DNA from: an uncultured Chloroflexia bacterium
Lineage (GTDB): Bacteria > Chloroflexota > Limnocylindria > Limnocylindrales > CSP1-4
Reading direction: 5' to 3'
Assembly: GCA_963819655.1 (NCBI GenBank)
Contig: CAWFXA010000002.1
Span: 256,001-320,000, forward strand
Length of the DNA stretch: 64,000 bases
Each line of letters starts with the position of its first letter. The stretch's first letter is position 1. The notes below the pieces were generated by a model. The model made no database searches, was not told the origin of the DNA, and saw nothing but the letters and a program-made list of their open reading frames with translations. A program made the translations under genes and the position numbers. This document shows positions 1 to 64,000 of the stretch, in pieces.

Positions 1-464
1 TGAACCAATCGGCGATGCTCGCCCGATTCGCCCGTGAGACCGACATGGACGTGTTGCTGCTCGCTAATCGGTACACGCTGCTGGACCACGGGGCACTCGA
101 TACGTTGCTGCCCGTCTGCGTCGATCGCGGGATCGCGGTCCTCGTCGGCGGTGTGATGAATAGCGGGATCCTCGCCGATCCGAGACCCGGGAGCCGGTTC
201 GACTACGCACCGGCACCCCCCGACATCGTCACGCGAGCGCAGCGGCTCGCGGAGGTCTGCGCTCGATTCGGCGTGCCCCTGCGCGCGGCGGCCATGCAGT
301 TCCCGCTGGCGCATCCCGCCATCGTGTCGCTGGTCGCCGGCGTCCGGACGCCCGCCCACCTCGACGATTATCCCGCGATGCTCGCCCACCCCATCCCGTC
401 GGAGCTGTGGGCCGAGCTGCGGGCAGAGCGCCTCATCGCGCCGGAGGCGCCGGTTCCCGGGTGA
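1..464 (+). CDS. Aldo/keto reductase, L-fucose/D-threo-aldose dehydrogenase-like (5'-truncated by window edge)
   Basis: Open frame from the window edge (..NQSAML); AKR C-terminal motifs LLANRYTLLD, GGVMNSGIL, AAAMQFPLAHP; fucose cluster context. Confidence 0.8.
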   Translation, partial: NQSAMLARFARETDMDVLLLANRYTLLDHGALDTLLPVCVDRGIAVLVGGVMNSGILADPRPGSRFDYAPAPPDIVTRAQRLAEVCARFGVPLRAAAMQFPLAHPAIVSLVAGVRTPAHLDDYPAMLAHPIPSELWAELRAERLIAPEAPVPG

Positions 465-471
465 CGCACGG

Positions 472-1308
472 ATGATCGTCGACGCGCATCACCACCTTTG
501 GGACCCGGCCACCGCCGACTACCCGTGGCTGACCGACGAGCTGCGGGTCATCCGGCGCGCCTTCACCCCGGCGGATCTGGCCCCCGAGCTCGAGGCGGCA
601 CAGGTCGAAGCGACCGTGCTCGTCCAGACGCGGTCGAGCACGGAAGAGACGCGCGAGTTCCTCGAGATCGCCCGTGCCACGCCGTTCATCCGCGGCGTCG
701 TTGGGTGGGCAGATGTGACGGCGCCGTCCGTCGGTGACGCGATCGACGCCCTCCGGGCCGGGCCTGGCGGCGACCGTCTAGTAGGTATCCGGCACCAGGT
801 CCATGACGAGCCCGACCCGGACTGGCTGCTTCGGGACGACGTCGCTCGGGGCATCCAAGCGGCCGGCGCCGCGGGGCTCGCCTACGACCTGCTCATTCGG
901 CCGCGCGAGCTGCCCGCCGCCCTCGCGTTGGCGCGGCGTCTGCCGGACGTCCGGTTCGTCATCGACCACCTCGCCAAGCCGCCGATCGCGTCGGGCGACC
1001 TCGAGCCGTGGCGGTCCCGGATCGCCGGCTTCGGAGAGCTCGAGCACGTCGCGTGCAAGGTATCGGGCCTGGTCACCGAGGCCGCGTGGACGTCGTGGAC
1101 GCGGGCCGACCTCCAGCCGTATGTCGACCACGCCGTCGACGTCTTCGGCTCGGGGCGGCTCGTGTTCGGGTCGGACTGGCCCGTCTGCCTGCTGGCCGCG
1201 AGCTACCGGCAGGTCGTCGAGGCGGCGCGCACGACACTCGAGGGTCTGACCGACTCGGAGCGCGCGGCGATCTTTGGCGAGAACGCGGTCAGGATCTACC
1301 GCATCTGA
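472..1308 (+). CDS. Amidohydrolase-2 family, L-fucono-1,5-lactonase-like
   Basis: DAHHHLWD, IDHLAKP, KVSGL and FGSDWPVC motifs. Confidence 0.85.
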   Translation: MIVDAHHHLWDPATADYPWLTDELRVIRRAFTPADLAPELEAAQVEATVLVQTRSSTEETREFLEIARATPFIRGVVGWADVTAPSVGDAIDALRAGPGGDRLVGIRHQVHDEPDPDWLLRDDVARGIQAAGAAGLAYDLLIRPRELPAALALARRLPDVRFVIDHLAKPPIASGDLEPWRSRIAGFGELEHVACKVSGLVTEAAWTSWTRADLQPYVDHAVDVFGSGRLVFGSDWPVCLLAASYRQVVEAARTTLEGLTDSERAAIFGENAVRIYRI

Positions 1309-1435
1309 TCGTCGATCCGGGCTCCGGGGCAGCCCAGCGGCGCGGAGCCCAGCGGCGCGGATAGGCGGACCGTGAGCCGGTGCAGGTCGGCGATCAAGGC
1401 AGGTCCCCGCTCGAAGCCGGCTCGACCGCTATCAT
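1296..1435 (-). pseudogene. Internally deleted iclR paralog remnant (N-terminal and C-terminal stubs joined)
   Basis: Minus strand ATG at 1435 (MIAVEPASSGDLP*), then in another frame PALIADLHRLTVRLSAPLG, matching the C-terminus of the intact IclR at 7249-8070 (PLLIDDLHRLAVHLTDPLR). It sits in the same position relative to the duplicated promoter. Confidence 0.7.
1331..1360. repeat. 15-bp tandem duplication AGCCCAGCGGCGCGG x2
   Basis: Exact direct repeat at 1331-1345 and 1346-1360. Confidence 0.9.
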
Positions 1436-1452
1436 CTGCAACTTTTCGCCAC

Positions 1453-1569
1453 GGTCAGCATGCTGAACAGTGTACCGTATCTTGACTCCAACCCCGCGAT
1501 TGCCATACTGTCCAACATACCGCCGCCTGTCCAATATGCTGGACAACCGGAGCGAACACAAGAGGAGGG
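1453..1569 (+). promoter_or_regulatory. Promoter/operator module 1: IclR-type palindromes flanking -35/-10, plus RBS
   Basis: GGTCAGCATGCTGAAC (1453-1468), TTGACT (1482-1487), 16-bp spacer, CATACT (1504-1509), GTCCAATATGCTGGAC (1529-1544), AAGAGGAGGG RBS; same layout as 8091-8209. Confidence 0.75.
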
Positions 1570-1577
1570 TCATTGCC

Positions 1578-2884
1578 ATGCGTCCTCTCGGTAGGTGGAG
1601 GGGGATGGTGGGCATCGTCGCCGCCGGGCTGCTTGTCACGGCGTGCGGCGCCCCCGCCGGCAGTCCCCAACCGTCAGCCCCGCAAGCATCAGCCCCGCAA
1701 GCATCAGCCCCGCAAGCATCAGCCGTCAGCGGGGACCTGACGTTCCAGTTCTGGATCGGTGGCGAAGCGGACCAGAAGGCCTGGGAAGACGGTGGTCGCC
1801 GTGGCGATGGCCGACCACCCGGGCCTCAACATCACGGTCCAGGGCACCCCGTGGCCCGACTACTGGTCGAAGATCGGCAATCAACTGAGCAATCCCGGGG
1901 CGCCGTGCATCGTCGGCATGCAGAGCCTGCGCCTGGCGGCGTACGGCGACCAGCTGGTGCCGTTGGACGATCTGATGGCGAAGTACGGCGTGAACGCCGC
2001 GGACTTCGACAAGTCGATCCTCGACGGGACGAAGCACGGCGGCAAGCAGGTGGCCCTGCCGTATGACTTCGGACCGCTGATCGTCTTCTACAACCGCGAC
2101 CTCTTCAAGGCGGCCAGCATCGCGGAGCCGAAGCCGGGCTGGACGCTCGATGACTTCACGAAGGCCGCGACCGCACTGACCACTGGTGGCAAGTTCGGGT
2201 TCACCACGGCCTCCATCGACCAGGAATACCTGTCCTGGGTGCTGGACCTCTCGGGTGCCGAGGTGCTCGATGCGGACGGCAAGCTGGCGCTCACCTCGCC
2301 CGCGTTCGTGGACGGCTACAAGCAGTACGTCGACCTGATGCGATCGGGCATCGCGTCGCCTGTCACGGTGGCAGGCTACGACGGCTACGTCATCATGCAA
2401 AGCGAATGGCAAGCTGGCACAGCCGCGATGTATGTCGATGGCCCGTGGATGGTGATCAGTAACAGGGACGCCGTCCAGTTCGACATGGGCGTGGCGCCGA
2501 TGCCGGTCGGGCCAGGCGGCTCGAAGCACTACACCGCGGGTTCCGGTTTCGGGATCTCCAAGCAGTGCACGACTCCCGACGCGGCCTTCCAGGCCATCGT
2601 CTCGATGACCAGCGACGAGGCGCTGACCGGCCTTGCCTCCGTCGGCCGGGCATACCCGGCACGACCAGCCGTGGCGGATGCCTGGTACACAGCCGCCAAG
2701 ATCGAGGGCGCCCGCGAAACGCTCGATTACGCCACGACCAACTCGGTGCCGTGGCTCACCCCGCCGAACTGGGTCGAGGTGGCTGACCTGTTCGACCGGA
2801 CCGGGTTGCAGGCGCTGACCGGCGAGCTCACACCTGAGGCAGGTCCTGCAGACCGTCCAGGAACAGGGCACAGCCGGGAGCTAG
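1578..2884 (+). CDS. Sugar ABC transporter substrate-binding lipoprotein (frameshifts near 1790 and 2840)
   Basis: Lipobox LVTAC, SAPQA linker, ALPYDFGPLIVFYNRDLF, AAMYVDGPW; assembled from ORFs 1470-2066 and 1759-3030, stop TAG 2882-2884. Confidence 0.85.
1674..1724 (+). repeat. 15-bp coding tandem repeat (SAPQA)x3 in lipoprotein tether
   Basis: TCAGCCCCGCAAGCA three times plus a partial TCAGCC. Confidence 0.9.
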
Positions 2885-2899
2885 AACTCTCGCAAGGAT

Positions 2900-2933
2900 G
2901 TGGCGGCGGCGCCTCTCGAGGCATCGCCGCCAC
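2900..2933 (+). terminator. Intra-operon stem-loop after the binding-protein gene (mRNA stabiliser or partial terminator)
   Basis: GTGGCGGCGGCGCCTC / GAGGCATCGCCGCCAC inverted repeat; no U-tract. Confidence 0.6.
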
Positions 2934-2950
2934 TTCTACGCTGAGGCCAA

Positions 2951-3887
2951 ATGTCCATGGCGATCGACACCACCGCCCCCGCGCCCGGGGTCTCGCCCGC
3001 AGCGCACCGCCGAACGCGGCTGCGGGATGATCGCCGCCACGCCCTGATCTTCCTCGGGCCGAGCGTGCTCGGCCTCGCCCTGTTCACGCTGTTCCCGACC
3101 GTGATGGCGCTGGTGATGAGCCTGTTCGACTGGCCAGTCTTCGGGGACCGCACCTTCCGCGGGCTCGACAACTACGCGCGCCTTCTGGGGAACCCGGTCT
3201 TCCGCCAGGTGGTGCTCAACACGTGCCTGTTCGTCGTGCTCTACGTCCCGCTCAACCTCGTCGTGTCGTTGGGCCTGGCGGTGTGGGTGTCCCCACGGAT
3301 CAAGGGTCGCCCGTTCTTCCGGATCCTGTTCTTCATCCCGGTCCTGGCGCCGGTCGTGGCCAATGCCATGGTGTGGCGGTTCATGTACCAACCCGGTGGA
3401 CTGCTGGACTCCGTGTCGCAGAGCGTGCTCGGCTCCCCCGCGCCGAACTTCTTGGCGTCCTCTTCCACGGCGATGCTGGCGATCGTCGTCATGTCCGTCT
3501 GGCAGGGCTTCGGCTACAACTTCCTGGTCTTCTCAACGGCGATCGACCAGGTGCCGCAGGAACAGCTGGAAGCCGCCGCCATCGACGGTGCCAGCGGGCG
3601 GCAGCGGTTCTGGCACGTGACCCTGCCGATGATCACGCCGTCGATCTTCTTTGCCACCACGTTGACGCTCATCACGTCCTTCCAGGTGTTCGCGCAGCCC
3701 TTCCTGCTCACCAAGGGCGGCCCGGGCAATAACACCCAAACGCTGGTGCTGTTCGTCTACAACGAGGGCTGGCGGTTCCTGCACATGGGACTCGCCGCGG
3801 CAGCCGGGCTGGGTCCTGTTCGTGATCATCATGGGGATCACCGCGGTCCAGTTCCTGGGCCAGAAGCGATGGGTGCACTATGGCTGA
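2951..3887 (+). CDS. Carbohydrate ABC transporter permease (frameshift near 3800)
   Basis: EAA loop LEAAAIDGASGRQRFWHVTLPMITP; alternate frame ends ..QKRWVHYG* overlapping the next ATG. Confidence 0.88.
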
Positions 3888-4755
3888 AGCACGGACCCTG
3901 GCTCGCCGACGCGCGGCCGCCCTGCGCCGAGGGGCCGGGCCGCGCCCCGTCATCTCCCACCTGCTGCTCGTCGTCGTGGCGCTGCTGTTCGTCGCCCCAC
4001 TCCTCTTCGCATTTGCGACCTCGCTCAAGCCGCAGGACGAGGTGTTCACCGCCCCCCCGACGCTCATCGGCTCGGAGTTGCGGTTCGAGAACTACATCGA
4101 GGCGTTCCAGTTCGCGCCGTTCGCGCGCTACTTCTTCAACAGCTTCCTGGTCGCGATCATCGGGACTGCCGTGGTCGTTGCCGCGTCGAGCCTGTCGGCC
4201 TTCGCATTCGCCCGGCTGCGGTTCCGGGGACGCGAGCTGCTGTTCGTGCTCTTCCTCGGCACGCTGATGGTGCCGCAGGAGGTGCTGATCGTGCCGATGT
4301 ACTGGCTCATGCAGACCCTGGGCTGGGTGGACAGCTACCAGGCGCTGATCCTCCCGTTCGCATTCACGGCGTTCGGGACGTTCCTGCTCCGCCAGTTCTT
4401 CCTCACGGTGCCGGCCGAACTGGTGGATTCGGCGCGGGTCGACGGCGCCGGGCCGTTCGACATCTTCTTCCGGATCATGCTGCCGCTGTCGCGGCCCGCG
4501 CTCGCGGTGCTGGCGATGTTCACGTTCATCGCCTACTGGGGTAGCTTCCTCTGGCCACTGATCGTCATCGACACCGTCAACGTGAAAGGCACCGTGCCGC
4601 TGGGGCTGACCTCGTTCATGGCCCAGCAGGGCACGCAGTGGAACCTGATGATGGCCGCGGCCATGCTGGCCATGGTGCCCTCGGTGCTCCTGGTCGTGCT
4701 GCTCCAGAAGAATCTCGTGCGCGGGCTCCTCACCACCGGGTTTGGCGGGCGTTGA
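3880..4755 (+). CDS. Carbohydrate ABC transporter permease
   Basis: FLLRQFFLTVPAELVDSARVDGA; multi-TM. Confidence 0.92.
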   Translation: MAEARTLARRRAAALRRGAGPRPVISHLLLVVVALLFVAPLLFAFATSLKPQDEVFTAPPTLIGSELRFENYIEAFQFAPFARYFFNSFLVAIIGTAVVVAASSLSAFAFARLRFRGRELLFVLFLGTLMVPQEVLIVPMYWLMQTLGWVDSYQALILPFAFTAFGTFLLRQFFLTVPAELVDSARVDGAGPFDIFFRIMLPLSRPALAVLAMFTFIAYWGSFLWPLIVIDTVNVKGTVPLGLTSFMAQQGTQWNLMMAAAMLAMVPSVLLVVLLQKNLVRGLLTTGFGGR

Positions 4756-4807
4756 GAACGAGCGCCCGATACATCTTCCAGGACGAATGGATTCCGAAAG
4801 GAGACCC

Positions 4808-6115
4808 ATGATTCGTGGCGCAAGCGGTGGCGATCTGGGCTGGTGTCTCGAGGCGCGGTTCGGGATGTTCGTCCACTTCGGCCTGTACTCATCGCTTGCG
4901 CGCCACGAGTGGGTGATGAGCCGGGAGAAGACGGCGCCGGACGTCTATGAACGGTACGTCCGCTACTTCGACCCCGACCTCTACGATCCCCGCGAATGGG
5001 CGCGAGCCGCCGCGGACGCCGGGATGCGGTACGTGGTGCTCACGACGAAGCACCACGAGGGCTTCTGCCTCTGGGATTCAGCACTGTCCGACTACACCGT
5101 CATGGCCACCCCGTACGGCAAGGACCTGGTCGGCCCGTTCGTCGAGGCGGTGCGCGCCGCGGGGCTCAAGGTCGGCTTCTATCACTCCCTGCTCGATTGG
5201 CACCATCCCGACTTCGCCGTCGATGACTTCCATCCGCTGCGAGATCGCGAGAACGTGGACGAGCTGAACGAGGGGAGGGACGGGAGCCGGTATCGCGAGT
5301 ACCTCCACGGCCAGGTCCGGGAGCTGCTGACGCGATACGGCAAGATCGACTACCTCTTCATGGACTTCTCCTACGAAGACGGCACGATCCCTGAGTCGTC
5401 CGTCCTGCCCGGCAAAGGACCGGCCTTCTGGGGTTCGGCTGAGCTCCTCGCCATGATCCGGGAGTTGCAGCCGGGCATCGTCGTCAACGACCGGCTCGGC
5501 ATCCCTGGCGACTTCGTGACGCCCGAGCAGTACCAGCCGGCGGGTCCCATGACCGCGGCAGACGGCGAGCCGATCCGCTGGGAGGCATGCCAGACCCTCA
5601 ACGGCAGCTGGGGCTACGACCGCGACAACCTGGACTACAAGCCGGTCGATCTGCTGGTCCGGATGCTCGTGGACGGCGTCTCCAAGGACGGCAACATGCT
5701 GCTGAACGTCGGTCCCACGGCGCGCGGCGAGTTCGATCCACGAGCGATCGCCTCCCTCCGAGGCATCGGCGACTGGACGCGGCTGCACGGCCGGTCGATC
5801 TACGGCGCCGGTCCATCCAGGTTCACGCCCCCGACGGACGCCCGCTACACGCAGCGCGGCGACCGCCTCTACCTCCACCTGTTCGCCTGGCCGTTCCAGC
5901 ACGTGCACCTGCCGGGCATGGCCGGCCAGGTCGAGTACGCCCAGCTGCTCAACGACGCGTCGGAGGTCGGCCTCGTCACGCTGCCGCCCGGCGCGGAGGC
6001 CGGCTCGATCCACCCGGGCGGGCAGCCGGAAGGCACGTTGACGCTCAAGCTGCCCGTGCAGCGCCCGGACGTCGCGCTGCCCGTCGTCGAGCTGTTCCTC
6101 GTGCCCGGATCGTGA
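4808..6115 (+). CDS. Alpha-L-fucosidase (GH29)
   Basis: ARFGMFVHFGLYS, AGMRYVVLTTKHHEGFCLW, WEACQTLNGSWGY, GNMLLNVGP. Confidence 0.93.
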   Translation: MIRGASGGDLGWCLEARFGMFVHFGLYSSLARHEWVMSREKTAPDVYERYVRYFDPDLYDPREWARAAADAGMRYVVLTTKHHEGFCLWDSALSDYTVMATPYGKDLVGPFVEAVRAAGLKVGFYHSLLDWHHPDFAVDDFHPLRDRENVDELNEGRDGSRYREYLHGQVRELLTRYGKIDYLFMDFSYEDGTIPESSVLPGKGPAFWGSAELLAMIRELQPGIVVNDRLGIPGDFVTPEQYQPAGPMTAADGEPIRWEACQTLNGSWGYDRDNLDYKPVDLLVRMLVDGVSKDGNMLLNVGPTARGEFDPRAIASLRGIGDWTRLHGRSIYGAGPSRFTPPTDARYTQRGDRLYLHLFAWPFQHVHLPGMAGQVEYAQLLNDASEVGLVTLPPGAEAGSIHPGGQPEGTLTLKLPVQRPDVALPVVELFLVPGS

Positions 6116-6223
6116 TCACCGTCCATCGATCCGCGACCGTCGAGACCCCTTATCCGAAGCCAGGGCCGTCAGCAGGGCGTCGTCGGCGCCGCCGCGAGCC
6201 AGCTAGGGGTCGGAGGGTGTCGT

Positions 6224-7127
6224 GTGAGCGGCGACGAGTCCTCGACCGACGCTTCGCGCCTCGTCAACGCGACCGCGAAGCTCGACCTGCTCGACGCAAC
6301 GTCGCGCTGGGCGGAAGGGCCCGTCTACGTGCCGGCGGGCCGATATCTCCTCTGGAGCGACGTACCGAGCGACCGGATCATGCGTTGGGACGAATCCTCG
6401 GGGCACGTCTCCGTCTTTCGGTCGCCATCGCAGAACGCGAACGGCAATACGCTCGATCGCCAGGGCCGGCTCGTCACCTGCGAGCAGCTGACCCGGCGGG
6501 TCACCCGGACCGAGCATGACGGTTCGATCACCGTCGTTGCCGATCGAATCGACGGGAAACGATTCAACAGTCCCAACGACGTCATCGTTGCGTCGGACGG
6601 CGCCATCTGGTTCACCGACCCGACCTACGGCATCGACAGCGACTACGAGGGACGGCGCGCCACGTCGGAGATCGGGAAATCGCGCCTGTACCGGGTCGAC
6701 CCATCGGACGCCTCCGTTCGCGTAGCGGGCGACGACTTCGTCCAACCTAACGGCCTCGCACTTTCGCCGGACGAGCGCCGACTCTACGTCTCGGACACCG
6801 GTCGAACGCACGTCGAGGGCGGTCCGGCGCACATCCGCATCTTCGACGTGAGCGCTGGGAAGCTGACGGGCGGAGAGATATTCGTTGAATGCCCCGTGGG
6901 GTTGTTCGATGGGTTCCGCCTGGACGAGGCCGGCAACGTCTGGACGAGCGCCGGTGACGGCGTCCGGTGCTACGACCCCGACGGAAACCTGATCGGCATC
7001 GTCCGTGCTCCCAGACCCCGTCGCAAACGTCTGCTTCGGGGGGCCGGCGCGCAACCGCCTCTTCATCTGCGCGACCAGCGCCGTCTACGCCGTGTACGTC
7101 CGGACGAACGGCATCAAGCTGGTCTAG
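6224..7127 (+). CDS. SMP-30/gluconolactonase family protein (frameshift near 7015)
   Basis: WAEGPVY, RFNSPNDV, IWFTDPTYGI, PNGLALSPDE, DGFRLDEAGNVW; C-terminus VANVCFGG..LV* in a shifted frame. Confidence 0.88.
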
Positions 7128-7248
7128 TGCCGGCGGCGCCGCGGCCGCATGAGCTGGGAGACGACGTTCACGGACTTCCTGTTCGACGTCGATCAGCCCT
7201 CTAGGATGCAGGCAGCAGACTCGTGCTCGTTCTCGACGAACGAGCAGA

Positions 7249-8070
7249 TCAATACGGCCGGGACGATCGTGCGGCGCGCAGTGGATCGGTGAGATGGACG
7301 GCGAGCCGGTGGAGGTCATCGATGAGGAGCGGGATCCGCTCGTCCGTCGCGCGAGCCTTCAGCAGCGTGATGCTCGCCGCGTAGGGACCCTCGCCCGGCC
7401 GGCGCCCCGGGATCATCACGCCGAAGCACACGACGCCTTCCACGGTCTCCTCGTCGTCCATCGAGTAGCCCCGTTCGCGGACGACGACCAGGTCGGCACG
7501 CAGCGCCTCGACCGTCCCGATGGAGTTCGGGGTCAGCATCGGCAACGGGGTCGCACCGGCCAGTCGATCGTCCAGGTCGTCGTCGGGGAGCGACGCCAAC
7601 GCCGCCTTGCCGGTCGCGGTGACCGTCGCCGGCAGGCGGCGACCGATCTGGGATGTCAACCGCACCGGCTGGCGGCCGTCGTGCCGGGCGAGGTACGTCA
7701 TCTCGAGGCCGTCGAGGACAGCCAGCTGGATGGTCTCCTCGGAGCCCACCGGAAGGAGCTGGGCCGCCTCGTAGAACTCCTGGACGAGGTCGACCGAAGC
7801 GAGGTACGCACCGCCGAGTTCCGCCAGCTTCCGGCCGAGGGCGAAGCCGGTCCCGATCCTGCGGACCAGGCCGATGTCCGCCAGCGCGTTGCAGATGTTG
7901 GCGATCGACGACTTGGGTAGCCCCAGCCGGCGCGCGAGCTCGCTCGGCCCGGCCGCCTTGCCCGCATTCTCGGCGAGCAGGTCGAGGATCGCCCCGGCTC
8001 TGGTGACGGCCGGGGCCAGCGACTCGCTCTCGGCCGCCGTTTCATCGATCGCCCGCGCGGCGTCCGTCAT
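7249..8070 (-). CDS. IclR family transcriptional regulator
   Basis: APAVTRAGAILDLL, SELARRLGLPKSS HTH, LPATVTATGKAALA, VRERGYSMDDEE. Confidence 0.93.
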   Translation of the reverse strand: MTDAARAIDETAAESESLAPAVTRAGAILDLLAENAGKAAGPSELARRLGLPKSSIANICNALADIGLVRRIGTGFALGRKLAELGGAYLASVDLVQEFYEAAQLLPVGSEETIQLAVLDGLEMTYLARHDGRQPVRLTSQIGRRLPATVTATGKAALASLPDDDLDDRLAGATPLPMLTPNSIGTVEALRADLVVVRERGYSMDDEETVEGVVCFGVMIPGRRPGEGPYAASITLLKARATDERIPLLIDDLHRLAVHLTDPLRAARSSRPY

Positions 8071-8090
8071 CGTCGTCTCCCCTCCCCCTC

Positions 8091-8209
8091 GGCCAGCCTG
8101 CTGAACCGCGTGCGGTATCTTGACTTTGTGGATAGGGTCGGCATACTGGCCAGCATACCACCATCCGTTCAGTATGCTGGACAATGGGCGGCGGATGTCA
8201 AGAGGAGGG
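8091..8209 (+). promoter_or_regulatory. Divergent promoter/operator module 2 between iclR and the second ABC operon
   Basis: GGCCAGCCTGCTGAAC (8091-8106), TTGACT (8120-8125), CATACT (8142-8147), GTTCAGTATGCTGGAC (8167-8182), AAGAGGAGGG. Confidence 0.75.
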
Positions 8210-8218
8210 CCACACGCC

Positions 8219-9775
8219 GTGTCGCGGTACCGCCTGGTCGCTGCAGCGATCATCCCGATTCTCGTCCTGACGGCCTGTAGCCCGTCGGCCAGTCCGTCTC
8301 CATCCTCGCCGGCCGCATCGACGCCGGCCGAGTCACCATCCGCGTCCGCCGAAGCTTCGCCGGCCGGCTCGCCGGGCACGAAGTTCGCGGGCATCAGCGT
8401 CAACATCCTGACCTTCAATGGGCCACAGGTCGCCGAGCCGCTCCAGCGCCGCGCTCCTGACTGGGAGCAGCTGACCGGTGGCCACGTCAATGTCGTCGCG
8501 GTCGGTTTCCAGACGATCTACGACAAGGCCCTCCTCGACGCGTCAACGGGCACGAATTCGTTCGACGGCTACGTCTTCGACCCGCAGTGGCTGGGAGATT
8601 TCGTGGGCCCGGGCTATCTGCTCGACCTGACGGACCGCGTGACCGCCGACACGCAGCTCGACTGGCAGGACATCGGCCCGTTCTTCCGGGACTTCAACGC
8701 CACCTACAACGGCAAGGTCTACACGATCCCGCTCGATGGCGATTTCCACATGGTCTACTACCGCTCCGACCTGCTCGAGAAGGACGGCCTCAAGCCGCCG
8801 ACCACCTGGGACGAATACATGACGGTCGCCCAGAAATACCACGGGCAGGATCTCAACGGCGACGGCGAGCCGGACTACGGCTCGTGCATCGCCAAGAAGA
8901 AGGGCGCCCAGAGCTACTGGTGGATCATCTCGATCGCCGCGGGCCTGCTCCAGGCCAAGGGCACCAACGACGGGGCGTTCTTCGACACGACGAATCTGAA
9001 CCCGCTGTTCGGGCCGAACGATGCCATGGCCAAGGCCCTCGCCATGTATGCGACGACGGCGACCGTCGGTCCGCCCGATGAGCTGAACATGGACGTCGGT
9101 GGATCGCGCGGTCTGTTCACGACCGGTCGCTGCGCGCTGTCGATGGACTGGGGCGACATCGGGACCCTGACCCCGGGCACCTATGCCCAGGACAAGACCG
9201 GCGCCACGATCACCCCCGGCTGGAAGGAAGTCCTCGATCGCTCGAGCGGCAAGCTCGTCGCGTGCGATGGAACGACGTGCCCCAACGCCGTCGACGGCGT
9301 CAACTACGCCCCGTTCGCATCCTTCGGTGGATGGTCGGGCGCGATCAATGCCGCCTCACCGAAAGAGCAGCAGGACGCCGCCTACGACTTCCTCTCGTAC
9401 ATGAGTGCTCCTGCCCAGTCAGGCGTGGATGTCACACTGGGCAAGACCGGCTACAACCCGTATCGGACCTCGCATTTCTCGACCATCCAGCCGTGGCTCG
9501 ACGCCGGCCTCAGCCAGGCCGCAGCCGAGAACTACCTCGGTGCCATCCAGGCCAGCCTCGAGAACAAGAACATGGTCCTTGACATGCGGATCCCGCTTAC
9601 CAAGCGCTACCAGCAGGACGTGCTCGACACCGCGGTATCGCAATACCTCGCCAACGAGCTCGACGCGACTGCGACCGGGCAGGCCATCGCCGACGGCTGG
9701 AACGCGATCAGCGACGAAGCCGGAAGGGAAGCCCAGCTCGCCGCGTATGTCGCCAGCCTTGGCGTCCAGCGGTAG
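8219..9775 (+). CDS. Sugar ABC transporter substrate-binding lipoprotein
   Basis: GTG start after AGGAGG; lipobox VLTAC; S/P/A linker; IPLDGDFHMVYYRSDL; DLNGDGEPD Ca-loop. Confidence 0.9.
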   Translation: MSRYRLVAAAIIPILVLTACSPSASPSPSSPAASTPAESPSASAEASPAGSPGTKFAGISVNILTFNGPQVAEPLQRRAPDWEQLTGGHVNVVAVGFQTIYDKALLDASTGTNSFDGYVFDPQWLGDFVGPGYLLDLTDRVTADTQLDWQDIGPFFRDFNATYNGKVYTIPLDGDFHMVYYRSDLLEKDGLKPPTTWDEYMTVAQKYHGQDLNGDGEPDYGSCIAKKKGAQSYWWIISIAAGLLQAKGTNDGAFFDTTNLNPLFGPNDAMAKALAMYATTATVGPPDELNMDVGGSRGLFTTGRCALSMDWGDIGTLTPGTYAQDKTGATITPGWKEVLDRSSGKLVACDGTTCPNAVDGVNYAPFASFGGWSGAINAASPKEQQDAAYDFLSYMSAPAQSGVDVTLGKTGYNPYRTSHFSTIQPWLDAGLSQAAAENYLGAIQASLENKNMVLDMRIPLTKRYQQDVLDTAVSQYLANELDATATGQAIADGWNAISDEAGREAQLAAYVASLGVQR

Positions 9776-9848
9776 CTCTGTTGCCACCGACCCGGAGAGC
9801 CTGACCGTCGACGGCCAGGCTCCCGAGACCCGCCAGCCGCGCCGAGCG

Positions 9849-10958
9849 ATGACCTCGCTCGGCGCGTGGCGTTCCGACTCTGCCGCCCGCTGGCTGTTCA
9901 TCTGGCCGACGGTCCTGTTCATCCTGTTCCTGTCCCTGTTCCCGCTGGTCGCGTCGCTCGCCCTGTCGCTCTCCAGGTTGGCCTTCCACCAGGGCGGGGT
10001 CGACCTCAAATTCATCGGCTTCACGAACTACCAGCAGCTCCTGTTCGGTCTCGAGCGGAGCCACTTCCTGGGCGTGCTCAAGACGCCTTCGCCCGTGGGT
10101 TGGGCGATCCTCATCGCGACGATCGTCCTGACCGCGTACGCCTGGACGCGCTCGGTCCGCAGCGGCGAGGTCGGCCCGTTCGGGCTCGTGCTCCGGCTCT
10201 TCGGCGGCGTCCTCGTGGTCGGCTTCGTCTGGCTCCTGGTCCAGGCCCTGGTGAGCGAAGGTGGACGACCCGGTTCGTTGATCGTCACCTTGATCTTCGT
10301 CTTCGTTGGGATCGGCCTGCAGTACTTCCTGGGTCTCGGACTCGCTCTGCTCGCCGTCCAGCAGGTCCCGTTGCGGCGCTTCTTCCGGGTCGTCTTCCTG
10401 ATCCCGTTGACCATCACCCCGGTCGGGGTCGGCTACATGTTCCTGATGCTGACCGACACCTCCAAGGGGCCGCTCGAGCCCATCTGGGTGGCGCTCGGCC
10501 TGCGCGACTTCACCTGGGTGACCGACCCCTGGCTGGCTCGCGCGGCGGTCATCATCGGGGACACGTGGCAGTGGACGCCGTTCGTGTTCATCGTCCTGCT
10601 GGCCGCCCTCGAGAGTCTCGACCAGGAGGTCCGCGAGGCGGCCCTCGCCGACGGCGCCAGCCGCTGGCAGAGCTTTCGCCACATCACCTTCCCAGCCCTG
10701 CTGCCGGTGACGACGACGATCATCCTCATCCGCCTGATCGAGGGCTTCAAGATCATCGACATGCCGAACATCCTGCTCGGCGGCGGGCCCGGGACGGCGA
10801 CTCAGTCGATGACGCTCCAGGCGTACATCGACTGGAACACGCTCAACCTCGGTCGATCGGCGGCGGTCGCCTATCTCCTGCTGCTCCTGGTGACGGTCGT
10901 GGCGACCGTGTATGTCAGCGTGGTCCGGCGACGGGTGACGGAGACGGAGACGGTATGA
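9849..10958 (+). CDS. Carbohydrate ABC permease with extra TM insertion
   Basis: WQWTPFVFIVLLAALESL, EAALADGASRWQSFRHITFP; start uncertain (9780-9849). Confidence 0.88.
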   Translation: MTSLGAWRSDSAARWLFIWPTVLFILFLSLFPLVASLALSLSRLAFHQGGVDLKFIGFTNYQQLLFGLERSHFLGVLKTPSPVGWAILIATIVLTAYAWTRSVRSGEVGPFGLVLRLFGGVLVVGFVWLLVQALVSEGGRPGSLIVTLIFVFVGIGLQYFLGLGLALLAVQQVPLRRFFRVVFLIPLTITPVGVGYMFLMLTDTSKGPLEPIWVALGLRDFTWVTDPWLARAAVIIGDTWQWTPFVFIVLLAALESLDQEVREAALADGASRWQSFRHITFPALLPVTTTIILIRLIEGFKIIDMPNILLGGGPGTATQSMTLQAYIDWNTLNLGRSAAVAYLLLLLVTVVATVYVSVVRRRVTETETV

Positions 10959-11980
10959 GCAATCCGTTCCGGCGACGATCGGCGGCTGATCTGTCCGTCC
11001 CGCAGAAGGTCGTCGCGTTCCTCTTGCTGAGCGCCTGGGCGCTGGTGGTGCTGCTCCCCATCTACTGGCTCGTGGTGACTTCGTTCAAGACGCCCGGCGA
11101 TGTCGACAAGGGCCCCTTCTACATCCCCTTCGTCGACTTCCAGCCGACGCTCGATGCTTGGCGCTACATCCTCGTCGAGCTCGGCAACGACACACTGCGC
11201 CCGTACGTCAACACGGTGATCGTGGGTCTGACCAGCTCGGCGATCGCGCTGCTGATGGGCTCGTTCACGGCCTACGCGCTGGTCCGCTTCACGTACCGAC
11301 CCAAGCTCGGGCTGATCGGCGTCGGCATCGGGTGCATCGCCTTCGCGTTCATCACCGCGGCCATCGGCGCGCCCGTGCCGATCGCCATCGCGGCGGCTAT
11401 CGCGATCTTCGTGCTGCTCGCCCAGACCATCGGGCGCCGCTTCCGACGCTCGCTCGGCAACAGCGATATCGCGTTCTGGCTCATCTCACAGCGGATCCTG
11501 CCGCCGATCGCGGTGGCCATCCCGCTGTACGTGCTGTTCCAGCAGGTCGGCCTGCTCGACAGCCTCGCGGCACTGGTCATCACGTATGTCGCGGCGAACC
11601 TGCCGATCGTCGTGTGGCTGATGCGCGAGTACTTCGCCTCGCTCCCGCGCGAGCTCGAGGAGTCGGCGGCCGTCGACGGCGCATCCGTCTACCGGATCGT
11701 TCGCTCGATCGTCCTGCCGATCTCCGTGCCCGGTCTGGTGGCGACGTTCCTGATCGTGCTGATCTTCGCCTGGAACGAGTTCCTCATCGCCCTCGTGCTG
11801 ACCAGTGCCGACGCGCAGACGATGCCGCTGCAGGTCGCGGCCCAGAACGCGACCAGGGGCCCGCAGTGGTGGGCGATGTCCGTGCTGATCATCATCATGA
11901 TCGCCCCCGTGGTGGTCATGGCGATCGCCCTCGAGCGGTTCATCACGCGCGGGATCCTCGTCGGCGCACTGAAAGGCTGA
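10955..11980 (+). CDS. Carbohydrate ABC permease with extra TM insertion
   Basis: NLPIVVWLMREYF, LEESAAVDGAS, FAWNEFL; ATGA overlap with the upstream gene. Confidence 0.9.
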   Translation: MSNPFRRRSAADLSVPQKVVAFLLLSAWALVVLLPIYWLVVTSFKTPGDVDKGPFYIPFVDFQPTLDAWRYILVELGNDTLRPYVNTVIVGLTSSAIALLMGSFTAYALVRFTYRPKLGLIGVGIGCIAFAFITAAIGAPVPIAIAAAIAIFVLLAQTIGRRFRRSLGNSDIAFWLISQRILPPIAVAIPLYVLFQQVGLLDSLAALVITYVAANLPIVVWLMREYFASLPRELEESAAVDGASVYRIVRSIVLPISVPGLVATFLIVLIFAWNEFLIALVLTSADAQTMPLQVAAQNATRGPQWWAMSVLIIIMIAPVVVMAIALERFITRGILVGALKG

Positions 11981-11983
11981 GAC

Positions 11984-13340
11984 GTGAGCGACGATCACCG
12001 CCGTCGACATCGTCGACGTCCGCTTCCCGACCTCGCGCAGCCTCGACGGTTCGGACGCGATGAACCCGGATCCGGACTACTCGGCGGCATACGTGATCGT
12101 GCGCACGGATGCTGACGACGGGCTCGAGGGCCACGGCTTCACGTTCACGATCGGCCGCGGCACTGAGGTCGTCGTGGCAGCCGTCGGTGCGCTCCGGCCC
12201 CTCGTCCTTGGCCGTTCGACCGACGAGTTGTTCGCCGACATGGGCGCCTTCTGGCGACAGCTGGTCGGCGACAGCCAGCTGCGCTGGATCGGCCCGGAGA
12301 AGGGCGTGATGCACCTCGCGACGGCGGCCGTCGTGAACGCCGTCTGGGACCTGTTCGCGAAGACCGCCGGCAAGCCGCTCTGGAAGCTCGTCGTCGACAT
12401 GACGCCCGAGGAGATCGTCGCCCTGGTCGACTTCCGCTACATCTCCGACGCCCTCCCGCCGGAGCGAGCGCTCGAGCGATTGCGCGCGCTCGCGCCGAGT
12501 CGCGCGCAACGGGAGGCCGAGCTCCGACAGGACGGCTACCCCGCGTACACGACCTCGGTCGGCTGGCTCGGCTACGACGACGACAAGATCCGCGCGCTCT
12601 GCCGGACGGCGCTGGCGGAAGGTTGGACGCGGTTCAAGTTGAAGGTCGGCGCGGACCTCGCGGATGATCGCCGGCGCGCGCGGATCGTGCGCGAGGAGAT
12701 CGGACCGGAGGCGATGATGGCGGTGGACGCCAATCAGCGCTGGGATGTCGACCAGGCGATCGCATGGATGGCCGACCTGGCCGAGTTCGACCCGTACTGG
12801 ATCGAGGAACCCACCAGCCCGGACGACATCCTCGGCCACGCCGCGATCGCCCGTGCCGTGGCGCCGATCCGGGTGGCCACCGGCGAGCACGTCCACAACC
12901 GCGTCATGTTCAAGCAGCTGTTCCAGGCCGACGCGATCGCGATCTGCCAGATCGACGCAGCCCGTCTCGGCGGGGTCAACGAGGTCATCGCCGTCCTCCT
13001 GATGGCCGCCGAATTCGGCATCCCGGTCTGTCCCCACGCCGGGGGTGTGGGGCTGTGCGAGCTCGTCCAGCATCTGGCCGCGATCGACTACATCGCGATC
13101 AGCGGTTCGCTCGACGGCCGGATGATCGAGTACGTGGACCACCTCCACGAGCACTTCCTCGATCCCGTCGAGATCCGCGACGCGCGCTACGTCCTGCCGA
13201 CCCGACCCGGCTATAGCGCCGAGATGCGTCCGGAGTCGCTGGCCCGGTACCGGTTCCCCGACGGCGACGAGTGGCGAGCCATCCAGGCCGAGGTCGCGGC
13301 CGCCGGCGTCGCGGCTGGAGCCGCCGGCGCAGTCCGGTGA
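11984..13340 (+). CDS. L-fuconate dehydratase (enolase superfamily, rTS/ENOSF1-like)
   Basis: [67 protein letters not shown]; the GTG at 11984 is one base out of frame (probable indel). Confidence 0.9.
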
Positions 13341-13667
13341 ATGTGCGGCGGTTCGGCCAGCGGATCGATGTCCGCCCCGACCGGATCGATGACTACGAGC
13401 GGCTCCACGCGGATCCGTGGCCGGGCGTCCTGGAGCAGATCCGGCGCTCGAACATCCGGAACTACACGATCTTCCGCGACGGGACGGACCTGTTCGCCTA
13501 CTTCGAATACACGGGCGACGACTTCGAGGCCGACATGGCGGCCATGGCCGCCGACCCCGAGACCCAGCGCTGGTGGGCGCAGACCGACCCGATGCAGGAA
13601 CCGCGTCCGGATCGCGAACCCGGGACCTGGTGGAAGACCCTCGACGAGATCTTCCACAGCGGACTGA
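13337..13667 (+). CDS. L-rhamnose/L-fucose mutarotase family protein
   Basis: [39 protein letters not shown]; stop at 13667 needs an indel in the last codons. Confidence 0.85.
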
Positions 13668-13679
13668 GGCGGCGAGCGC

Positions 13680-13716
13680 CTAGAGCAGCTCCCCGTGGCC
13701 TGACGCGGTCGGTTCG
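13680..13716 (-). repeat. Displaced copy of the kamA 3' end (att-like direct repeat, left copy)
   Basis: CTAGAGCAGCTCCCCGTG identical to 45468-45485; minus strand encodes EPTASGHGELL*. Confidence 0.85.
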
Positions 13717-13724
13717 TCACATCC

Positions 13725-14480
13725 TCAGGCTCCTTGGAATGGGCCAACGATGAACATCGAAGCGTTCAGCGTGACCTGCCCCGCGGCAGCGGGATAGATA
13801 GACCCGGTCGCAATCGTTGCGAACCCGAACATGAATGTCGAATACAGCCCGAGTAAAAGGACCGCCGGTGATGTACCGACGACCGAGACAGCTGCAAAGA
13901 GGATGCTGGCGAATGCCATACCTCGCCACAGGCCGAAAACCCGCACTGCTGAGGTATGCAGCAATCCACGGAAAAGGGCAGCCTCGACGAGTGCTCCGAC
14001 CACCAGAGCCGTCATGGCGACCAGCAGCTCGTCTGGTTCGGTCGGATCCCCGACCAAAGGTAGCGGCTTGACCAGATCGTAGGCGAACAGACCGAGGGCG
14101 ATACATCCCGGGAGCATCACGAGCGCAAGTGCGACGTCGAAGGGCTTGATGCGAAGTCCTAGATCCCGGGGCGCGATCCGAGCCTCCCGAGCTGCCACGA
14201 AAACAGCAACGAGGGTGGGAAAAGCGACCAACAGGTATCGGATCGATAGATCCATGTCTGGAGGAAAAGCTGTCAAAGCCACGAGCTGGACTAATGGGAT
14301 GACCGCCAACGCCTGGAGCAAGGCCCGTCTGTCGCGGTCGACGGTTGCGATCGCGACGTTCAGGATGGCCAGGAATGCAGCAGCATGCATGAACGCTCCA
14401 GGTAGCGATCCTCCGGTGATCGCGACCACCTGAGCGAGAAGGACCAAGCCAGCGAGGAGGACAGCGTCATGCTTCTTCAC
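13725..14480 (-). CDS. CPBP (type II CAAX/Abi) intramembrane protease homolog, catalytic motifs degenerate
   Basis: PRDLGL, LVEAALFRGLL (canonical EExxFRG), SILFAAVS (canonical FxxxH), TGSIYPAAAGQVTLN (canonical HxxxN). Confidence 0.75.
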   Translation of the reverse strand: MKKHDAVLLAGLVLLAQVVAITGGSLPGAFMHAAAFLAILNVAIATVDRDRRALLQALAVIPLVQLVALTAFPPDMDLSIRYLLVAFPTLVAVFVAAREARIAPRDLGLRIKPFDVALALVMLPGCIALGLFAYDLVKPLPLVGDPTEPDELLVAMTALVVGALVEAALFRGLLHTSAVRVFGLWRGMAFASILFAAVSVVGTSPAVLLLGLYSTFMFGFATIATGSIYPAAAGQVTLNASMFIVGPFQGA

Positions 14481-15304
14481 TGGCTCGGCGCCGCATCGAC
14501 CCAGAGCCGAAGCCGGCGAAATGGTTCAAGCGAGTCCCCCTTGTACAGCACTACGGCGAGTTGCTGGTCGACTCCCGCGCTCGGCACGACGAACTCGACG
14601 GAGCCTCGCCACTCCTCCTCCTCGTCGAGCGCCATCGGTCCGGTCGTCCCTGCCGTCTCGGCGCCGAGAATGACATCCACACGAAAGGTCGTCGGCCTTG
14701 CTTCGCCATTCACGATGCCGATGTTGAGCACTGACGGTCTGCCGGCCACTACCTGGCTTGGGTAGTTCTCCGACAAGCCCTCGACGCCAAGGGCGTAGAA
14801 CTCGGTCGCGCGAGAAGGAGGGTACAGAGCCAAACTGATTCCCCCACCAGCCAGCGCGAGGATGACTACCAAGGTGAACACGGGGAACGGGACACCAGCC
14901 AACCGTGTGGGAAGCGCCGAACCATCCCTGGGGATTGCTGCCTGTGTGCTTGATCCATGACCCGGCGTTCGTCGCCGCCATTCTGCGATTAGGCAAAAGA
15001 CAACAGTCATGCAAGCGACGCCGACGATAGGGACGGCCTCAGAGCGCCAGGGTACCCACAGGAGGAGGATGGCTGCCACGACGATCAGGGCCAGTGAAAG
15101 CCCGAAGGCGAGCGCAAGGCGCTCCGGGATGTCGAACTCCGCGTCCGGGAAGAGAGCGATACTGAGGGCGTAACCGGGGAGGAACAGTGTCGCCGCGAGC
15201 CCAGGCAGCACCCTGATCGGGTCTGGGGCGCCCACCAAGGCTAACGTCGCGGCGACGACGGTCCCCAGTAAGACCCACCTGACGTCCACAGAGATTCGGC
15301 TCAT
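14477..15304 (-). CDS. DUF1616-type membrane protein
   Basis: LFLPGYALSIALFP, ERLALAFGLSLAL, TEFYALG..ENYP, IGIVNGE, PFRRLRLWVD. Confidence 0.8.
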   Translation of the reverse strand: MSRISVDVRWVLLGTVVAATLALVGAPDPIRVLPGLAATLFLPGYALSIALFPDAEFDIPERLALAFGLSLALIVVAAILLLWVPWRSEAVPIVGVACMTVVFCLIAEWRRRTPGHGSSTQAAIPRDGSALPTRLAGVPFPVFTLVVILALAGGGISLALYPPSRATEFYALGVEGLSENYPSQVVAGRPSVLNIGIVNGEARPTTFRVDVILGAETAGTTGPMALDEEEEWRGSVEFVVPSAGVDQQLAVVLYKGDSLEPFRRLRLWVDAAPSQ

Positions 15305-15311
15305 CGGTGCG

Positions 15312-16454
15312 TCAGACGGCCAGCTTCCGGTCTTGGAGGACTTGCCTGTATATGGCGACCGTCCTGGCGGCCACGGAATCCCAATCGAACATCCTGGCTC
15401 GCTTGAGACCTTTGGCCCTGAGTCGCTGCCGCAGGAGCGGATCTCGTGCCACGCGCTCCATTGCTCCGGCAAGAGCGCGTGCGTCGGTCGCATCGACGAG
15501 TAGGGCAGCTCCTCCGGCAACCTCAGGGAGCGATGCGGCGCTCGACGAGATCACGGGCGTGCCGCAGGCCATCGCCTCAAGGATGGGCAACCCGAAACCT
15601 TCGTGCAACGACGGGAAGACGAGGAAGTCAGCCGCGCTGTAGACAGATGGGAGATCGGTATCGGCGACATATCCAGTGAGCGCCACTCGATCCTCAAGAC
15701 CCTCCCGGGTGATCATGTCCGCAACGCCGCCGTCATCCCACATCGGTTGACCGACGATCGCCAGGCGATGCGGCACGGTCGACGGGTCAAGCGCACCGAC
15801 GGCCGCGATGAGGGTTCGAAGATTCTTCCGCGCCTGGAGGTTGCCGACGGTGAGCATGTATGGGGGCCGCAGCCCGTAGCGCGCGGCAACTGCCCTCGCC
15901 TCGTCGTCTGGGATCGGGCGAAACGCGTCGCCAACGCCATTTGGAACGACGTGGAGACGCTCCGATGGGATTGAAAGGTACCGAATGAGATCCGCGCGCG
16001 CGTACTCGCTCACTGTGATCACAGCGTCGGTGTTTTGCACGGTCGTCGGAACGTATCGACGATGCAGCACGTTGTTGAGCATCGGATAGCCCTTCGGAAA
16101 GCGAAACGCGATCGCATCGTGGATCGTGACGACGCGACGAAACCTTCCCCACGCAGCGGACAGCGTAAATGGACAGACGCCGGTCGGATCGTGGACGAGA
16201 TCGAGCTGCGCCCGGCGCGCCGCATACGCGATCAGTGGGCCGCCGAGGGCCATCAAACCGGGAAGCCTGGCGCAGCCGGGCAAGTGAAACGAGGAAACGC
16301 CGAGCTCGTCGGTGAAGGGACCCTGTCGATACGGTCGCAGGAAGACCACCTGGCAGTCAGGGCTTCGATGCAGGGCCGACCCGAGTTCCATGGCGACGCG
16401 CGAGATACCCGAGAGCGGTCGGTCCAGCCCGTACGTCACGAAACCGATCCGCAT
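15312..16454 (-). CDS. Glycosyltransferase family 4
   Basis: VVTIHD, VGNLQARKNL, FPSLHEGFGLPILEAMACGTPV. Confidence 0.93.
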   Translation of the reverse strand: MRIGFVTYGLDRPLSGISRVAMELGSALHRSPDCQVVFLRPYRQGPFTDELGVSSFHLPGCARLPGLMALGGPLIAYAARRAQLDLVHDPTGVCPFTLSAAWGRFRRVVTIHDAIAFRFPKGYPMLNNVLHRRYVPTTVQNTDAVITVSEYARADLIRYLSIPSERLHVVPNGVGDAFRPIPDDEARAVAARYGLRPPYMLTVGNLQARKNLRTLIAAVGALDPSTVPHRLAIVGQPMWDDGGVADMITREGLEDRVALTGYVADTDLPSVYSAADFLVFPSLHEGFGLPILEAMACGTPVISSSAASLPEVAGGAALLVDATDARALAGAMERVARDPLLRQRLRAKGLKRARMFDWDSVAARTVAIYRQVLQDRKLAV

Positions 16455-16515
16455 TGGTCGGGCACGAGTGCGATCCAACGAAGGGGTGGCCCTGTCCGTT
16501 TGTGATTGAGGCGAC

Positions 16516-19500
16516 CTAGGGACGAACGCGATAGACCTGGACCGTGCCGTTGTCATATACGCGGTCCTCGTGGATGATCGCCGGCAGGGTCCAACCCGAT
16601 CCGCGACGCCTGCAGACGAACGATATCGGAGATGATGATCGCCCGGACCGCAGGATCAGGCTCGCCCTCGGTCCACCGATTGGCGTTCCCAGGGATCCGG
16701 ATTCGGTCAGGTAGGCAGCAGCGAGTCGCTCGTCAGGTCCGATCCAGGTTGCCGTGCTCCGCTGGTGTGTATCAGCCCATCGAAGCCCCGCGATCTCCGC
16801 CGATGTGTAGAACGTCCACTTGTTGCTCACCGCCGGCTCGTTCGACGCCTTCAGGATCGAGGCGAGCGCGAGTCCGGCGAGCGCGATCCCGCTCGCGAGA
16901 CGAAAGATCGGCGTTGGGACGGACCCGCGCAAGACCGACGCCGAGCAGCCCGGCCGCCAGCGTAGCGAAGGGGACGAACGCTCGATACTGGAGGTTGCCG
17001 CCGAGCACCCCAGTCCGGTCCACGACGCTGAAGACAACGACCGCGAAAGCAAAAGCCGCATAGAGCAGCCACAGTGTCCAGACCCCATAGGATGGGACCT
17101 CGCCTCTCAGCCAGCGTGCCCCGAGGGCGAGCCAGACGATGGCGGATCCGAACGCGATCATGAGATTTCCGGCGCTAAGAGCGAAGAAGACTTCGGAGCT
17201 CACCCACGCCGAAGGGATGCCGGCGTACGGGTCGACAGCCGGGTCGCTGCCTGAGAACAGCTGGGCGAGCTCAGCCGGGATGCCACTCGCGACGTTGAGT
17301 GTATGACGCGCCGGTGGATAGATCCGCGAGGATGAAGATCAAGACCAACATCCATGCAGCGACAGCAAGCCAGCCGAGCTGGATCCCACTCGTCCGGGCG
17401 AACCGATGCATGGGGCTGAGACGCGACACGGCCCAACTCGCAAGAGCAGCCACGGTGAGTGCAGCCGCGACCGACATCCCGTACAAGACATTGGTCGCGA
17501 TCAGACCGTACGCCGCCAGGAGGATGACGATCGTATGTATCGTGGACCGAGCGGGCGTATCGGCGACACGAGCCCTCCTGACCAAGAACCACACGAGGAG
17601 GAGCAGAAAGACTCGATCCATCCGCTCGTGGCTGCCGCGGAGCATCGTGAACAGATGCTCGGGGATGATGAGCAGGAGCAGGGTTGCGATCGCCGCAACT
17701 CGACTATTTCCGCCGATCTCCCGGTAAGCAGCCCACGCGGGCAGGACCACGACCGCCGATACGAGCGGATATATGAGTTGCTGGAGCTGGCGACTATCGA
17801 GACCGGTGAACCATAGGATCACGGCCGACACGGCTGAGTAACCGTAGCCGCTCGGATAGACCGTGCCTCCCTCGGGCGTGAGAGTCCCCGTTCGAGCAAC
17901 GTTGCGGATCGCGTCGGTCATGAGCGCGGAATCCGTCTCGGCCCAATTCCCGCCCGGTCGGACCACGAAATAGACGCCGGCGAGCAGCGCGAAGCCGGCG
18001 ACACCGACCAGCCATGAGCTCGGAGAGCCATGGAACGTTTCCGCAACCGCAGCAAAGTCGGGACGTGCTCGGTACTTGTGCATGAGCCATCGCGCCCGAT
18101 CCATCGCACGCAGGTCCCTGGGCGGGGTCAGGTTCGACCAGTGCTCTGGAAGTCGGCGGATGCCGGCGCGAACCGTGATGCCAGCGCGAACCGTCAGGAA
18201 GGCTGCGGTGAGCAACGTCAGCCCGGCCAGGAACAGTACGGGTGATAAAAGACCCTGAGCGGACACGATGCTAGGGAGGTCGGCGACCGGCGCATCCTTG
18301 ACCGTCACGATCGATGCTCCGCCGTCGACCTCTCCGACCGCGGCGTGGATCCTCCACGGCCCGGCATCGGGAGGTGTCCATTCGACATTTGCCGTCGACG
18401 TCGTGCCACTCAGGACGTCGATCCGACTCGACCCGATCACGACGGGCTGCCATCGCTCCGCATCCGCGATGAACGTGACGGCCGCGCCGTGCATGTCTTC
18501 GCCGCCGAGGTTGGCGACGGCTGCGGAAAGGCCGATCGGCTCGAGCTCGTCGCCCGTTTCCTGGATCGCGGACACTTTCGAGACTTCAAGCCGCGCCGGC
18601 GTCAAGGGTCGCGTGTCGTACCCGGCGTCCGGCGCGTACTCCACAAGATGGGTGCCGGGCGCGTCGATCCCCTCCCACGGCCGAGTCTGGCGCTCGCTCG
18701 ACTCAAGCACGAAACGGAATCCATCATCGATCAGTCGGACATCCCGGATGGCCGCGCCGGAGAGTGACCGCGGCGAGTCCGCGACGGCGTCGAACATGGC
18801 GCCGAGGTCGTCCGGCGCGATGGAATCGTCGGGATCGTCGAGCAGCGTGCGCAGCTCTTTCCACTCCTCGTGGTCGCGGGGAGGCGCGAACGTCGCCATC
18901 GCTTGCGGTTCTGAGAACGTCCCGACCCGCATCCCGGCCGAGTCGCTGAACAAGATCTGGTCGGCCGCCACAAAGAGACTCTTGATCCGTCGACCATCTT
19001 GGAGAACAGTCCAGTGGTTGATGTGTTCACCACCAAGGTTCTCGTACCGGATCTGACGACCTCGACCGAGATTCCACACGCCGCCGTCTGCATTCACCAG
19101 ATGGGCGCGGCGATCGATCGGGCTAAGGTAGATGCGCGCTTTCCCGTGAAGGTCGAACGCATGCTCACCCCTGAAGCCCTCGCGGATCTGCGCGAACGTA
19201 TCGATCGGCGGCCGATCAGTCACGCCGGCCACGTAGTCGATCAAGGATCCTCCGTCCGCTTCGGGTGTGTATTCGTACACGTGTTCGGAGGTCCAATAGG
19301 GGGCGATCACTTCGACAAACGTCGCGGCCTCCCACGACTCCTCGGAGACCCATCGGGGAAGGGCGTCAGGTGGCACGGCGGTGACGGCAAATTCGCCGAA
19401 GTCGATCGTGTATCGGACCGGCTGCTTGCCCACCAGATTCAACGAATACGTCCAATTGTGGGAGTGGGATCGGTCCCAGGTGTACATGACCGTGTTTATC

Positions 19501-20693
19501 GGGTCAGCATTGGGTAACTCCCGGATACCACCCGGTAGCACGCCGATGAATCTGATGGTCGTGTCCGGCCATCCGTCGCCGGTGGCCGCGAGGTCATAGA
19601 ACGCGAACGGATTCTCGAAGTTAGTGGTAGTCGTTGATCCTTCCTTTACGCGGTTTATCGAGTAGATGAAGAAACTGCCCGGATTGCCCCGCGAGGCGAC
19701 GAACTCGGAAATCTGGGTGATTCGGGCGCTTGCCCAATCGACATGGATCGGCGGCGGGCTCGCCCGATAGTCTTTCGCGTACTGCCCGACAGGTTTCGCC
19801 TGCAACGCGAGGTAGGGCCATAGAAAACTCCCCGTGATCGCGACCTCGTCGCCTTGCGGGTTACTGACGATCTCGGTCCGGAAGTGCTCACTCAGAGCGG
19901 CGTCTTCCGGGAACGGTGGATAGAACTGCCGCCACTCCAGCTCCGGCCGTCCATCGCCGTCACGATCACGGGCGTGAATCCTGTAGTCCGGGCGGCCGTC
20001 GCCTTCTAGGTGGGTGTACGCTTCCGGGTCTCCCAGCGACGCTCCGAACGAGGCGCGCAGCGGGCCATCAACGAGGATGTCGAGGTTGAAGCTCGTTCGT
20101 CCACCTTCGGTCCACCAGCCGTCGCGTGACGTGATGCTCACGGTCGGGTGGGGGCTCTCGACGATGCGCGGCATACCGTCGGCCAGGAGGAAGTCGACGC
20201 GACCGTTGCCGTCTCGATCATCGTAGAGGTCTGCCACAGGACCGGTCTGGCTGTAATGGAAGTCGATGATCAGGGTCGGGCGGCTGCCGCCGGCCTCGAA
20301 CACCCAGATCGCATCCTCAGTCCGGTCGGAGGATGGGCTGCGGAGATAGATGGACACGGTGTCGTGACCGGTGGCGAAGCCTGGCTCGCACGTGAGGACG
20401 ATCCGTCCCTCAGACGCGCGAGTCTCGGCGCAGCGAGGAACGGGCAGCGCTTCGATCCCGGAAGTCCCGGAAGCCGTTGCGAGTGACAACGCCGTCAGAA
20501 CTATCGCGAGAAGCGCGTGGGCCGCGACCACCCTCGGATGAAGCAGCCCTCGAGGCCCCCACATAGCAGTACCGGTTGGGCGTGGGGGATGTGGCACCGC
20601 GCGAGGAGGTCGAGGCGGCGGTATGGGCACGTCTGGCTGCTCCGGGACTGCGGAACGCCGATGATACGTGCCACCACGTTTTGGAGCGTCCAC
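16516..20693 (-). CDS. Large exported/membrane protein: DxDGDG-motif domain + CARDB-like Ig domain + multi-TM GT-C-like (DUF2206/DUF6541-like) region; several frameshifts in the 3' part
   Basis: ORFs 17271-20693, 16772-17203 and 16516-17088 joined; signal-like ALLAIVLTALSLA, DRDGNG/DRDGDG, VANLG..VEWTP, W.ETD and YPSGYGY, terminal RVYDNGTVQVY; true start uncertain and may be two genes. Confidence 0.6.
18159..18194 (-). repeat. 18-bp coding tandem duplication (TVRAGI)x2
   Basis: GATGCCGGCGCGAACCGT / GATGCCAGCGCGAACCGT. Confidence 0.85.
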
Positions 20694-20774
20694 CGCCCCC
20701 TGGGCACCTTATCGACGGCGCCGTGGATCCGCGCGGACCGACCTCGTTTCGCGCTTCTCGCGGAACCTCTCCTG

Positions 20775-21743
20775 TCAGACGGTGCGGAGGAAGAACGTCG
20801 CCTGATCGCCCTTTTCCGCCCGGTTCAGCGCATCGGCCTCGCGCTTCCAGGCTGCGACTTGGTTGCGGCCGAAGATAGGGCTCGTGCCGCCGTGAGGTGG
20901 GTCCACGCTGCGCGGATCGGAGAGCGGGATGTCCATGCGGTACTGCTCGCTGCCCCAGAACTGAAGCGCGGTCGAGTCGTACTTCGTCCCGACAACGTCG
21001 AAACCGCACGCGCGCGCGAGCTTGGTGAAGCTTGTCGGCGTGTGGAGGTAGTAGTGACGGGGCGGGTCAAGCTGAACCCAGTGTTCCCGGTAGCGCCGAA
21101 AGGCTTCGGCGCGAGCGGTAGCCGCACGCACAGCTGGGTTTTCGGCCGGCAAGCGAGCGGAGCTCGCCGAGCACGCGGCGTTGCTCCCGGCATGTGCTCG
21201 AGGCTGTGGCTCAAAAGGATGAAGTCCGGCTGTCGCTCGACCTCGTCGAGCTTCCTTCTGATCACGAAGCCCGATTGGCGTCGCAAGGCGTCACTCGCGA
21301 ACGGATCGACCCCTTCGAGCTTCGTGAAGCCGTCGCGCCAAAGCATGGATAAGAGAAGCCCATTTCCGCAGCCCACGTCCAGGATGGCGCTCTGAATCCC
21401 ATCCGGGCGAACTTCAGCCAGTCGTAGCACTGGCCGAGCCGAGCAGCCTTACGAGCGCGAGCCCGAGCGGGTCCTCTGGCCGAGGGCGTAAGCCGCGCGC
21501 TTTTTCTGAGCCAGCGCTGACGCGCTCGAAGGAGCTCCGACGGGGCAGGACGAGTCAAGGAATAGTAGTCGCTCGGTGCAGTCAGCTCGCGATGTTCGAC
21601 GGGTACTCGGCGATCTGCACGCAACCGCAGCTCGGACATTCGAGGTACTCGAACATGTCACGGCGGCCGAACATCATCTCCCGCGCCACGATGGGCGGAC
21701 CGCTGATGCCAGCCCCGCAGATGCGGCAGGATTTCGTGCTCAT
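20775..21743 (-). CDS. Class I SAM methyltransferase with N-terminal Zn ribbon (frameshifted)
   Basis: MSTKSCRICG..ECPSCG, ILDVGCGNG, GVDPF, HSLEHMP, WVQLDPPRH across three frames. Confidence 0.8.
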
Positions 21744-21854
21744 GGACAAGGCGTCGGCAGTGATTGCTCGGATTGTAGGCGCCCGCTTGATACGTCTACG
21801 TCGCCTTGAAAGTCAAGTCCCCGTGCGGCATGAGAGGCCGGGGGATAGCTCCTC

Positions 21855-23624
21855 TTACGGGAGATGCCGGAAGATCCGACCGTCGCCGCCTCGGAATGGG
21901 ATGGGTTCGCCGAAGGCGAACGTCTGGCCCGACTCCACATCGAGCAGGCGACCGGACAACGAACTGGTGAGCGTCACGTCGCGCGCAGCGCACGACGTAT
22001 TCGCTGTGACGACGTATCGCACGCCGGTTGCGTCGGTCATGGTGCTGGCGTAATTCGCACCGGCGAACACCTGATCGGCCTGCTTCGTGAAGCTCGGCAA
22101 GGCCGCGGTCCTGCTAGCGACGTCGCCGACCTCGGCATAGAGGGCGGGTTGATCGCGCAGCCCCAGCCAACCTTGCTGGCTCGAGTAGATGAACCACCAT
22201 ATCCCTTGCGCGCCTTCGCCGAGCGCGATCCAGTTCTGGAGGCGAACCTCCTCGGCGCTCGGATACCTGAGCTTCGTGCCGACCGGACCGAACGTCGTTT
22301 GGTGGGTCTGGAGAACGAGCCAGAGCGGAACGCTCGCCGGTTTCGTGCGCGTCGTGTAGCGGATCTCGTCAACGAATGTTCGCGCCCATGAGCAGGGTGT
22401 CGTTGTCTCGTCGGCAGGGTAGTTGTACGTCAGGAACGCATCGGGCCGCACATAATCGAAGACCTGCTGGCCAAAATCGCTCTCGACCATCATCGGGGAG
22501 GCCGGCCGCCCTGGATCGCGCTCACGGAAGACCTCCACGGCCAGGCGCATCAGCTCGTTCTTGTCCGGCGTCGCGTCATCGACCAGGTTGTAGCCACGGA
22601 TGCTTGGGTGGACCTTGAGTTCGTCCACCATCGGCCCGATGATTTGTCGAGCCGTTGTGATGTTCGGAGTCGCCGCAAGGTTCCACCATCGCTCGTAGAG
22701 GTCGCCCATCATCCAGGACGCGTAGACAGGGAAGTCTTGGGCATCGGAGACGTCGGCCAGAGGAAGCTGATGGAGGAAGCCGTTCGTGAACATCACCGAC
22801 GGGATGTTGCGCAAGCGCAGGTCGGTGATCATCGCAGCCATCGCGCTCGCGCTGCCGACCATCCCAGCGTCCTCGAATACGCCGTACGCGATCGGTGTGC
22901 CTGACGGTGCGGCCGGCATCGGCTTGGACGTAGGCGTGAGCGTCGGGTGCGGCGTCGGATCCATCGCCGGCATCGGTGCGGCGCTCGGCGCAGACAGGGC
23001 GCTCGGCGCTGGCTGGGTCGTAGGCTGAACAGGAGGCTGGTCCCGGACACTTCGAACCACGATGGCGTCAATCGCTACCATCGCATGGCCTTTGGTCCCC
23101 ATCACCACGATGGTGAGCCGTCGGGCCCTGACGCTGCCGAATGTGGCCTTGAACAGCACTCGAGTCGGTCGGAAAACCGATGAGTAGGTATCGACGGTCT
23201 TCGCGTACTTGCCGTCGATGTACACCTTGGCCTTGCCTCGAGTCGGCCCCACAGGTCCGATCCAAGCAACGCCGTCGCCGCTGAATTGGAATGTGGCTCG
23301 CGCGAGCGCGTCACGCGAGGATCTCGCCTTACTACCCATGTAGCGCGGATATCTCGCAATGGTCCAACGTCCACGGTACGAGAAGCGGGCGCTACCTTCT
23401 TGATACGTCCTGACCGTTCCAGACTCCGACCAATTCGAGACCAGGGTCGAGACGGGTGGCGGAGTGCCCGCCAAAGTCTGCTCGTTCGGCACGACGAGAC
23501 CGACAAGGGCGATAGCCATCACGCCAGTGGCAAACCAGTCCCGAATCCGCCGACGAGGCTTCGAAGGCGGTACCTGAGCCTCGAAGACCCAATCCCTGCG
23601 GTCGGCGATCCGGACGTTTCTCAA
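21855..23624 (-). CDS. Secreted protein: galactose-binding-like domain + Pro/Thr linker + glycoside-hydrolase-like TIM barrel
   Basis: Signal ATGVMAIALVGLVV; GPTRGKAKVYIDG..VAIDAIVV domain; HPSIRGYNLVDD, PLWLVLQ, WIALGEGAQGIWWF. Confidence 0.65.
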   Translation of the reverse strand: MRNVRIADRRDWVFEAQVPPSKPRRRIRDWFATGVMAIALVGLVVPNEQTLAGTPPPVSTLVSNWSESGTVRTYQEGSARFSYRGRWTIARYPRYMGSKARSSRDALARATFQFSGDGVAWIGPVGPTRGKAKVYIDGKYAKTVDTYSSVFRPTRVLFKATFGSVRARRLTIVVMGTKGHAMVAIDAIVVRSVRDQPPVQPTTQPAPSALSAPSAAPMPAMDPTPHPTLTPTSKPMPAAPSGTPIAYGVFEDAGMVGSASAMAAMITDLRLRNIPSVMFTNGFLHQLPLADVSDAQDFPVYASWMMGDLYERWWNLAATPNITTARQIIGPMVDELKVHPSIRGYNLVDDATPDKNELMRLAVEVFRERDPGRPASPMMVESDFGQQVFDYVRPDAFLTYNYPADETTTPCSWARTFVDEIRYTTRTKPASVPLWLVLQTHQTTFGPVGTKLRYPSAEEVRLQNWIALGEGAQGIWWFIYSSQQGWLGLRDQPALYAEVGDVASRTAALPSFTKQADQVFAGANYASTMTDATGVRYVVTANTSCAARDVTLTSSLSGRLLDVESGQTFAFGEPIPFRGGDGRIFRHLP

Positions 23625-23723
23625 TTGCGATCGATCTCCTAGCTGGCTGTCTGCTCAGCGGAGCACGTCGATGCGCATCGCTGGGAGCGTGGCGGGGCGC
23701 GGCGCCTCGAGAGCGATGCGACG

Positions 23724-23786
23724 TCGGCAACCGGCTGACTCAGTGGGCCGGTAGCGCTGCCGCCTGCCTCGCGACCGGCGTGCTGG
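23724..23786 (-). ncRNA. Candidate c-di-GMP-I (GEMM-I) riboswitch, degenerate
   Basis: Minus strand AGCACG-CCGGUC-GCGA-GGCAGG-CGGCAGC-GCUACCGGCCCACUGAGUCAGCCGGUUGCCG resembles the GEMM-I layout and 3' end; ~100 nt upstream of the start at 23624. Confidence 0.4.
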
Positions 23787-23949
23787 TAGGTAAGCGGCCG
23801 ATCGAGCAGGTGATCCGAGCCTGCGATCCACCTTGAGGCATGGAATGTATGCAGCGCAATGGTGATTTCGTCCCGCCATGGACGAACGTCCCAACCACAG
23901 GACCTGCGATCTTCGTGGCTATGACATCGCCCCGGGGCTTGGATGGAGA

Positions 23950-24743
23950 GGTGCAGCGCCCCTCCTGGTGCTTGCTACGACGGCTGCCACCGTGCGCGCG
24001 GGCGATCGCTCCGAGCATCAGCCCTTAGCGCACGAACACGGAACGTGCCTATGATCTCCAGCGGAACATCCTGTGGCACCAGAGACGGGTCGACCAGCGA
24101 CAAGTCGCGACATGGAATTTTGGTGGCGTTACACAGGGACGCCGCCGAGGCGGATGGTCCGCCTCCCATTGGGCGTGGACACGCAGCTTTTCAGACGCAG
24201 GCGTCCGTCCCGCCTACCGCCCGGCACGGAGACTGCGACGCAGCTCATCGCGGTGGGCCGGTTCGATCCGGAGAACGATCTCCACATCGCCCTGGAGGCC
24301 GTGGCAAAGGTACGCGCGGGTTTTCGTGATGAACTCGTCCTTAGTATCGTGGGTGATCGGCCACTACTTTCGGCGCTTCGGCAACAGGCGCGTGGACTCG
24401 AGATCGATGACGCCTTGATCTGGCACGGAGAAGTGCCAGATGGGAGACCTGGTCCGCCTGTATTCCGCTTCCGAATTGATGCTGATGCCCAGACAGAGCG
24501 GCGCGCCGCCGCGCGTCGTGGGCGAGGCGATGGCGTGTGGTCTCCCGATGGACGATTACGTTGAGCATGGAGAAAACGGGACTGCTCGCGCCACCAGGTG
24601 ACATTCCCGCCTTCGTCGAGAACCCGAGGCACCTCCTCCTGGATGATCGGAAGCGAGTTCGCACTGGCGTCCCGGGCCAGACGCCATGCGGAGGCAGTCT
24701 GTCATGGGACGTGGTTGCGCGTCGGCTATCCAGCGAGGTCTAG
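23950..24743 (+). pseudogene. Decayed GT4 glycosyltransferase
   Basis: LPLGVDTQLF, IAVGRFDPE, LSIVGD.PL, VVGEAMACGLP, VEHGENG spread over several frames; no intact N-terminus, internal deletion after ACGLP. Confidence 0.65.
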
Positions 24744-25124
24744 GGAGCGTTGGACCGCGCTTATGGCCACCTTCGATGACGAGATCGACCTACCGATCCA
24801 ATTGTTCATCCTATGGCTGGCCGACTCGTGCCGGCTGGTGACGCGGGACTCCCAGCCGTCGGGTGACGGTCTCGGGGCAACGTCCCTGCGTACCCGCCCT
24901 TTGCGTGCGGCCAGTCACTTTCGAGTGAGTTCGTGGTGCCTGATGGACGGCAATGACAATGGTCCGGCCAGAAATTCGTCGAGGTTCAGGGCGCCTCGAC
25001 GCGCCGGCTTTGCGCTGGCGGTGGTCGCTTGAGCGCTACCGTTGTGCTCGGCCAAGACCGAGCATCAGCATACTTCGGCCCGCTGATTCCGGTGAATTCT
25101 GCCGTGACCGGTTGCAGGCGAGCG

Positions 25125-27062
25125 TTATCGGGCGTGCGCCAAGCGCCGAAGCCCGTCCGCCCAGAGGTGGAGCATGAGCAGCGTCCACACCTGCGTCACC
25201 CACCGCCCTTCGCTGAGGGCCGCGTCATGGGAGGTGACGCTCGCGACAGCGTCTGGGTCGACGAGGCCGTCGTCCCGCACGCGATCCCGATCCAAGCTCT
25301 CCGCGACAAGTGGGCGTAAGGGGCCGCTCAACCAAGCGGCCATCGGAGCGGCGAACGGACGCTTCGGGCGCTCGAGTATGAACGCCGGGACGTCGCTCGC
25401 GAACGCCGACTTCAGCAGGTTCTTGGGGCGACCATAGGGCGCTCTCGTCTGGTACGGCAACGCGAGCGCGAGGTCGACAACCTCGTTGTCCTGGAACGGG
25501 ACACGCGCCTCGATCGAATTGAGCATCGTCATGCGGTCGACACGCTGGTTGAAGTGGTCTCGGACCCACAGGAGCAGGTCTAGCAGGGCGATCCGTTCGC
25601 CTAGATGTCCGGGGGGCACTCCGTCGAGTAGGCTCTCGACGAGACGCGTCGCATTCATGGGACGCTGTGTGGCGTCCGCACCGATCAACCGCATCCGCTG
25701 GGGCCCGGGAAAGATGCCGTGGGTCGAGACGTAGCGATCGCCATCCGAGGCACCCACCACGCCGAGCAGGTTTTCGGCGTGCTTCCCAATCCGACTAGAG
25801 GATGGCGACAGTCGCGCTACCGCCCGGGCGGCTTCACGCAAAAGCGGGAGCCTCTCGTACTTCGCCTGGCGCCATGCCGCCGCATGCCACGGATACCCGA
25901 GAAATAGCTCGTCGCCGCCATCGCCGGTCAGCAGAACCTTGATCCCGCCCTGCGCGGCAAGCCGGCTGATCGCGTGGATGCTGACGAACGAGGCCTCCCA
26001 TACCGGTTCGTCGAGGCCGACCGCGAGCATTCTCACAAGCCCGCGCAGGTCGGTGTCGTCGTCGATCACCACCTCGTGGTGTCGCGAACCCAAGTGTTGC
26101 GACAGCCGACGGGCATAGTCCGCGTCGAGGTTGAGGTCGGAGCCGGGACCGATCCGCAACGCCTCAGACCGGAACGCGACGGTGAAAGTGTTCAGCGGCT
26201 GCGTGGCCGCCGCCGCCGCGGAGACGGCAACGATGGCTGAATCGACCCCCCCGCTCAGGAGGACACCGACGGGCACGTCGCTCCGCATCTGACGGACGAC
26301 GGCAGCGCGGAGCGTCGCACGGACGGCCTCCTTGGCCCATCCGGGATCGCCTGGGTGGCCATCCACCGGCGTTGCCGAGTGCGGACGCCAGAACTCCGAG
26401 AGCTGGAGGTCGCCCGTCGAGTCGATCGTCAGCCAACTGCCCGGCTGAAGCTTGCGAACGTCCTTGACGAGGCTGTACGGGGCGGGGACGAACCCGAACG
26501 TCAGGAATAGGTCCAAGGCCTCACGATCGATCTGGAATGGCACCCCGGCCTCACGGACTAGGGTTCGGAGCTCCGACGAGAAGACGAGGCGGCTGCCGTC
26601 CCATGTGTAGTACAGGGGCTTGATTCCCATGCGGTCGCGGGCGAGAACGACACGGCCTCTGTCGGGATCCACGATCGCGAAGGCGAACATGCCATTTAGC
26701 TCCGAGAAGCTCTCGATGCCTCGGTCCCGATAGGCGTTCAGGACGGTCTCCGTGTCTGTTCGCGACCGAAACCCGAACCCGCGAGCAATGAGCACGCGGC
26801 GCAGCTCGGGCTCGTTGTACAACTCGCCGTTGTATGCGACGCAATATCGCCCGTCGTCGGAATGCAGCGGCTGGTCGCCGGCCGAGCTCAGGTCCAGGAT
26901 CGCCAGCCGCCTGCTCGATATAGCGACCTCGAGTGAACCAAGGTCATGACGGTGCGTGTCGCCCTGATCGGGCCCTCGGTGCACCAGGGATGCGCCCATT
27001 CGCTCCGCGAGTCGTACGTCGGCGGCACCGCCACATTGGACGATGCCGGCGAAGCCGCACAT
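25125..27062 (-). CDS. asnB: Asparagine synthase (glutamine-hydrolysing) family amidotransferase
   Basis: MCGFAG, HRGPD, RRLAILD, YNGELYN, RDRMGIKPLYY, LSGGVDS, LTGDGGDELF, EARVPF. Confidence 0.9.
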   Translation of the reverse strand: MCGFAGIVQCGGAADVRLAERMGASLVHRGPDQGDTHRHDLGSLEVAISSRRLAILDLSSAGDQPLHSDDGRYCVAYNGELYNEPELRRVLIARGFGFRSRTDTETVLNAYRDRGIESFSELNGMFAFAIVDPDRGRVVLARDRMGIKPLYYTWDGSRLVFSSELRTLVREAGVPFQIDREALDLFLTFGFVPAPYSLVKDVRKLQPGSWLTIDSTGDLQLSEFWRPHSATPVDGHPGDPGWAKEAVRATLRAAVVRQMRSDVPVGVLLSGGVDSAIVAVSAAAAATQPLNTFTVAFRSEALRIGPGSDLNLDADYARRLSQHLGSRHHEVVIDDDTDLRGLVRMLAVGLDEPVWEASFVSIHAISRLAAQGGIKVLLTGDGGDELFLGYPWHAAAWRQAKYERLPLLREAARAVARLSPSSSRIGKHAENLLGVVGASDGDRYVSTHGIFPGPQRMRLIGADATQRPMNATRLVESLLDGVPPGHLGERIALLDLLLWVRDHFNQRVDRMTMLNSIEARVPFQDNEVVDLALALPYQTRAPYGRPKNLLKSAFASDVPAFILERPKRPFAAPMAAWLSGPLRPLVAESLDRDRVRDDGLVDPDAVASVTSHDAALSEGRWVTQVWTLLMLHLWADGLRRLAHAR

Positions 27063-27568
27063 CAATGTCGCCCGTCCGAGGCGAGGCTCGGCACGGTTCG
27101 ATGGTGTTCGTCTCCCGCCTTCGTGTTAGCGTCATGGCCCGTGAGACTATCCGCGGACGTGGGACGTTGCCCGCCGGTCCTAGCTGACCGGCGAATCGCC
27201 GTCCCAGACCTCGCGGCGGTCGTTGGGTCGGCGATCATCAGCGCGACGCAGCTCGCGTCCACGTCCGTCTTCGCCCCGGCCGGCACCTCTCTCTTCTCCG
27301 GACGCCATGGATCCAGGAGTTCAGGCTTGCCATGTTCGGGACGGCCGTAGGACTCCTGTGCATCAAACGGCCGGAATATGGACGATCAACAGACCAACCG
27401 AGAATTGCATCGCCCGCAGGCGAACGTCCTGATATGTGCACCCTGGCACCAGCTGTTTCTCACCGACGTCATTCCCGAGGCGCGGATTAGGTACAAAGGA
27501 CCGATGTGCCGGCCAGCGATGCCGCGGCTACGCGGCGGTAAATCGCGCGTCCGCGACGCGAAGATCAA

Positions 27569-28849
27569 TTGAGCGGCGGTAGTAGACGGCCACAAGCGGC
27601 GGCATTCGTCTCGCTCGGGGTCGCACACATCATCGGTTCCGCCATCTTTGCCTTCACGAGCTTGTACCTCGCGCGCTCATTGATCCCGCACGAGTATGGA
27701 CGCTTCGCGTTCGGACTAAGCGTTCAGACGTTACTCGTCATCGGAGTAGGACTCGGCTTGACCACGGCAGTTACCGCCGCCGTCGCCCGAGCACGGGTCG
27801 AGGACACCGAGACGTGGCCCGTCGTGACCGCGCTACTGGCCATCCGGGTCGCATCGGTCGTGACGGCTGGCATCGGCGCTGCGTTATGGGCAGGCCTGAC
27901 CTCCGAAGTGATCCCCTTCCTCGCCGGCCTCGCCGCAGGCACTTTCCTTTTATTGGACTTCCTGGTTGGGATCATGAAAGGCCAACTCAAGGCCCGATCG
28001 GTGGCATTCGTCGCGATAGCCCAGCCAGTGTGCTTTCTCACGATCGTGGTATTGGCCCAACCCGATGATGCCGTGGCGGCACTCGGAGCCTTTCTTGGCG
28101 GCAGCGCGGTGGCTCTTCTCAGTGCGACCGCGCTCACCAGCGGCACCATGCATCGTTGGGCCCGCGTCGGTGTGAGGGTGCGGCCCGAACTGCGGCAGGT
28201 CGGAAGCCTTGCTGGCTACGCGTATGTCCTGACGTTTCTGCAGTTGGGGTACAGCATCCTCCCGATAGTGCTGCTCGGGCTAAATGGCAGGTATGAGGAG
28301 GCCGCCTCGCTGTCCGTGCTGATGGCGCTCGTGCGTTTCCTCCCCGATGGGATCGCGGCGGCTCTGAGCGCCGACTACTTTCCGAGGCTGCACGCGAACC
28401 GCGACCGGCGAGTGCGTAATCGTCTTTTCCGCAGGTACCTTCTTGTGATCCTGGCATGCACACTGACTGCCGGCGGCGTCCTAGCCGTCTTCGGCCAGCC
28501 CCTGTTAAGCGTGCTGTTCTCAGGTCGGTACGACCACCTTGGCGAGTACCTCCCGATGGCGGCCCTCCTTATCATCGGTCTTCCCATCGAGGCGCAGCTC
28601 GTGTGGACCCTCTTGTCCGATGGTCTTGGGCGCATCGCAGTGGCGGCGCTGACCACGCGCCTGCTGCTGGTCCTTGCAGGGGCGACCATCTTCGTTTGGT
28701 CCGCGCCAGATGCGTCGTTCTTGCTGCTGATCCTTGCGCCAGTAGCAGCGACAGGGGTGAGTCTCGTCATGCAGGGTGGCGCGCTCGCAATGTTCGAGAT
28801 GGCCGAGCAGCGGGCTGCTAGGCGGTTAGCGGCGTCAGGAGCCAAATGA
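27569..28849 (+). CDS. Wzx-like oligosaccharide flippase
   Basis: YLARSL.PHEYG, GLGLTTAV, about 12 TM segments, LFSGRY. Confidence 0.75.
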   Translation: MSGGSRRPQAAAFVSLGVAHIIGSAIFAFTSLYLARSLIPHEYGRFAFGLSVQTLLVIGVGLGLTTAVTAAVARARVEDTETWPVVTALLAIRVASVVTAGIGAALWAGLTSEVIPFLAGLAAGTFLLLDFLVGIMKGQLKARSVAFVAIAQPVCFLTIVVLAQPDDAVAALGAFLGGSAVALLSATALTSGTMHRWARVGVRVRPELRQVGSLAGYAYVLTFLQLGYSILPIVLLGLNGRYEEAASLSVLMALVRFLPDGIAAALSADYFPRLHANRDRRVRNRLFRRYLLVILACTLTAGGVLAVFGQPLLSVLFSGRYDHLGEYLPMAALLIIGLPIEAQLVWTLLSDGLGRIAVAALTTRLLLVLAGATIFVWSAPDASFLLLILAPVAATGVSLVMQGGALAMFEMAEQRAARRLAASGAK

Positions 28850-30022
28850 TCGATCTGTTGATGCCGACGCGCGACGATAGACCTCGATCGTCCTGTCGAC
28901 GGTGAGGGGCCAGGCGAACCTCATCGACCGCTCTCGACCCCGTCGTCCACGTTCCTGTGCGGCAGCGGGGTCCGAGAGGAGGTCCATGGCAGCGGTGGCG
29001 AGACCTGATGCGTCGCGAGCTTCAACGACGGTCGCGGCATCGCCGGTCACTTCGATGAGTGCCGGGGCACTGCTGATGACAACCGGCCTGGCACAGGCCA
29101 GTGCCTCGAGTGCCGGTAGACCGAAGCCTTCGTACAGAGACGGGATGAGCACGACGTCGGCAAGGTTGTAGAAACTCGGCAGATCCGCTTCAGGAACGTC
29201 GTCGATGAATCGGATCGCATCTGCGATCCCGAGGTCGTTCGCCAGTTGGCGCATCCCCAGTCGCCTGAAAGGGACGGAACTGGGCCCCACCTTGAGCAAC
29301 ACGACCTCCGGTACGACTTGGCGGATGATCGGCAGCGCGCGCCAGATCGTCTCGAGGTTCTTTCGGGGCTCGTCATTGCCGACGTAGACGAGAAAGGGCC
29401 GGCCATCGGGCAAGGCATATCGCTCGCGGAACGCTTGCGGTACCTGAAATGGGCGGAACTGCGTGTGATCCACGCCCAGAGGCGTCACCGTGATCCGTTC
29501 CTCAGGCAGACCGGCGGATTCGATGAGCGTCCGCCTTGTCCATTCAGAGACCGACAGGATCTGGTCGACGTTGGCCAGCGCATGGATGGCTTCCGAATCG
29601 AACCATCTGTGGATGCGATGTCCATAGCCGCTGAGCCCTGGTGAGTCTCGGAAGAGGAACGGGCCGATGTCGTGGACCGTCACGATCGTCGGTCCTGGGG
29701 GCGGTGACACGACCAGCGCTGCGGCGTAGGTATGCCCGGTCAGGTGATACACGTCCGCCGGGGGCCACGCCAAGCGAACGGGGTACCGGCTCAGGAAGGT
29801 GTTGAGGTCCGCGCCTACATGGCGAGCTGCGTCCAGGACCCGAGACAGGGCACCTCGCGGAGTGGTTTCCAGTCGGACAACATTGACGCCCCGTGGGCCC
29901 AGGCCCGCGTCGAGGCGATCGACGTATCGCCTAACCCCCGATCCGCCCGCCTCCTCGCGGGCGACCAGACAGACGGTCAACGACAGCGATTTGTTGGTGT
30001 CCGAATCGATCGCGTCTACCAC
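28835..30022 (-). CDS. Glycosyltransferase family 4
   Basis: SGVRRY, VTVHDI, VGNDEPRKNL, PSLYEGFGLPALEALAC. Confidence 0.9.
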   Translation of the reverse strand: MVDAIDSDTNKSLSLTVCLVAREEAGGSGVRRYVDRLDAGLGPRGVNVVRLETTPRGALSRVLDAARHVGADLNTFLSRYPVRLAWPPADVYHLTGHTYAAALVVSPPPGPTIVTVHDIGPFLFRDSPGLSGYGHRIHRWFDSEAIHALANVDQILSVSEWTRRTLIESAGLPEERITVTPLGVDHTQFRPFQVPQAFRERYALPDGRPFLVYVGNDEPRKNLETIWRALPIIRQVVPEVVLLKVGPSSVPFRRLGMRQLANDLGIADAIRFIDDVPEADLPSFYNLADVVLIPSLYEGFGLPALEALACARPVVISSAPALIEVTGDAATVVEARDASGLATAAMDLLSDPAAAQERGRRGRERSMRFAWPLTVDRTIEVYRRASASTDRSFGS

Positions 30023-31155
30023 CGCGACCGGCCGTCCTCTGACACTGAATCCACCGCTGCGAGGAGGATCGAGACTTGATCGAGCAGGACGAAGACCGGG
30101 ATTGTGACAACGACCCGCCCGGATAGCGTCGTACCTGTTACGCGTGCGCCCACCCAAAGGCGACGTACTCGATTCATGGTGGTGATCCCAGCGGCGGTCA
30201 AGGGGGCCACGAGGGCACGCGGGCCGAACATCACGGCGAGCGCCGGTCCGATCAGGATCGTCGCGGCGATGACAACCGCAAAGACGGTGATCGCCATCTC
30301 ACGCCACGCACCGAATCGTGGGCCATGTATCAACAAATTCTTGACCCAGCGTCGATTCGCTCCTAGGTAGCTGCCAGAATCGGTCGGGTACCTCGTCATG
30401 ATTAGGCTGTCTGGCACCAGATGGATCGAGTTGCCAGCCGCCGCCAACGTGTGGCCGAGTACGTAATCCGTGCCAGTGCGGGCCGGAGCATCTAGCGCGA
30501 ATGACGACTCAACGGTTCGCCGCAGCGCGGCGCAGTTCCTCCCGAGCACGCTGGACGTGAGCGTCCGTCCACTCGGACGCGAGCCTGAAATACTCAACCA
30601 TTGGGACAGGACGAATGGATCTCGGCGCTGCTCAGGCAGCGGCTCGTCGAACCCCGTTGTGACCGCGGCGCCCCTCGTCAACGGCTCGATCAACCGCTCG
30701 AACGGCTGATCGGCCAGCAAGCAGTCCGCATCGGTCAGGACCAGGACTTCCCCGGTCGCAGCGGCAAGACAGCGTCGAAGGGCCCCTTGCTTTCCGTCGC
30801 CGGGCTCCTGGGCAATGACGATCACGCGATCTCCCGCCCAAGGACTCGCTAGATCGTACGTACCGTCCGCACCACCCGCGCAGATGACCATCTGCAGGTC
30901 CGGATAGGTCAACTTCGCGAAGCTCGCAAGATGCCGTTCGATGATGGAGGCTTCGTTCCACGCGGCCACGAGGACGCTGACCGAGGGGCTTGCCGCCCAT
31001 CGACTCGCTCGTTCCAAAGGCTCGTCGTTGAGCGGTTCGGGTCCGAGCCTGGATGCATCGCGCCAGGCTTGCCAATTGCGCACTGCTGCTACAGAGAGTA
31101 GGACCAGCGCACCGATGACCGAGAGGCGGCCGGAGGAAGACCGGAGCCGTTTCAC
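30016..31155 (-). CDS. Membrane-anchored glycosyltransferase family 2
   Basis: N-terminal TM, SVLVAAWNE, GKQGAL, LTDAD, RRW motif, C-terminal TMs. Confidence 0.85.
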   Translation of the reverse strand: MKRLRSSSGRLSVIGALVLLSVAAVRNWQAWRDASRLGPEPLNDEPLERASRWAASPSVSVLVAAWNEASIIERHLASFAKLTYPDLQMVICAGGADGTYDLASPWAGDRVIVIAQEPGDGKQGALRRCLAAATGEVLVLTDADCLLADQPFERLIEPLTRGAAVTTGFDEPLPEQRRDPFVLSQWLSISGSRPSGRTLTSSVLGRNCAALRRTVESSFALDAPARTGTDYVLGHTLAAAGNSIHLVPDSLIMTRYPTDSGSYLGANRRWVKNLLIHGPRFGAWREMAITVFAVVIAATILIGPALAVMFGPRALVAPLTAAGITTMNRVRRLWVGARVTGTTLSGRVVVTIPVFVLLDQVSILLAAVDSVSEDGRSRW

Positions 31156-32487
31156 AGCCCGTCCATGCGAGGCTTACCGGTCGGCGACCGCACGGTCGCC
31201 CAGGTGTCACCTTTTCGCCAGCGGTACCAGACGGCGTCACGTCCAAGGACCTCGACGGTCTTGGCGTCCTCGCGGTAAACAACCGACTGTCCATGCCCTC
31301 CGAATGACCGCCAGGTTGCCGTTTGCCTGAATTCGACCTCAGTGGCTGAAGTCCCCGGGATGGACGACCCCGGCGACAGGAGCGTCGTCCGGGCGTGGAA
31401 TGCCTTGTCGTTCCAGCCGACCACCGGGAGGAGATCGCGCACATCGGGCGGCTCGGTCGACCCGTGCTGCTGTCCCTGCGCCGCAAATCCCTCAGCAATT
31501 CGAACCGCGCCTGTTGGCAATTGGCCGGCAAGGAGCCATGCCGTCGTGGGACGGACATCGACGTCCAACCCTAGCGGCGTGAGCAGTTCCAGGGCCTTGA
31601 TGATGTCTCCCGCTGCCGCGATCCATCGAGGATATCGATTGAAGCGCCCGTCCCGATAGACGACCTGCGGGCATCCGCCGTCGTCGTCACGCGAACGCAC
31701 CACGAACTCAGCCGCCAAACGAGCAGCCTCCAGATAGCGCGGATCTTCGAGCGCTCGATGGGCGGCGACCAATCCTGGGATGCAGCGTGCGATGTAGTAC
31801 GGAAAGAATTGGTCGATCCTTCGGTCGTTGATGGTGGCCTGACTGATCGCTCCAACCACTGCGCGACCTGGCTCACGCACCTGATGGCCCACGATCGAAT
31901 CGGCCGTCGGCCCGACATAGCGCTCCACATATTCGCGATCACCGGTCAGCTCGGCGAGGCGGCACAAGGCCTCGATGATGGTCGCGGCCTTGTTCGGAAC
32001 GAACGCTCGATGCCCATCGAGAGAATCGGTGATCCTGCTCCGTCCACAAGGAGCCGATGTGGTGCTCGACAAGGTTGCGTTCCGCAGTTTCGAGATACGC
32101 GTCCCAGCCCGTCTGGTCGGCGTCGCGTAGAGCACTGGCGAGCACGAGCAGGGCGAGGTCAGCTGCCGCTTCATGTGGCGTTCCGCCAGCGCCCGGGTTC
32201 CGTTCAAATCCTGAGTTCCTATAGCGGCCATCCCGCAGTTGCCCACTGACCAGGTCGTCGCCGGCTCGACGAGCCTTGGCCAGCCATCGTTCGTCGCGAG
32301 TGCGTTGGGACAGCGTTACGTAGCCACAGATCATTCCCTCGTACCGCCAATCGAGCCCCGCCCCGCAATACAGGAGGGAGTCGCTCCACCAATGGGCGAC
32401 AGGCCCACCATAACCATCCGGTCCCCGCATGGCATCAAGCCAGGCATCAAGGCGCGAGATCGCGACCGCGATGGCCGAGTCGTTCAT
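31152..32487 (-). CDS. Hypothetical alpha/alpha-toroid protein (frameshift near 32040)
   Basis: ORFs 31939-32535 and 31152-32246 joined; repeats ERWLAKARRAGDDL..QLRDG, RYLEAARLAAEF..DDDGG, WLLAGQLPTG. Confidence 0.65.
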
Positions 32488-33220
32488 GATCGGGTCGTGG
32501 TCGACCCGCGTCCGACCCATACTCCGATGGACCAAAGTGCGGGCTTACCCGACTCGATCAGCGCTAGCCGATACGTCGCTTCCATCCGATCGGCGAGGTC
32601 CCACCGACCCAGCTTCGCTGCGATGATCCGGATCGGAGCGCGCGCGGCACTTCGGAGCCCCAACATTCGCCATTCCTGTTCGGTGGCGAAACCCAACCGG
32701 CTTCCGACGAGGAAGGGATCAGTCGGACGAGGGGGCCGATGGCGACGCTCCCGCCGAGCAGTCACTCTCCATCGATCCAATGGTCCAGCTCCGATGACGG
32801 CGATCGTTGCCGAGTCAGCGACGGTTCTTTCGATCAAGGCGATGCCGGCGTCAAGCGTGTCCTCCGTGGGCTTGAACCACATGACCTTCTCGATCGGAGC
32901 CTGCGTTCGCCCGTCGAACGCGTCGATCGTGGAGATACGGATCGTGTCCGGGTTAGGGTGGATCCGGAGCCGACGATCCCCGCGGCGTCCCGCGCCAGGT
33001 CATTCGTGGGCACCGCGATCGTGACTGGGCATGTAAGCCGTGAAAGCGCTTCCGTTACGGCCGCAGCAGAGCCCGTGAGGGGGAGCGGCCAGGGCCGCTG
33101 CCGTCCTGCTCCAGGCGGGAGCTGAGATGGCGAGCGCCAAACGCTCCGGAAGTGAGGCGAGGCGTCGGCACCCGAGTGGCGATGTCTGCGGTACATCCAT
33201 TCGCGATCACCGGTCGCCAT
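32484..33220 (-). CDS. Hypothetical protein (frameshifted; start approximate)
   Basis: ORF 32484-32882 plus upstream frames; stop overlaps the next ATG (ATGA), indicating translational coupling. Confidence 0.45.
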
Positions 33221-34320
33221 CACCGGTACATCGGGCCAAATCGGTGTCGCCCACCTTCTGTAGAACGGATTTGTCAGCGTTTCCACCCAATCAGCCGCTG
33301 GGTGTCTGAGCTCGGACAACTCGAGGTCATCGCTCATGCTGGCGAGCAATCGGCGATCCGACACTCGTCGCAACCGTTGCGTTCGTCGACGAGCCGAGCC
33401 AATCGGCCGGCATCGTCCTTGCAGCCCAGACGTAGGCCCTCAGCTTTGCGAGGACGATCGACGGACCACGAGTGGCGGCGTAGGAGAGAACGAGGAGCTC
33501 GGTGACGGCGAGTGCAGGCATCAGAACGAGGAGCGTCCGCCACCTAAAGAGCTTCGCGAGTAGGAGAAACCTGTTCCGCTCCAGCCAGTGGATCTTGTCG
33601 AGGGGGAAGCTGGCGCGAAATCGTGGATGACCGTCGTACTGGGTACGCACAAGATCCGGTATCCAGCCCGTGCCACCCGCAGAGACAGATCGGTCTCTTC
33701 GAGATACATGAAAAAGAGAGGGTCGAATCCACCCACTGCATCGAACACGTCGCGACGCACCACCAGTGCAGCCCCAGAAACCGCTCCGACAGCTTCGATG
33801 CTCGAATAGGCAGATGCCGGCTGCCCATAGCCCCGGCAGGTCGTGATGCCGGTGTAGTGCGGAGAGCCGCCACATGCATTCAGGCTGCTCGTGTCGCTTG
33901 ACAAAAGGATCTTCGGGGTCGCCAACCCCACCGATCGGTCGTCCTGCATCGCGGCGAGGAGTGGAGGCAGCCATCCCAGTTGACCGTGACGTCCTGGTTC
34001 AACACCGCTACGTACTCGAGCGATGTAGCCGCGATTCCGAGGTTCGCGCCATGCCCGTAGCCGACGTTGACGTTCGACCGGATGACCGCGATGTCTGGAT
34101 GAACCCGCCGGACCAGATCCACGGTCCGGTCGCGAGAGGCATTATCCACGACAACGATGTCCGAGGGCTCGCTCCCGGCCTCCATCAAAGACCGCAAACA
34201 TCGCTCGATGAACGCAGCCCCATCGTGGGTGATGACAACGACTGCACACCGAACGGATGCCGCAGGGTCCACGAGAGCCGGTGTATCGGCCGTCTGCGGT
34301 CTAGTGACCGTTACGACCAC
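33200..34320 (-). CDS. Glycosyltransferase family 2 (rhamnosyltransferase-like; frameshifted, ends approximate)
   Basis: VVVDNASRD, NVGYGHGANLG, VLNQD, SGAALVVRR, GGFDPLFFMYLEETDL, ERNR, RRVSDRRLL..NPFYR. Confidence 0.8.
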
Positions 34321-35304
34321 TGTCGCTGTCCCTGGCGATCGCATCAAGCCGTTGCTGCACATCGAGGAAGATCCCGCGAAGGGCGTGCAGCAGGAGCGCG
34401 GCGAGCATTCCCATCGCACCGACCACAACAAGCAAGATGGTGAGCATCCCGAGCGCCGCAGAGAAGAAGCTATTGCGGATGTACGTGTCGATCGTGAGCC
34501 AGCCCGTGGTCAAGCCTGCGATCACGATCAGGAGGCTTGGTAATCCGAAGAACAGGAGTGGTCGGTACCGGGCAGCTAGCCTGATGAGCCCGTCAAGGAC
34601 GCTGAAACCCTGCGAGATGACATTCCGCTTCGGGGGATCTTCATACCTGGTGCTGATGGGGACCTCCGCGTGGCGAAGGCCGTACATCTCTTCGAGGAAC
34701 TGATCTCCATCTCGACGGAAAATCCGTTCGTCCGAAAATGCAGCAGGTCGACAGCCGCTCGAGAGAAGGCTCGAAAGCCACTCTGAGAGTCGCTCGAACT
34801 ACGCCCTGACGCCGCGTTAGTTGCGGCATTGAAAGCCCGAAGGCCAAACCGGCGGACCGCAGGGATCGCTCGGGGCTGTCTCGAAGGAAACGTGACCCAA
34901 GCACGATGTCCGCTCGGCCGCCACAGAATCGGGGCGATCAGCTGCTCGACCTCCCTGGGATCGTGCTGCCAGTCGCCATCCATGAGCACCAAGACGGTAG
35001 CCGAGCTGCGTCTTGCCGCCGCGAAGGCGGTATTCATCGCGGCCGCCTTTCCGCAATTCGACCGGTGGCGCTCGACGATGGCCCCAGCGGCGGCAGCAAG
35101 CTCAGCTGTCCGATCGTCTGATCCGTCGTCGACGACCAGGCATTGATAGCCGTCCAACAGGACGGCGTGCACGATGCTGCCGATGAAGCGCTCTTCATTG
35201 TGAGCAGGGATCGCGACCAACACGTCCCGCGAGCCATCCGATGGAGCGCGGGCCATCACAGGAACCGCGGGGCGGGCCGTGGACTGGGTGACGCTCACGG
35301 CCAC
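34301..35304 (-). CDS. DPM1-like polyprenol-phosphate glycosyltransferase (GT2) with two C-terminal TMs (frameshifted)
   Basis: IPAHNEE, VVDDGSDD, GKAAA, MDGDWQHDP, GSRF, DSQSGFRAFSR, EVPISTRY, RPLLFFG. Confidence 0.85.
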
Positions 35305-35307
35305 GGA

Positions 35308-35535
35308 TCAGCCGATGGACTGGGCCAGCACGAAGGCCGTGGCGATGCCGAGCGGAATCAATCCGATCCTCAAGCCTCCCGAGGCGCGCCTTGACGCGTC
35401 GCCCTCCACAGCGGTCACAACGACCTTCTCGACGACGAGGACAAGCAGGGTCATGAGCAAGACCGCATGGAGACCGGCCGTGGAAGTCGACTCTTGGACG
35501 CCTGTCACAACCGAGACGGCTTGGTGCGGAATCAA
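35308..35535 (-). CDS. Small two-TM membrane protein with Ser/Thr-rich N-terminus
   Basis: 75 aa; TTG start after GGGGAG; STSTAG..LLVLVVEKVV..RRASGGLRIGLIPL; 3 bp from the DPM-like GT2. Confidence 0.65.
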   Translation of the reverse strand: MIPHQAVSVVTGVQESTSTAGLHAVLLMTLLVLVVEKVVVTAVEGDASRRASGGLRIGLIPLGIATAFVLAQSIG

Positions 35536-35603
35536 GGCAATCGTCTCCCCCCGATCGCAACTCTTAGGTGGCGACCCCCGCTCGCCTTCGTTCTCCTAGC
35601 CCT

Positions 35604-35633
35604 ACTCTAGACTCCGGACGACCAGGACGACAA
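35604..35633 (-). promoter_or_regulatory. Possible sigma70 promoter for the small-protein/GT operon
   Basis: Minus strand TTGTCG-18 bp-TAGAGT. Confidence 0.35.
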
Positions 35634-35699
35634 GTACCCGTGCGTCGGGCCCAAAAAATGCAATGCGGCCCTTGCGCTACGGCGCGAGCGTTCTTCGGA

Positions 35700-35850
35700 G
35701 TGTGGCGCATCGCCAATTCGCCGCCTGGCCGCGAGCTCCCACCGTGACGCCGTCTGTGCGAACACGCTCTCGACCGCGGCCTCGAGGAAGGGCACCGTCG
35801 CGTCGAGGAAGATCGTAACGACGCGACACGATCTGCGGAGGCGTCACACG
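35700..35850 (-). pseudogene. Truncated N-terminal fragment of a GT2
   Basis: TIFLDA..PFLEAAVESVFAQT..RWEL, then homology stops before the DDGS motif. Confidence 0.55.
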
Positions 35851-36822
35851 ACGCGGATCCGGGCATGACGCCACAACAGACGGCCGAAGCCCTCCCCGTC
35901 GACATCCTCGACGAACAGGCGTGGCAGCGTGAAGCGGTCCGCTCCGTGACGCACCGTCCCCGGCGTGGCCATGAATGCCTGCATGAATCCCGCCAACCGG
36001 ACGGCCCGTTGCCCGTCGCCGACGTCCGACTTGCCACCGTGCGGATAGGCGAATGACTCAACAGGACGGCCGATTCGATCCTCTAGCTCGGCACGACCAG
36101 AGTCAATCTGGGCGGTCGTGGCGTCCGGGGTCAGCCCCGCCAACCAGGCGTGGTCGGCCGTGTGCGAGCCGATCTCGAGGCGGTCGTCGCGTGCCAGCTG
36201 ATCCAGCTCGCCTGACGTGAGCGTCCGGTGGCTCGGTCGTGGTGTTGCTGGCATGCCCGCCCACGCAAGGAGTGATTCTGCGGCGCGATCACGAACACCC
36301 GGCAGCTGCCGGCGCAGGAGCGCCCAGACCTCCCGATAAAGCGCCGTCCGTGAGGCCGCGTCCTGAGGATCGATCGTAACGCGCTCGCCACCAAGGCTGA
36401 GCCGGATGGGTTCGCTCGGCCTATTGGGCCCGAGGAGTGCGCGCTCTACCTGATCCCACCAGAACTCGCTCTCGCGGTCAATCGCCCGAGACACCAGAAA
36501 GGCAGTCGCCCGAAGGTCTGCGCGTGACAGCCGTGGCTGAACCTCGTCCACGAGATCGGCGTAGCCGTCGTCGAATGTGATAACCACTGTTCGCGGTGGA
36601 AGCCGGCGTCCCTCGAGCGCGCGCCCGAGCTCCGCAGCCGTCATGATCGTGCACGACCGGGCTAGGACGTCCAGATGCTGGCCGAAGTGCTCGGGTGTGA
36701 CTGCCAGACGCCAAGGGTCGGTACCGCGCTGGCCGATCCGGTGATACAGGAGCACCAATGCGCCGCGCCGGGCGGGCGGAGCTGATTGCCCATCGGGCCT
36801 GGCGCAGCGTAAGACTCATCAT
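35844..36822 (-). CDS. Polysaccharide deacetylase (NodB-like; frameshift near 36765)
   Basis: VLLYHRI, VITFDDGY, IGSHTADH, FAYPHG, LPRL. Confidence 0.88.
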
Positions 36823-37143
36823 TCGCCTGTCTGGAGCTTTAAGCAGCGGAAGCGCGCTTCATGCACAGGATATTCATGAACCGCGCGATCGGTTCGCCCG
36901 GAGCTCATCGGCCTCGTCGGTGCACTGAGCTAGGGTGACACTCGCGCAAACGGCTTGTGACGAACCTCGAGACCGCAGACTCATGCTCGCCAGTCCTATA
37001 TGGATGCGGGAAAAGAGCTGCCGCTTTCGCGCATCGTCTGGCCGGAACATCACGCAAAGGCAGCCGCCGCAAGGCGCGGCGTGGCTTACGACAAGAGTGG
37101 CGGGCTCCCCCATCAGCTGAGAAGGTATTCGCAAAACAGGGCG

Positions 37144-38262
37144 ATGAAGGACCGAACGGCCATCCAGTACGTCGATGCGCTCGAGTTCGGCGGTAGCGAG
37201 CGCGTCGCGTTGACCCTTGCGGCAGGGATCGGAGCGACGCGCGGCTGGCGATCGGTGATCGCATATCACCGCGAACCCGCGATCGCCCCCCTTGCGTCCG
37301 AGGCGCGAGCATTGGGAATCGAAACCGTTGCCCTGCCGGCGCGCGGAGTCAAGCGGCTTGGCGGCTTAGCTTCGTTCGCAGCCCATATGCGCTCGACGTC
37401 TCCTAGCGTATTGCACGCACACTTGCCGAACCCACTTGCGGCACGTGGTGGCCTCTGGGCGGCCGTCGCCGCGAACCCACCGGCTGTGGTTGCGACTGCG
37501 CACCTCGATGTACCGCTGCGCCGTTTCTGGCAGCGAGCGCGAGCGCGGGCGGTACGCGTGGACCACTACGTTGCTGTCTCGGAAGCGGTCGGGGACGGTC
37601 TCCGCTCGTTGGGCATCGACGTCAACTCGATCTCCGTAGTCCATAACGGCCTGCCTGATATCGAGGCATATGCCGGCAGCAAGGCTGGCACGGTTCGGAC
37701 CGAGCCTGCGCATACGGTGGTTACGGTCGCGCGACTCGTTTCCCAGAAGGGACATCGGGTGCTGCTGCAGGCTTTGGTCACCCTGCCGGGCGTCACGGTT
37801 CTGTTCGCCGGCGATGGACCGCTCCGCGCTGATCTGGAGAAACTCGCAAGGGAGTTGGGCGTCGCCGATCGAACGCGGTTCCTTGGGAACGTCGCCGACG
37901 TACCTGGACTGCTCGCGGGAGCCGACGTCTTTGCCCTGACTTCATTCAACGAAGGGTTGCCTCTATCGATCCTGGAAGCGATGGCGGCCGGCCTGCCGGT
38001 CGTGGCAAGTCGTGTCGGCGGAACACCAGAGGTCGTCGCCGATGGCGAAACGGGGCTTCTCGTCGTGCCCGACGACCCAGCGTCGACGGCTTACGCCATC
38101 CGACGCCTTCTGGAGGACGCCGCGCAACGCGAACGTCTGGGGAAGCGAGGCCAGCGTCTAGTTCGCGAAAGGTTCACCGCAGCGAAGATGGTCGAAGGCG
38201 TGATTGCAGTCTACGAGGATGTTCTCGCGCGGCGTAGCGGTAGGCGAGTTCCCGTCGGCTGA
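37144..38262 (+). CDS. Glycosyltransferase family 4
   Basis: FGGSER, VARLVSQKG, GDGPLR, EGLPLSILEAMAAGLPVV. Confidence 0.92.
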   Translation: MKDRTAIQYVDALEFGGSERVALTLAAGIGATRGWRSVIAYHREPAIAPLASEARALGIETVALPARGVKRLGGLASFAAHMRSTSPSVLHAHLPNPLAARGGLWAAVAANPPAVVATAHLDVPLRRFWQRARARAVRVDHYVAVSEAVGDGLRSLGIDVNSISVVHNGLPDIEAYAGSKAGTVRTEPAHTVVTVARLVSQKGHRVLLQALVTLPGVTVLFAGDGPLRADLEKLARELGVADRTRFLGNVADVPGLLAGADVFALTSFNEGLPLSILEAMAAGLPVVASRVGGTPEVVADGETGLLVVPDDPASTAYAIRRLLEDAAQRERLGKRGQRLVRERFTAAKMVEGVIAVYEDVLARRSGRRVPVG

Positions 38263-39343
38263 TGGTGCGTCGGGTGAGGTCGAACGGTGCCCGAGACGGG
38301 AGACCCTTGCCAGACGTCAGCGTCGTGATCCCGACGCGGGATCGTCGCGATCTACTGCTCGAAGCGCTACGCGCGCTGGCTACTCAAACCCTGGCGACCG
38401 AACGTTATGAGGTCATCCCAGTCGTCGACGGTTCGGCGGACCGGACCGTCGAAGCTCTCGCCGAGCTCGAGCTTCCATACGTGCTCCGGCAGATCGTTCA
38501 GCCACCCAAGGGCCGCGCCGGAGCGTGCAATACCGGGATCCGGGCTGCCGAGGGCACGATCATCGTGCTGCTCGACGACGATATGGTTCCCTCCGCGGAT
38601 TTCCTGGCCGCGCACCTTCGAGCGCATGCGGCCGGTGATCACCTTGGGGTGCTGGGGCCCGTGCCCATCCTCCACGGCATGGAAGGCAACGCCGTGGAGC
38701 GGTATGTCGCCAAGAAGTTCGATCGCCACCTAGCGAGGCTCGCATCAGGAGTGCCGATCGGTTTCCGCGAACTGTATACGGGCAACTTTTCAGCACGAGC
38801 CTCCGACCTCCGCCGGGTGGGACTCTTCGACGAGAGCTTCACCGTCTATGGGAACGAAGACGGCGAGCTCGGTATCCGGTTGCTTGAGGCCGGTGTCAGG
38901 CTTCGGTACGACCCTGCTGCCCTGGCGCGGCAGCGATTTACGAAGACGTTCGCGGACCTCGCCCGGGACAACGAGGCCAAAGGCCGCACCGCCGTCATGC
39001 TTTCGAGAAAGCATCCGCTGGCGATCTCCCAACTGAAGCTATCGGCACGGCCAACCCGCCGGCTCCGCCTGGCCGCGCAACCCTGTTCTCTTTGACGCGC
39101 GTTTCGTCGCGGCTGCCTGAAGCGTTGGTGGCCGGCTTCGGAATGCTCGAGCGGGTGTCGCCCTCCCTGGCCGAGTACTTGTGCCCCGCGATCCTCGATT
39201 ACTTCTACTGGCGCGGGGCTCGCACTGAGGCGCACGGCGCGGACTACTCCGCGGAACACGTGCGGCCGGCGGAGGCGAGTCGGAACGCGCTGCTGCGACG
39301 GGCCGACTGGCGCCTCCTCTGCCAGACCCGAGCCCCGTCATGA
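38262..39343 (+). CDS. Glycosyltransferase family 2 (frameshift near 39090; may run into the next gene)
   Basis: SVVIPTRDR, VVDGSAD, LDDD, TGNFS, FDESF..YGNEDGELG. Confidence 0.8.
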
Positions 39344-40772
39344 CGGTTTGCTACGACCCCGCGCTTCGTCGTGCTGCTGCGCTCATGTCTGCGCACCTCA
39401 TGGACCCGTCTGACATGCCACAGGACTGCGATCTAGCAGTCTTGGTGAATACACGGATCGGCGCGCGCTCGCATCCGCCCGAGAAGCGCTCAAGCTAGCC
39501 GGGCGGCGTGTGTTATGTGGAATGGGGTCCGCTGAAGATGATCAGATCAGACGTGGCCGCGCGTAGGCTGACGCAAGCGGGGTATGGTTCCGTTCGCTGC
39601 TACTGGCCGTTTCCGCGCCGCGGCGCTGCACACGTGTGGCTGCCATTGGACTCGCCTTCCGCCATTCGCTATTACCTCGCGACCCGGGCATCCCGACCGT
39701 ACTTCCCCACCCGCTTGGCACACGCTGTCGGCCATGCGATCGCAGCCCTGGCCATTCGAGCCGGCGTGGCCGGGACCATCGTGGCCGTCGCCCAGAAGCC
39801 CGCCTCGCTGGCGAAGAGGAACGGTCTTCGACGCCACAGCCAGCTCACGGCAGTTGCTGCTGACCGGCGGGCCAAGGTCGACCAGCAAGGCGGTAAGCGT
39901 CGTCTTTGCGGGGCCCGACCCGTTTCCGGAATCGATCGTCAAGATGAACCGGACGCCTGAAGCACGTGCTGGCATCATGCGCGAGGCCGAGATGCTCCGC
40001 TATCTGGAGCGCGACCGGTCGAGCCTAACGGGCGTCCCACGTGTCGTTTCCGTCGAAGACCTCATAGACGTCACTCGCGTCGTGGAGACCCCCCTTGAGG
40101 GCAGACCCCTGCACGGTGAGCTGCGGCGCGAGAACCTCGCCAGGAACGCAGACATGGTCACCGAGTGGGCCCTCGGATTGGCGGGTCTGGAGCCACGGGC
40201 ATCGGCCGACGCACTGTGGTCGGAGCTGGCAGATCCGATCGTTGCCCGTTTCAGACGGGCCTACGGTCCGGAACTGGATGAGCGGGAGTGGCAGGAGAGC
40301 CAGCGCATCCTTGCCGCCCTCGACGACATGCCCATCGTCCCGGAACACCGCGACTTCGGACCGTGGAACATGCTTATCGATCACGGGCGTCTTGGGGTGC
40401 TCGATTGGGAATGGGCCGTTCCGCGCGGCCTTCCCGCACTCGATCTCCATCTACTTCATTTTGTACGCGGTCGGATATGCCACGGGGGTCCGACGCCATC
40501 GCCGACTCCTCGATGTGTATCGCGCGGTCCGAGACGTGGATACGCCGTTCGGCGCTCTGGCGAACGACGCGCTTCGCCGATATTGCGGTGCACTTGGAGT
40601 CGATCCTGGCCAACTTAGGGCGCTCCACCTTCTCACGTGGATGGTGCACGCGCCATAGGAGCATCGGCGACAGATCGAGGACGCTGGCAGCCGAAGCCTC
40701 CGCCACGTTGGAGTTCAAAGCTTCTTCGTTGGTCTGTGGAGGATGGAGCTCGCAACTGGCCAGCGAGGATGA
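39280..40772 (+). CDS. Aminoglycoside/choline-kinase-like phosphotransferase (multiple frameshifts; start approximate)
   Basis: RRADWRLL, LLLTGG, IVKM.R, EHRDFGPWNMLI, GVLDWE, GLPALDL. Confidence 0.65.
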
Positions 40773-41524
40773 TCGGGCGTGTGGTGCGGACGATCACGGA
40801 GGTGGCATACGAGTCCGTCCCGCGTCGGGTCCGTCGTCGGATCCGTCGGCTTCGCAAGCCCGCATACGTTGACAGCCTTCGGCGCACGACTCCCTTGAGC
40901 GATCAGTGGGGATACGATCGGGGCAACCCGGTCGACCGCTATTACATCGAGTCCTTCCTCGAAGAGCATCGGGCCGACATCAAAGGCCGCTCACTCGAAG
41001 TGATGGACCTCCGCTATGTCGACCGCTTCGGTTCAGGGGTCACAAGGCGGGACGTGCTCGATGTCGATGCTTCGAACCGTCGCGCGACGATCGTCGCCGA
41101 CCTGGCCGATGCGACAACCATCCCCGATGACTCATTCGACTGCATCGTGCTGACGCAAGTGCTTCAGCTCGTCTTCGACGTTCGGGCTGCAGTCGCCCAC
41201 CTCGAGCGGATCCTGCGGCCCGGCGGCGTCCTCCTCGCGACGGTTCCTGGGATCAGTCGCATCGGCAAACGCGAACAGGCTACGGACCTCTGGAGATTCA
41301 CGCCCGTAGCCTGCCGCCGACTCTTGGAGGCCAATTTCGATTCCGAAGAGGTCGAAGTGCGGTCCTACGGCAACGTCCTGAGCGCCAACGCGTTCCTGAC
41401 CGGAATAGCAGCCGAGGAGCTCTCGAGGCAAGAGCTTGACACCTCAGACCCCTCGTATCCGGTCATCGTGGCGGTACGCGCCCGGAAGCGCGACACGCCC
41501 CTCCCTGGCTCGCGGCACGAGTGA
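40769..41524 (+). CDS. Class I SAM-dependent methyltransferase
   Basis: WGYDRGNPVDRYYIE, ATIVADL, FDCIVLTQVL, LRPGGVLLATVP, DLWRFT. Confidence 0.88.
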   Translation: MIGRVVRTITEVAYESVPRRVRRRIRRLRKPAYVDSLRRTTPLSDQWGYDRGNPVDRYYIESFLEEHRADIKGRSLEVMDLRYVDRFGSGVTRRDVLDVDASNRRATIVADLADATTIPDDSFDCIVLTQVLQLVFDVRAAVAHLERILRPGGVLLATVPGISRIGKREQATDLWRFTPVACRRLLEANFDSEEVEVRSYGNVLSANAFLTGIAAEELSRQELDTSDPSYPVIVAVRARKRDTPLPGSRHE

Positions 41525-42419
41525 CCGCGCACGTGGTGCCTGGCTCATCCCACATCGTGGCGACACGCAACCGGCCCGGCCTGCTCGCCGATGCTGTCGC
41601 CTCGATCCTGGCGAGTGATTCGCTTCCAGCCAGTTCGTCATCAGTCGTTCAGAGCGACGCGCCCCATCCGCAGCTCGGCGAACGCTTCGTCCAGTCGCGG
41701 GCATCGAGATTCGCTACTTCTGGAGCCCTGGCGTAGGGCTTAGTCGTGCGAGGAACGAAGGCATCGATAGGGCCCACAACGAACTACTCTCCTTTACGGA
41801 CGACGACATGCTCGTGCCGCCGTCTTGGTAGGACCTTTATCCGACGCACTCGCTCGATCTGGTTGGTTCGATCCGTCATCACCGGTCCCGTGTTGGCTGC
41901 GAGGCCCGAGCGACCAGGCGCGTTCGCGCCATCGACGAGTTCAGGAGTGAGCCGTCGCACGTACATGGGACGCGTGCCGGATGACGTACTGTTCGCCGGC
42001 AACATGGCCATTCGTCGGGCCGCGTTTCGCGAGGTCGGTCCATTTGATGAGCGCCTCGGGCTCGGCGCCCGCTTCCCGGCGGCAGAGGACGATCAGCTTC
42101 GCTTATCGCCTTCCGGGCTGGCTACCGGATCATGTCGGAGCCAGATGCCGTCGTGTTCCATCGCGCCTGGCGAGATCGACGTACCTACCTTTCCGCTCCG
42201 ATGGCGGTACGGACGCGGGCAGGGTGGCTATTTAGCCAAACACCTGTCCCGAACGGACTTCTTCATGTTCGCGGATTTGTCCCGTACGAGCTGGAGTCAC
42301 CTGGCGGGCATCCATTCCTTGCGACGGACAGCATGAAGGCCGTCGGTAACGTGATCTTCGCGATCGGCGTGTTGACCGCGGCATTCGAATGGCTGCTGAC
42401 GCAGCGCGGGAAGCCCTGA
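41521..42419 (+). CDS. Glycosyltransferase family 2 (heavily frameshifted)
   Basis: IVATRNRP, TDDD, GNMAIRR, GPFDERLG.G..AED, YGRGQG. Confidence 0.7.
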
Positions 42420-43956
42420 TCCGTGGACGCGTCCTCCGCGGCGCGGCAAGCAATATGGTGGGCCAGGCGATCGTGGTTCTCACCGCGTTCGTCCTCACTC
42501 CCTACATCCTCAACCAAGTAGGGCCGGTCGGTTACGGACTCTGGATCCTCGTCGGGTCGCTCGCTGCATACGGCGACCTGTTCGATCTGGGCATCAGCGC
42601 CTGTCGTCAAGTACGTCGCGCAGTTCCGGGCGCAGGCCGACCGGGCGATGGAACGGGCCATCCTGGCATCGGCCCTTCGACTGTACCTGGGGCTGGGAAC
42701 GATCGTCCTGATCATAACCCTCGGCTTCGCTCCGCTATTTCCACTGATCTTCAATTTGCCCGATGAGACTCGATCGACCGCGAGTCTGCTCGTTGTGCTT
42801 CTGGCGTGAACCTCGCGGTCTCGATCGTCTCGGCACCAGCGTTGTCCGTCCTCACGGCCTTACAACGATTCGGGTGGTCCAACGTCGTCCGAACTGGCTC
42901 CATGATGCTGTGGGCTCTCGCGACCGTGATCGTCCTCGAGGCAGGAGGCGGGGTCGTGGCCATGGTCGCCGTCAACATCCCGGTGACCCTGCTCATGCGC
43001 GTGGTCTGCGTCCGGCTGATTCCGCCGGCGCACCGATCTTGCCTTCGGCTACCGTGGCGCCAGCCGGGCCTCCATGCGACAGCTTGTCGCGTTCGGCGGT
43101 GGAGTCGTGCCTGCCAGATCTCGGATCTGCTACAGCGCAAGAGCGATGAGCTGATCGTGGCGTTGTCACTCAGCGTTGCTGCGGTCACCCCTTACGCGCT
43201 GGGTCGGCGACTCAGCGAGCTTCCACATCTCGTTGCGAATCAATTCGTTCGCGTCCTGCTCCCGATCGCTGCTGAGTTGAGCGCTCAGGAGGAGATCGAT
43301 CGGTTGCGGACGCTCTATATCGTCGCCACCCGGGTCACGGTCGCGATCTTCACCTCGATCGGCCTCGGCGTGGTCCTGCTCGCCGAGCAGATCCTCATCG
43401 TGTGGGTGCATCCCGGCTATGAGGATGCGGTACCGGTTGTCGTCATTCTGACGATGGCGAGCTATTTGGTGACCAGTCAGTGGCCGGCCGGCGCCGATCG
43501 TGCCGGGGATGGGACGATTCCGGCTGGTTGCGCTTCGTCGGTCGCGTCTGGGATCGCGAACGTGGCGCTCTCGATCTCCTCGTCCAGAGACTGGGCTTGA
43601 TCGGCGTTGCGATCGGGACCCTCCTGCCGACCGCGGTGGAGGCGCTTGGGTTCGTCCTTCCCTACACGATGGTGACGCTGCGCGTTCCGCCACGAAAAGC
43701 GCTCGTCGAGATTTGGCTTCCATCTGTGCTACCAGCGCTTCCGGCCGGGATGATCATCCTCGCTCTGCGGGAGGCCTTTGCGCCGACGTCCCTGCTGGAC
43801 TTGGCGTTTGTCATGCTCGCCGGCATGCTTGTGTACGTTGGCAGTTACTTGGCCATCCCGACGACGGCCTTGGAGAGACGCATGGTTGTCGATGCCATAC
43901 GCAAGGCTGCCTCGGCGGTCGATCGCGGCGCGTCGGAACCACCCACCGTGCGATGA
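42389..43956 (+). CDS. Wzx/MOP-family flippase (frameshifted)
   Basis: LTPYILNQVGPVGYGLWIL, FDLGI, AVTPYALG, QILIVWV, ANVALSI, LGLIGVAIGT. Confidence 0.8.
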
Positions 43957-44107
43957 CGACAGTCTCTCGGCCTCACAGGGCAGCCGAGACACGCGGTCCT
44001 GCGGTCGCCAAGGCCCCTATGAGAGCTCCCCAAGGGCCGACCCCGTCGGCTCGCCCCTTCCACGGCAGGGTCGTCGCCGTCACGGCGATCGTCGCCTCGG
44101 TAGACCG

Positions 44108-45207
44108 TCAGGCCTGACCCGCCACGACCGCGCGGAAGATGTCGACGTGCCGCTGCACGCAAGCAGCCCACGTGAACGCCTTCGCGCGCTCGATGCCGCG
44201 GTGCCCGAGCGCCTCGCGGTCATCCAGCGTCGCCACGATGCCCGCCGCGATGGCGTCGGGGTCGGTGGCGTCGAAGAGCACGGCCGCGTCGCCGACGATC
44301 TCGGGGAGCGACCCCGCGTCGGAGGCGGCGACCGGGCAGGCGGACGCCATGGCCTCCAACGGAGGCAGGCCGAAGCCTTCGTAGAGGCTCGGGAATGCGA
44401 GCACCGCGGCGCGCTGGTAGAGCGAGATCAGCTCGCTACGTGACACCAGTCCGCGGACGTCGACCCAGTCGGGCAGGTCGGTGAGGCCCTCGAGCGCGGC
44501 ACCGGTCAGGACGAGGCGCATGCCGGGGTGCGTGCGGCGTACCGCCTCCATGGCCTGGACCAGGCGCCGGTGGTTCTTGTGCGGCCAGCCGCGCGCGGGG
44601 TAGAGCACGAAGTCCTCGCGCTCGCCGTGCTGCGGGACGAAGGACGACGTGTCGACGCCCAGGTGCGCCACGTGGACGCGGTCCGGGTCGACGCCGAGGT
44701 GGTGGACGATCCGCTGGCGCGAGAACTCGCTGATCGTGATCACGGTCCGGGCGCGACGGGTCGGGGCGTCGTAGCGGACGCGCCGGTAGAGGCGCTCGGC
44801 GGGCGAGAAGTTCTTCGGCTGGTCGAGGTGCTGCACGTCGTGCAGCTCGACGACGTGGGGCACACCCCGCGGCGGACGCGGTGACGGGACAGTGAGCGGG
44901 TAGTAGACGAGGTCGGATCCCGCAGCAGGCCGCGGGCGGTGGCCGACAGCTCGGCGCAGAGCTGCGACACGAGGCGGTCGAGGTTGGACGGGCCGCCCGG
45001 GACGTCCCCGACCACGCGGAAGGGTGCGATCTCGGTGAGACCCGCGGCGGCGCGAGGCACCCCCACCGTCAGGTCGACGAGGGGGTGCTCGTGCAGCCCC
45101 CGCGCCACCTCGGTGACGAACGTCTGGGTGCCGCCCATGCCTCCCGGCACCAGCGTCATGAGGGGGATGGTGACGGTCAGCGGGGTCGCAGGTGTGCGGT
45201 CGTCCAT
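44108..45207 (-). CDS. Glycosyltransferase family 4 (frameshift near 44925; very high GC3)
   Basis: PGGMGGTQT, LHDVQH, YPARGWPHKNH, FPSLYEGFGLPPLEAMA. Confidence 0.88.
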
Positions 45208-45467
45208 GGCGGCACCATCCTGACGGGTCGGGTCGGGTCGGCGCCCGATCGGCACCCCTCACGCCTCGCCCTGGCCCGCCACCGGGCCTGTTGCCGGCAA
45301 CATCGCCGACCTGCAACGGGACGGTTGGTCGACGGTCAACCCGACGCTTCAGCAGTTCCGGGTGGAGGCCGACCCGACGGGCTCGTCGGCCAAGCCGGCA
45401 ACGAGATCATCCAGCAGATCCTCGATCTCGTGGAAGCCGCGCGAGCCACGTCCTGAGTGGGATCGAG

Positions 45468-45505
45468 CTAGAGCAGCTCCCCGTGCGCCGACGCCGGTCG
45501 GCTCG
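45468..45505 (-). repeat. kamA 3' end (att-like direct repeat, right copy)
   Basis: CTAGAGCAGCTCCCCGTGCGCCGACGCCGGTCGGCTCG versus 13680-13716. Confidence 0.85.
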
Positions 45506-47054
45506 CCCTCGCGGGGGCGGGGCTCCTCGCCGGGACCGTAGACCGTCGCAGCCTCCGCCGAGGGCGGCTCATCACCGTTGCCCGACTCGAGCACCTTGCA
45601 GCGGCGCGCCCGGCCTGGCCCTCGATCGCGCCGACGCCGAACGGCACCCACTTCGACGGGTCCTGGAGCCGATGCGCCTCGGTGTTGCCGCGCGTGTGGA
45701 CCTCCTCGAAGCCCTTCGGCTCGATCCACATCCGCTCGCCCTCGAGCAGGCCGAGCACGCCGGACTGGCCGGGCTCGGGCCGCTCGTGCTGGCAGTACCG
45801 GCATGCCGCCGTGTCGTGCTTCTGGTACGTCTCGGGCTCCTCGTAGGTCGTGATGTAGCCCTCGTAGTTGCGCAGCACGACCTTGTGGTCCGAGTACGAG
45901 ATCAGGTAGTTCGGCATGACCGGGATCTTGCCGCCGCCGCCGGGCGCGTCGATGACGTAGGTCGGGACCGCGTACCCGGACGTGTGTCCGCGCAGGCCCT
46001 CCATGATCTCGAGGCCCTTCCCGACCGGCGTCCGGAAGTGCCCGGAGCCCTCGACCAGGTCGCACTGGTACAGGTAGTACGGCCGGATCCGGTTCGCCAC
46101 GAGCTGGTGGACGAGCGCCCGCTGGATGTGGACGCAGTCGTTGACGCCGGCGAGCAGCACGCTCTGGTTGCCGACCGGCAGCCCGGCCTTCGTGAGCTTG
46201 TCGGTCGCGCGCGAGACCTCGGGCGTGATCTCGTTCGGGTGGTTGAAGTGGAGGTTGATCCACAGCGGGTGGTACTTCTCGAGCATCTCGCACAGCTCGT
46301 CGTCGATCCGCTGCGGCAGGAAGACCGGCACCCGCGACCCGATCCGGATGATCTCGATGTGCGGGATCTCGCGCAGCCCGCGCAGGATCGACTCGAACAG
46401 CTTCGGCGCGAGCGTCAGGCCGTCGCCGCCGGAGATCAGGACGTCGCGGACCTGCGGCGTCCGGCGCAGGTAGTCGAGCTGGGCCTCGTGGTCCTTGCGG
46501 TTGAAGTTCTGGGTCGGGTCACCGACGATCCGCGACCGCGTGCAGTACCGGCAGTACGACGCGCACTGGGTCGTGACCAGCATCAGGACGCGGTCGGGAT
46601 AGCGGTGGACGAGACCCGGCACCGGCGAGTGGCGGTCCTCGGCGAGCGAGTCCTCCATCATCGCGGTGAAGGCCTCGTGCTCGCGGCCGGTCGGGATGAC
46701 CTGGCGGCGGATCGGGTCGTCGGGGTCCTTCGGGTCGATCAGGCTGATGAAGTACGGCGTGATGTCGACGCGGAACTTGTCGGTCGCCGACAGGCCTTCG
46801 CGCTCCTCGTCGGTCAGCTCGAGGATCTGCTCGATCTCGGCGAGCTCGTTGACCCGGTTCGACAGCTGCCAGCGCCAGTCGTTCCACTTCTCGTCGGGGA
46901 CGTCCTCGTAGATCGGGGCGCGACGGCTGACGGCCGGTCGACCGTCCGGACCGAGCGCTCGAGCCGGGTCGGTCAGGTTGACGAACGGCGCCTCGGCGGC
47001 GACGCGCGCGGCATCCTGGTGCGCGACGGCGGACTTGATCTCGTGAGCGTCCAA
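45468..47054 (-). CDS. kamA: KamA-family radical SAM enzyme, lysine 2,3-aminomutase
   Basis: WNDWRWQ, DSLAED, HRYPDRVL, CASYCRYCTRSR, ISGGD, GNQSVLL, YLYQCD, GHTSG, DAPGGGGKIP. Confidence 0.9.
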   Translation of the reverse strand: MDAHEIKSAVAHQDAARVAAEAPFVNLTDPARALGPDGRPAVSRRAPIYEDVPDEKWNDWRWQLSNRVNELAEIEQILELTDEEREGLSATDKFRVDITPYFISLIDPKDPDDPIRRQVIPTGREHEAFTAMMEDSLAEDRHSPVPGLVHRYPDRVLMLVTTQCASYCRYCTRSRIVGDPTQNFNRKDHEAQLDYLRRTPQVRDVLISGGDGLTLAPKLFESILRGLREIPHIEIIRIGSRVPVFLPQRIDDELCEMLEKYHPLWINLHFNHPNEITPEVSRATDKLTKAGLPVGNQSVLLAGVNDCVHIQRALVHQLVANRIRPYYLYQCDLVEGSGHFRTPVGKGLEIMEGLRGHTSGYAVPTYVIDAPGGGGKIPVMPNYLISYSDHKVVLRNYEGYITTYEEPETYQKHDTAACRYCQHERPEPGQSGVLGLLEGERMWIEPKGFEEVHTRGNTEAHRLQDPSKWVPFGVGAIEGQAGRAAARCSSRATVMSRPRRRLRRSTVPARSPAPARASRPASAHGELL

Positions 47055-47267
47055 GCGGGCTGGCCTCCGGGCTGCAACGCATAAAGTCTATGCACTCTGC
47101 AAGTCGCCGGATGATAGCGCCGGGGTATCGGGCCGGTCCAGCGCCCGAGGTGGCAGGAAGGGGCGTGCAGCATCGGAAAGCCCGGGGTAGGTGAGCAGCC
47201 CGATGACCACATCTCGGTCGAATCGACCACGAGGAGGCGTGTCGCAGGTCGCGTCAGCAGCACGAGG

Positions 47268-47807
47268 TGAGAGCAGCCGATGTTCCGGTGCAAGACGAAG
47301 ATCGGCCGCCGGAAGCCGAGCCGGATCGGTTGATCGGTCCTGATGATCCGTCGCAGCTCATCCCGATGCCTCGCCAGGGGCTCGGGCAGGTCGATAGTGC
47401 TATCGCGCCAGGTGGCGATGGTCTTGGCATCGACCCACGCGTTGATGTCGCAGCCATCGACACCCCACTCGAGTGTCCGACGGCTGTTGTTCTCGATCGT
47501 CACAAGGGCCTCGCCGCCGTAACGGGCGTCGAGCGGGTTTAGGTCGACCGAAAGGGTCAACCTGACGCCTCCGAACTCCGTGGACGCGGATCTAGGCAGG
47601 GACCGGGGTTCCGGACCGTCCGAGGGAGGCGGCGCCGGGGGCAACGGCGCGACCGTTGCCATCGCGACAGCCGGTTCGGGACTCGCAGTCGGCGTCGCCG
47701 CGAGTGGCGTGGTCGACGGCGTCGGGCGCGGGCGACGGAGCCGGCCCAGCGCAACCGACGAGGATCAGGGCCAGCGCAAGCACCACTGGACGGGTGGGTT
47801 TCATCAC
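47268..47807 (-). pseudogene. Lipoprotein paralog of 47815-48828, truncated after ~180 codons
   Basis: Lipobox LVGC; SASTEFGGVRLT..LEWGVDGC..TWRDS..LHRNIGC aligns with the upstream paralog, then homology ends abruptly. Confidence 0.65.
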
Positions 47808-47814
47808 AGCGCCC

Positions 47815-48828
47815 TCAGAAACCGACGCTGTGCTCTCTCACGGTGACGATCTCGCGCGTGATCGGATCGATGAACGCCGCGTGGAGCGTGTTCACCAGGT
47901 CACCGTCGAAGACGCTCCCGACGGCCCACAGTCCGAGCTGACGGTCGAACTCCACGATCGGCTGCTGCGTGCGGTCGAGCGGGCGCGTCAGGAGCCAGGA
48001 GCTGAGGCGCGCATCCGCCAAGGCGACGTCGATGGCCTCGAACGGCGACAGGAACTCCTCCGGCCGGCCACCGACGACGAACGAGTCGAGGGACACCTCG
48101 AGCGGCCGTAGGTCGTCTCCGTCGAGCAGCTTCCAGCGCTCGAGACGGGCGGTCAGGACCACAGGTCCATTGGGCGCCGGCCCGAGGCGCTTGGCGGCGC
48201 TGCCGTCCCAGATGAACTCCCGGGTCACGCTGTCGCCCGGCTCGAGACGATGACGAGTCGCGAACTTCGCGCACCCCGTGCCGCGATGCAGGAGCGAATA
48301 CGGCCGGTGGAGATCGAGCTCGATGGGCTCGTCGACCGGGATGTCCCGGCGAAGCCAGTCGCGATACGTCGCCAGCCCGGACGGTACGTCAAGGACGCTG
48401 TCCCGCCAGGTCGACATCGTCGTGCCGGAGACCGCCGCGTTGCCCCCGCAGCCGTCGGCCCACCACTCGAGCCTCCGCTGGCTCCGATTGTCGATCGTGA
48501 CGGTGAGGATCGATCCGAAGACCGCATCGATCGGGTTGTGTCCGACGGCGATCGTGAGCCGTGCGCCACCGAACTCTGCGGAGGCGGTCTCGGGCACCTG
48601 CCCTTGGTACGGGGCGCCGCTCGGGTATGGCGTTGGCGTGTTCGGTGGGACGGTCGCGACCGCCGGTACCGGAGACGTCGTTGCTGTCGGCGTGGGTTGC
48701 GGTCCAGGAACGGACGGGACCGTGGCCATCGTCGGGTCCGGCGAGGCGGTCGGTGTCGGACCGGCACAGGCTGCGACGACCAACAGCCAGGCTGCCAGGA
48801 CGGAACGAGTGGATGCCATGGTCACCAC
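47815..48828 (-). CDS. Hypothetical lipoprotein
   Basis: Lipobox VAAC, P/T linker, C-terminal PepSY-like WAV..IDPITREIV. Confidence 0.75.
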   Translation of the reverse strand: MVTMASTRSVLAAWLLVVAACAGPTPTASPDPTMATVPSVPGPQPTPTATTSPVPAVATVPPNTPTPYPSGAPYQGQVPETASAEFGGARLTIAVGHNPIDAVFGSILTVTIDNRSQRRLEWWADGCGGNAAVSGTTMSTWRDSVLDVPSGLATYRDWLRRDIPVDEPIELDLHRPYSLLHRGTGCAKFATRHRLEPGDSVTREFIWDGSAAKRLGPAPNGPVVLTARLERWKLLDGDDLRPLEVSLDSFVVGGRPEEFLSPFEAIDVALADARLSSWLLTRPLDRTQQPIVEFDRQLGLWAVGSVFDGDLVNTLHAAFIDPITREIVTVREHSVGF

Positions 48829-48882
48829 CTCCGGTCCCCGGTAGACGCGCCGTCCGCGTACGCGGGTGACGGCGCTGAGCAG

Positions 48883-50900
48883 TCAGTCCCGTAGCGCGCC
48901 CAGCAGGTCGCTGTACCGATCCGTCCACGCGCGCCGACCGTCGGCGTGCGCCGTCCGCCATCGATCGCCCTCGACGAGGCCCGCCACGTCGGCGAACGAG
49001 CGACCGACCACGACCCACTGCGAGGCGTCGGCGAGCTCGGAGAGCTCGGGCGGCGGCAGGTCGCTGCCGATGATCGCGACGAACCCGAGGTCGCGCGCCG
49101 CTGCGGCGACGACCGGCTCGAGATCGATGAAGCGGTTCGAGATGTGGACAGCGATGACCCCGCGGGGCGCGAGCGTGCGCATCGACGTCGCGAACGACTC
49201 GACGGTCAGCAGGTGGACCGGCACGGTGTCCGACGAGAACGCGTCGAGCACGAGCAGGTCGAACGAACCCGGCGCCACGGTCTCGAGGTCGAGCCGGCCG
49301 TCGCCGACCACGACGTCGATCGTCGCCGGCGAGTCCGCGAGGAACGTGAAGCTCGCCGGGTCACGGGCGATCTCGACCACCGTCGGGTCGATCTCCGCGA
49401 ATCGATAGGTGTCCGCCGGCCGGCCGTACGCGGCGATCGCGCCAGCCCCGAGCCCGACCGCGCCGAACCGCATCGCCGGAAGCTCCGCCTGCATCGATTC
49501 GATGACTTCGCCGAGCGGCCCGGCCCGGTGGTAGTAGCTGAGCGGCTCGCCGGCCAGCGGCCCGTCGAAGGTCTCCCGCCCGTGGATCGTCGTGCCCGAG
49601 ACGAGGACATGGAGGCCGGGCCTCGGCTCGTCGACCCGATAGACGCCATAGAAGCTGCGGTCAGCCCGGATCGTGTCGGGCGAGCCGATCAGGCTCCACG
49701 CCACCGCGACGAGAACCGCGACCAATGGCGGGATGCTGGCGAGCCGGAGCCAGCCGGCGCCGGCGCTCATCACGACCGCCAGAGCGATGACGAGCAATCC
49801 CTCGACCGGGACGCGGAAAACGAGCGGCGCGACGATCCCCGTCAGGACGCCACCGAGCGCGCCACCCAGGGCGACATGCAGCGAGTACGACGTCAGGTAG
49901 ACCGGCGACGGTCGGTCGGCGGCGAGTCGGCCGTGGAGCGCGAGTCCAGCCGCCGCCAGCGTCGCGAGCAGGAGACCGATCGACTGCCACAGCGAGAGAT
50001 CGATGGCTCCGATCGCCCGCAGCGCGACCGCGAGAGCGAGGACCGGGAGCACGACCGACCCGAGTCGTCGGCCGATCGGGGTCGGGGCGCAGGTAGGCGA
50101 GGATCAGCGTCGCAAGGTAGATCGTCAGCGGGACGACCCACAGGAACGGGACGGCGGCGATGTCGGTCGAGATGTTCGTCGTGACGCCGATGAGCAACGC
50201 CGCCGGCACGGCCGCGAGGAGGATCCACATCGCCCGGCGGCGGGCGAGCGGCCGGGGTTCCGTCGTAGCGACGACGTCCCGCGACAGGTGGCCGGATCGC
50301 CGGACGATCAGCGCCAGAGCCACCGTCCCAGCCGCGAAGATCGCGAAACCGATCGACCACCACCGAGCCTGGTCGGGCAGGTCGAGGTTCGGCTCGACCA
50401 GGGTCGGGTACGCGATGAGGCCGATCAGGCTGCCCGCATTCGAGGCCGCGAACAGCCGGTATGGCTCGCTCGCCCCGGGGACCGCCGCGAACCAGCGCTG
50501 CGTCGTCGGGCTCGCGGTCGCCAGGACGAAGAACGGCAACCCGACGATGGCGGCCAGGACCAGCGCCAGCCACAGCCCGGTCGCAACACCGTCGGGCGGG
50601 CGCGCGAACGCCGGGACCGCAAGGGGTGCGGTCAGCAGCACCCCGGTCGCGGCAACGACCAGACCGATCTGGAGCCAGGCGTGACGCCGCAACCCAAGCG
50701 AGCTGAGGGTGAGATGGGTCCACGCGTACCCGGCCAGCAGCGTCGTCTGGAAGAACACGATGGCCGTGGTCCACACCGCGCTGCTGCCACCGTACGTCGG
50801 CAACAGGGACTTGGCGACGAGCGGTTCGACGAGGAAGGCGAGGGCGGCCGCCACGAACGCGACGAGGACGAAGAGCGCGGTCTCCGCCCGGGAGACAGGC
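48883..50900 (-). CDS. Fused MFS/spermidine synthase-like protein (frameshift near 50080; start approximate)
   Basis: LLPTYGGSSAVW..FFQ, EPYRLFAASNAGS, RSFYGVYRV, GTTIHG, VGLGAG, EIDP, GDGR, LDAFSSD..VHLLT, WTDRYSDL. Confidence 0.85.
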
Positions 50901-50904
50901 GGGA

Positions 50905-51225
50905 TTACTCCCCGATCACCGACCAGAGCAGCCCCATCATGATGAAGAAGCCGCTGAACAGGGCGATGAGCCCGATGCCGCCATACGGCGTGCTCGCACC
51001 GACGTGGGGCACGAGCTGCAACCCGATGCCGAACCCCACTGCCCACACGATGAACAGCAGTGTGAACAGGAACTTCGCGTTCGGGTTGGTGACCCGCCGA
51101 ACCCAGCGCGAGCCGCCCTCGCTCGACAGTGCCGCCTTCAGCACGATCACGAGCATCAGCGTGACCACGGCGATGCTGATCCCGAACGGGATGGGCTGCT
51201 GGAAGGCCACGAGGAACAGCTGCAT
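50905..51225 (-). CDS. Small three-TM hypothetical membrane protein
   Basis: 106 aa with GGCGAG before the ATG; hydrophobic segments; host-like codon usage. Confidence 0.7.
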   Translation of the reverse strand: MQLFLVAFQQPIPFGISIAVVTLMLVIVLKAALSSEGGSRWVRRVTNPNAKFLFTLLFIVWAVGFGIGLQLVPHVGASTPYGGIGLIALFSGFFIMMGLLWSVIGE

Positions 51226-51272
51226 CTCGCCAGCGATGCTAGCAGATGGGGTCTCCCATACGATGACCCCGC

Positions 51273-53552
51273 ATGTCTCCCTTCGATCGACTCGGCCGCT
51301 TCGTCGTGCGCCGCGCACGGCTGGTCGTCGCGGCGTGGGCGGTGCTGATCGCGATCGCGCTGCCCTTCGCGCCGCAGGTCCCCGACGCACTGAGCGCCGG
51401 CGGCTTCATCCGGGATGACCTGGAGTCCGCGCGCGCGAAGACGCTGCTGGAGCAGGAGCTCGACGTGCCGCCGTCGGCGCTGGTCGTCGCGTTCCACAGC
51501 GATGAGCTCACGGCCGGGAGTCCCGCCTTCGAGACGGCCGCGGCGGCGGCGATGCGCGACATCCCGACGGCGCCCCACGTCGTTCGCGTCATCTCGCATC
51601 TCCTGCAGCCGCGCCAGGTCTCGGCGGATGGCCACACCGCGTACGACATCGTCCTGCTCGACCTGCCGGCCGACGACTCGCCCGATGCCCTCCCGATCCT
51701 CCGCGAACGCCTGCACGAAGCGCCCGGCCTGACCGTCGAGCTGGCGGGCGGGCCGGCGTTCTACGGCGACGTCCAGGAGGTGAGCGAGCGAGACCTCCAG
51801 CGGAGCGAGGTCATCTCGCTGCCGCTCGCGGCGCTCGCCCTGCTGCTGGTCTTCGGCTCGCTGGTCGCGGCCGGGGTCCCACTCGTGGTCGGCGGATCGA
51901 GTGTGCTCGTCGCGCTCGCGGCGATCTTCGTCGTCGCCTCGTTCACACCGATGAGCATCTTCGTCCTCAACCTCGCGACGCTGCTCGGGCTCGGTCTGGG
52001 CGTCGACTACTCGCTCCTTCTCACGAGTCGCTTCCGCGAGGAGCTGGCCAAACGGCCGGCCGACGATCCGACGCGCGTCCAGGAGGCCGTCCGGATCACC
52101 GTGGCCACCGCCGGCCGCGCCGTGTTCTTCAGCGGCCTGACCGTGTTGCTCGGCCTGCTCGGTCTCGTCCTGTTCGAGTTCATGATCCTGCGGTCGGTGG
52201 GGATCGCCGGAGCCATCGTCGTCGGCTTTGCCGTGCTCGCGGCGCTGACGCTGCTCCCTGCCCTGCTCGCGCTGTTCGGCCAGCACCTCGACCGGCTGGC
52301 GGTCCGCCGCGTGGAGCCGCGACCGGCCGCGGAGGGACCATGGGCCAGGCACGCCCGTCGCGTGATGCAGCGACCCCTGGTCTTTTTCATCCCGACCCTC
52401 GGGCTGCTGCTGCTTCTCGGGTCGCCATTCCTGCACGTCCGGTTCAACTCGCCCGACGCGAGCATCCTGCCCGCCGACGTCCCGTCGCGCGCGGCGTTCG
52501 ATCGTCTCCGCGATGCGTTCGGGGAAGGCGAATTCGCGCCGATCGCGATCGCGGTGAGGACGAACGGGAATGCCACCGACCCGGAGAATGTCGCGGCGCT
52601 GTTCGACTACAGCCGCCGCATCGCGGCCGACCCGCGCGTGACCCGGGTCGAGGGCCTCGTCGACATCGACCCGAGACTCACGCTCTCCCAGTACCAGCTG
52701 ATGTATGCGGACCCGAACGGTCCGCGCGACCGTTTCGTTGCGATCGCGCTGGGCGCGACGACCAAGGCCGACCTCACGGCGTTCACGATCACGACACCGT
52801 TCGGCCCGAACCGCGACGAGGGTCGGGCGCTCGTCCGTGACCTGCGCGCGGCCGCCGGGCCCCTTGCAGCACCCGACGGCACGACGGTCCTGGTCGGGGG
52901 TGGGGCGGCCGACGTGGCCGACGTCGTCGATGGCGTGGCCGCCGACTTCCCGCGCACCGCGGTCTTCATCATCGTGACGACCTACATCGTGCTGTTCGCC
53001 CTGCTCCGGTCGGTGATCCTGCCGGCCAAGGCGCTGATCCTGAACGCGCTGTCGCTGACCGCGAGCTTCGGCGCCCTCGTGTGGATCTTCCAGGACGGCA
53101 ACCTGTCGGCGCCGCTGGGGTTCCAGCCCGTCGGGTTCGTCGAGACGACACAGCCGGTGATCCTGTTCTGCGTGCTGTTCGGCCTGTCGATGGACTACGA
53201 GGTCTTCCTGCTGTCGCGCATGAAGGAGGTCTGGGACACGACCGGCGACAACACCGAGGCGGTCGCCCGCGGCCTCGAGCGGAGCGGGCGCATCGTCACC
53301 TCGGCGGCGTTGATCGTGGTGGTCGTGGCCGGCTCGTTCGCCTTCGCCGACATCGTGCTGATCAAGGCGCTCGGGCTCGGGGTCGCGATCGCGGTGGCGC
53401 TCGACGCGACCGTGGTCCGGGCGCTGCTCGTGCCGTCGACGATGAAGCTGCTCGGTCGTTGGAACTGGTGGATGCCTGCCTCGCTGGAGCGGTTCGTGGC
53501 CAACCGCCTGCCGGCATCCGAGGCCGAGACCGAGGCGGCGGCGGCCCGATGA
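51273..53552 (+). CDS. MMPL/RND family transporter
   Basis: GLGLGVDYSLL..RFREE, TAGRAVFFSG, FGLSMDYEVFLLSR, ALDATVVR, LLGRWNWW. Confidence 0.93.
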   Translation: MSPFDRLGRFVVRRARLVVAAWAVLIAIALPFAPQVPDALSAGGFIRDDLESARAKTLLEQELDVPPSALVVAFHSDELTAGSPAFETAAAAAMRDIPTAPHVVRVISHLLQPRQVSADGHTAYDIVLLDLPADDSPDALPILRERLHEAPGLTVELAGGPAFYGDVQEVSERDLQRSEVISLPLAALALLLVFGSLVAAGVPLVVGGSSVLVALAAIFVVASFTPMSIFVLNLATLLGLGLGVDYSLLLTSRFREELAKRPADDPTRVQEAVRITVATAGRAVFFSGLTVLLGLLGLVLFEFMILRSVGIAGAIVVGFAVLAALTLLPALLALFGQHLDRLAVRRVEPRPAAEGPWARHARRVMQRPLVFFIPTLGLLLLLGSPFLHVRFNSPDASILPADVPSRAAFDRLRDAFGEGEFAPIAIAVRTNGNATDPENVAALFDYSRRIAADPRVTRVEGLVDIDPRLTLSQYQLMYADPNGPRDRFVAIALGATTKADLTAFTITTPFGPNRDEGRALVRDLRAAAGPLAAPDGTTVLVGGGAADVADVVDGVAADFPRTAVFIIVTTYIVLFALLRSVILPAKALILNALSLTASFGALVWIFQDGNLSAPLGFQPVGFVETTQPVILFCVLFGLSMDYEVFLLSRMKEVWDTTGDNTEAVARGLERSGRIVTSAALIVVVVAGSFAFADIVLIKALGLGVAIAVALDATVVRALLVPSTMKLLGRWNWWMPASLERFVANRLPASEAETEAAAAR

Positions 53553-53677
53553 AAGCGAGCTTCTGCCCGGTGTCGCCTCAGGGTCGACGCCAGGGGCTCC
53601 AGGGAAATCGAGGGTCACGCTCAGAGGGAGTGCGTCGCGTGACAGGCGACGAGATACCGGGCTACGGCCGCTTGGCG

Positions 53678-54922
53678 ATGATTCGAGCCCTCCGCGTCGC
53701 CTCACAGGCGACACGATCGGCCGCGATCTTCCTGGCGCTTGCCCTGATCGCTGGCTGCACCACGAGTGGCTCGCCGATCCTCGCCAACCCACCGGCGCCG
53801 CGTCCGTCGATCGCGCCACCGAGCGCCGCGCCGAGCCCACCCGCCGATCCGTTTCCGATCGCCCTGCCACGGGATGACGGCCCGCACGACCGCCTGACCG
53901 AGTGGTGGTACTACACCGGCCACCTCATCGGCAGCCCCGCGAACGTGGACGCAAGCTACTCCGCGAACCCGCCGAGTTTCGGCTTCGAGTTCGTGATCTT
54001 TCGCGCCGAGCGCGGCTCCTTCCCGACCACCTGGGCATCGCACCTGGCCATCACCGACGAGAACGGTGACGGCTTCTCCTACGCCCAGCGGACCCAGGTT
54101 GGCGATGTCGTCGACCGCTCACCGCGCGGAAGCGATGGCACGCCGAGCGGCTTCGACCTCGAGCTCACCGGTTCGGATCCCAACCGTCCTGAGACCGCGG
54201 CTCGTCCGCCGTGGCAGATGAGCGGACGCAACGGCTCCGATCGCCTCCGGGCGACACTCGCCCCGGACGAGGCGGCGGCGGCCGGCGTCCCAGCCCTGTC
54301 GTTGTCGCTGTCGCTGGCGAGCCGGAAGCCACCGGCGCTCCACGACCGCGACGGCTGGATCGACTTCGGACCCGCTGGCGGCTCGTACTACTACTCGCGG
54401 ACGTCGATGGAGGCCGAGGGGTCGCTGCTGCTGGGCGAAACGACGTATCGCGTGGTCGGCGACGCGTGGTTCGACCATCAGTGGGGCGACTTCATCAGCG
54501 TCGGCGGCGGCGGCTGGGACTGGTTCGCCGTCAACCTCGAGGACGGCACCGACGTGACGCTGTCGCTCGTGCGTGACACGGATGGGTCCTATCCCCTGGT
54601 CTACGGCACGATCGTGGACCCGGAGGGGGCGACGCGTCACCTCGAGCGCGATGCGTTCACGGTATCGGCGACCCGGCAGTGGACGAGCCCGACGACCGGG
54701 GCGACCTATCCCGCGGGCTGGTCGATCGCGATCCCTGGCGAGCGACTCGCGATCGACCTCGAGCCGACGGTCGCGGCGCAGGAGCTCGACACGCGCCCGT
54801 CGACGGGTGTCGTGTACTGGGAGGGGTCACAGATCGTCAGCGCGCGGCGTGGGCCCGCGGCGTTGACCGGCGAGGCGTATGTCGAGCTGACCGGCTACGG
54901 GCCGGCCGGCGTCGCGCCCTGA
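53678..54922 (+). CDS. Lipocalin-like/CrtC (AttH-like) domain lipoprotein
   Basis: Lipobox IAGC; TEWWYYTGHL, SYYYSR, AWFDHQWG, GWDWF, YWEG, YVELTGY; alternative in-frame start at 53549. Confidence 0.85.
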   Translation: MIRALRVASQATRSAAIFLALALIAGCTTSGSPILANPPAPRPSIAPPSAAPSPPADPFPIALPRDDGPHDRLTEWWYYTGHLIGSPANVDASYSANPPSFGFEFVIFRAERGSFPTTWASHLAITDENGDGFSYAQRTQVGDVVDRSPRGSDGTPSGFDLELTGSDPNRPETAARPPWQMSGRNGSDRLRATLAPDEAAAAGVPALSLSLSLASRKPPALHDRDGWIDFGPAGGSYYYSRTSMEAEGSLLLGETTYRVVGDAWFDHQWGDFISVGGGGWDWFAVNLEDGTDVTLSLVRDTDGSYPLVYGTIVDPEGATRHLERDAFTVSATRQWTSPTTGATYPAGWSIAIPGERLAIDLEPTVAAQELDTRPSTGVVYWEGSQIVSARRGPAALTGEAYVELTGYGPAGVAP

Positions 54923-54925
54923 GAC

Positions 54926-55723
54926 CTACCGGGCGGGGACGAGCGGCGGCAGCTCCAGGTCGGCGCTCGCGGCAAGTCCACGCGAGGCTGCGTCCAGGTC
55001 GGTCAGTCCGTCCATCAGCGCGAGCATCTGCCGACCAGCGTCGACGTAGGCACGCTCGTTCGTGAGCGAGGCCGACAGGCCCTCGTCCGCGATGCGGCCG
55101 ATCGAGGCGTAGAAGGCGCCCAGCGCCATCGAGACAGCGTCGCCGTCATCCCATTTTGCGACCGAGGGCGCGAGTCGATCGCCGAAGGAAGCGGTCGACG
55201 CAAGGCCGCGCAGGAGTGGCGCGATCTCCGCGGATGACGGCTTCGTCGCGGCAAGCGCGGTCGCCAGCAGTTCGGCATCGGCCAGGAGGCGCTGGTTCAC
55301 GACGGTCGATTGACGAAGCGCGGACAGGGCAGCGGCTGGCACGAGCGGGGCGACGGGAGGCGGCGCGGCGGTGACGACCGGCGCCCCGGACGTCGCAGGT
55401 GCGACTGACGGGACCACGGCGACCGGCGGCTGGACGATCGGGAGCGCGGCCGGCTGACCACCGCTCATCGCCAGCGCGACGATGCCGCCGCCGACGGTCA
55501 GGCCGGCGACGAGCCCGAGGGCGACGAACCCGCCGACCTTCAGAAGCGGGACGCCCGCCACGAGGCGCGTCCCGCACCCGGCGCAGCGTGACACGCCCAC
55601 GGCCAGCGGCCGGGAGCACCGCGGGCACAGGAAGATGTTCGCGTCGGGGACACCGATCGCGACGTCCTCTGGCGATGAGTCGCGGCCCCGTTCGAGGGGA
55701 CCGTGGAGCGCGTCGATGGTCAT
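54926..55723 (-). CDS. Hypothetical protein with Zn ribbon, TM anchor and helical C-terminal domain
   Basis: CPRC..CAGC, then a TM segment and Pro-rich linker. Confidence 0.7.
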   Translation of the reverse strand: MTIDALHGPLERGRDSSPEDVAIGVPDANIFLCPRCSRPLAVGVSRCAGCGTRLVAGVPLLKVGGFVALGLVAGLTVGGGIVALAMSGGQPAALPIVQPPVAVVPSVAPATSGAPVVTAAPPPVAPLVPAAALSALRQSTVVNQRLLADAELLATALAATKPSSAEIAPLLRGLASTASFGDRLAPSVAKWDDGDAVSMALGAFYASIGRIADEGLSASLTNERAYVDAGRQMLALMDGLTDLDAASRGLAASADLELPPLVPAR

Positions 55724-55805
55724 GACGTGCCCAGTCTGCGTCGGTCAGGTGCGAATCCCAGTCGGACGAAGGTCCCGCGCAAACCGGTACCCATCGTGGT
55801 GCCAT

Positions 55806-55834
55806 TGGACACACCAACTGAGACTCAGTATCAT
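55806..55834 (+). promoter_or_regulatory. Promoter with overlapping Fur/Zur 7-1-7 box
   Basis: TGGACA (55806-55811)-17 bp-TATCAT (55829-55834); TGAGACT-C-AGTATCA (55819-55833) overlaps the -10. Confidence 0.7.
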
Positions 55835-55843
55835 CTCGATGCC

Positions 55844-56272
55844 ATGACCGACTCGACCGCAGTCCAGGACGCGCTCGACGAGGCCGGCTATCGCCTGACC
55901 GAGGCGCGCCGCTCGATCGCCGACCTGATCGCAGCCCGCAACGGCCATTTCACCGCCGCCGACCTCGTGGCCGATGCCCGCGCTCAGCGGCTCGGGATCG
56001 GCCGCGCGACGATCTTCCGGACACTGGACGTCCTGGTGGACGTCCAGGCAGTGGAGCGGCTCGACCTGCCCACGGGCGACCACGCCTACGTCGCCTGCGA
56101 GCGCGCGCACCACCACCATGTCGTGTGTTCGAACTGCGGCGCGAGTCGCGACATCGACGACGCCGGCTGGCGAGCCGTCGTCCGTGACGTCGAACGTCGG
56201 ACCGGCTACCGGATCGACGACCACCGGCTCGAGCTGTTCGGCGTCTGCCCGGACTGCAAGACCGCCCAGTAG
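55844..56272 (+). CDS. zur: Fur family regulator, Zur-like
   Basis: GYRLTEAR, HFTA, ATIFRTL, HHHHVVCSNCG, HRLELFGVCPDC; upstream of znuACB. Confidence 0.8.
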   Translation: MTDSTAVQDALDEAGYRLTEARRSIADLIAARNGHFTAADLVADARAQRLGIGRATIFRTLDVLVDVQAVERLDLPTGDHAYVACERAHHHHVVCSNCGASRDIDDAGWRAVVRDVERRTGYRIDDHRLELFGVCPDCKTAQ

Positions 56273-56294
56273 ACCCGGCACGAAGGAGCCCGAG

Positions 56295-57227
56295 ATGAGC
56301 CACGCGCGCCCGACACTGAGACTGGATATCAGTTCGAGACCGCTCTTCGCCGGGCTGGCGATGATCGCCCTTGTCCTCGGAGCGTGTTCGCCCGGGACGG
56401 CCTCAGGGGCCCCGGCAGCCGACACGCTGCGCGTCGTCGCGACGACGACGGTGTTCGCCGACATCGTCGGCGCGATCGGCGGCCCTCACGTGACGGTCGA
56501 CTCGATCGTCCCCGCTGGGTCCGGTCCCGAGGACTACGAGCCGCGTCCCGAGGACGCTCGCAAGATCTCCGAGGCGCAGCTCATCGTCTCGAATGGCGTC
56601 GGGCTCGATGACTTCCTGACCGGCATCATCGACGCCGCGGGGAGCGCCACGGCCGAGCGGCTGGTCCTCGGCGACGGCATCCCGACCATCACGCTCGACG
56701 GCGAGGCGAACCCCCATTTCTGGCTCGACCCGTCGTTGGTCGAGCAGTACTACGTCCCCGCCATCCGTGACACCCTGACCCGGCTCATCCCCTCGGCCAA
56801 GTCCCACATCGAAGCGTCGGCGACAGCCTATGCCGCCTCGCTCCGCGAACTCGACGAGGCGAACCGCACGAAGCTGGCCGTCATCCCGGCCGAGCATCGC
56901 AAGCTCGTCACCTTCCACGACGCCTTCCCGTATTTCGCGGCGCATTACGACTTCGAGCTGGTCGGCGTGATCCTCGAAAACCCGGGTCAGGAGCCGTCGG
57001 CAGCCGATCTTGCCGCTCTCGTCCGGACCATCAAGGACGCTGGCGTCACGGCGGTGTTCTCGGAGGCGCAGTTCGATCCGAAGCTGGCGCAGACGCTCGC
57101 CGACGAGGCGGGCATCACCAAGGTGGTCACGACCCTGTATAACGATTCCCTCGGTCCGGCACCTGCCGATACCTACATCGGACTCATGACCTGGGACGTT
57201 GACGAGATCGTGAAAGCCCTGGAATGA
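56295..57227 (+). CDS. znuA: Zn/Mn ABC transporter substrate-binding lipoprotein
   Basis: Lipobox LGAC, VVATTTV, YEP.P, NPHFWLDP, TFHDAFPYFA. Confidence 0.85.
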   Translation: MSHARPTLRLDISSRPLFAGLAMIALVLGACSPGTASGAPAADTLRVVATTTVFADIVGAIGGPHVTVDSIVPAGSGPEDYEPRPEDARKISEAQLIVSNGVGLDDFLTGIIDAAGSATAERLVLGDGIPTITLDGEANPHFWLDPSLVEQYYVPAIRDTLTRLIPSAKSHIEASATAYAASLRELDEANRTKLAVIPAEHRKLVTFHDAFPYFAAHYDFELVGVILENPGQEPSAADLAALVRTIKDAGVTAVFSEAQFDPKLAQTLADEAGITKVVTTLYNDSLGPAPADTYIGLMTWDVDEIVKALE

Positions 57228-58070
57228 CCATCGCCCTCGACGCGGTCCGGGAGTCCGCGCCCTCGGTCGTGACCGTCGCCTTCCGCGACGTGACCGTGGC
57301 GTATGGCGACCGGATCGCGCTCGAGGACGTCGATCTCGAGATCCAGGCCGGGTCGCTGCTCGCGGTCATCGGGCCGAACGGGGCGGGCAAGAGCACGCTC
57401 CTCAAGGCGATCGCCGGGCTCATCGAACCCGTCAGGGGATCGATCGAGGTGCTCGGCGGCCCGCCCGGCCAGGAGGCGCGGCGGATCGCCTACGTGCCGC
57501 AGGCCGAGCTCGTCGACTGGGCGTTCCCGGTCACGGTCGGTGACGTGGTGATGATGGGTCGCGTGCCTCTCATCGGGTTCGGCCGGTCGCCGTCGGCGCG
57601 TCGATCGGCGGGCTGTCCAGGAGGCGCTCGAGACGGTCGGCATGGCCGGGGAGGATCGACGCCAGGTCGGCTCCCTGTCGGGCGGCCAACGCCGGCGCGT
57701 GTTCCTTGGCCGCGCCCTCGCGGCCAAGCCGGACCTGTACCTGCTCGACGAGCCGGTCACCGGCGTCGACGCCACGACCGAGGAGGACCTGATGGAGGTC
57801 CTCGCGGGAGAGGCCGCCGCCGGGCGGACGGTCATCGCCAGCACGCACGACCTTGCGGCGGCCGCGCAACATTTCCACGAGGTCGCCCTCGTCAACGGCC
57901 GCGTCGTGGCGATAGGTCCCTCGACGCTCGTGATGGATCGCGAGCTGTTGCGCACGACCTACGGCGGCCACGTCGTCGTGCTGCCGGAAGGCGAGGGGAT
58001 CATCGACGACGCCCACCACCACGACGATGCGCCGGCCGGCGAGCGCCACTTCCACGAGGGCCGTCGGTGA
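57224..58070 (+). CDS. znuC: Zn/Mn ABC transporter ATP-binding protein (frameshift near 57595)
   Basis: GPNGAGKST, AYVPQ, LSGGQRRRV, LLDEP, THDL, His-rich tail. Confidence 0.85.
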
Positions 58071-58927
58071 GCGTCCTGGAGTTCTTTCTCGACCCGATGC
58101 GCTTCGGGTTCATGCAGCGCGGGCTCGTCGCCGCGATCCTGGTCGGGATCGTGTGCGCGGTGATGGGCGCCTTCGTGGTGCTGCGCGGCCTGGCCTTCAT
58201 CGGCGACGCGGTGAGCCACGCGGCGTTCCCCGGCCTCGTCATCGCGTTCCTGCTCGGCATCCCGCTGTACATCGGCGGGGCGATCGCGGCGGTCGCGACC
58301 GCGCTGGCCATCGGCTGGGTCTCGCGGCGTGGCGGGCTGCGGTTCGATACCGCTGTCGGGGTGCTGTTCGCCGGCATGTTCGCTCTCGGCATCGCGCTCT
58401 TCAGCTCGATCGACGACTACGTGGCCGACCTGTTCAGCTACCTGCTGGGGAACGTGCTCGGGATCTCGTTCGGGGACATCGTCCAGGTGACGGTGCTCGG
58501 GCTGATCGTCCTCGTCGTCGTGTTCTTGCTGCGCAAGGAGTTCCTGTACGCGTCGTTCGACCCGGCGGGAGCGGCGGCGTCCGGGTTGCCCGTCGAGATG
58601 CTCGACTACCTCATGCTCGGTCTGATCGGGGTCACGATCGTCGTCAGCATCCAGACCGTCGGGATCATCATGGTCGTCGCGATGCTGGTGACGCCCGCGG
58701 CGACGGCACAGCTGCTGGTCGATCGGTTCTGGGATCTCGTGCGTGTCGCCATCGCCGTGGCGGTCCTGTCTGCGATCGTCGGGCTGTACCTGAGCTACTA
58801 CCTCAACGTCGCGTCGGGCGCGTCGATCGTGCTCGTCGAGACCCTGTGCTTCGTCATCGCGCTGCTGTTCTCGCCGCGGACCCGCGGGTTGCGCCGCCGG
58901 CGTCGGGAGGTCACGGCCAGGGCCTGA
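58067..58927 (+). CDS. znuB: Zn/Mn ABC transporter permease
   Basis: FIGDAVSHAAFPG, YLLGNVL, SFDP, VTPAATA. Confidence 0.88.
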   Translation: MSVLEFFLDPMRFGFMQRGLVAAILVGIVCAVMGAFVVLRGLAFIGDAVSHAAFPGLVIAFLLGIPLYIGGAIAAVATALAIGWVSRRGGLRFDTAVGVLFAGMFALGIALFSSIDDYVADLFSYLLGNVLGISFGDIVQVTVLGLIVLVVVFLLRKEFLYASFDPAGAAASGLPVEMLDYLMLGLIGVTIVVSIQTVGIIMVVAMLVTPAATAQLLVDRFWDLVRVAIAVAVLSAIVGLYLSYYLNVASGASIVLVETLCFVIALLFSPRTRGLRRRRREVTARA

Positions 58928-58956
58928 CGGTCACGCAGTCCGGGCGCCGGACCCAG

Positions 58957-59778
58957 TCAGGAGCCGGTGACGAACTCACCGCCGTCGACGCTGATGATGT
59001 CGCCGTTGATGAAGTCGGTGCCATCCCCGGACAGGGCGAGGATGGCGTTCGCGACGTCCTGCGGCGTGGTCATCCGCCCGGTCGGGTTCCGCTTCATCGT
59101 GATGTCGATCATGGTCTGCGACTCGGGGATCTTGAGCAATGCCGGGGTCACCGTCACGCCTGCCCGGATGCAGTTCGCGGTCGCCCCGGTGTCATTCCTG
59201 GCCAGCTCCATCGCGAGCTGGCGGATGTGCGACTCGAGGGCCGCCTTGGCCGACGACACGACGCCGTACGACGGCACGACCCGGGTCGAACCCTCCGACG
59301 TCATCGCGTAGATCTTCGAGCCCTTGCCGAGGAACCCGCCTCGCCACAGGTCCTGGACCCAGTAGACGAGGCTGTTGGCCATGACGTCCTGGGTCATCTC
59401 CATCTTCTTGCGATCGACTGCCGCCTTGGGGTCCTCCGCCAGGAACGGCACGAGCGAGCCGAAGGCGAGCGAGTGCATCACGACCCGGACGTACGGATCG
59501 CGGCCCTCGGCGCGGGACCGTTCGAACCGCTCGCGCAACCGCTCGAGCGCCGCGGCGCGCTTCTCGTCGTCGGCCGCATTCGTATTGATATAGAGAGCTT
59601 CGGAGCCGGCCGCTTCGATGCCGGCCTTGACCTCTTCGACATGGGCCAGCGCGGCGCGGAAATCGAGGTGGATCCCAAAGATCCTGTAGCCGGCCTTGGC
59701 GAGTGTCAGCGCCGTCGCCTCGCCCATGCCGGACGACGCGCCGAGGATCAGCGCCCAGCGCTCGCGCTCATCGGTCAT
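58957..59778 (-). CDS. SDR oxidoreductase, enoyl-ACP reductase FabL/FabI-like
   Basis: LILGASSGMG, HSLAFG, YGVVSSAKAALE, GVTVTPAL, VDGG. Confidence 0.8.
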   Translation of the reverse strand: MTDERERWALILGASSGMGEATALTLAKAGYRIFGIHLDFRAALAHVEEVKAGIEAAGSEALYINTNAADDEKRAAALERLRERFERSRAEGRDPYVRVVMHSLAFGSLVPFLAEDPKAAVDRKKMEMTQDVMANSLVYWVQDLWRGGFLGKGSKIYAMTSEGSTRVVPSYGVVSSAKAALESHIRQLAMELARNDTGATANCIRAGVTVTPALLKIPESQTMIDITMKRNPTGRMTTPQDVANAILALSGDGTDFINGDIISVDGGEFVTGS

Positions 59779-59895
59779 GGTCGGGCGGGCCTCCGCGTGA
59801 CTGGGGGTCAGGGCGGCCCGAGTCTAGCAGCGGGCGGGACGCCACCGACCCGGTCGCGTGCAGGTCTGCACGGCCGGCTCCGTGGACCCGGTCGG

Positions 59896-61140
59896 CTAGA
59901 TGACGCCGTCCCGGCGCAGCGTTGCGATCTCCGACGCGTCGAAGCCCGCCTCCGCGAGGACCTCGTCCGTGTGCTCGCCAAGGAGCGGTGGCGCGGACCG
60001 GATCTCGCCGGGTGTCGTCTCGAATGCGATCGGGATCCCGACCTGGCGGAGCACGCCGAGGGCCGGGTGCTCGATCTCGACCGACATCCCGAGAGCGGCG
60101 GCTTCCGGTGTGTCGAACGCCTCCCCGATCTCGGCGATCGCGCCGTTCGGCACCTCGGCGGCATCAAGCGCAGCGGCCCACGCGGCCGTCGGCTGGCTGG
60201 CCAGGCGCGCGGCGATGAGCGGGCGGAGCGCAGCGCGGTGCTCGACGCGGTCACCGTTGGTGGCGAATCGCGGGTCCTCGGCAAGAGCCGGCAGGCCGAT
60301 CGCCTCGCAGAACCGCGGCCACTGCCGCTCCGAACCGACGGCCACGGCCAGCTCGCCGTCCGCGGTCGAGAACGTCTCGTACGGGACGATGTTCGGGTGG
60401 GCGTTGCCGCGCCGGCCGGGCGAGCGGCCGGTCACGAACGCGTTCTGGGCCTGGTTCACGAGGACCGCCAGCGTCGACCCGAGCAGCGACACGTCGACGC
60501 GCTGGCCGATGTCGGCGCTCCGGCCCGTGTCGGTCCGGGCGTGGAGGGCAGCCAGGATCCCGATGGCCGCGTACAACCCGGTGACGACGTCGCTGATCGC
60601 CACGCCGACCTTGGTCGGCCGTCCGCCGTCGGCGTCGGCATCTCCAGTGATCGACATCAGGCCACCGACGGCCTGGATCACGAAGTCGTAGCCGGGCCGC
60701 TCGGCCGCGCGACCGGTCCGCCCGTAGCCGCTGATCGCGAGGTGGACGAGGGCCGGATTGACGGACCGCAGAATCTCGTCGTCGAACCCGAGCCGGTCGA
60801 GCGCCCCCGGGCGGAAGTTCTCGACGAGGACGTCGGCGTCGGCGAGCAGCCGCCGCAGGACGTCGCCGCCCTCAGGCGTCTTCAGGTCGAGCCTGACCGC
60901 ACGCTTGTTGCGGTTCACCGCAAGGAAGTAGGCGGCTGTCCGCGTCCCGCGTTCGAGATCGCCGACCCACGGCGGTCCCCAGCCGCGCGTGGCGTCGCCG
61001 TCGGGCGGCTCGATCTTGATGACGTCCGCGCCGAGGTCGGCAAGGATCATCGTGGCGTACGGCCCGGCGAGCACCGTCGACAGGTCGATGATCCGGGTCC
61101 CCGACAACGGTCCCGCGTTGGCTGTGGGCTCGACCGGCAT
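59896..61140 (-). CDS. CoA transferase family III (CaiB/BaiF)
   Basis: LAGPYATMILADLGADVIKIE, NRNKR, ENFRPG, GYDFVIQA, PPLLGEHT. Confidence 0.93.
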   Translation of the reverse strand: MPVEPTANAGPLSGTRIIDLSTVLAGPYATMILADLGADVIKIEPPDGDATRGWGPPWVGDLERGTRTAAYFLAVNRNKRAVRLDLKTPEGGDVLRRLLADADVLVENFRPGALDRLGFDDEILRSVNPALVHLAISGYGRTGRAAERPGYDFVIQAVGGLMSITGDADADGGRPTKVGVAISDVVTGLYAAIGILAALHARTDTGRSADIGQRVDVSLLGSTLAVLVNQAQNAFVTGRSPGRRGNAHPNIVPYETFSTADGELAVAVGSERQWPRFCEAIGLPALAEDPRFATNGDRVEHRAALRPLIAARLASQPTAAWAAALDAAEVPNGAIAEIGEAFDTPEAAALGMSVEIEHPALGVLRQVGIPIAFETTPGEIRSAPPLLGEHTDEVLAEAGFDASEIATLRRDGVI

Positions 61141-61169
61141 GGCGGCGATGGTAGCGCCGCCGGGCCGCC

Positions 61170-61841
61170 TTACGAGGAGGGCGTCGAGCCGGTCAGGATG
61201 GCTCCTGCGAAATCCCGGGCGACGATGCCCGGCTCATCGGACGGCCCGTCGCCGTGGTCCGGACTGTCGTGCTCCACGGCTTCGATGATGTGATCGATGT
61301 TGGCGCGGTTGACGATCAACGTGCCCAGGCGCTGGCGGTGCCAGTCGCCGCCCATCTGATAGTCGAGGACCGCATCTGTCAGCGGGACCATCGCGCTGCG
61401 TCGATGGAGCGCGGCCATGGCATCGACGAACGGCACGGTGTGCAGGTTGCCGCGGACCGTGTACGGCCCGATCGCGACCGCGACCGACGTCTGGCGGGTG
61501 CGGGTCCGGCGAGCCAGGTCCCCGCGAGGACCGGTCGCGTGGACGAGCAGGAGCTCGTCGCGTGGCACGACGACTTCCTTGACCTCGACGACCCCCGGCT
61601 CGGCGAGGGACTGGACCATCACGTCGACGAGCTCCAGCTCCTCATGGTCGTTGAGCATGTCGGTCAGGCGCTCCGCTCGCAGGCGGATGCGACCAGACAG
61701 CGTGCAGTCCTCTGCGTAGGCCACGAAGTCGACCATCGGATGGAGGACGGCCGCGCCCGGGTGCCCACCTTCCGAATCGTCGGCCGGCTCGGCGGTGCCA
61801 TCGAAGAAGAGCGAGAGACGTCGACCGAAGCTGTGGATCAT
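61170..61841 (-). CDS. Hypothetical protein with two tandem small beta domains (DUF6812-like)
   Basis: ..LSGRI..RLTDMLN..ELVDV..VVPRDELLLV and ..VRGNLH..VPLTDA..LIVNRANI. Confidence 0.6.
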   Translation of the reverse strand: MIHSFGRRLSLFFDGTAEPADDSEGGHPGAAVLHPMVDFVAYAEDCTLSGRIRLRAERLTDMLNDHEELELVDVMVQSLAEPGVVEVKEVVVPRDELLLVHATGPRGDLARRTRTRQTSVAVAIGPYTVRGNLHTVPFVDAMAALHRRSAMVPLTDAVLDYQMGGDWHRQRLGTLIVNRANIDHIIEAVEHDSPDHGDGPSDEPGIVARDFAGAILTGSTPSS

Positions 61842-61994
61842 GGGGCCATCGTGGCGGTGCCCCCAGCCGGCCACCCTCACCCGGAGGTACTTCCGTCATG
61901 CGCTCGGTGACGGGCGGCAACGGTGCGCCGCCGCACGTCCCACGTCGGCGTAGCCCGAAAGTACCGGCTCGCCGTTCCGCGCTAGCATCCCGAC

Positions 61995-62942
61995 ATGAGC
62001 GACACCCACGTCCCGACCCTGATGACGGTCCACGCCCACCCGGACGATGAGACCATCGGCACCGGTGGCACGATGGCGAAAGCCGTCGCCACCGGCAGGC
62101 GGGTGGTGCTCGTCACATGCACCCGAGGCGAGATGGGCGAGATCGTCGTCAAGGACATGGACACCCCGGACAACCACCGCCGTCTCGGGGAGATCCGCGC
62201 AGGCGAGCTCGAACGGGCGATGGGCGTGCTCGGCGTCACCGAGTGGGAGAACCTCGGCTACCACGACTCGGACATGATGGGTCGGGCCGGCAACCAGGAC
62301 CCCCGCTCGTTCTGGCAGGCCGACATCGATGAGGCCGCCCGACGCCTCGTCTGGCTGATCCGCCGCTACCAGCCCGATGTGATCACGACGTACAACGACT
62401 TCGGCGGCTACGGTCACCCCGACCACATCCGCACCCACGACGTGACGGTGCGGGCGTACCCCCGGGCGGGTGACCCGGCGTGGTACCCGGAGCAGCTGGC
62501 GCCCGAACACGGTGGCACCGGACCGGCGGCCGCTGAGGGCGGGCTCGCCCTATGGACGCCCTCGAAGCTGTACGAGCAGGCGATCCCGGCGTCGGTCCGG
62601 ACTGCGATCCGCGACCGCATGGCCGAGCTCGACAAGCCGAACCCGTGGGCGCCGCCGCCCGATGCCACGCCCGAGCAGCTCGCCGAGTTCGAGGCGTTCC
62701 AGGCGCGGATGCTCGTGCCAGACGAGTCGATCACCACCTGGATCGACATCTCGGGCGACCCGGTCGAGCGCAAGTGGAACGCGATGCGCGCACACGTCAC
62801 GCAGATCGCCGAGGACTCGTTCTTCATGGCGTTCGGACTCGATGGCTGGCGCGAACAGTGGTCGAAGGAGGCATACATCCTCCGCGAGTCGACCGTCGAG
62901 ACAGCCAAGCCCGAGGACGACCTGTTCGCCGGCCTGGTCTGA
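61995..62942 (+). CDS. PIG-L/LmbE family deacetylase (Mca/MshB-like)
   Basis: VHAHPDDE, TCTRGEMGE, DSDMMG, GGYGHPDH, AHVTQI, DLFAGL. Confidence 0.9.
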   Translation: MSDTHVPTLMTVHAHPDDETIGTGGTMAKAVATGRRVVLVTCTRGEMGEIVVKDMDTPDNHRRLGEIRAGELERAMGVLGVTEWENLGYHDSDMMGRAGNQDPRSFWQADIDEAARRLVWLIRRYQPDVITTYNDFGGYGHPDHIRTHDVTVRAYPRAGDPAWYPEQLAPEHGGTGPAAAEGGLALWTPSKLYEQAIPASVRTAIRDRMAELDKPNPWAPPPDATPEQLAEFEAFQARMLVPDESITTWIDISGDPVERKWNAMRAHVTQIAEDSFFMAFGLDGWREQWSKEAYILRESTVETAKPEDDLFAGLV

Positions 62943-62949
62943 GACCGCC

Positions 62950-64000
62950 TCAGTAGGGCAGCAGGCCCCGCGAGGCGTCGAACACCTGGCCCATGACGAT
63001 CCTGCCGCTGCCTCCGGGGTCCATGAAGTTGGGCTGCGCCTTGTCGAGGATGATGTGCGGCCGCATCCTGACCTGCAGCAGCTCGGCGCCCTGGAAGGTC
63101 AGCTCGAGGGTGATGCCCTCCATCGTGAACTCGGACCACGTCTGGTCGAACACGAAGTTGCCGAGCGCGTACCAGATCGGCTTGCCCTTGTAGACCTCCA
63201 TCGCCGCCGCGTAGTGGGCGTGGTTGCCGATGATCATGTCGGCCCCGGCGTCGATGATCTGGCGGGCCAGCTCCTGCTGGCGCGCGAACGGCTTCGAGCG
63301 GTACTCGACGCCCCAGTGCGGGAAGACGATGACGACATCGGCGCCCGCCTCGCGCGCTGCCGTGATGCCGGTCTCGACTCGCCGGAGGGTGAGCGCCGAG
63401 CTTCCGGGTTCGTTCCGGCCGGCGTAATCGCCCTTGTCGATGGCGTCGAAGGCGAGCACGGCGACCGTCGTGCCGTTGGCCTCGAGCATCGCCGGCGCGC
63501 GGGCAGCGGTCACGTCCTTCCCTGCCCCGGAGTACTTCAGCCCGCGCTTCCGCAGGTTCGAGATCGTCTGCAGGATGCCGTTGTCACCGGCGTCGCCGAT
63601 GTGGTTGTTGGCGATCGACACGTAGTCGATGCCGGCGTTGACCAAGCCGTCGATGAGACGCGGGTCGGCGGTGAACGTCGTCCCGCTCGTGTGATAGCGA
63701 AAGCGGTTGGGCGCCGGGTTCTCGAAGTTGGCGATGGCCAGGTCCGCGCCGGAGATCACGTCTCGGACGGCTCCGGCATTCCCGGTCCGCCGCGTCCGGG
63801 GCAGGTCCCAGCCCATCGATGAGCAGTCCTTGCAGCGTGAGGTGATCTCGGCCGTCCCGCCATCGAACGGGAAGTCGACACCCTTGCCCTTGACGCGCAC
63901 CGTCTGATAGACCCCGCGGTCGAGCAGGATGTCGCCGCCCGCGAACAACGTCCAGGTGGCCGCCGGATCGAACGCGGCGTCGGCGGTCCGTGCCGGAAGG
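62950..64000 (-). CDS. CapA/PgsA family metallophosphoesterase (5' part outside window)
   Basis: GGDILLDRG, ANFE, ANNHIGD, PHWGVEY, GNHAH, YALGNFVFDQ. Confidence 0.88.
   Translation of the reverse strand, partial: LPARTADAAFDPAATWTLFAGGDILLDRGVYQTVRVKGKGVDFPFDGGTAEITSRCKDCSSMGWDLPRTRRTGNAGAVRDVISGADLAIANFENPAPNRFRYHTSGTTFTADPRLIDGLVNAGIDYVSIANNHIGDAGDNGILQTISNLRKRGLKYSGAGKDVTAARAPAMLEANGTTVAVLAFDAIDKGDYAGRNEPGSSALTLRRVETGITAAREAGADVVIVFPHWGVEYRSKPFARQQELARQIIDAGADMIIGNHAHYAAAMEVYKGKPIWYALGNFVFDQTWSEFTMEGITLELTFQGAELLQVRMRPHIILDKAQPNFMDPGGSGRIVMGQVFDASRGLLPY

Follow-up and report, generated by a model that had tools for sequence, protein, structure and literature searches.

Integrative islands that insert at the 3' ends of genes, whether tRNA, tmRNA or protein-coding, are bounded by attL/attR direct repeats that carry the tail of the target gene. 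O-antigen and capsule-type loci are organized around conserved flanks, between which variable surface-polysaccharide genes are exchanged by homologous recombination. The lysine 2,3-aminomutase gene kamA is itself a described target: the SPbeta-like prophages phi3T and phi12-5 integrate inside kamA of Bacillus subtilis with their own integrase and directionality factor, splitting the gene internally at a 5-bp CCTAC overlap, and kamA is rebuilt by excision during sporulation (PMC6957869).

The window analysed here, a stretch of 64,000 nucleotides from an uncultured Chloroflexia bacterium, holds a 31.8-kb block between two copies of the kamA tail, and we conclude with high confidence that this block was genuinely inserted at the very end (3') of kamA. 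It resembles att-flanked islands in its position at the extreme 3' end, in a target left whole, in imperfect tail repeats with an identical core, in deviant GC content and in an empty site in close relatives. It differs from them in that no integrase, excisionase or known recombinase family is found in the island, its relative in another genome (G064) lies elsewhere and lacks repeats, and several cargo genes read as broken. With phi3T and phi12-5 the island shares its target, a lysine 2,3-aminomutase gene, whereas here kamA is whole, the cargo is glycan-related, no integrase is present in the island and the host is labelled Chloroflexia. The initial annotation had regarded kamA as an unusual integration target, for which these prophages provide a precedent (PMC6957869). 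A kamA-intervening prophage of the phi3T type was rejected as an identity for the island, given the lack of an integrase and a whole kamA in which the insertion falls after codon -12. With O-antigen and capsule loci the island has in common GT2 and GT4 glycosyltransferases, flippases, sugar-modifying enzymes, lower GC and a patchy distribution, and site S2 in this genus (below) behaves as such a locus. The rhaM|kamA junction, however, is not one in the relatives examined, and exchange through flanking homology leaves a duplicated gene tail unexplained. Save for the lack of a visible inserting enzyme, the island belongs to an ordinary class of genomic islands. It adds the 3' end of a protein gene, kamA, to the known island targets and offers a clean, datable case of a soil bacterium acquiring a whole surface-glycan gene set, its closest relative (94% identity in the flanks) being untouched. 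It also raises the question of which agent could insert 32 kb, and duplicate 37 bp of a gene tail, when the block brings no recombinase of its own.

Duplicated kamA tail and flanking genes

The genome is a metagenome-assembled one of 3,487,778 bp (3.49 Mb) in three contigs, 91% complete. Copy A of the tail (13680-13716, minus strand) is an orphan kamA 3' end of 37 nt, comprising the stop codon and 11 codons (EPTASGHGELL-stop), and forms the left junction of the island. Copy B (45468-45505, minus strand) is the real kamA tail and forms the right junction. As assembled, its minus-strand reading ends in SRPASAHGELL-stop; an extra base is present at 45493 relative to all relatives compared, and with one base removed the reading becomes EPTASAHGELL-stop, the ending found in most relatives. 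Both copies share the identical 18-mer CTAGAGCAGCTCCCCGTG at 13680-13697 and 45468-45485, and every difference between them lies within the 19 nt farthest from the stop codon. A repeat search of the window returns the pair as 27 nt at 89% without gaps. Allowing up to one mismatch, the 18-mer occurs twice in the window and in none of 100 shuffles (0 in 100/100); allowing up to two, the junctions are its sole occurrences genome-wide. The 22 nt past the 18-mer are also similar between the copies, at a score reached by 0/2000 shuffles. The initial annotation was thus accurate in describing direct repeats at these positions with 18 bp of identity and some 20 bp of further likeness, both encoding the KamA C-terminus and the second needing one indel.

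Both copies align to one and the same 37-nt stretch at the end of kamA in the relatives. Alignment of the left flank to G064 and G130 passes through copy A into their real kamA tails and ends at 13716; once the 37 nt are passed, nothing at junction A resembles kamA. Compared to G130, the closest relative, copy A differs at 3/37 positions and copy B at 1/37 plus the one extra base. Since this is set against flanks that differ by about 5.6%, neither copy can be shown from its sequence to be foreign, and the earlier proposal that the island supplies a replacement tail is not borne out.

On the left, an enolase-superfamily gene (12060..13340, plus strand; Pfam MR_MLE_C, 1.4e-64) adjoins the L-rhamnose mutarotase gene rhaM (13346..13667, plus strand; Pfam rhaM, 2.2e-33 on the ORF at 13271-13753); the former is syntenic and 94-97% identical to its counterparts in G021, G024 and G130. 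In the frame used by relatives, rhaM stops at 13665-13667 and copy A begins 12 nt from this stop, as the initial annotation had placed the mutarotase. That spacing does not hold for the assembled ORF: one nucleotide inserted at 13659, in comparison with G021, G024 and G064, extends it to 13753, across copy A. On the right, kamA (45468..47054, minus strand; 528 aa) is assigned to its family by sequence, from the Radical_SAM (PF04055, 3.8e-11) and LAM_C (PF12544, 7.7e-38) domains and the CASYCRYC cluster motif (CxxxCxxC). It carries three +1 insertions, at 45493, 45599 and about 45608-45618, which are seen in the window only and in none of the relatives compared. They shift about 40 codons of a non-catalytic C-terminal extension out of frame, and the stop codon stays in frame and is retained. 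The nearest relatives of kamA are the same along the entire gene, which therefore has a native body. Annotators should be wary of three features here: the orphan tail, the lengthened rhaM frame and the scrambled C-terminus of KamA.

Composition and cargo of the island

The inserted segment spans 13717..45467 (31,751 bp) and is absent from the rhaM-kamA interval of G130 (two contigs), G021, G064 and G053. Its GC content is 0.645, compared to 0.694 for the genome, and 0/106 genome segments of the same size reach so low a GC or so distant a tetranucleotide usage. No other 31.75-kb stretch of the genome deviates as much in GC and tetranucleotides. The comparison of inside with outside that had been suggested gives a clear difference.

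The cargo was described from the outset as glycosylation genes, and Pfam agrees, assigning glycosyltransferases (GTs) and methyltransferases, flippases, a deacetylase and an AsnB-like amidotransferase; frameshifts are apparent in several of the genes. The left end carries, all on the minus strand, an Rce1/CAAX-like membrane protein (13725-14480) and a DUF1616 membrane protein (14477-15520), both assigned by Pfam and with 8 and 5 hydrophobic segments, respectively, followed by a GT4 glycosyltransferase (15312-16556; Pfam). Next comes a large membrane protein (16519..20693, minus strand). This protein, read as a 1140-aa ORF at 17271-20693 with no Pfam family, is 63% identical to a 1142-aa homologue in G064, and its C-terminal multi-pass part runs on in two other frames (pieces in frames -3, -1 and -2). 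The block 20825..28849 has no counterpart in the G064 island (alignment gap from 20443 to 28872). It contains a methyltransferase (20825-21430, minus; Pfam), a 589-aa protein with no assigned function (21855-23624, minus), a GT1 fragment (24073-24564, plus; Pfam), the AsnB-like amidotransferase (25125-27065, minus; Pfam) and a flippase with 12 hydrophobic segments (27569-28849, plus).

A minus-strand block follows, with GT4 (28835-30157) and GT2 (30016-31155) genes, a protein with no assigned function in two frames (31152-32604), a further pair of GT2 genes, both divided between two frames (33245-34431 and 34289-35304), and a polysaccharide deacetylase (35844-36758), the GTs and the deacetylase being assigned by Pfam. 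The frame changes in 28835..36758 are seen against intact G064 ORFs of 478, 356 and 345 aa. On the plus strand lie, all from Pfam, a GT4 (37000-38262), a GT2 (38262-39095), an APH-like kinase (39584-40618), a methyltransferase (40637-41524) and a partial Polysacc_synt_3 flippase (42806-43600); collinearity of this block (37000..43600) with G064 reaches 40691. The right end is a minus-strand GT4 gene (44108..45316; Pfam) with a host-like GC of 0.73. It is 81-83% identical to its G064 counterpart, which is inverted inside the G064 island, and the gene is found only in G000 and G064 (2/131 genus genomes).

Consistent with the initial annotation, which saw no integrase, Pfam on 129 + 18 ORFs assigns no recombinase family to any island ORF of at least 110 aa, and six-frame genome searches for four families place no integrase, resolvase or DDE transposase in the island. 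The tyrosine recombinase family PF00589 is matched six times genome-wide, at closest some 430 kb from the island (C2:733,792), and PF00239, PF00665 and PF01609 have no match anywhere in the genome.

The junction in relatives and the related island at S2

rhaM and kamA are neighbours in five relatives. In four of these the site is empty and the two genes are convergent, with stop codons separated by 2 nt in G053, 3 nt in G064, 6 nt on each of the two G130 contigs and 47 nt in G021; flank identity to the window runs from 94.4% (G130) down to 83% (G064). This is the tail-to-tail arrangement of kamA and the mutarotase predicted for an empty site. The fifth relative, G024, has an unrelated 945-bp insertion of two small genes at the same spot, where a 16-nt copy of the kamA end adjoins rhaM. 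The duplicated piece begins at the same nucleotide, the kamA stop codon, in the window genome and G024 insertions. The two-gene cassette sits at another locus in G000 and G130. G024 lacks it at that usual place, and the window genome lacks a glycan island at S2. In 12 further relatives, the 9 kb downstream of kamA contain no glycosyltransferase gene.

A collinear homologous island of 30.0 kb, 65-71% identical, is present at a different locus, S2, in G064, which represents another species of the genus, and only G064 gives long DNA matches to the island. Homology begins at the CAAX stop codon (13724) and stops at 45234, and 45235-45467 has no match in G064 or at the end of rhaM. Each of the two genomes is empty at the other's island site, the flanks of S2 being 180 nt apart and contiguously assembled in the window genome. 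In G064 the island occupies an intergenic site, and about 180 nt of the window genome's sequence there have no match in G064. Across the genus, S2 is empty in 11 genomes and holds 6.5 to 30 kb of differing surface genes in 10 others. Flanking repeats are lacking at the G064 island, where the best match is 13 nt (E 0.73), and nothing there resembles kamA. The island family is therefore not tied to kamA, and it has moved. No related element shares the kamA attachment site in other genomes, the only related island being that of G064 at S2.

These observations do not support the earlier idea that kamA anchors a site for exchangeable glycan cassettes: of five syntenic sites, four are empty, G024 holds unrelated genes, 0/12 others have a glycosyltransferase downstream, and the sole related island lies at another locus, with neither a kamA tail nor other flanking repeats. 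A flank-anchored variable polysaccharide locus at rhaM|kamA was rejected on the same distribution, 4/5 syntenic relatives being empty and one carrying two unrelated genes. Two other window-specific segments, of 1.74 kb and 5.9 kb, have end matches of only 9 nt (E 0.26) and 15 nt at 93% (E 0.017). They lack a comparable repeat, and tail duplication is therefore not a general feature of indels here.

Routes of insertion

Our best explanation, held tentatively at somewhat under an even chance, is that the island was acquired horizontally and inserted by single-crossover (Campbell-type) recombination at the kamA 3' end. The ~31.8-kb cell-envelope glycan island would have arrived after the split from G130, the closest sampled relative. 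Chromosomal kamA would have crossed over, within its final 37 bp, with a short stretch resembling the kamA tail on a putative circular incoming DNA. This would leave the whole of kamA at one island end (copy B) and a tail-only copy beside rhaM at the other (copy A), the attL/attR layout that is usual for islands at gene 3' ends. The recombinase, not encoded by the island, would have been lost or would have acted in trans. The island now looks fixed and partly decaying, not actively mobile, as several of its genes read as frameshifted.

A serious rival, to which we assign a smaller but appreciable probability, is an illegitimate, non-site-specific insertion that duplicated 37 bp of the target, both tails being native and diverged since; possible routes are homology-facilitated illegitimate recombination, staggered-break repair or template switching during replication. 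It accommodates the lack of a recombinase in the island and of three of the four tested families in the genome as a whole, as well as copies only 1-3 substitutions from the G130 allele, about what 5.6% flank divergence predicts. It also suits the repeat-free intergenic setting of the G064 island with its ~180 unmatched nt, the unequal duplications at the kamA end (37 vs 16 nt) and the clustering of frameshifting 1-nt insertions by both junctions (13659 and 45493-45618). Yet 37 bp is long for break repair, and chance breakage does not predict that two independent duplications begin at the kamA stop codon. The 1.74-kb and 5.9-kb segments show no comparable duplication, and the donor-derived kamA 3' part expected from homology-anchored recombination with a distant donor is not seen. 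The single-crossover reading has difficulties of its own: the two duplication lengths misfit one fixed crossover point, no recombinase is aboard, the G064 relative lacks repeats and neither tail is demonstrably foreign.

An assembly artefact, whether from two strains joined as a chimera or from misplacement of the island, is very improbable. A metagenome-assembled genome in three contigs at 91% completeness, four odd 1-nt insertions by the junctions and several frameshifted island genes could be read that way, and no public read run was found to hold this strain (the best contains 0.21 of the sampled words and gave just short contigs of relatives). The exact repeat, however, is just 18 nt, and a repeat-mediated mis-join cannot yield junction A, where kamA similarity ends at 13716; the mis-join through the kamA tails of two strains that had been named as a refutation is accordingly unlikely. 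S2 is contiguous and empty here, so that two coordinated errors would be needed, and G024, an independent assembly, has the same kind of structure. Hardly any probability attaches to an island that was ancestral at kamA and cleanly lost in relatives. Recombination between copies A and B would recreate exactly their rhaM|kamA layout, but the site is empty in four genomes from the closest (G130) to more distant ones (G064, G053), with spacers of 2-47 nt that differ among them, and thus several independent losses would be needed. The composition of the island is, moreover, the most deviant in the genome, its marker GT4 occurs in 2/131 genus genomes and its long DNA matches are to G064 only.

The unrelated G024 insertion with its 16-nt copy may mean that the kamA end is reused as a site. 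It is conceivable, if unlikely, that a recombinase that is not cargo-borne, being a host enzyme or encoded elsewhere in the genome, makes kamA a recurrent landing pad at its stop-codon end, and that blocks of surface genes normally found elsewhere moved there with no integrase of their own. Two blocks fit this picture: the 30-kb glycan island, which G064 carries at S2, and the two-gene cassette, which G000 and G130 carry at another locus. More speculatively, the +1 insertions that cluster at the two junctions and within the island may be footprints of error-prone repair synthesis during insertion.

The duplicated kamA tail and its junctions

An identical 18-nt sequence lies at 13680–13697 and at 45468–45485. 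It occurs at these two places only in the window (any match in 0 of 100 shuffles), and there is no further site in the whole 3.49-Mb genome with two mismatches permitted. Past the 18-mer the likeness runs on for about 19–20 nt with one indel, at a score that none of 2000 shuffles reached. Copy A (13680–13716, minus strand) is an orphan 3' end of kamA that reads EPTASGHGELL* in frame. Copy B (45468–45505, minus strand) is the end of a 528-aa kamA ORF (45468–47054, minus strand) with LAM_C and Radical_SAM domains and a CASYCRYC motif, and gives the genus-typical EPTASAHGELL* once one base is removed. The direct repeats described in the initial annotation are thus present at both positions, and both encode the KamA C-terminus as proposed. 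The L-rhamnose mutarotase gene rhaM (Pfam rhaM, 2.2e-33) lies left of copy A; in the reading frame of relatives, its stop codon falls 12 nt before the copy. Alignments of the window with the congeneric genomes G064 and G130 pass through copy A from the left flank and end at 13716, and start again for the right flank at 45467/45468. Each copy therefore aligns with one and the same 37-nt stretch of the relatives' kamA tail. A longer duplication, between 45235–45467 and the end of rhaM, was rejected, as an equal score arose in 172 of 500 shuffles. A hairpin acting as a recombination signal was also rejected: functional tails form a 6–7-bp stem, with folding energies no better than in shuffles (z −0.67 to 1.17).

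Four single-base insertions (at 45493, 45599, about 45608–45618 and 13659) cluster beside both junctions and are found in this genome only, among G130, G072, G021, G024, G064 and G053. In every case the extra base is a G or C, added where relatives carry sometimes G and sometimes C, or at a short run of C. The three in kamA shift the reading frame for about 40 codons of the KamA C-terminal extension, with the frame regained before the stop, and the one at 13659 carries the rhaM frame on through copy A, about 29 codons further. The four may be genuine, or they may be consensus errors arising from a mixed population. The best public run contains 0.21 of the sampled words of 40000–49999, and four runs compared with 35000–54999 at 88% likeness gave only relatives' short contigs, with depth heaped on the conserved kamA. 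Among the records listed for these runs, none bridges 45467/45468 with 31 nt on each side; record 19 of X3 spans 45325–45492, 25 nt into kamA. We consider it very unlikely that the island structure is an assembly artefact.

Gain and content of the island

The 31,751 bp between the copies (13717–45467) form a glycan island that is real, was gained recently, lacks an integrase and lies at the kamA 3' end, where 37 nt of the gene tail are duplicated. The window corresponds to G000:C2:256001–320000. We sought kamA in 40 relatives and the enolase-family gene adjoining rhaM in 60, and retrieved the neighbourhoods. rhaM and kamA are adjacent in five relatives, and in four of these they stand tail to tail with nothing between, the arrangement foreseen for the window without its intervening DNA: G130 (two contigs, 6-nt spacer; flanks 94.4% identical over 6,459 nt), G064 (3-nt spacer), G053 (2 nt) and G021 (47 nt). 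In G072 the two genes lie on separate contigs. The comparison of composition inside and outside proposed in the initial annotation also sets the island apart: its GC content is 0.645 against 0.694 for the genome, and none of 106 other same-size segments has equally low GC or equally distant tetranucleotide use. With 20 kb of island DNA as query, long matches were found only in G064 among 130 other genus genomes, the rest being at most 377 nt, and the GT4 gene at the right end was found in two of 131 genomes, this one (G000) and G064. Wider scans relied on a few exact peptide patterns and are therefore weak evidence of rarity: in genome contigs the DUF1616 protein gave no matches and large-protein alignment A2 hit G064's own contig only, and in metagenome contigs the CAAX protein and the right-end GT4 gave none. 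Parsimony and composition both point to gain of the island in the G000 lineage after its split from G130. That it was ancestral at kamA and repeatedly and cleanly lost in relatives is very unlikely.

G130 contains the x48883-kamA-rhaM-enolase region twice, on contigs C10 and C15 (L066–L070), about 93–97% identical to the window and with differing kamA-tail alleles. The doubled region probably represents two strains in one bin.

Judged by its predicted genes (Pfam on 129 ORFs, with a looser scan of 18 unassigned ORFs), the island is a cell-envelope glycan cluster, in keeping with the glycosylation cargo first proposed. Pfam assigns four GT4 and four to five GT2 glycosyltransferases, an AsnB-like amidotransferase, a polysaccharide deacetylase, two to three methyltransferases, an APH-like kinase, and DUF1616 and Rce1/CAAX-like membrane proteins. 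Pfam and hydrophobic segments together indicate a 12-segment Polysacc_synt flippase and a partial second one, and hydrophobic segments mark a 1140-aa membrane protein outside any Pfam family. At least four genes spread over two or three frames (16519–20693, 31152–32604, 33245–34431 and 34289–35304) are homologues of intact single ORFs of 1142, 478, 356 and 345 aa in G064. The frame changes fall near 16917, 17323, 32018, 33976 and 34715. Since 6.4 kb of flank coding sequence show no frameshift against G021, these split frames suggest either that the island genes are decaying or that the assembly is locally poor. The reverse case is the counterpart of the right-end GT4, which reads as split in G064.

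A related island at a second site, and kamA as an insertion site

G064 is empty between rhaM and kamA. On a different contig it has an island of 30.0 kb with lower GC, which is collinear with window 13724–40691 at 65–71% identity; its GT4 counterpart is 81% identical, inverted and moved, and the block 20443–28872 is absent. Its flanks map to contig C1 of G000 only 180 nt apart (483341–483520; site S2), so that the site occupied in one genome is vacant in the other. No repeat flanks the G064 island (the best match is 13 nt, E 0.73, against E 3e-6 for the window 18-mer in the same test), and its ends show no kamA-like sequence. The island family is therefore not tied to kamA.

S2 itself varies across the genus. 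Its flanks are contiguous in 11 genomes, and in 10 it holds 6.5–30 kb of differing content, the flanks being 6.5–6.6 kb apart in two genomes, 16.7–23.9 kb in seven and 30.2 kb in G064. Sampled inserts encode Wzz, Wzy_C, GT2 and alginate-lyase-like proteins (G020, G145) or SpaA-like surface proteins (G021). The surface genes at S2 differ between genomes, being EPS-type Wzz/Wzy/GT2 clusters, genes for SpaA-like adhesins or the glycan island of G064. A perfect, terminator-like hairpin with a 14-bp stem lies at about 344,560–344,593 of G064 contig C3, within 200 nt at the left end of that island and just outside the CAAX gene; nothing corresponds to it in the window, since the island there begins 8 nt from the CAAX stop.

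kamA is not a general glycan site. In 12 further relatives, where other genes adjoin kamA, the downstream 9 kb contain genes of peptidase, rhodanese, oxidoreductase and similar type but no glycosyltransferase, and no second kamA-tail 12-mer occurs within 20 kb. With four of the five rhaM–kamA neighbourhoods empty as well, the idea of a kamA-anchored exchangeable glycan site is not supported. The fifth, in G024 (L037, G024:C1, 10741–11715), has 945 bp between the two genes encoding two small proteins, which, from their translations, we take to be one SHOCT-like and one small DUF-type protein. Adjoining rhaM, 16 nt of the kamA end are repeated as GCCTAGAGCAGCTCCC, which matches the G021 allele exactly (E 4e-5); likeness beyond 16 nt is marginal (49 of 2000 shuffles). 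The cassette is the only copy in G024, and a 65–67% homologue is found elsewhere in G000 and G130.

Route of insertion

The initial annotation saw no integrase, and the searches agree: ORFs of 110 aa or more in the island match no integrase, resolvase or transposase family in Pfam, six-frame searches of the whole genome give six PF00589 matches, none in the island and the nearest at C2:733,792, and PF00239, PF00665 and PF01609 have no matches anywhere in the genome. Tyrosine recombinases are encoded at C2:733,792–738,512 and C3:2,310–2,776. A tRNA target was rejected, the window having no tRNA. Integration of the Xer/dif type presumably does not apply either, the kamA tail showing no resemblance to the AT-rich dif sites.

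The closest known kind of element is the att-flanked genomic island at a gene 3' end. Every structural feature of that kind is present, but the recombinase gene expected of it is lacking from the G000 island. kamA had been considered an unusual target. It has a precedent in the SPbeta-like phages phi3T and phi12-5, which integrate in Bacillus subtilis kamA (PMC6957869); they differ in splitting the gene internally and in carrying their own integrase and directionality factor. Literature searches covering kamA attachment sites and aminomutase-associated islands gave no example of an island at a kamA 3' end.

The most likely route, which we favour tentatively and at somewhat less than an even chance, is a Campbell-type insertion through the kamA 3' end. 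The anatomy agrees: kamA is complete on one side of the island, only its tail stands on the other, and the identical core adjoins the stop codon, which is how integrative islands look. The initial annotation had the element supply a replacement tail. Against 16 relatives, copy A was nearer to distant alleles and copy B to syntenic ones, but with G130 added both show normal divergence: relative to G130:C10, copy A has 3 differences in 37 positions, and copy B has 1 in 37 and an additional base, about as expected from the 5.6% flank divergence. Neither copy is demonstrably foreign, and the replacement-tail claim is not supported. A mosaic kamA was also rejected, G021 and G024 being nearest throughout the gene by sliding identity, with no breakpoint.

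The normal divergence of both tails, the repeat-free related island at another site in G064, and the unequal duplication lengths of the G000 and G024 insertions at the kamA end all speak against a dedicated kamA-specific element. They also keep an illegitimate insertion with duplication of 37 bp of target a serious rival, possible although not probable: such a duplication would be long, both kamA-end insertions begin their copy at the stop codon, other window-specific segments that we checked have no comparable duplication, and kamA contains no donor-derived 3' segment.

Two window-specific segments lie outside the island. About 5.9 kb at 1395–7271 are absent from the otherwise collinear regions of G021, G024 and G130, and the best repeat at their ends is 15 nt at 93% (E 0.017). 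Just upstream of kamA, 1.74 kb at 47141–48882, with no Pfam family and no flanking repeat, are absent in G021, G024, G064 and G053 and about 457 bp in length in G130; they encode a 337-aa lipoprotein-like protein (signal peptide, Cys, Pro/Thr-rich linker) and a truncated paralogue.
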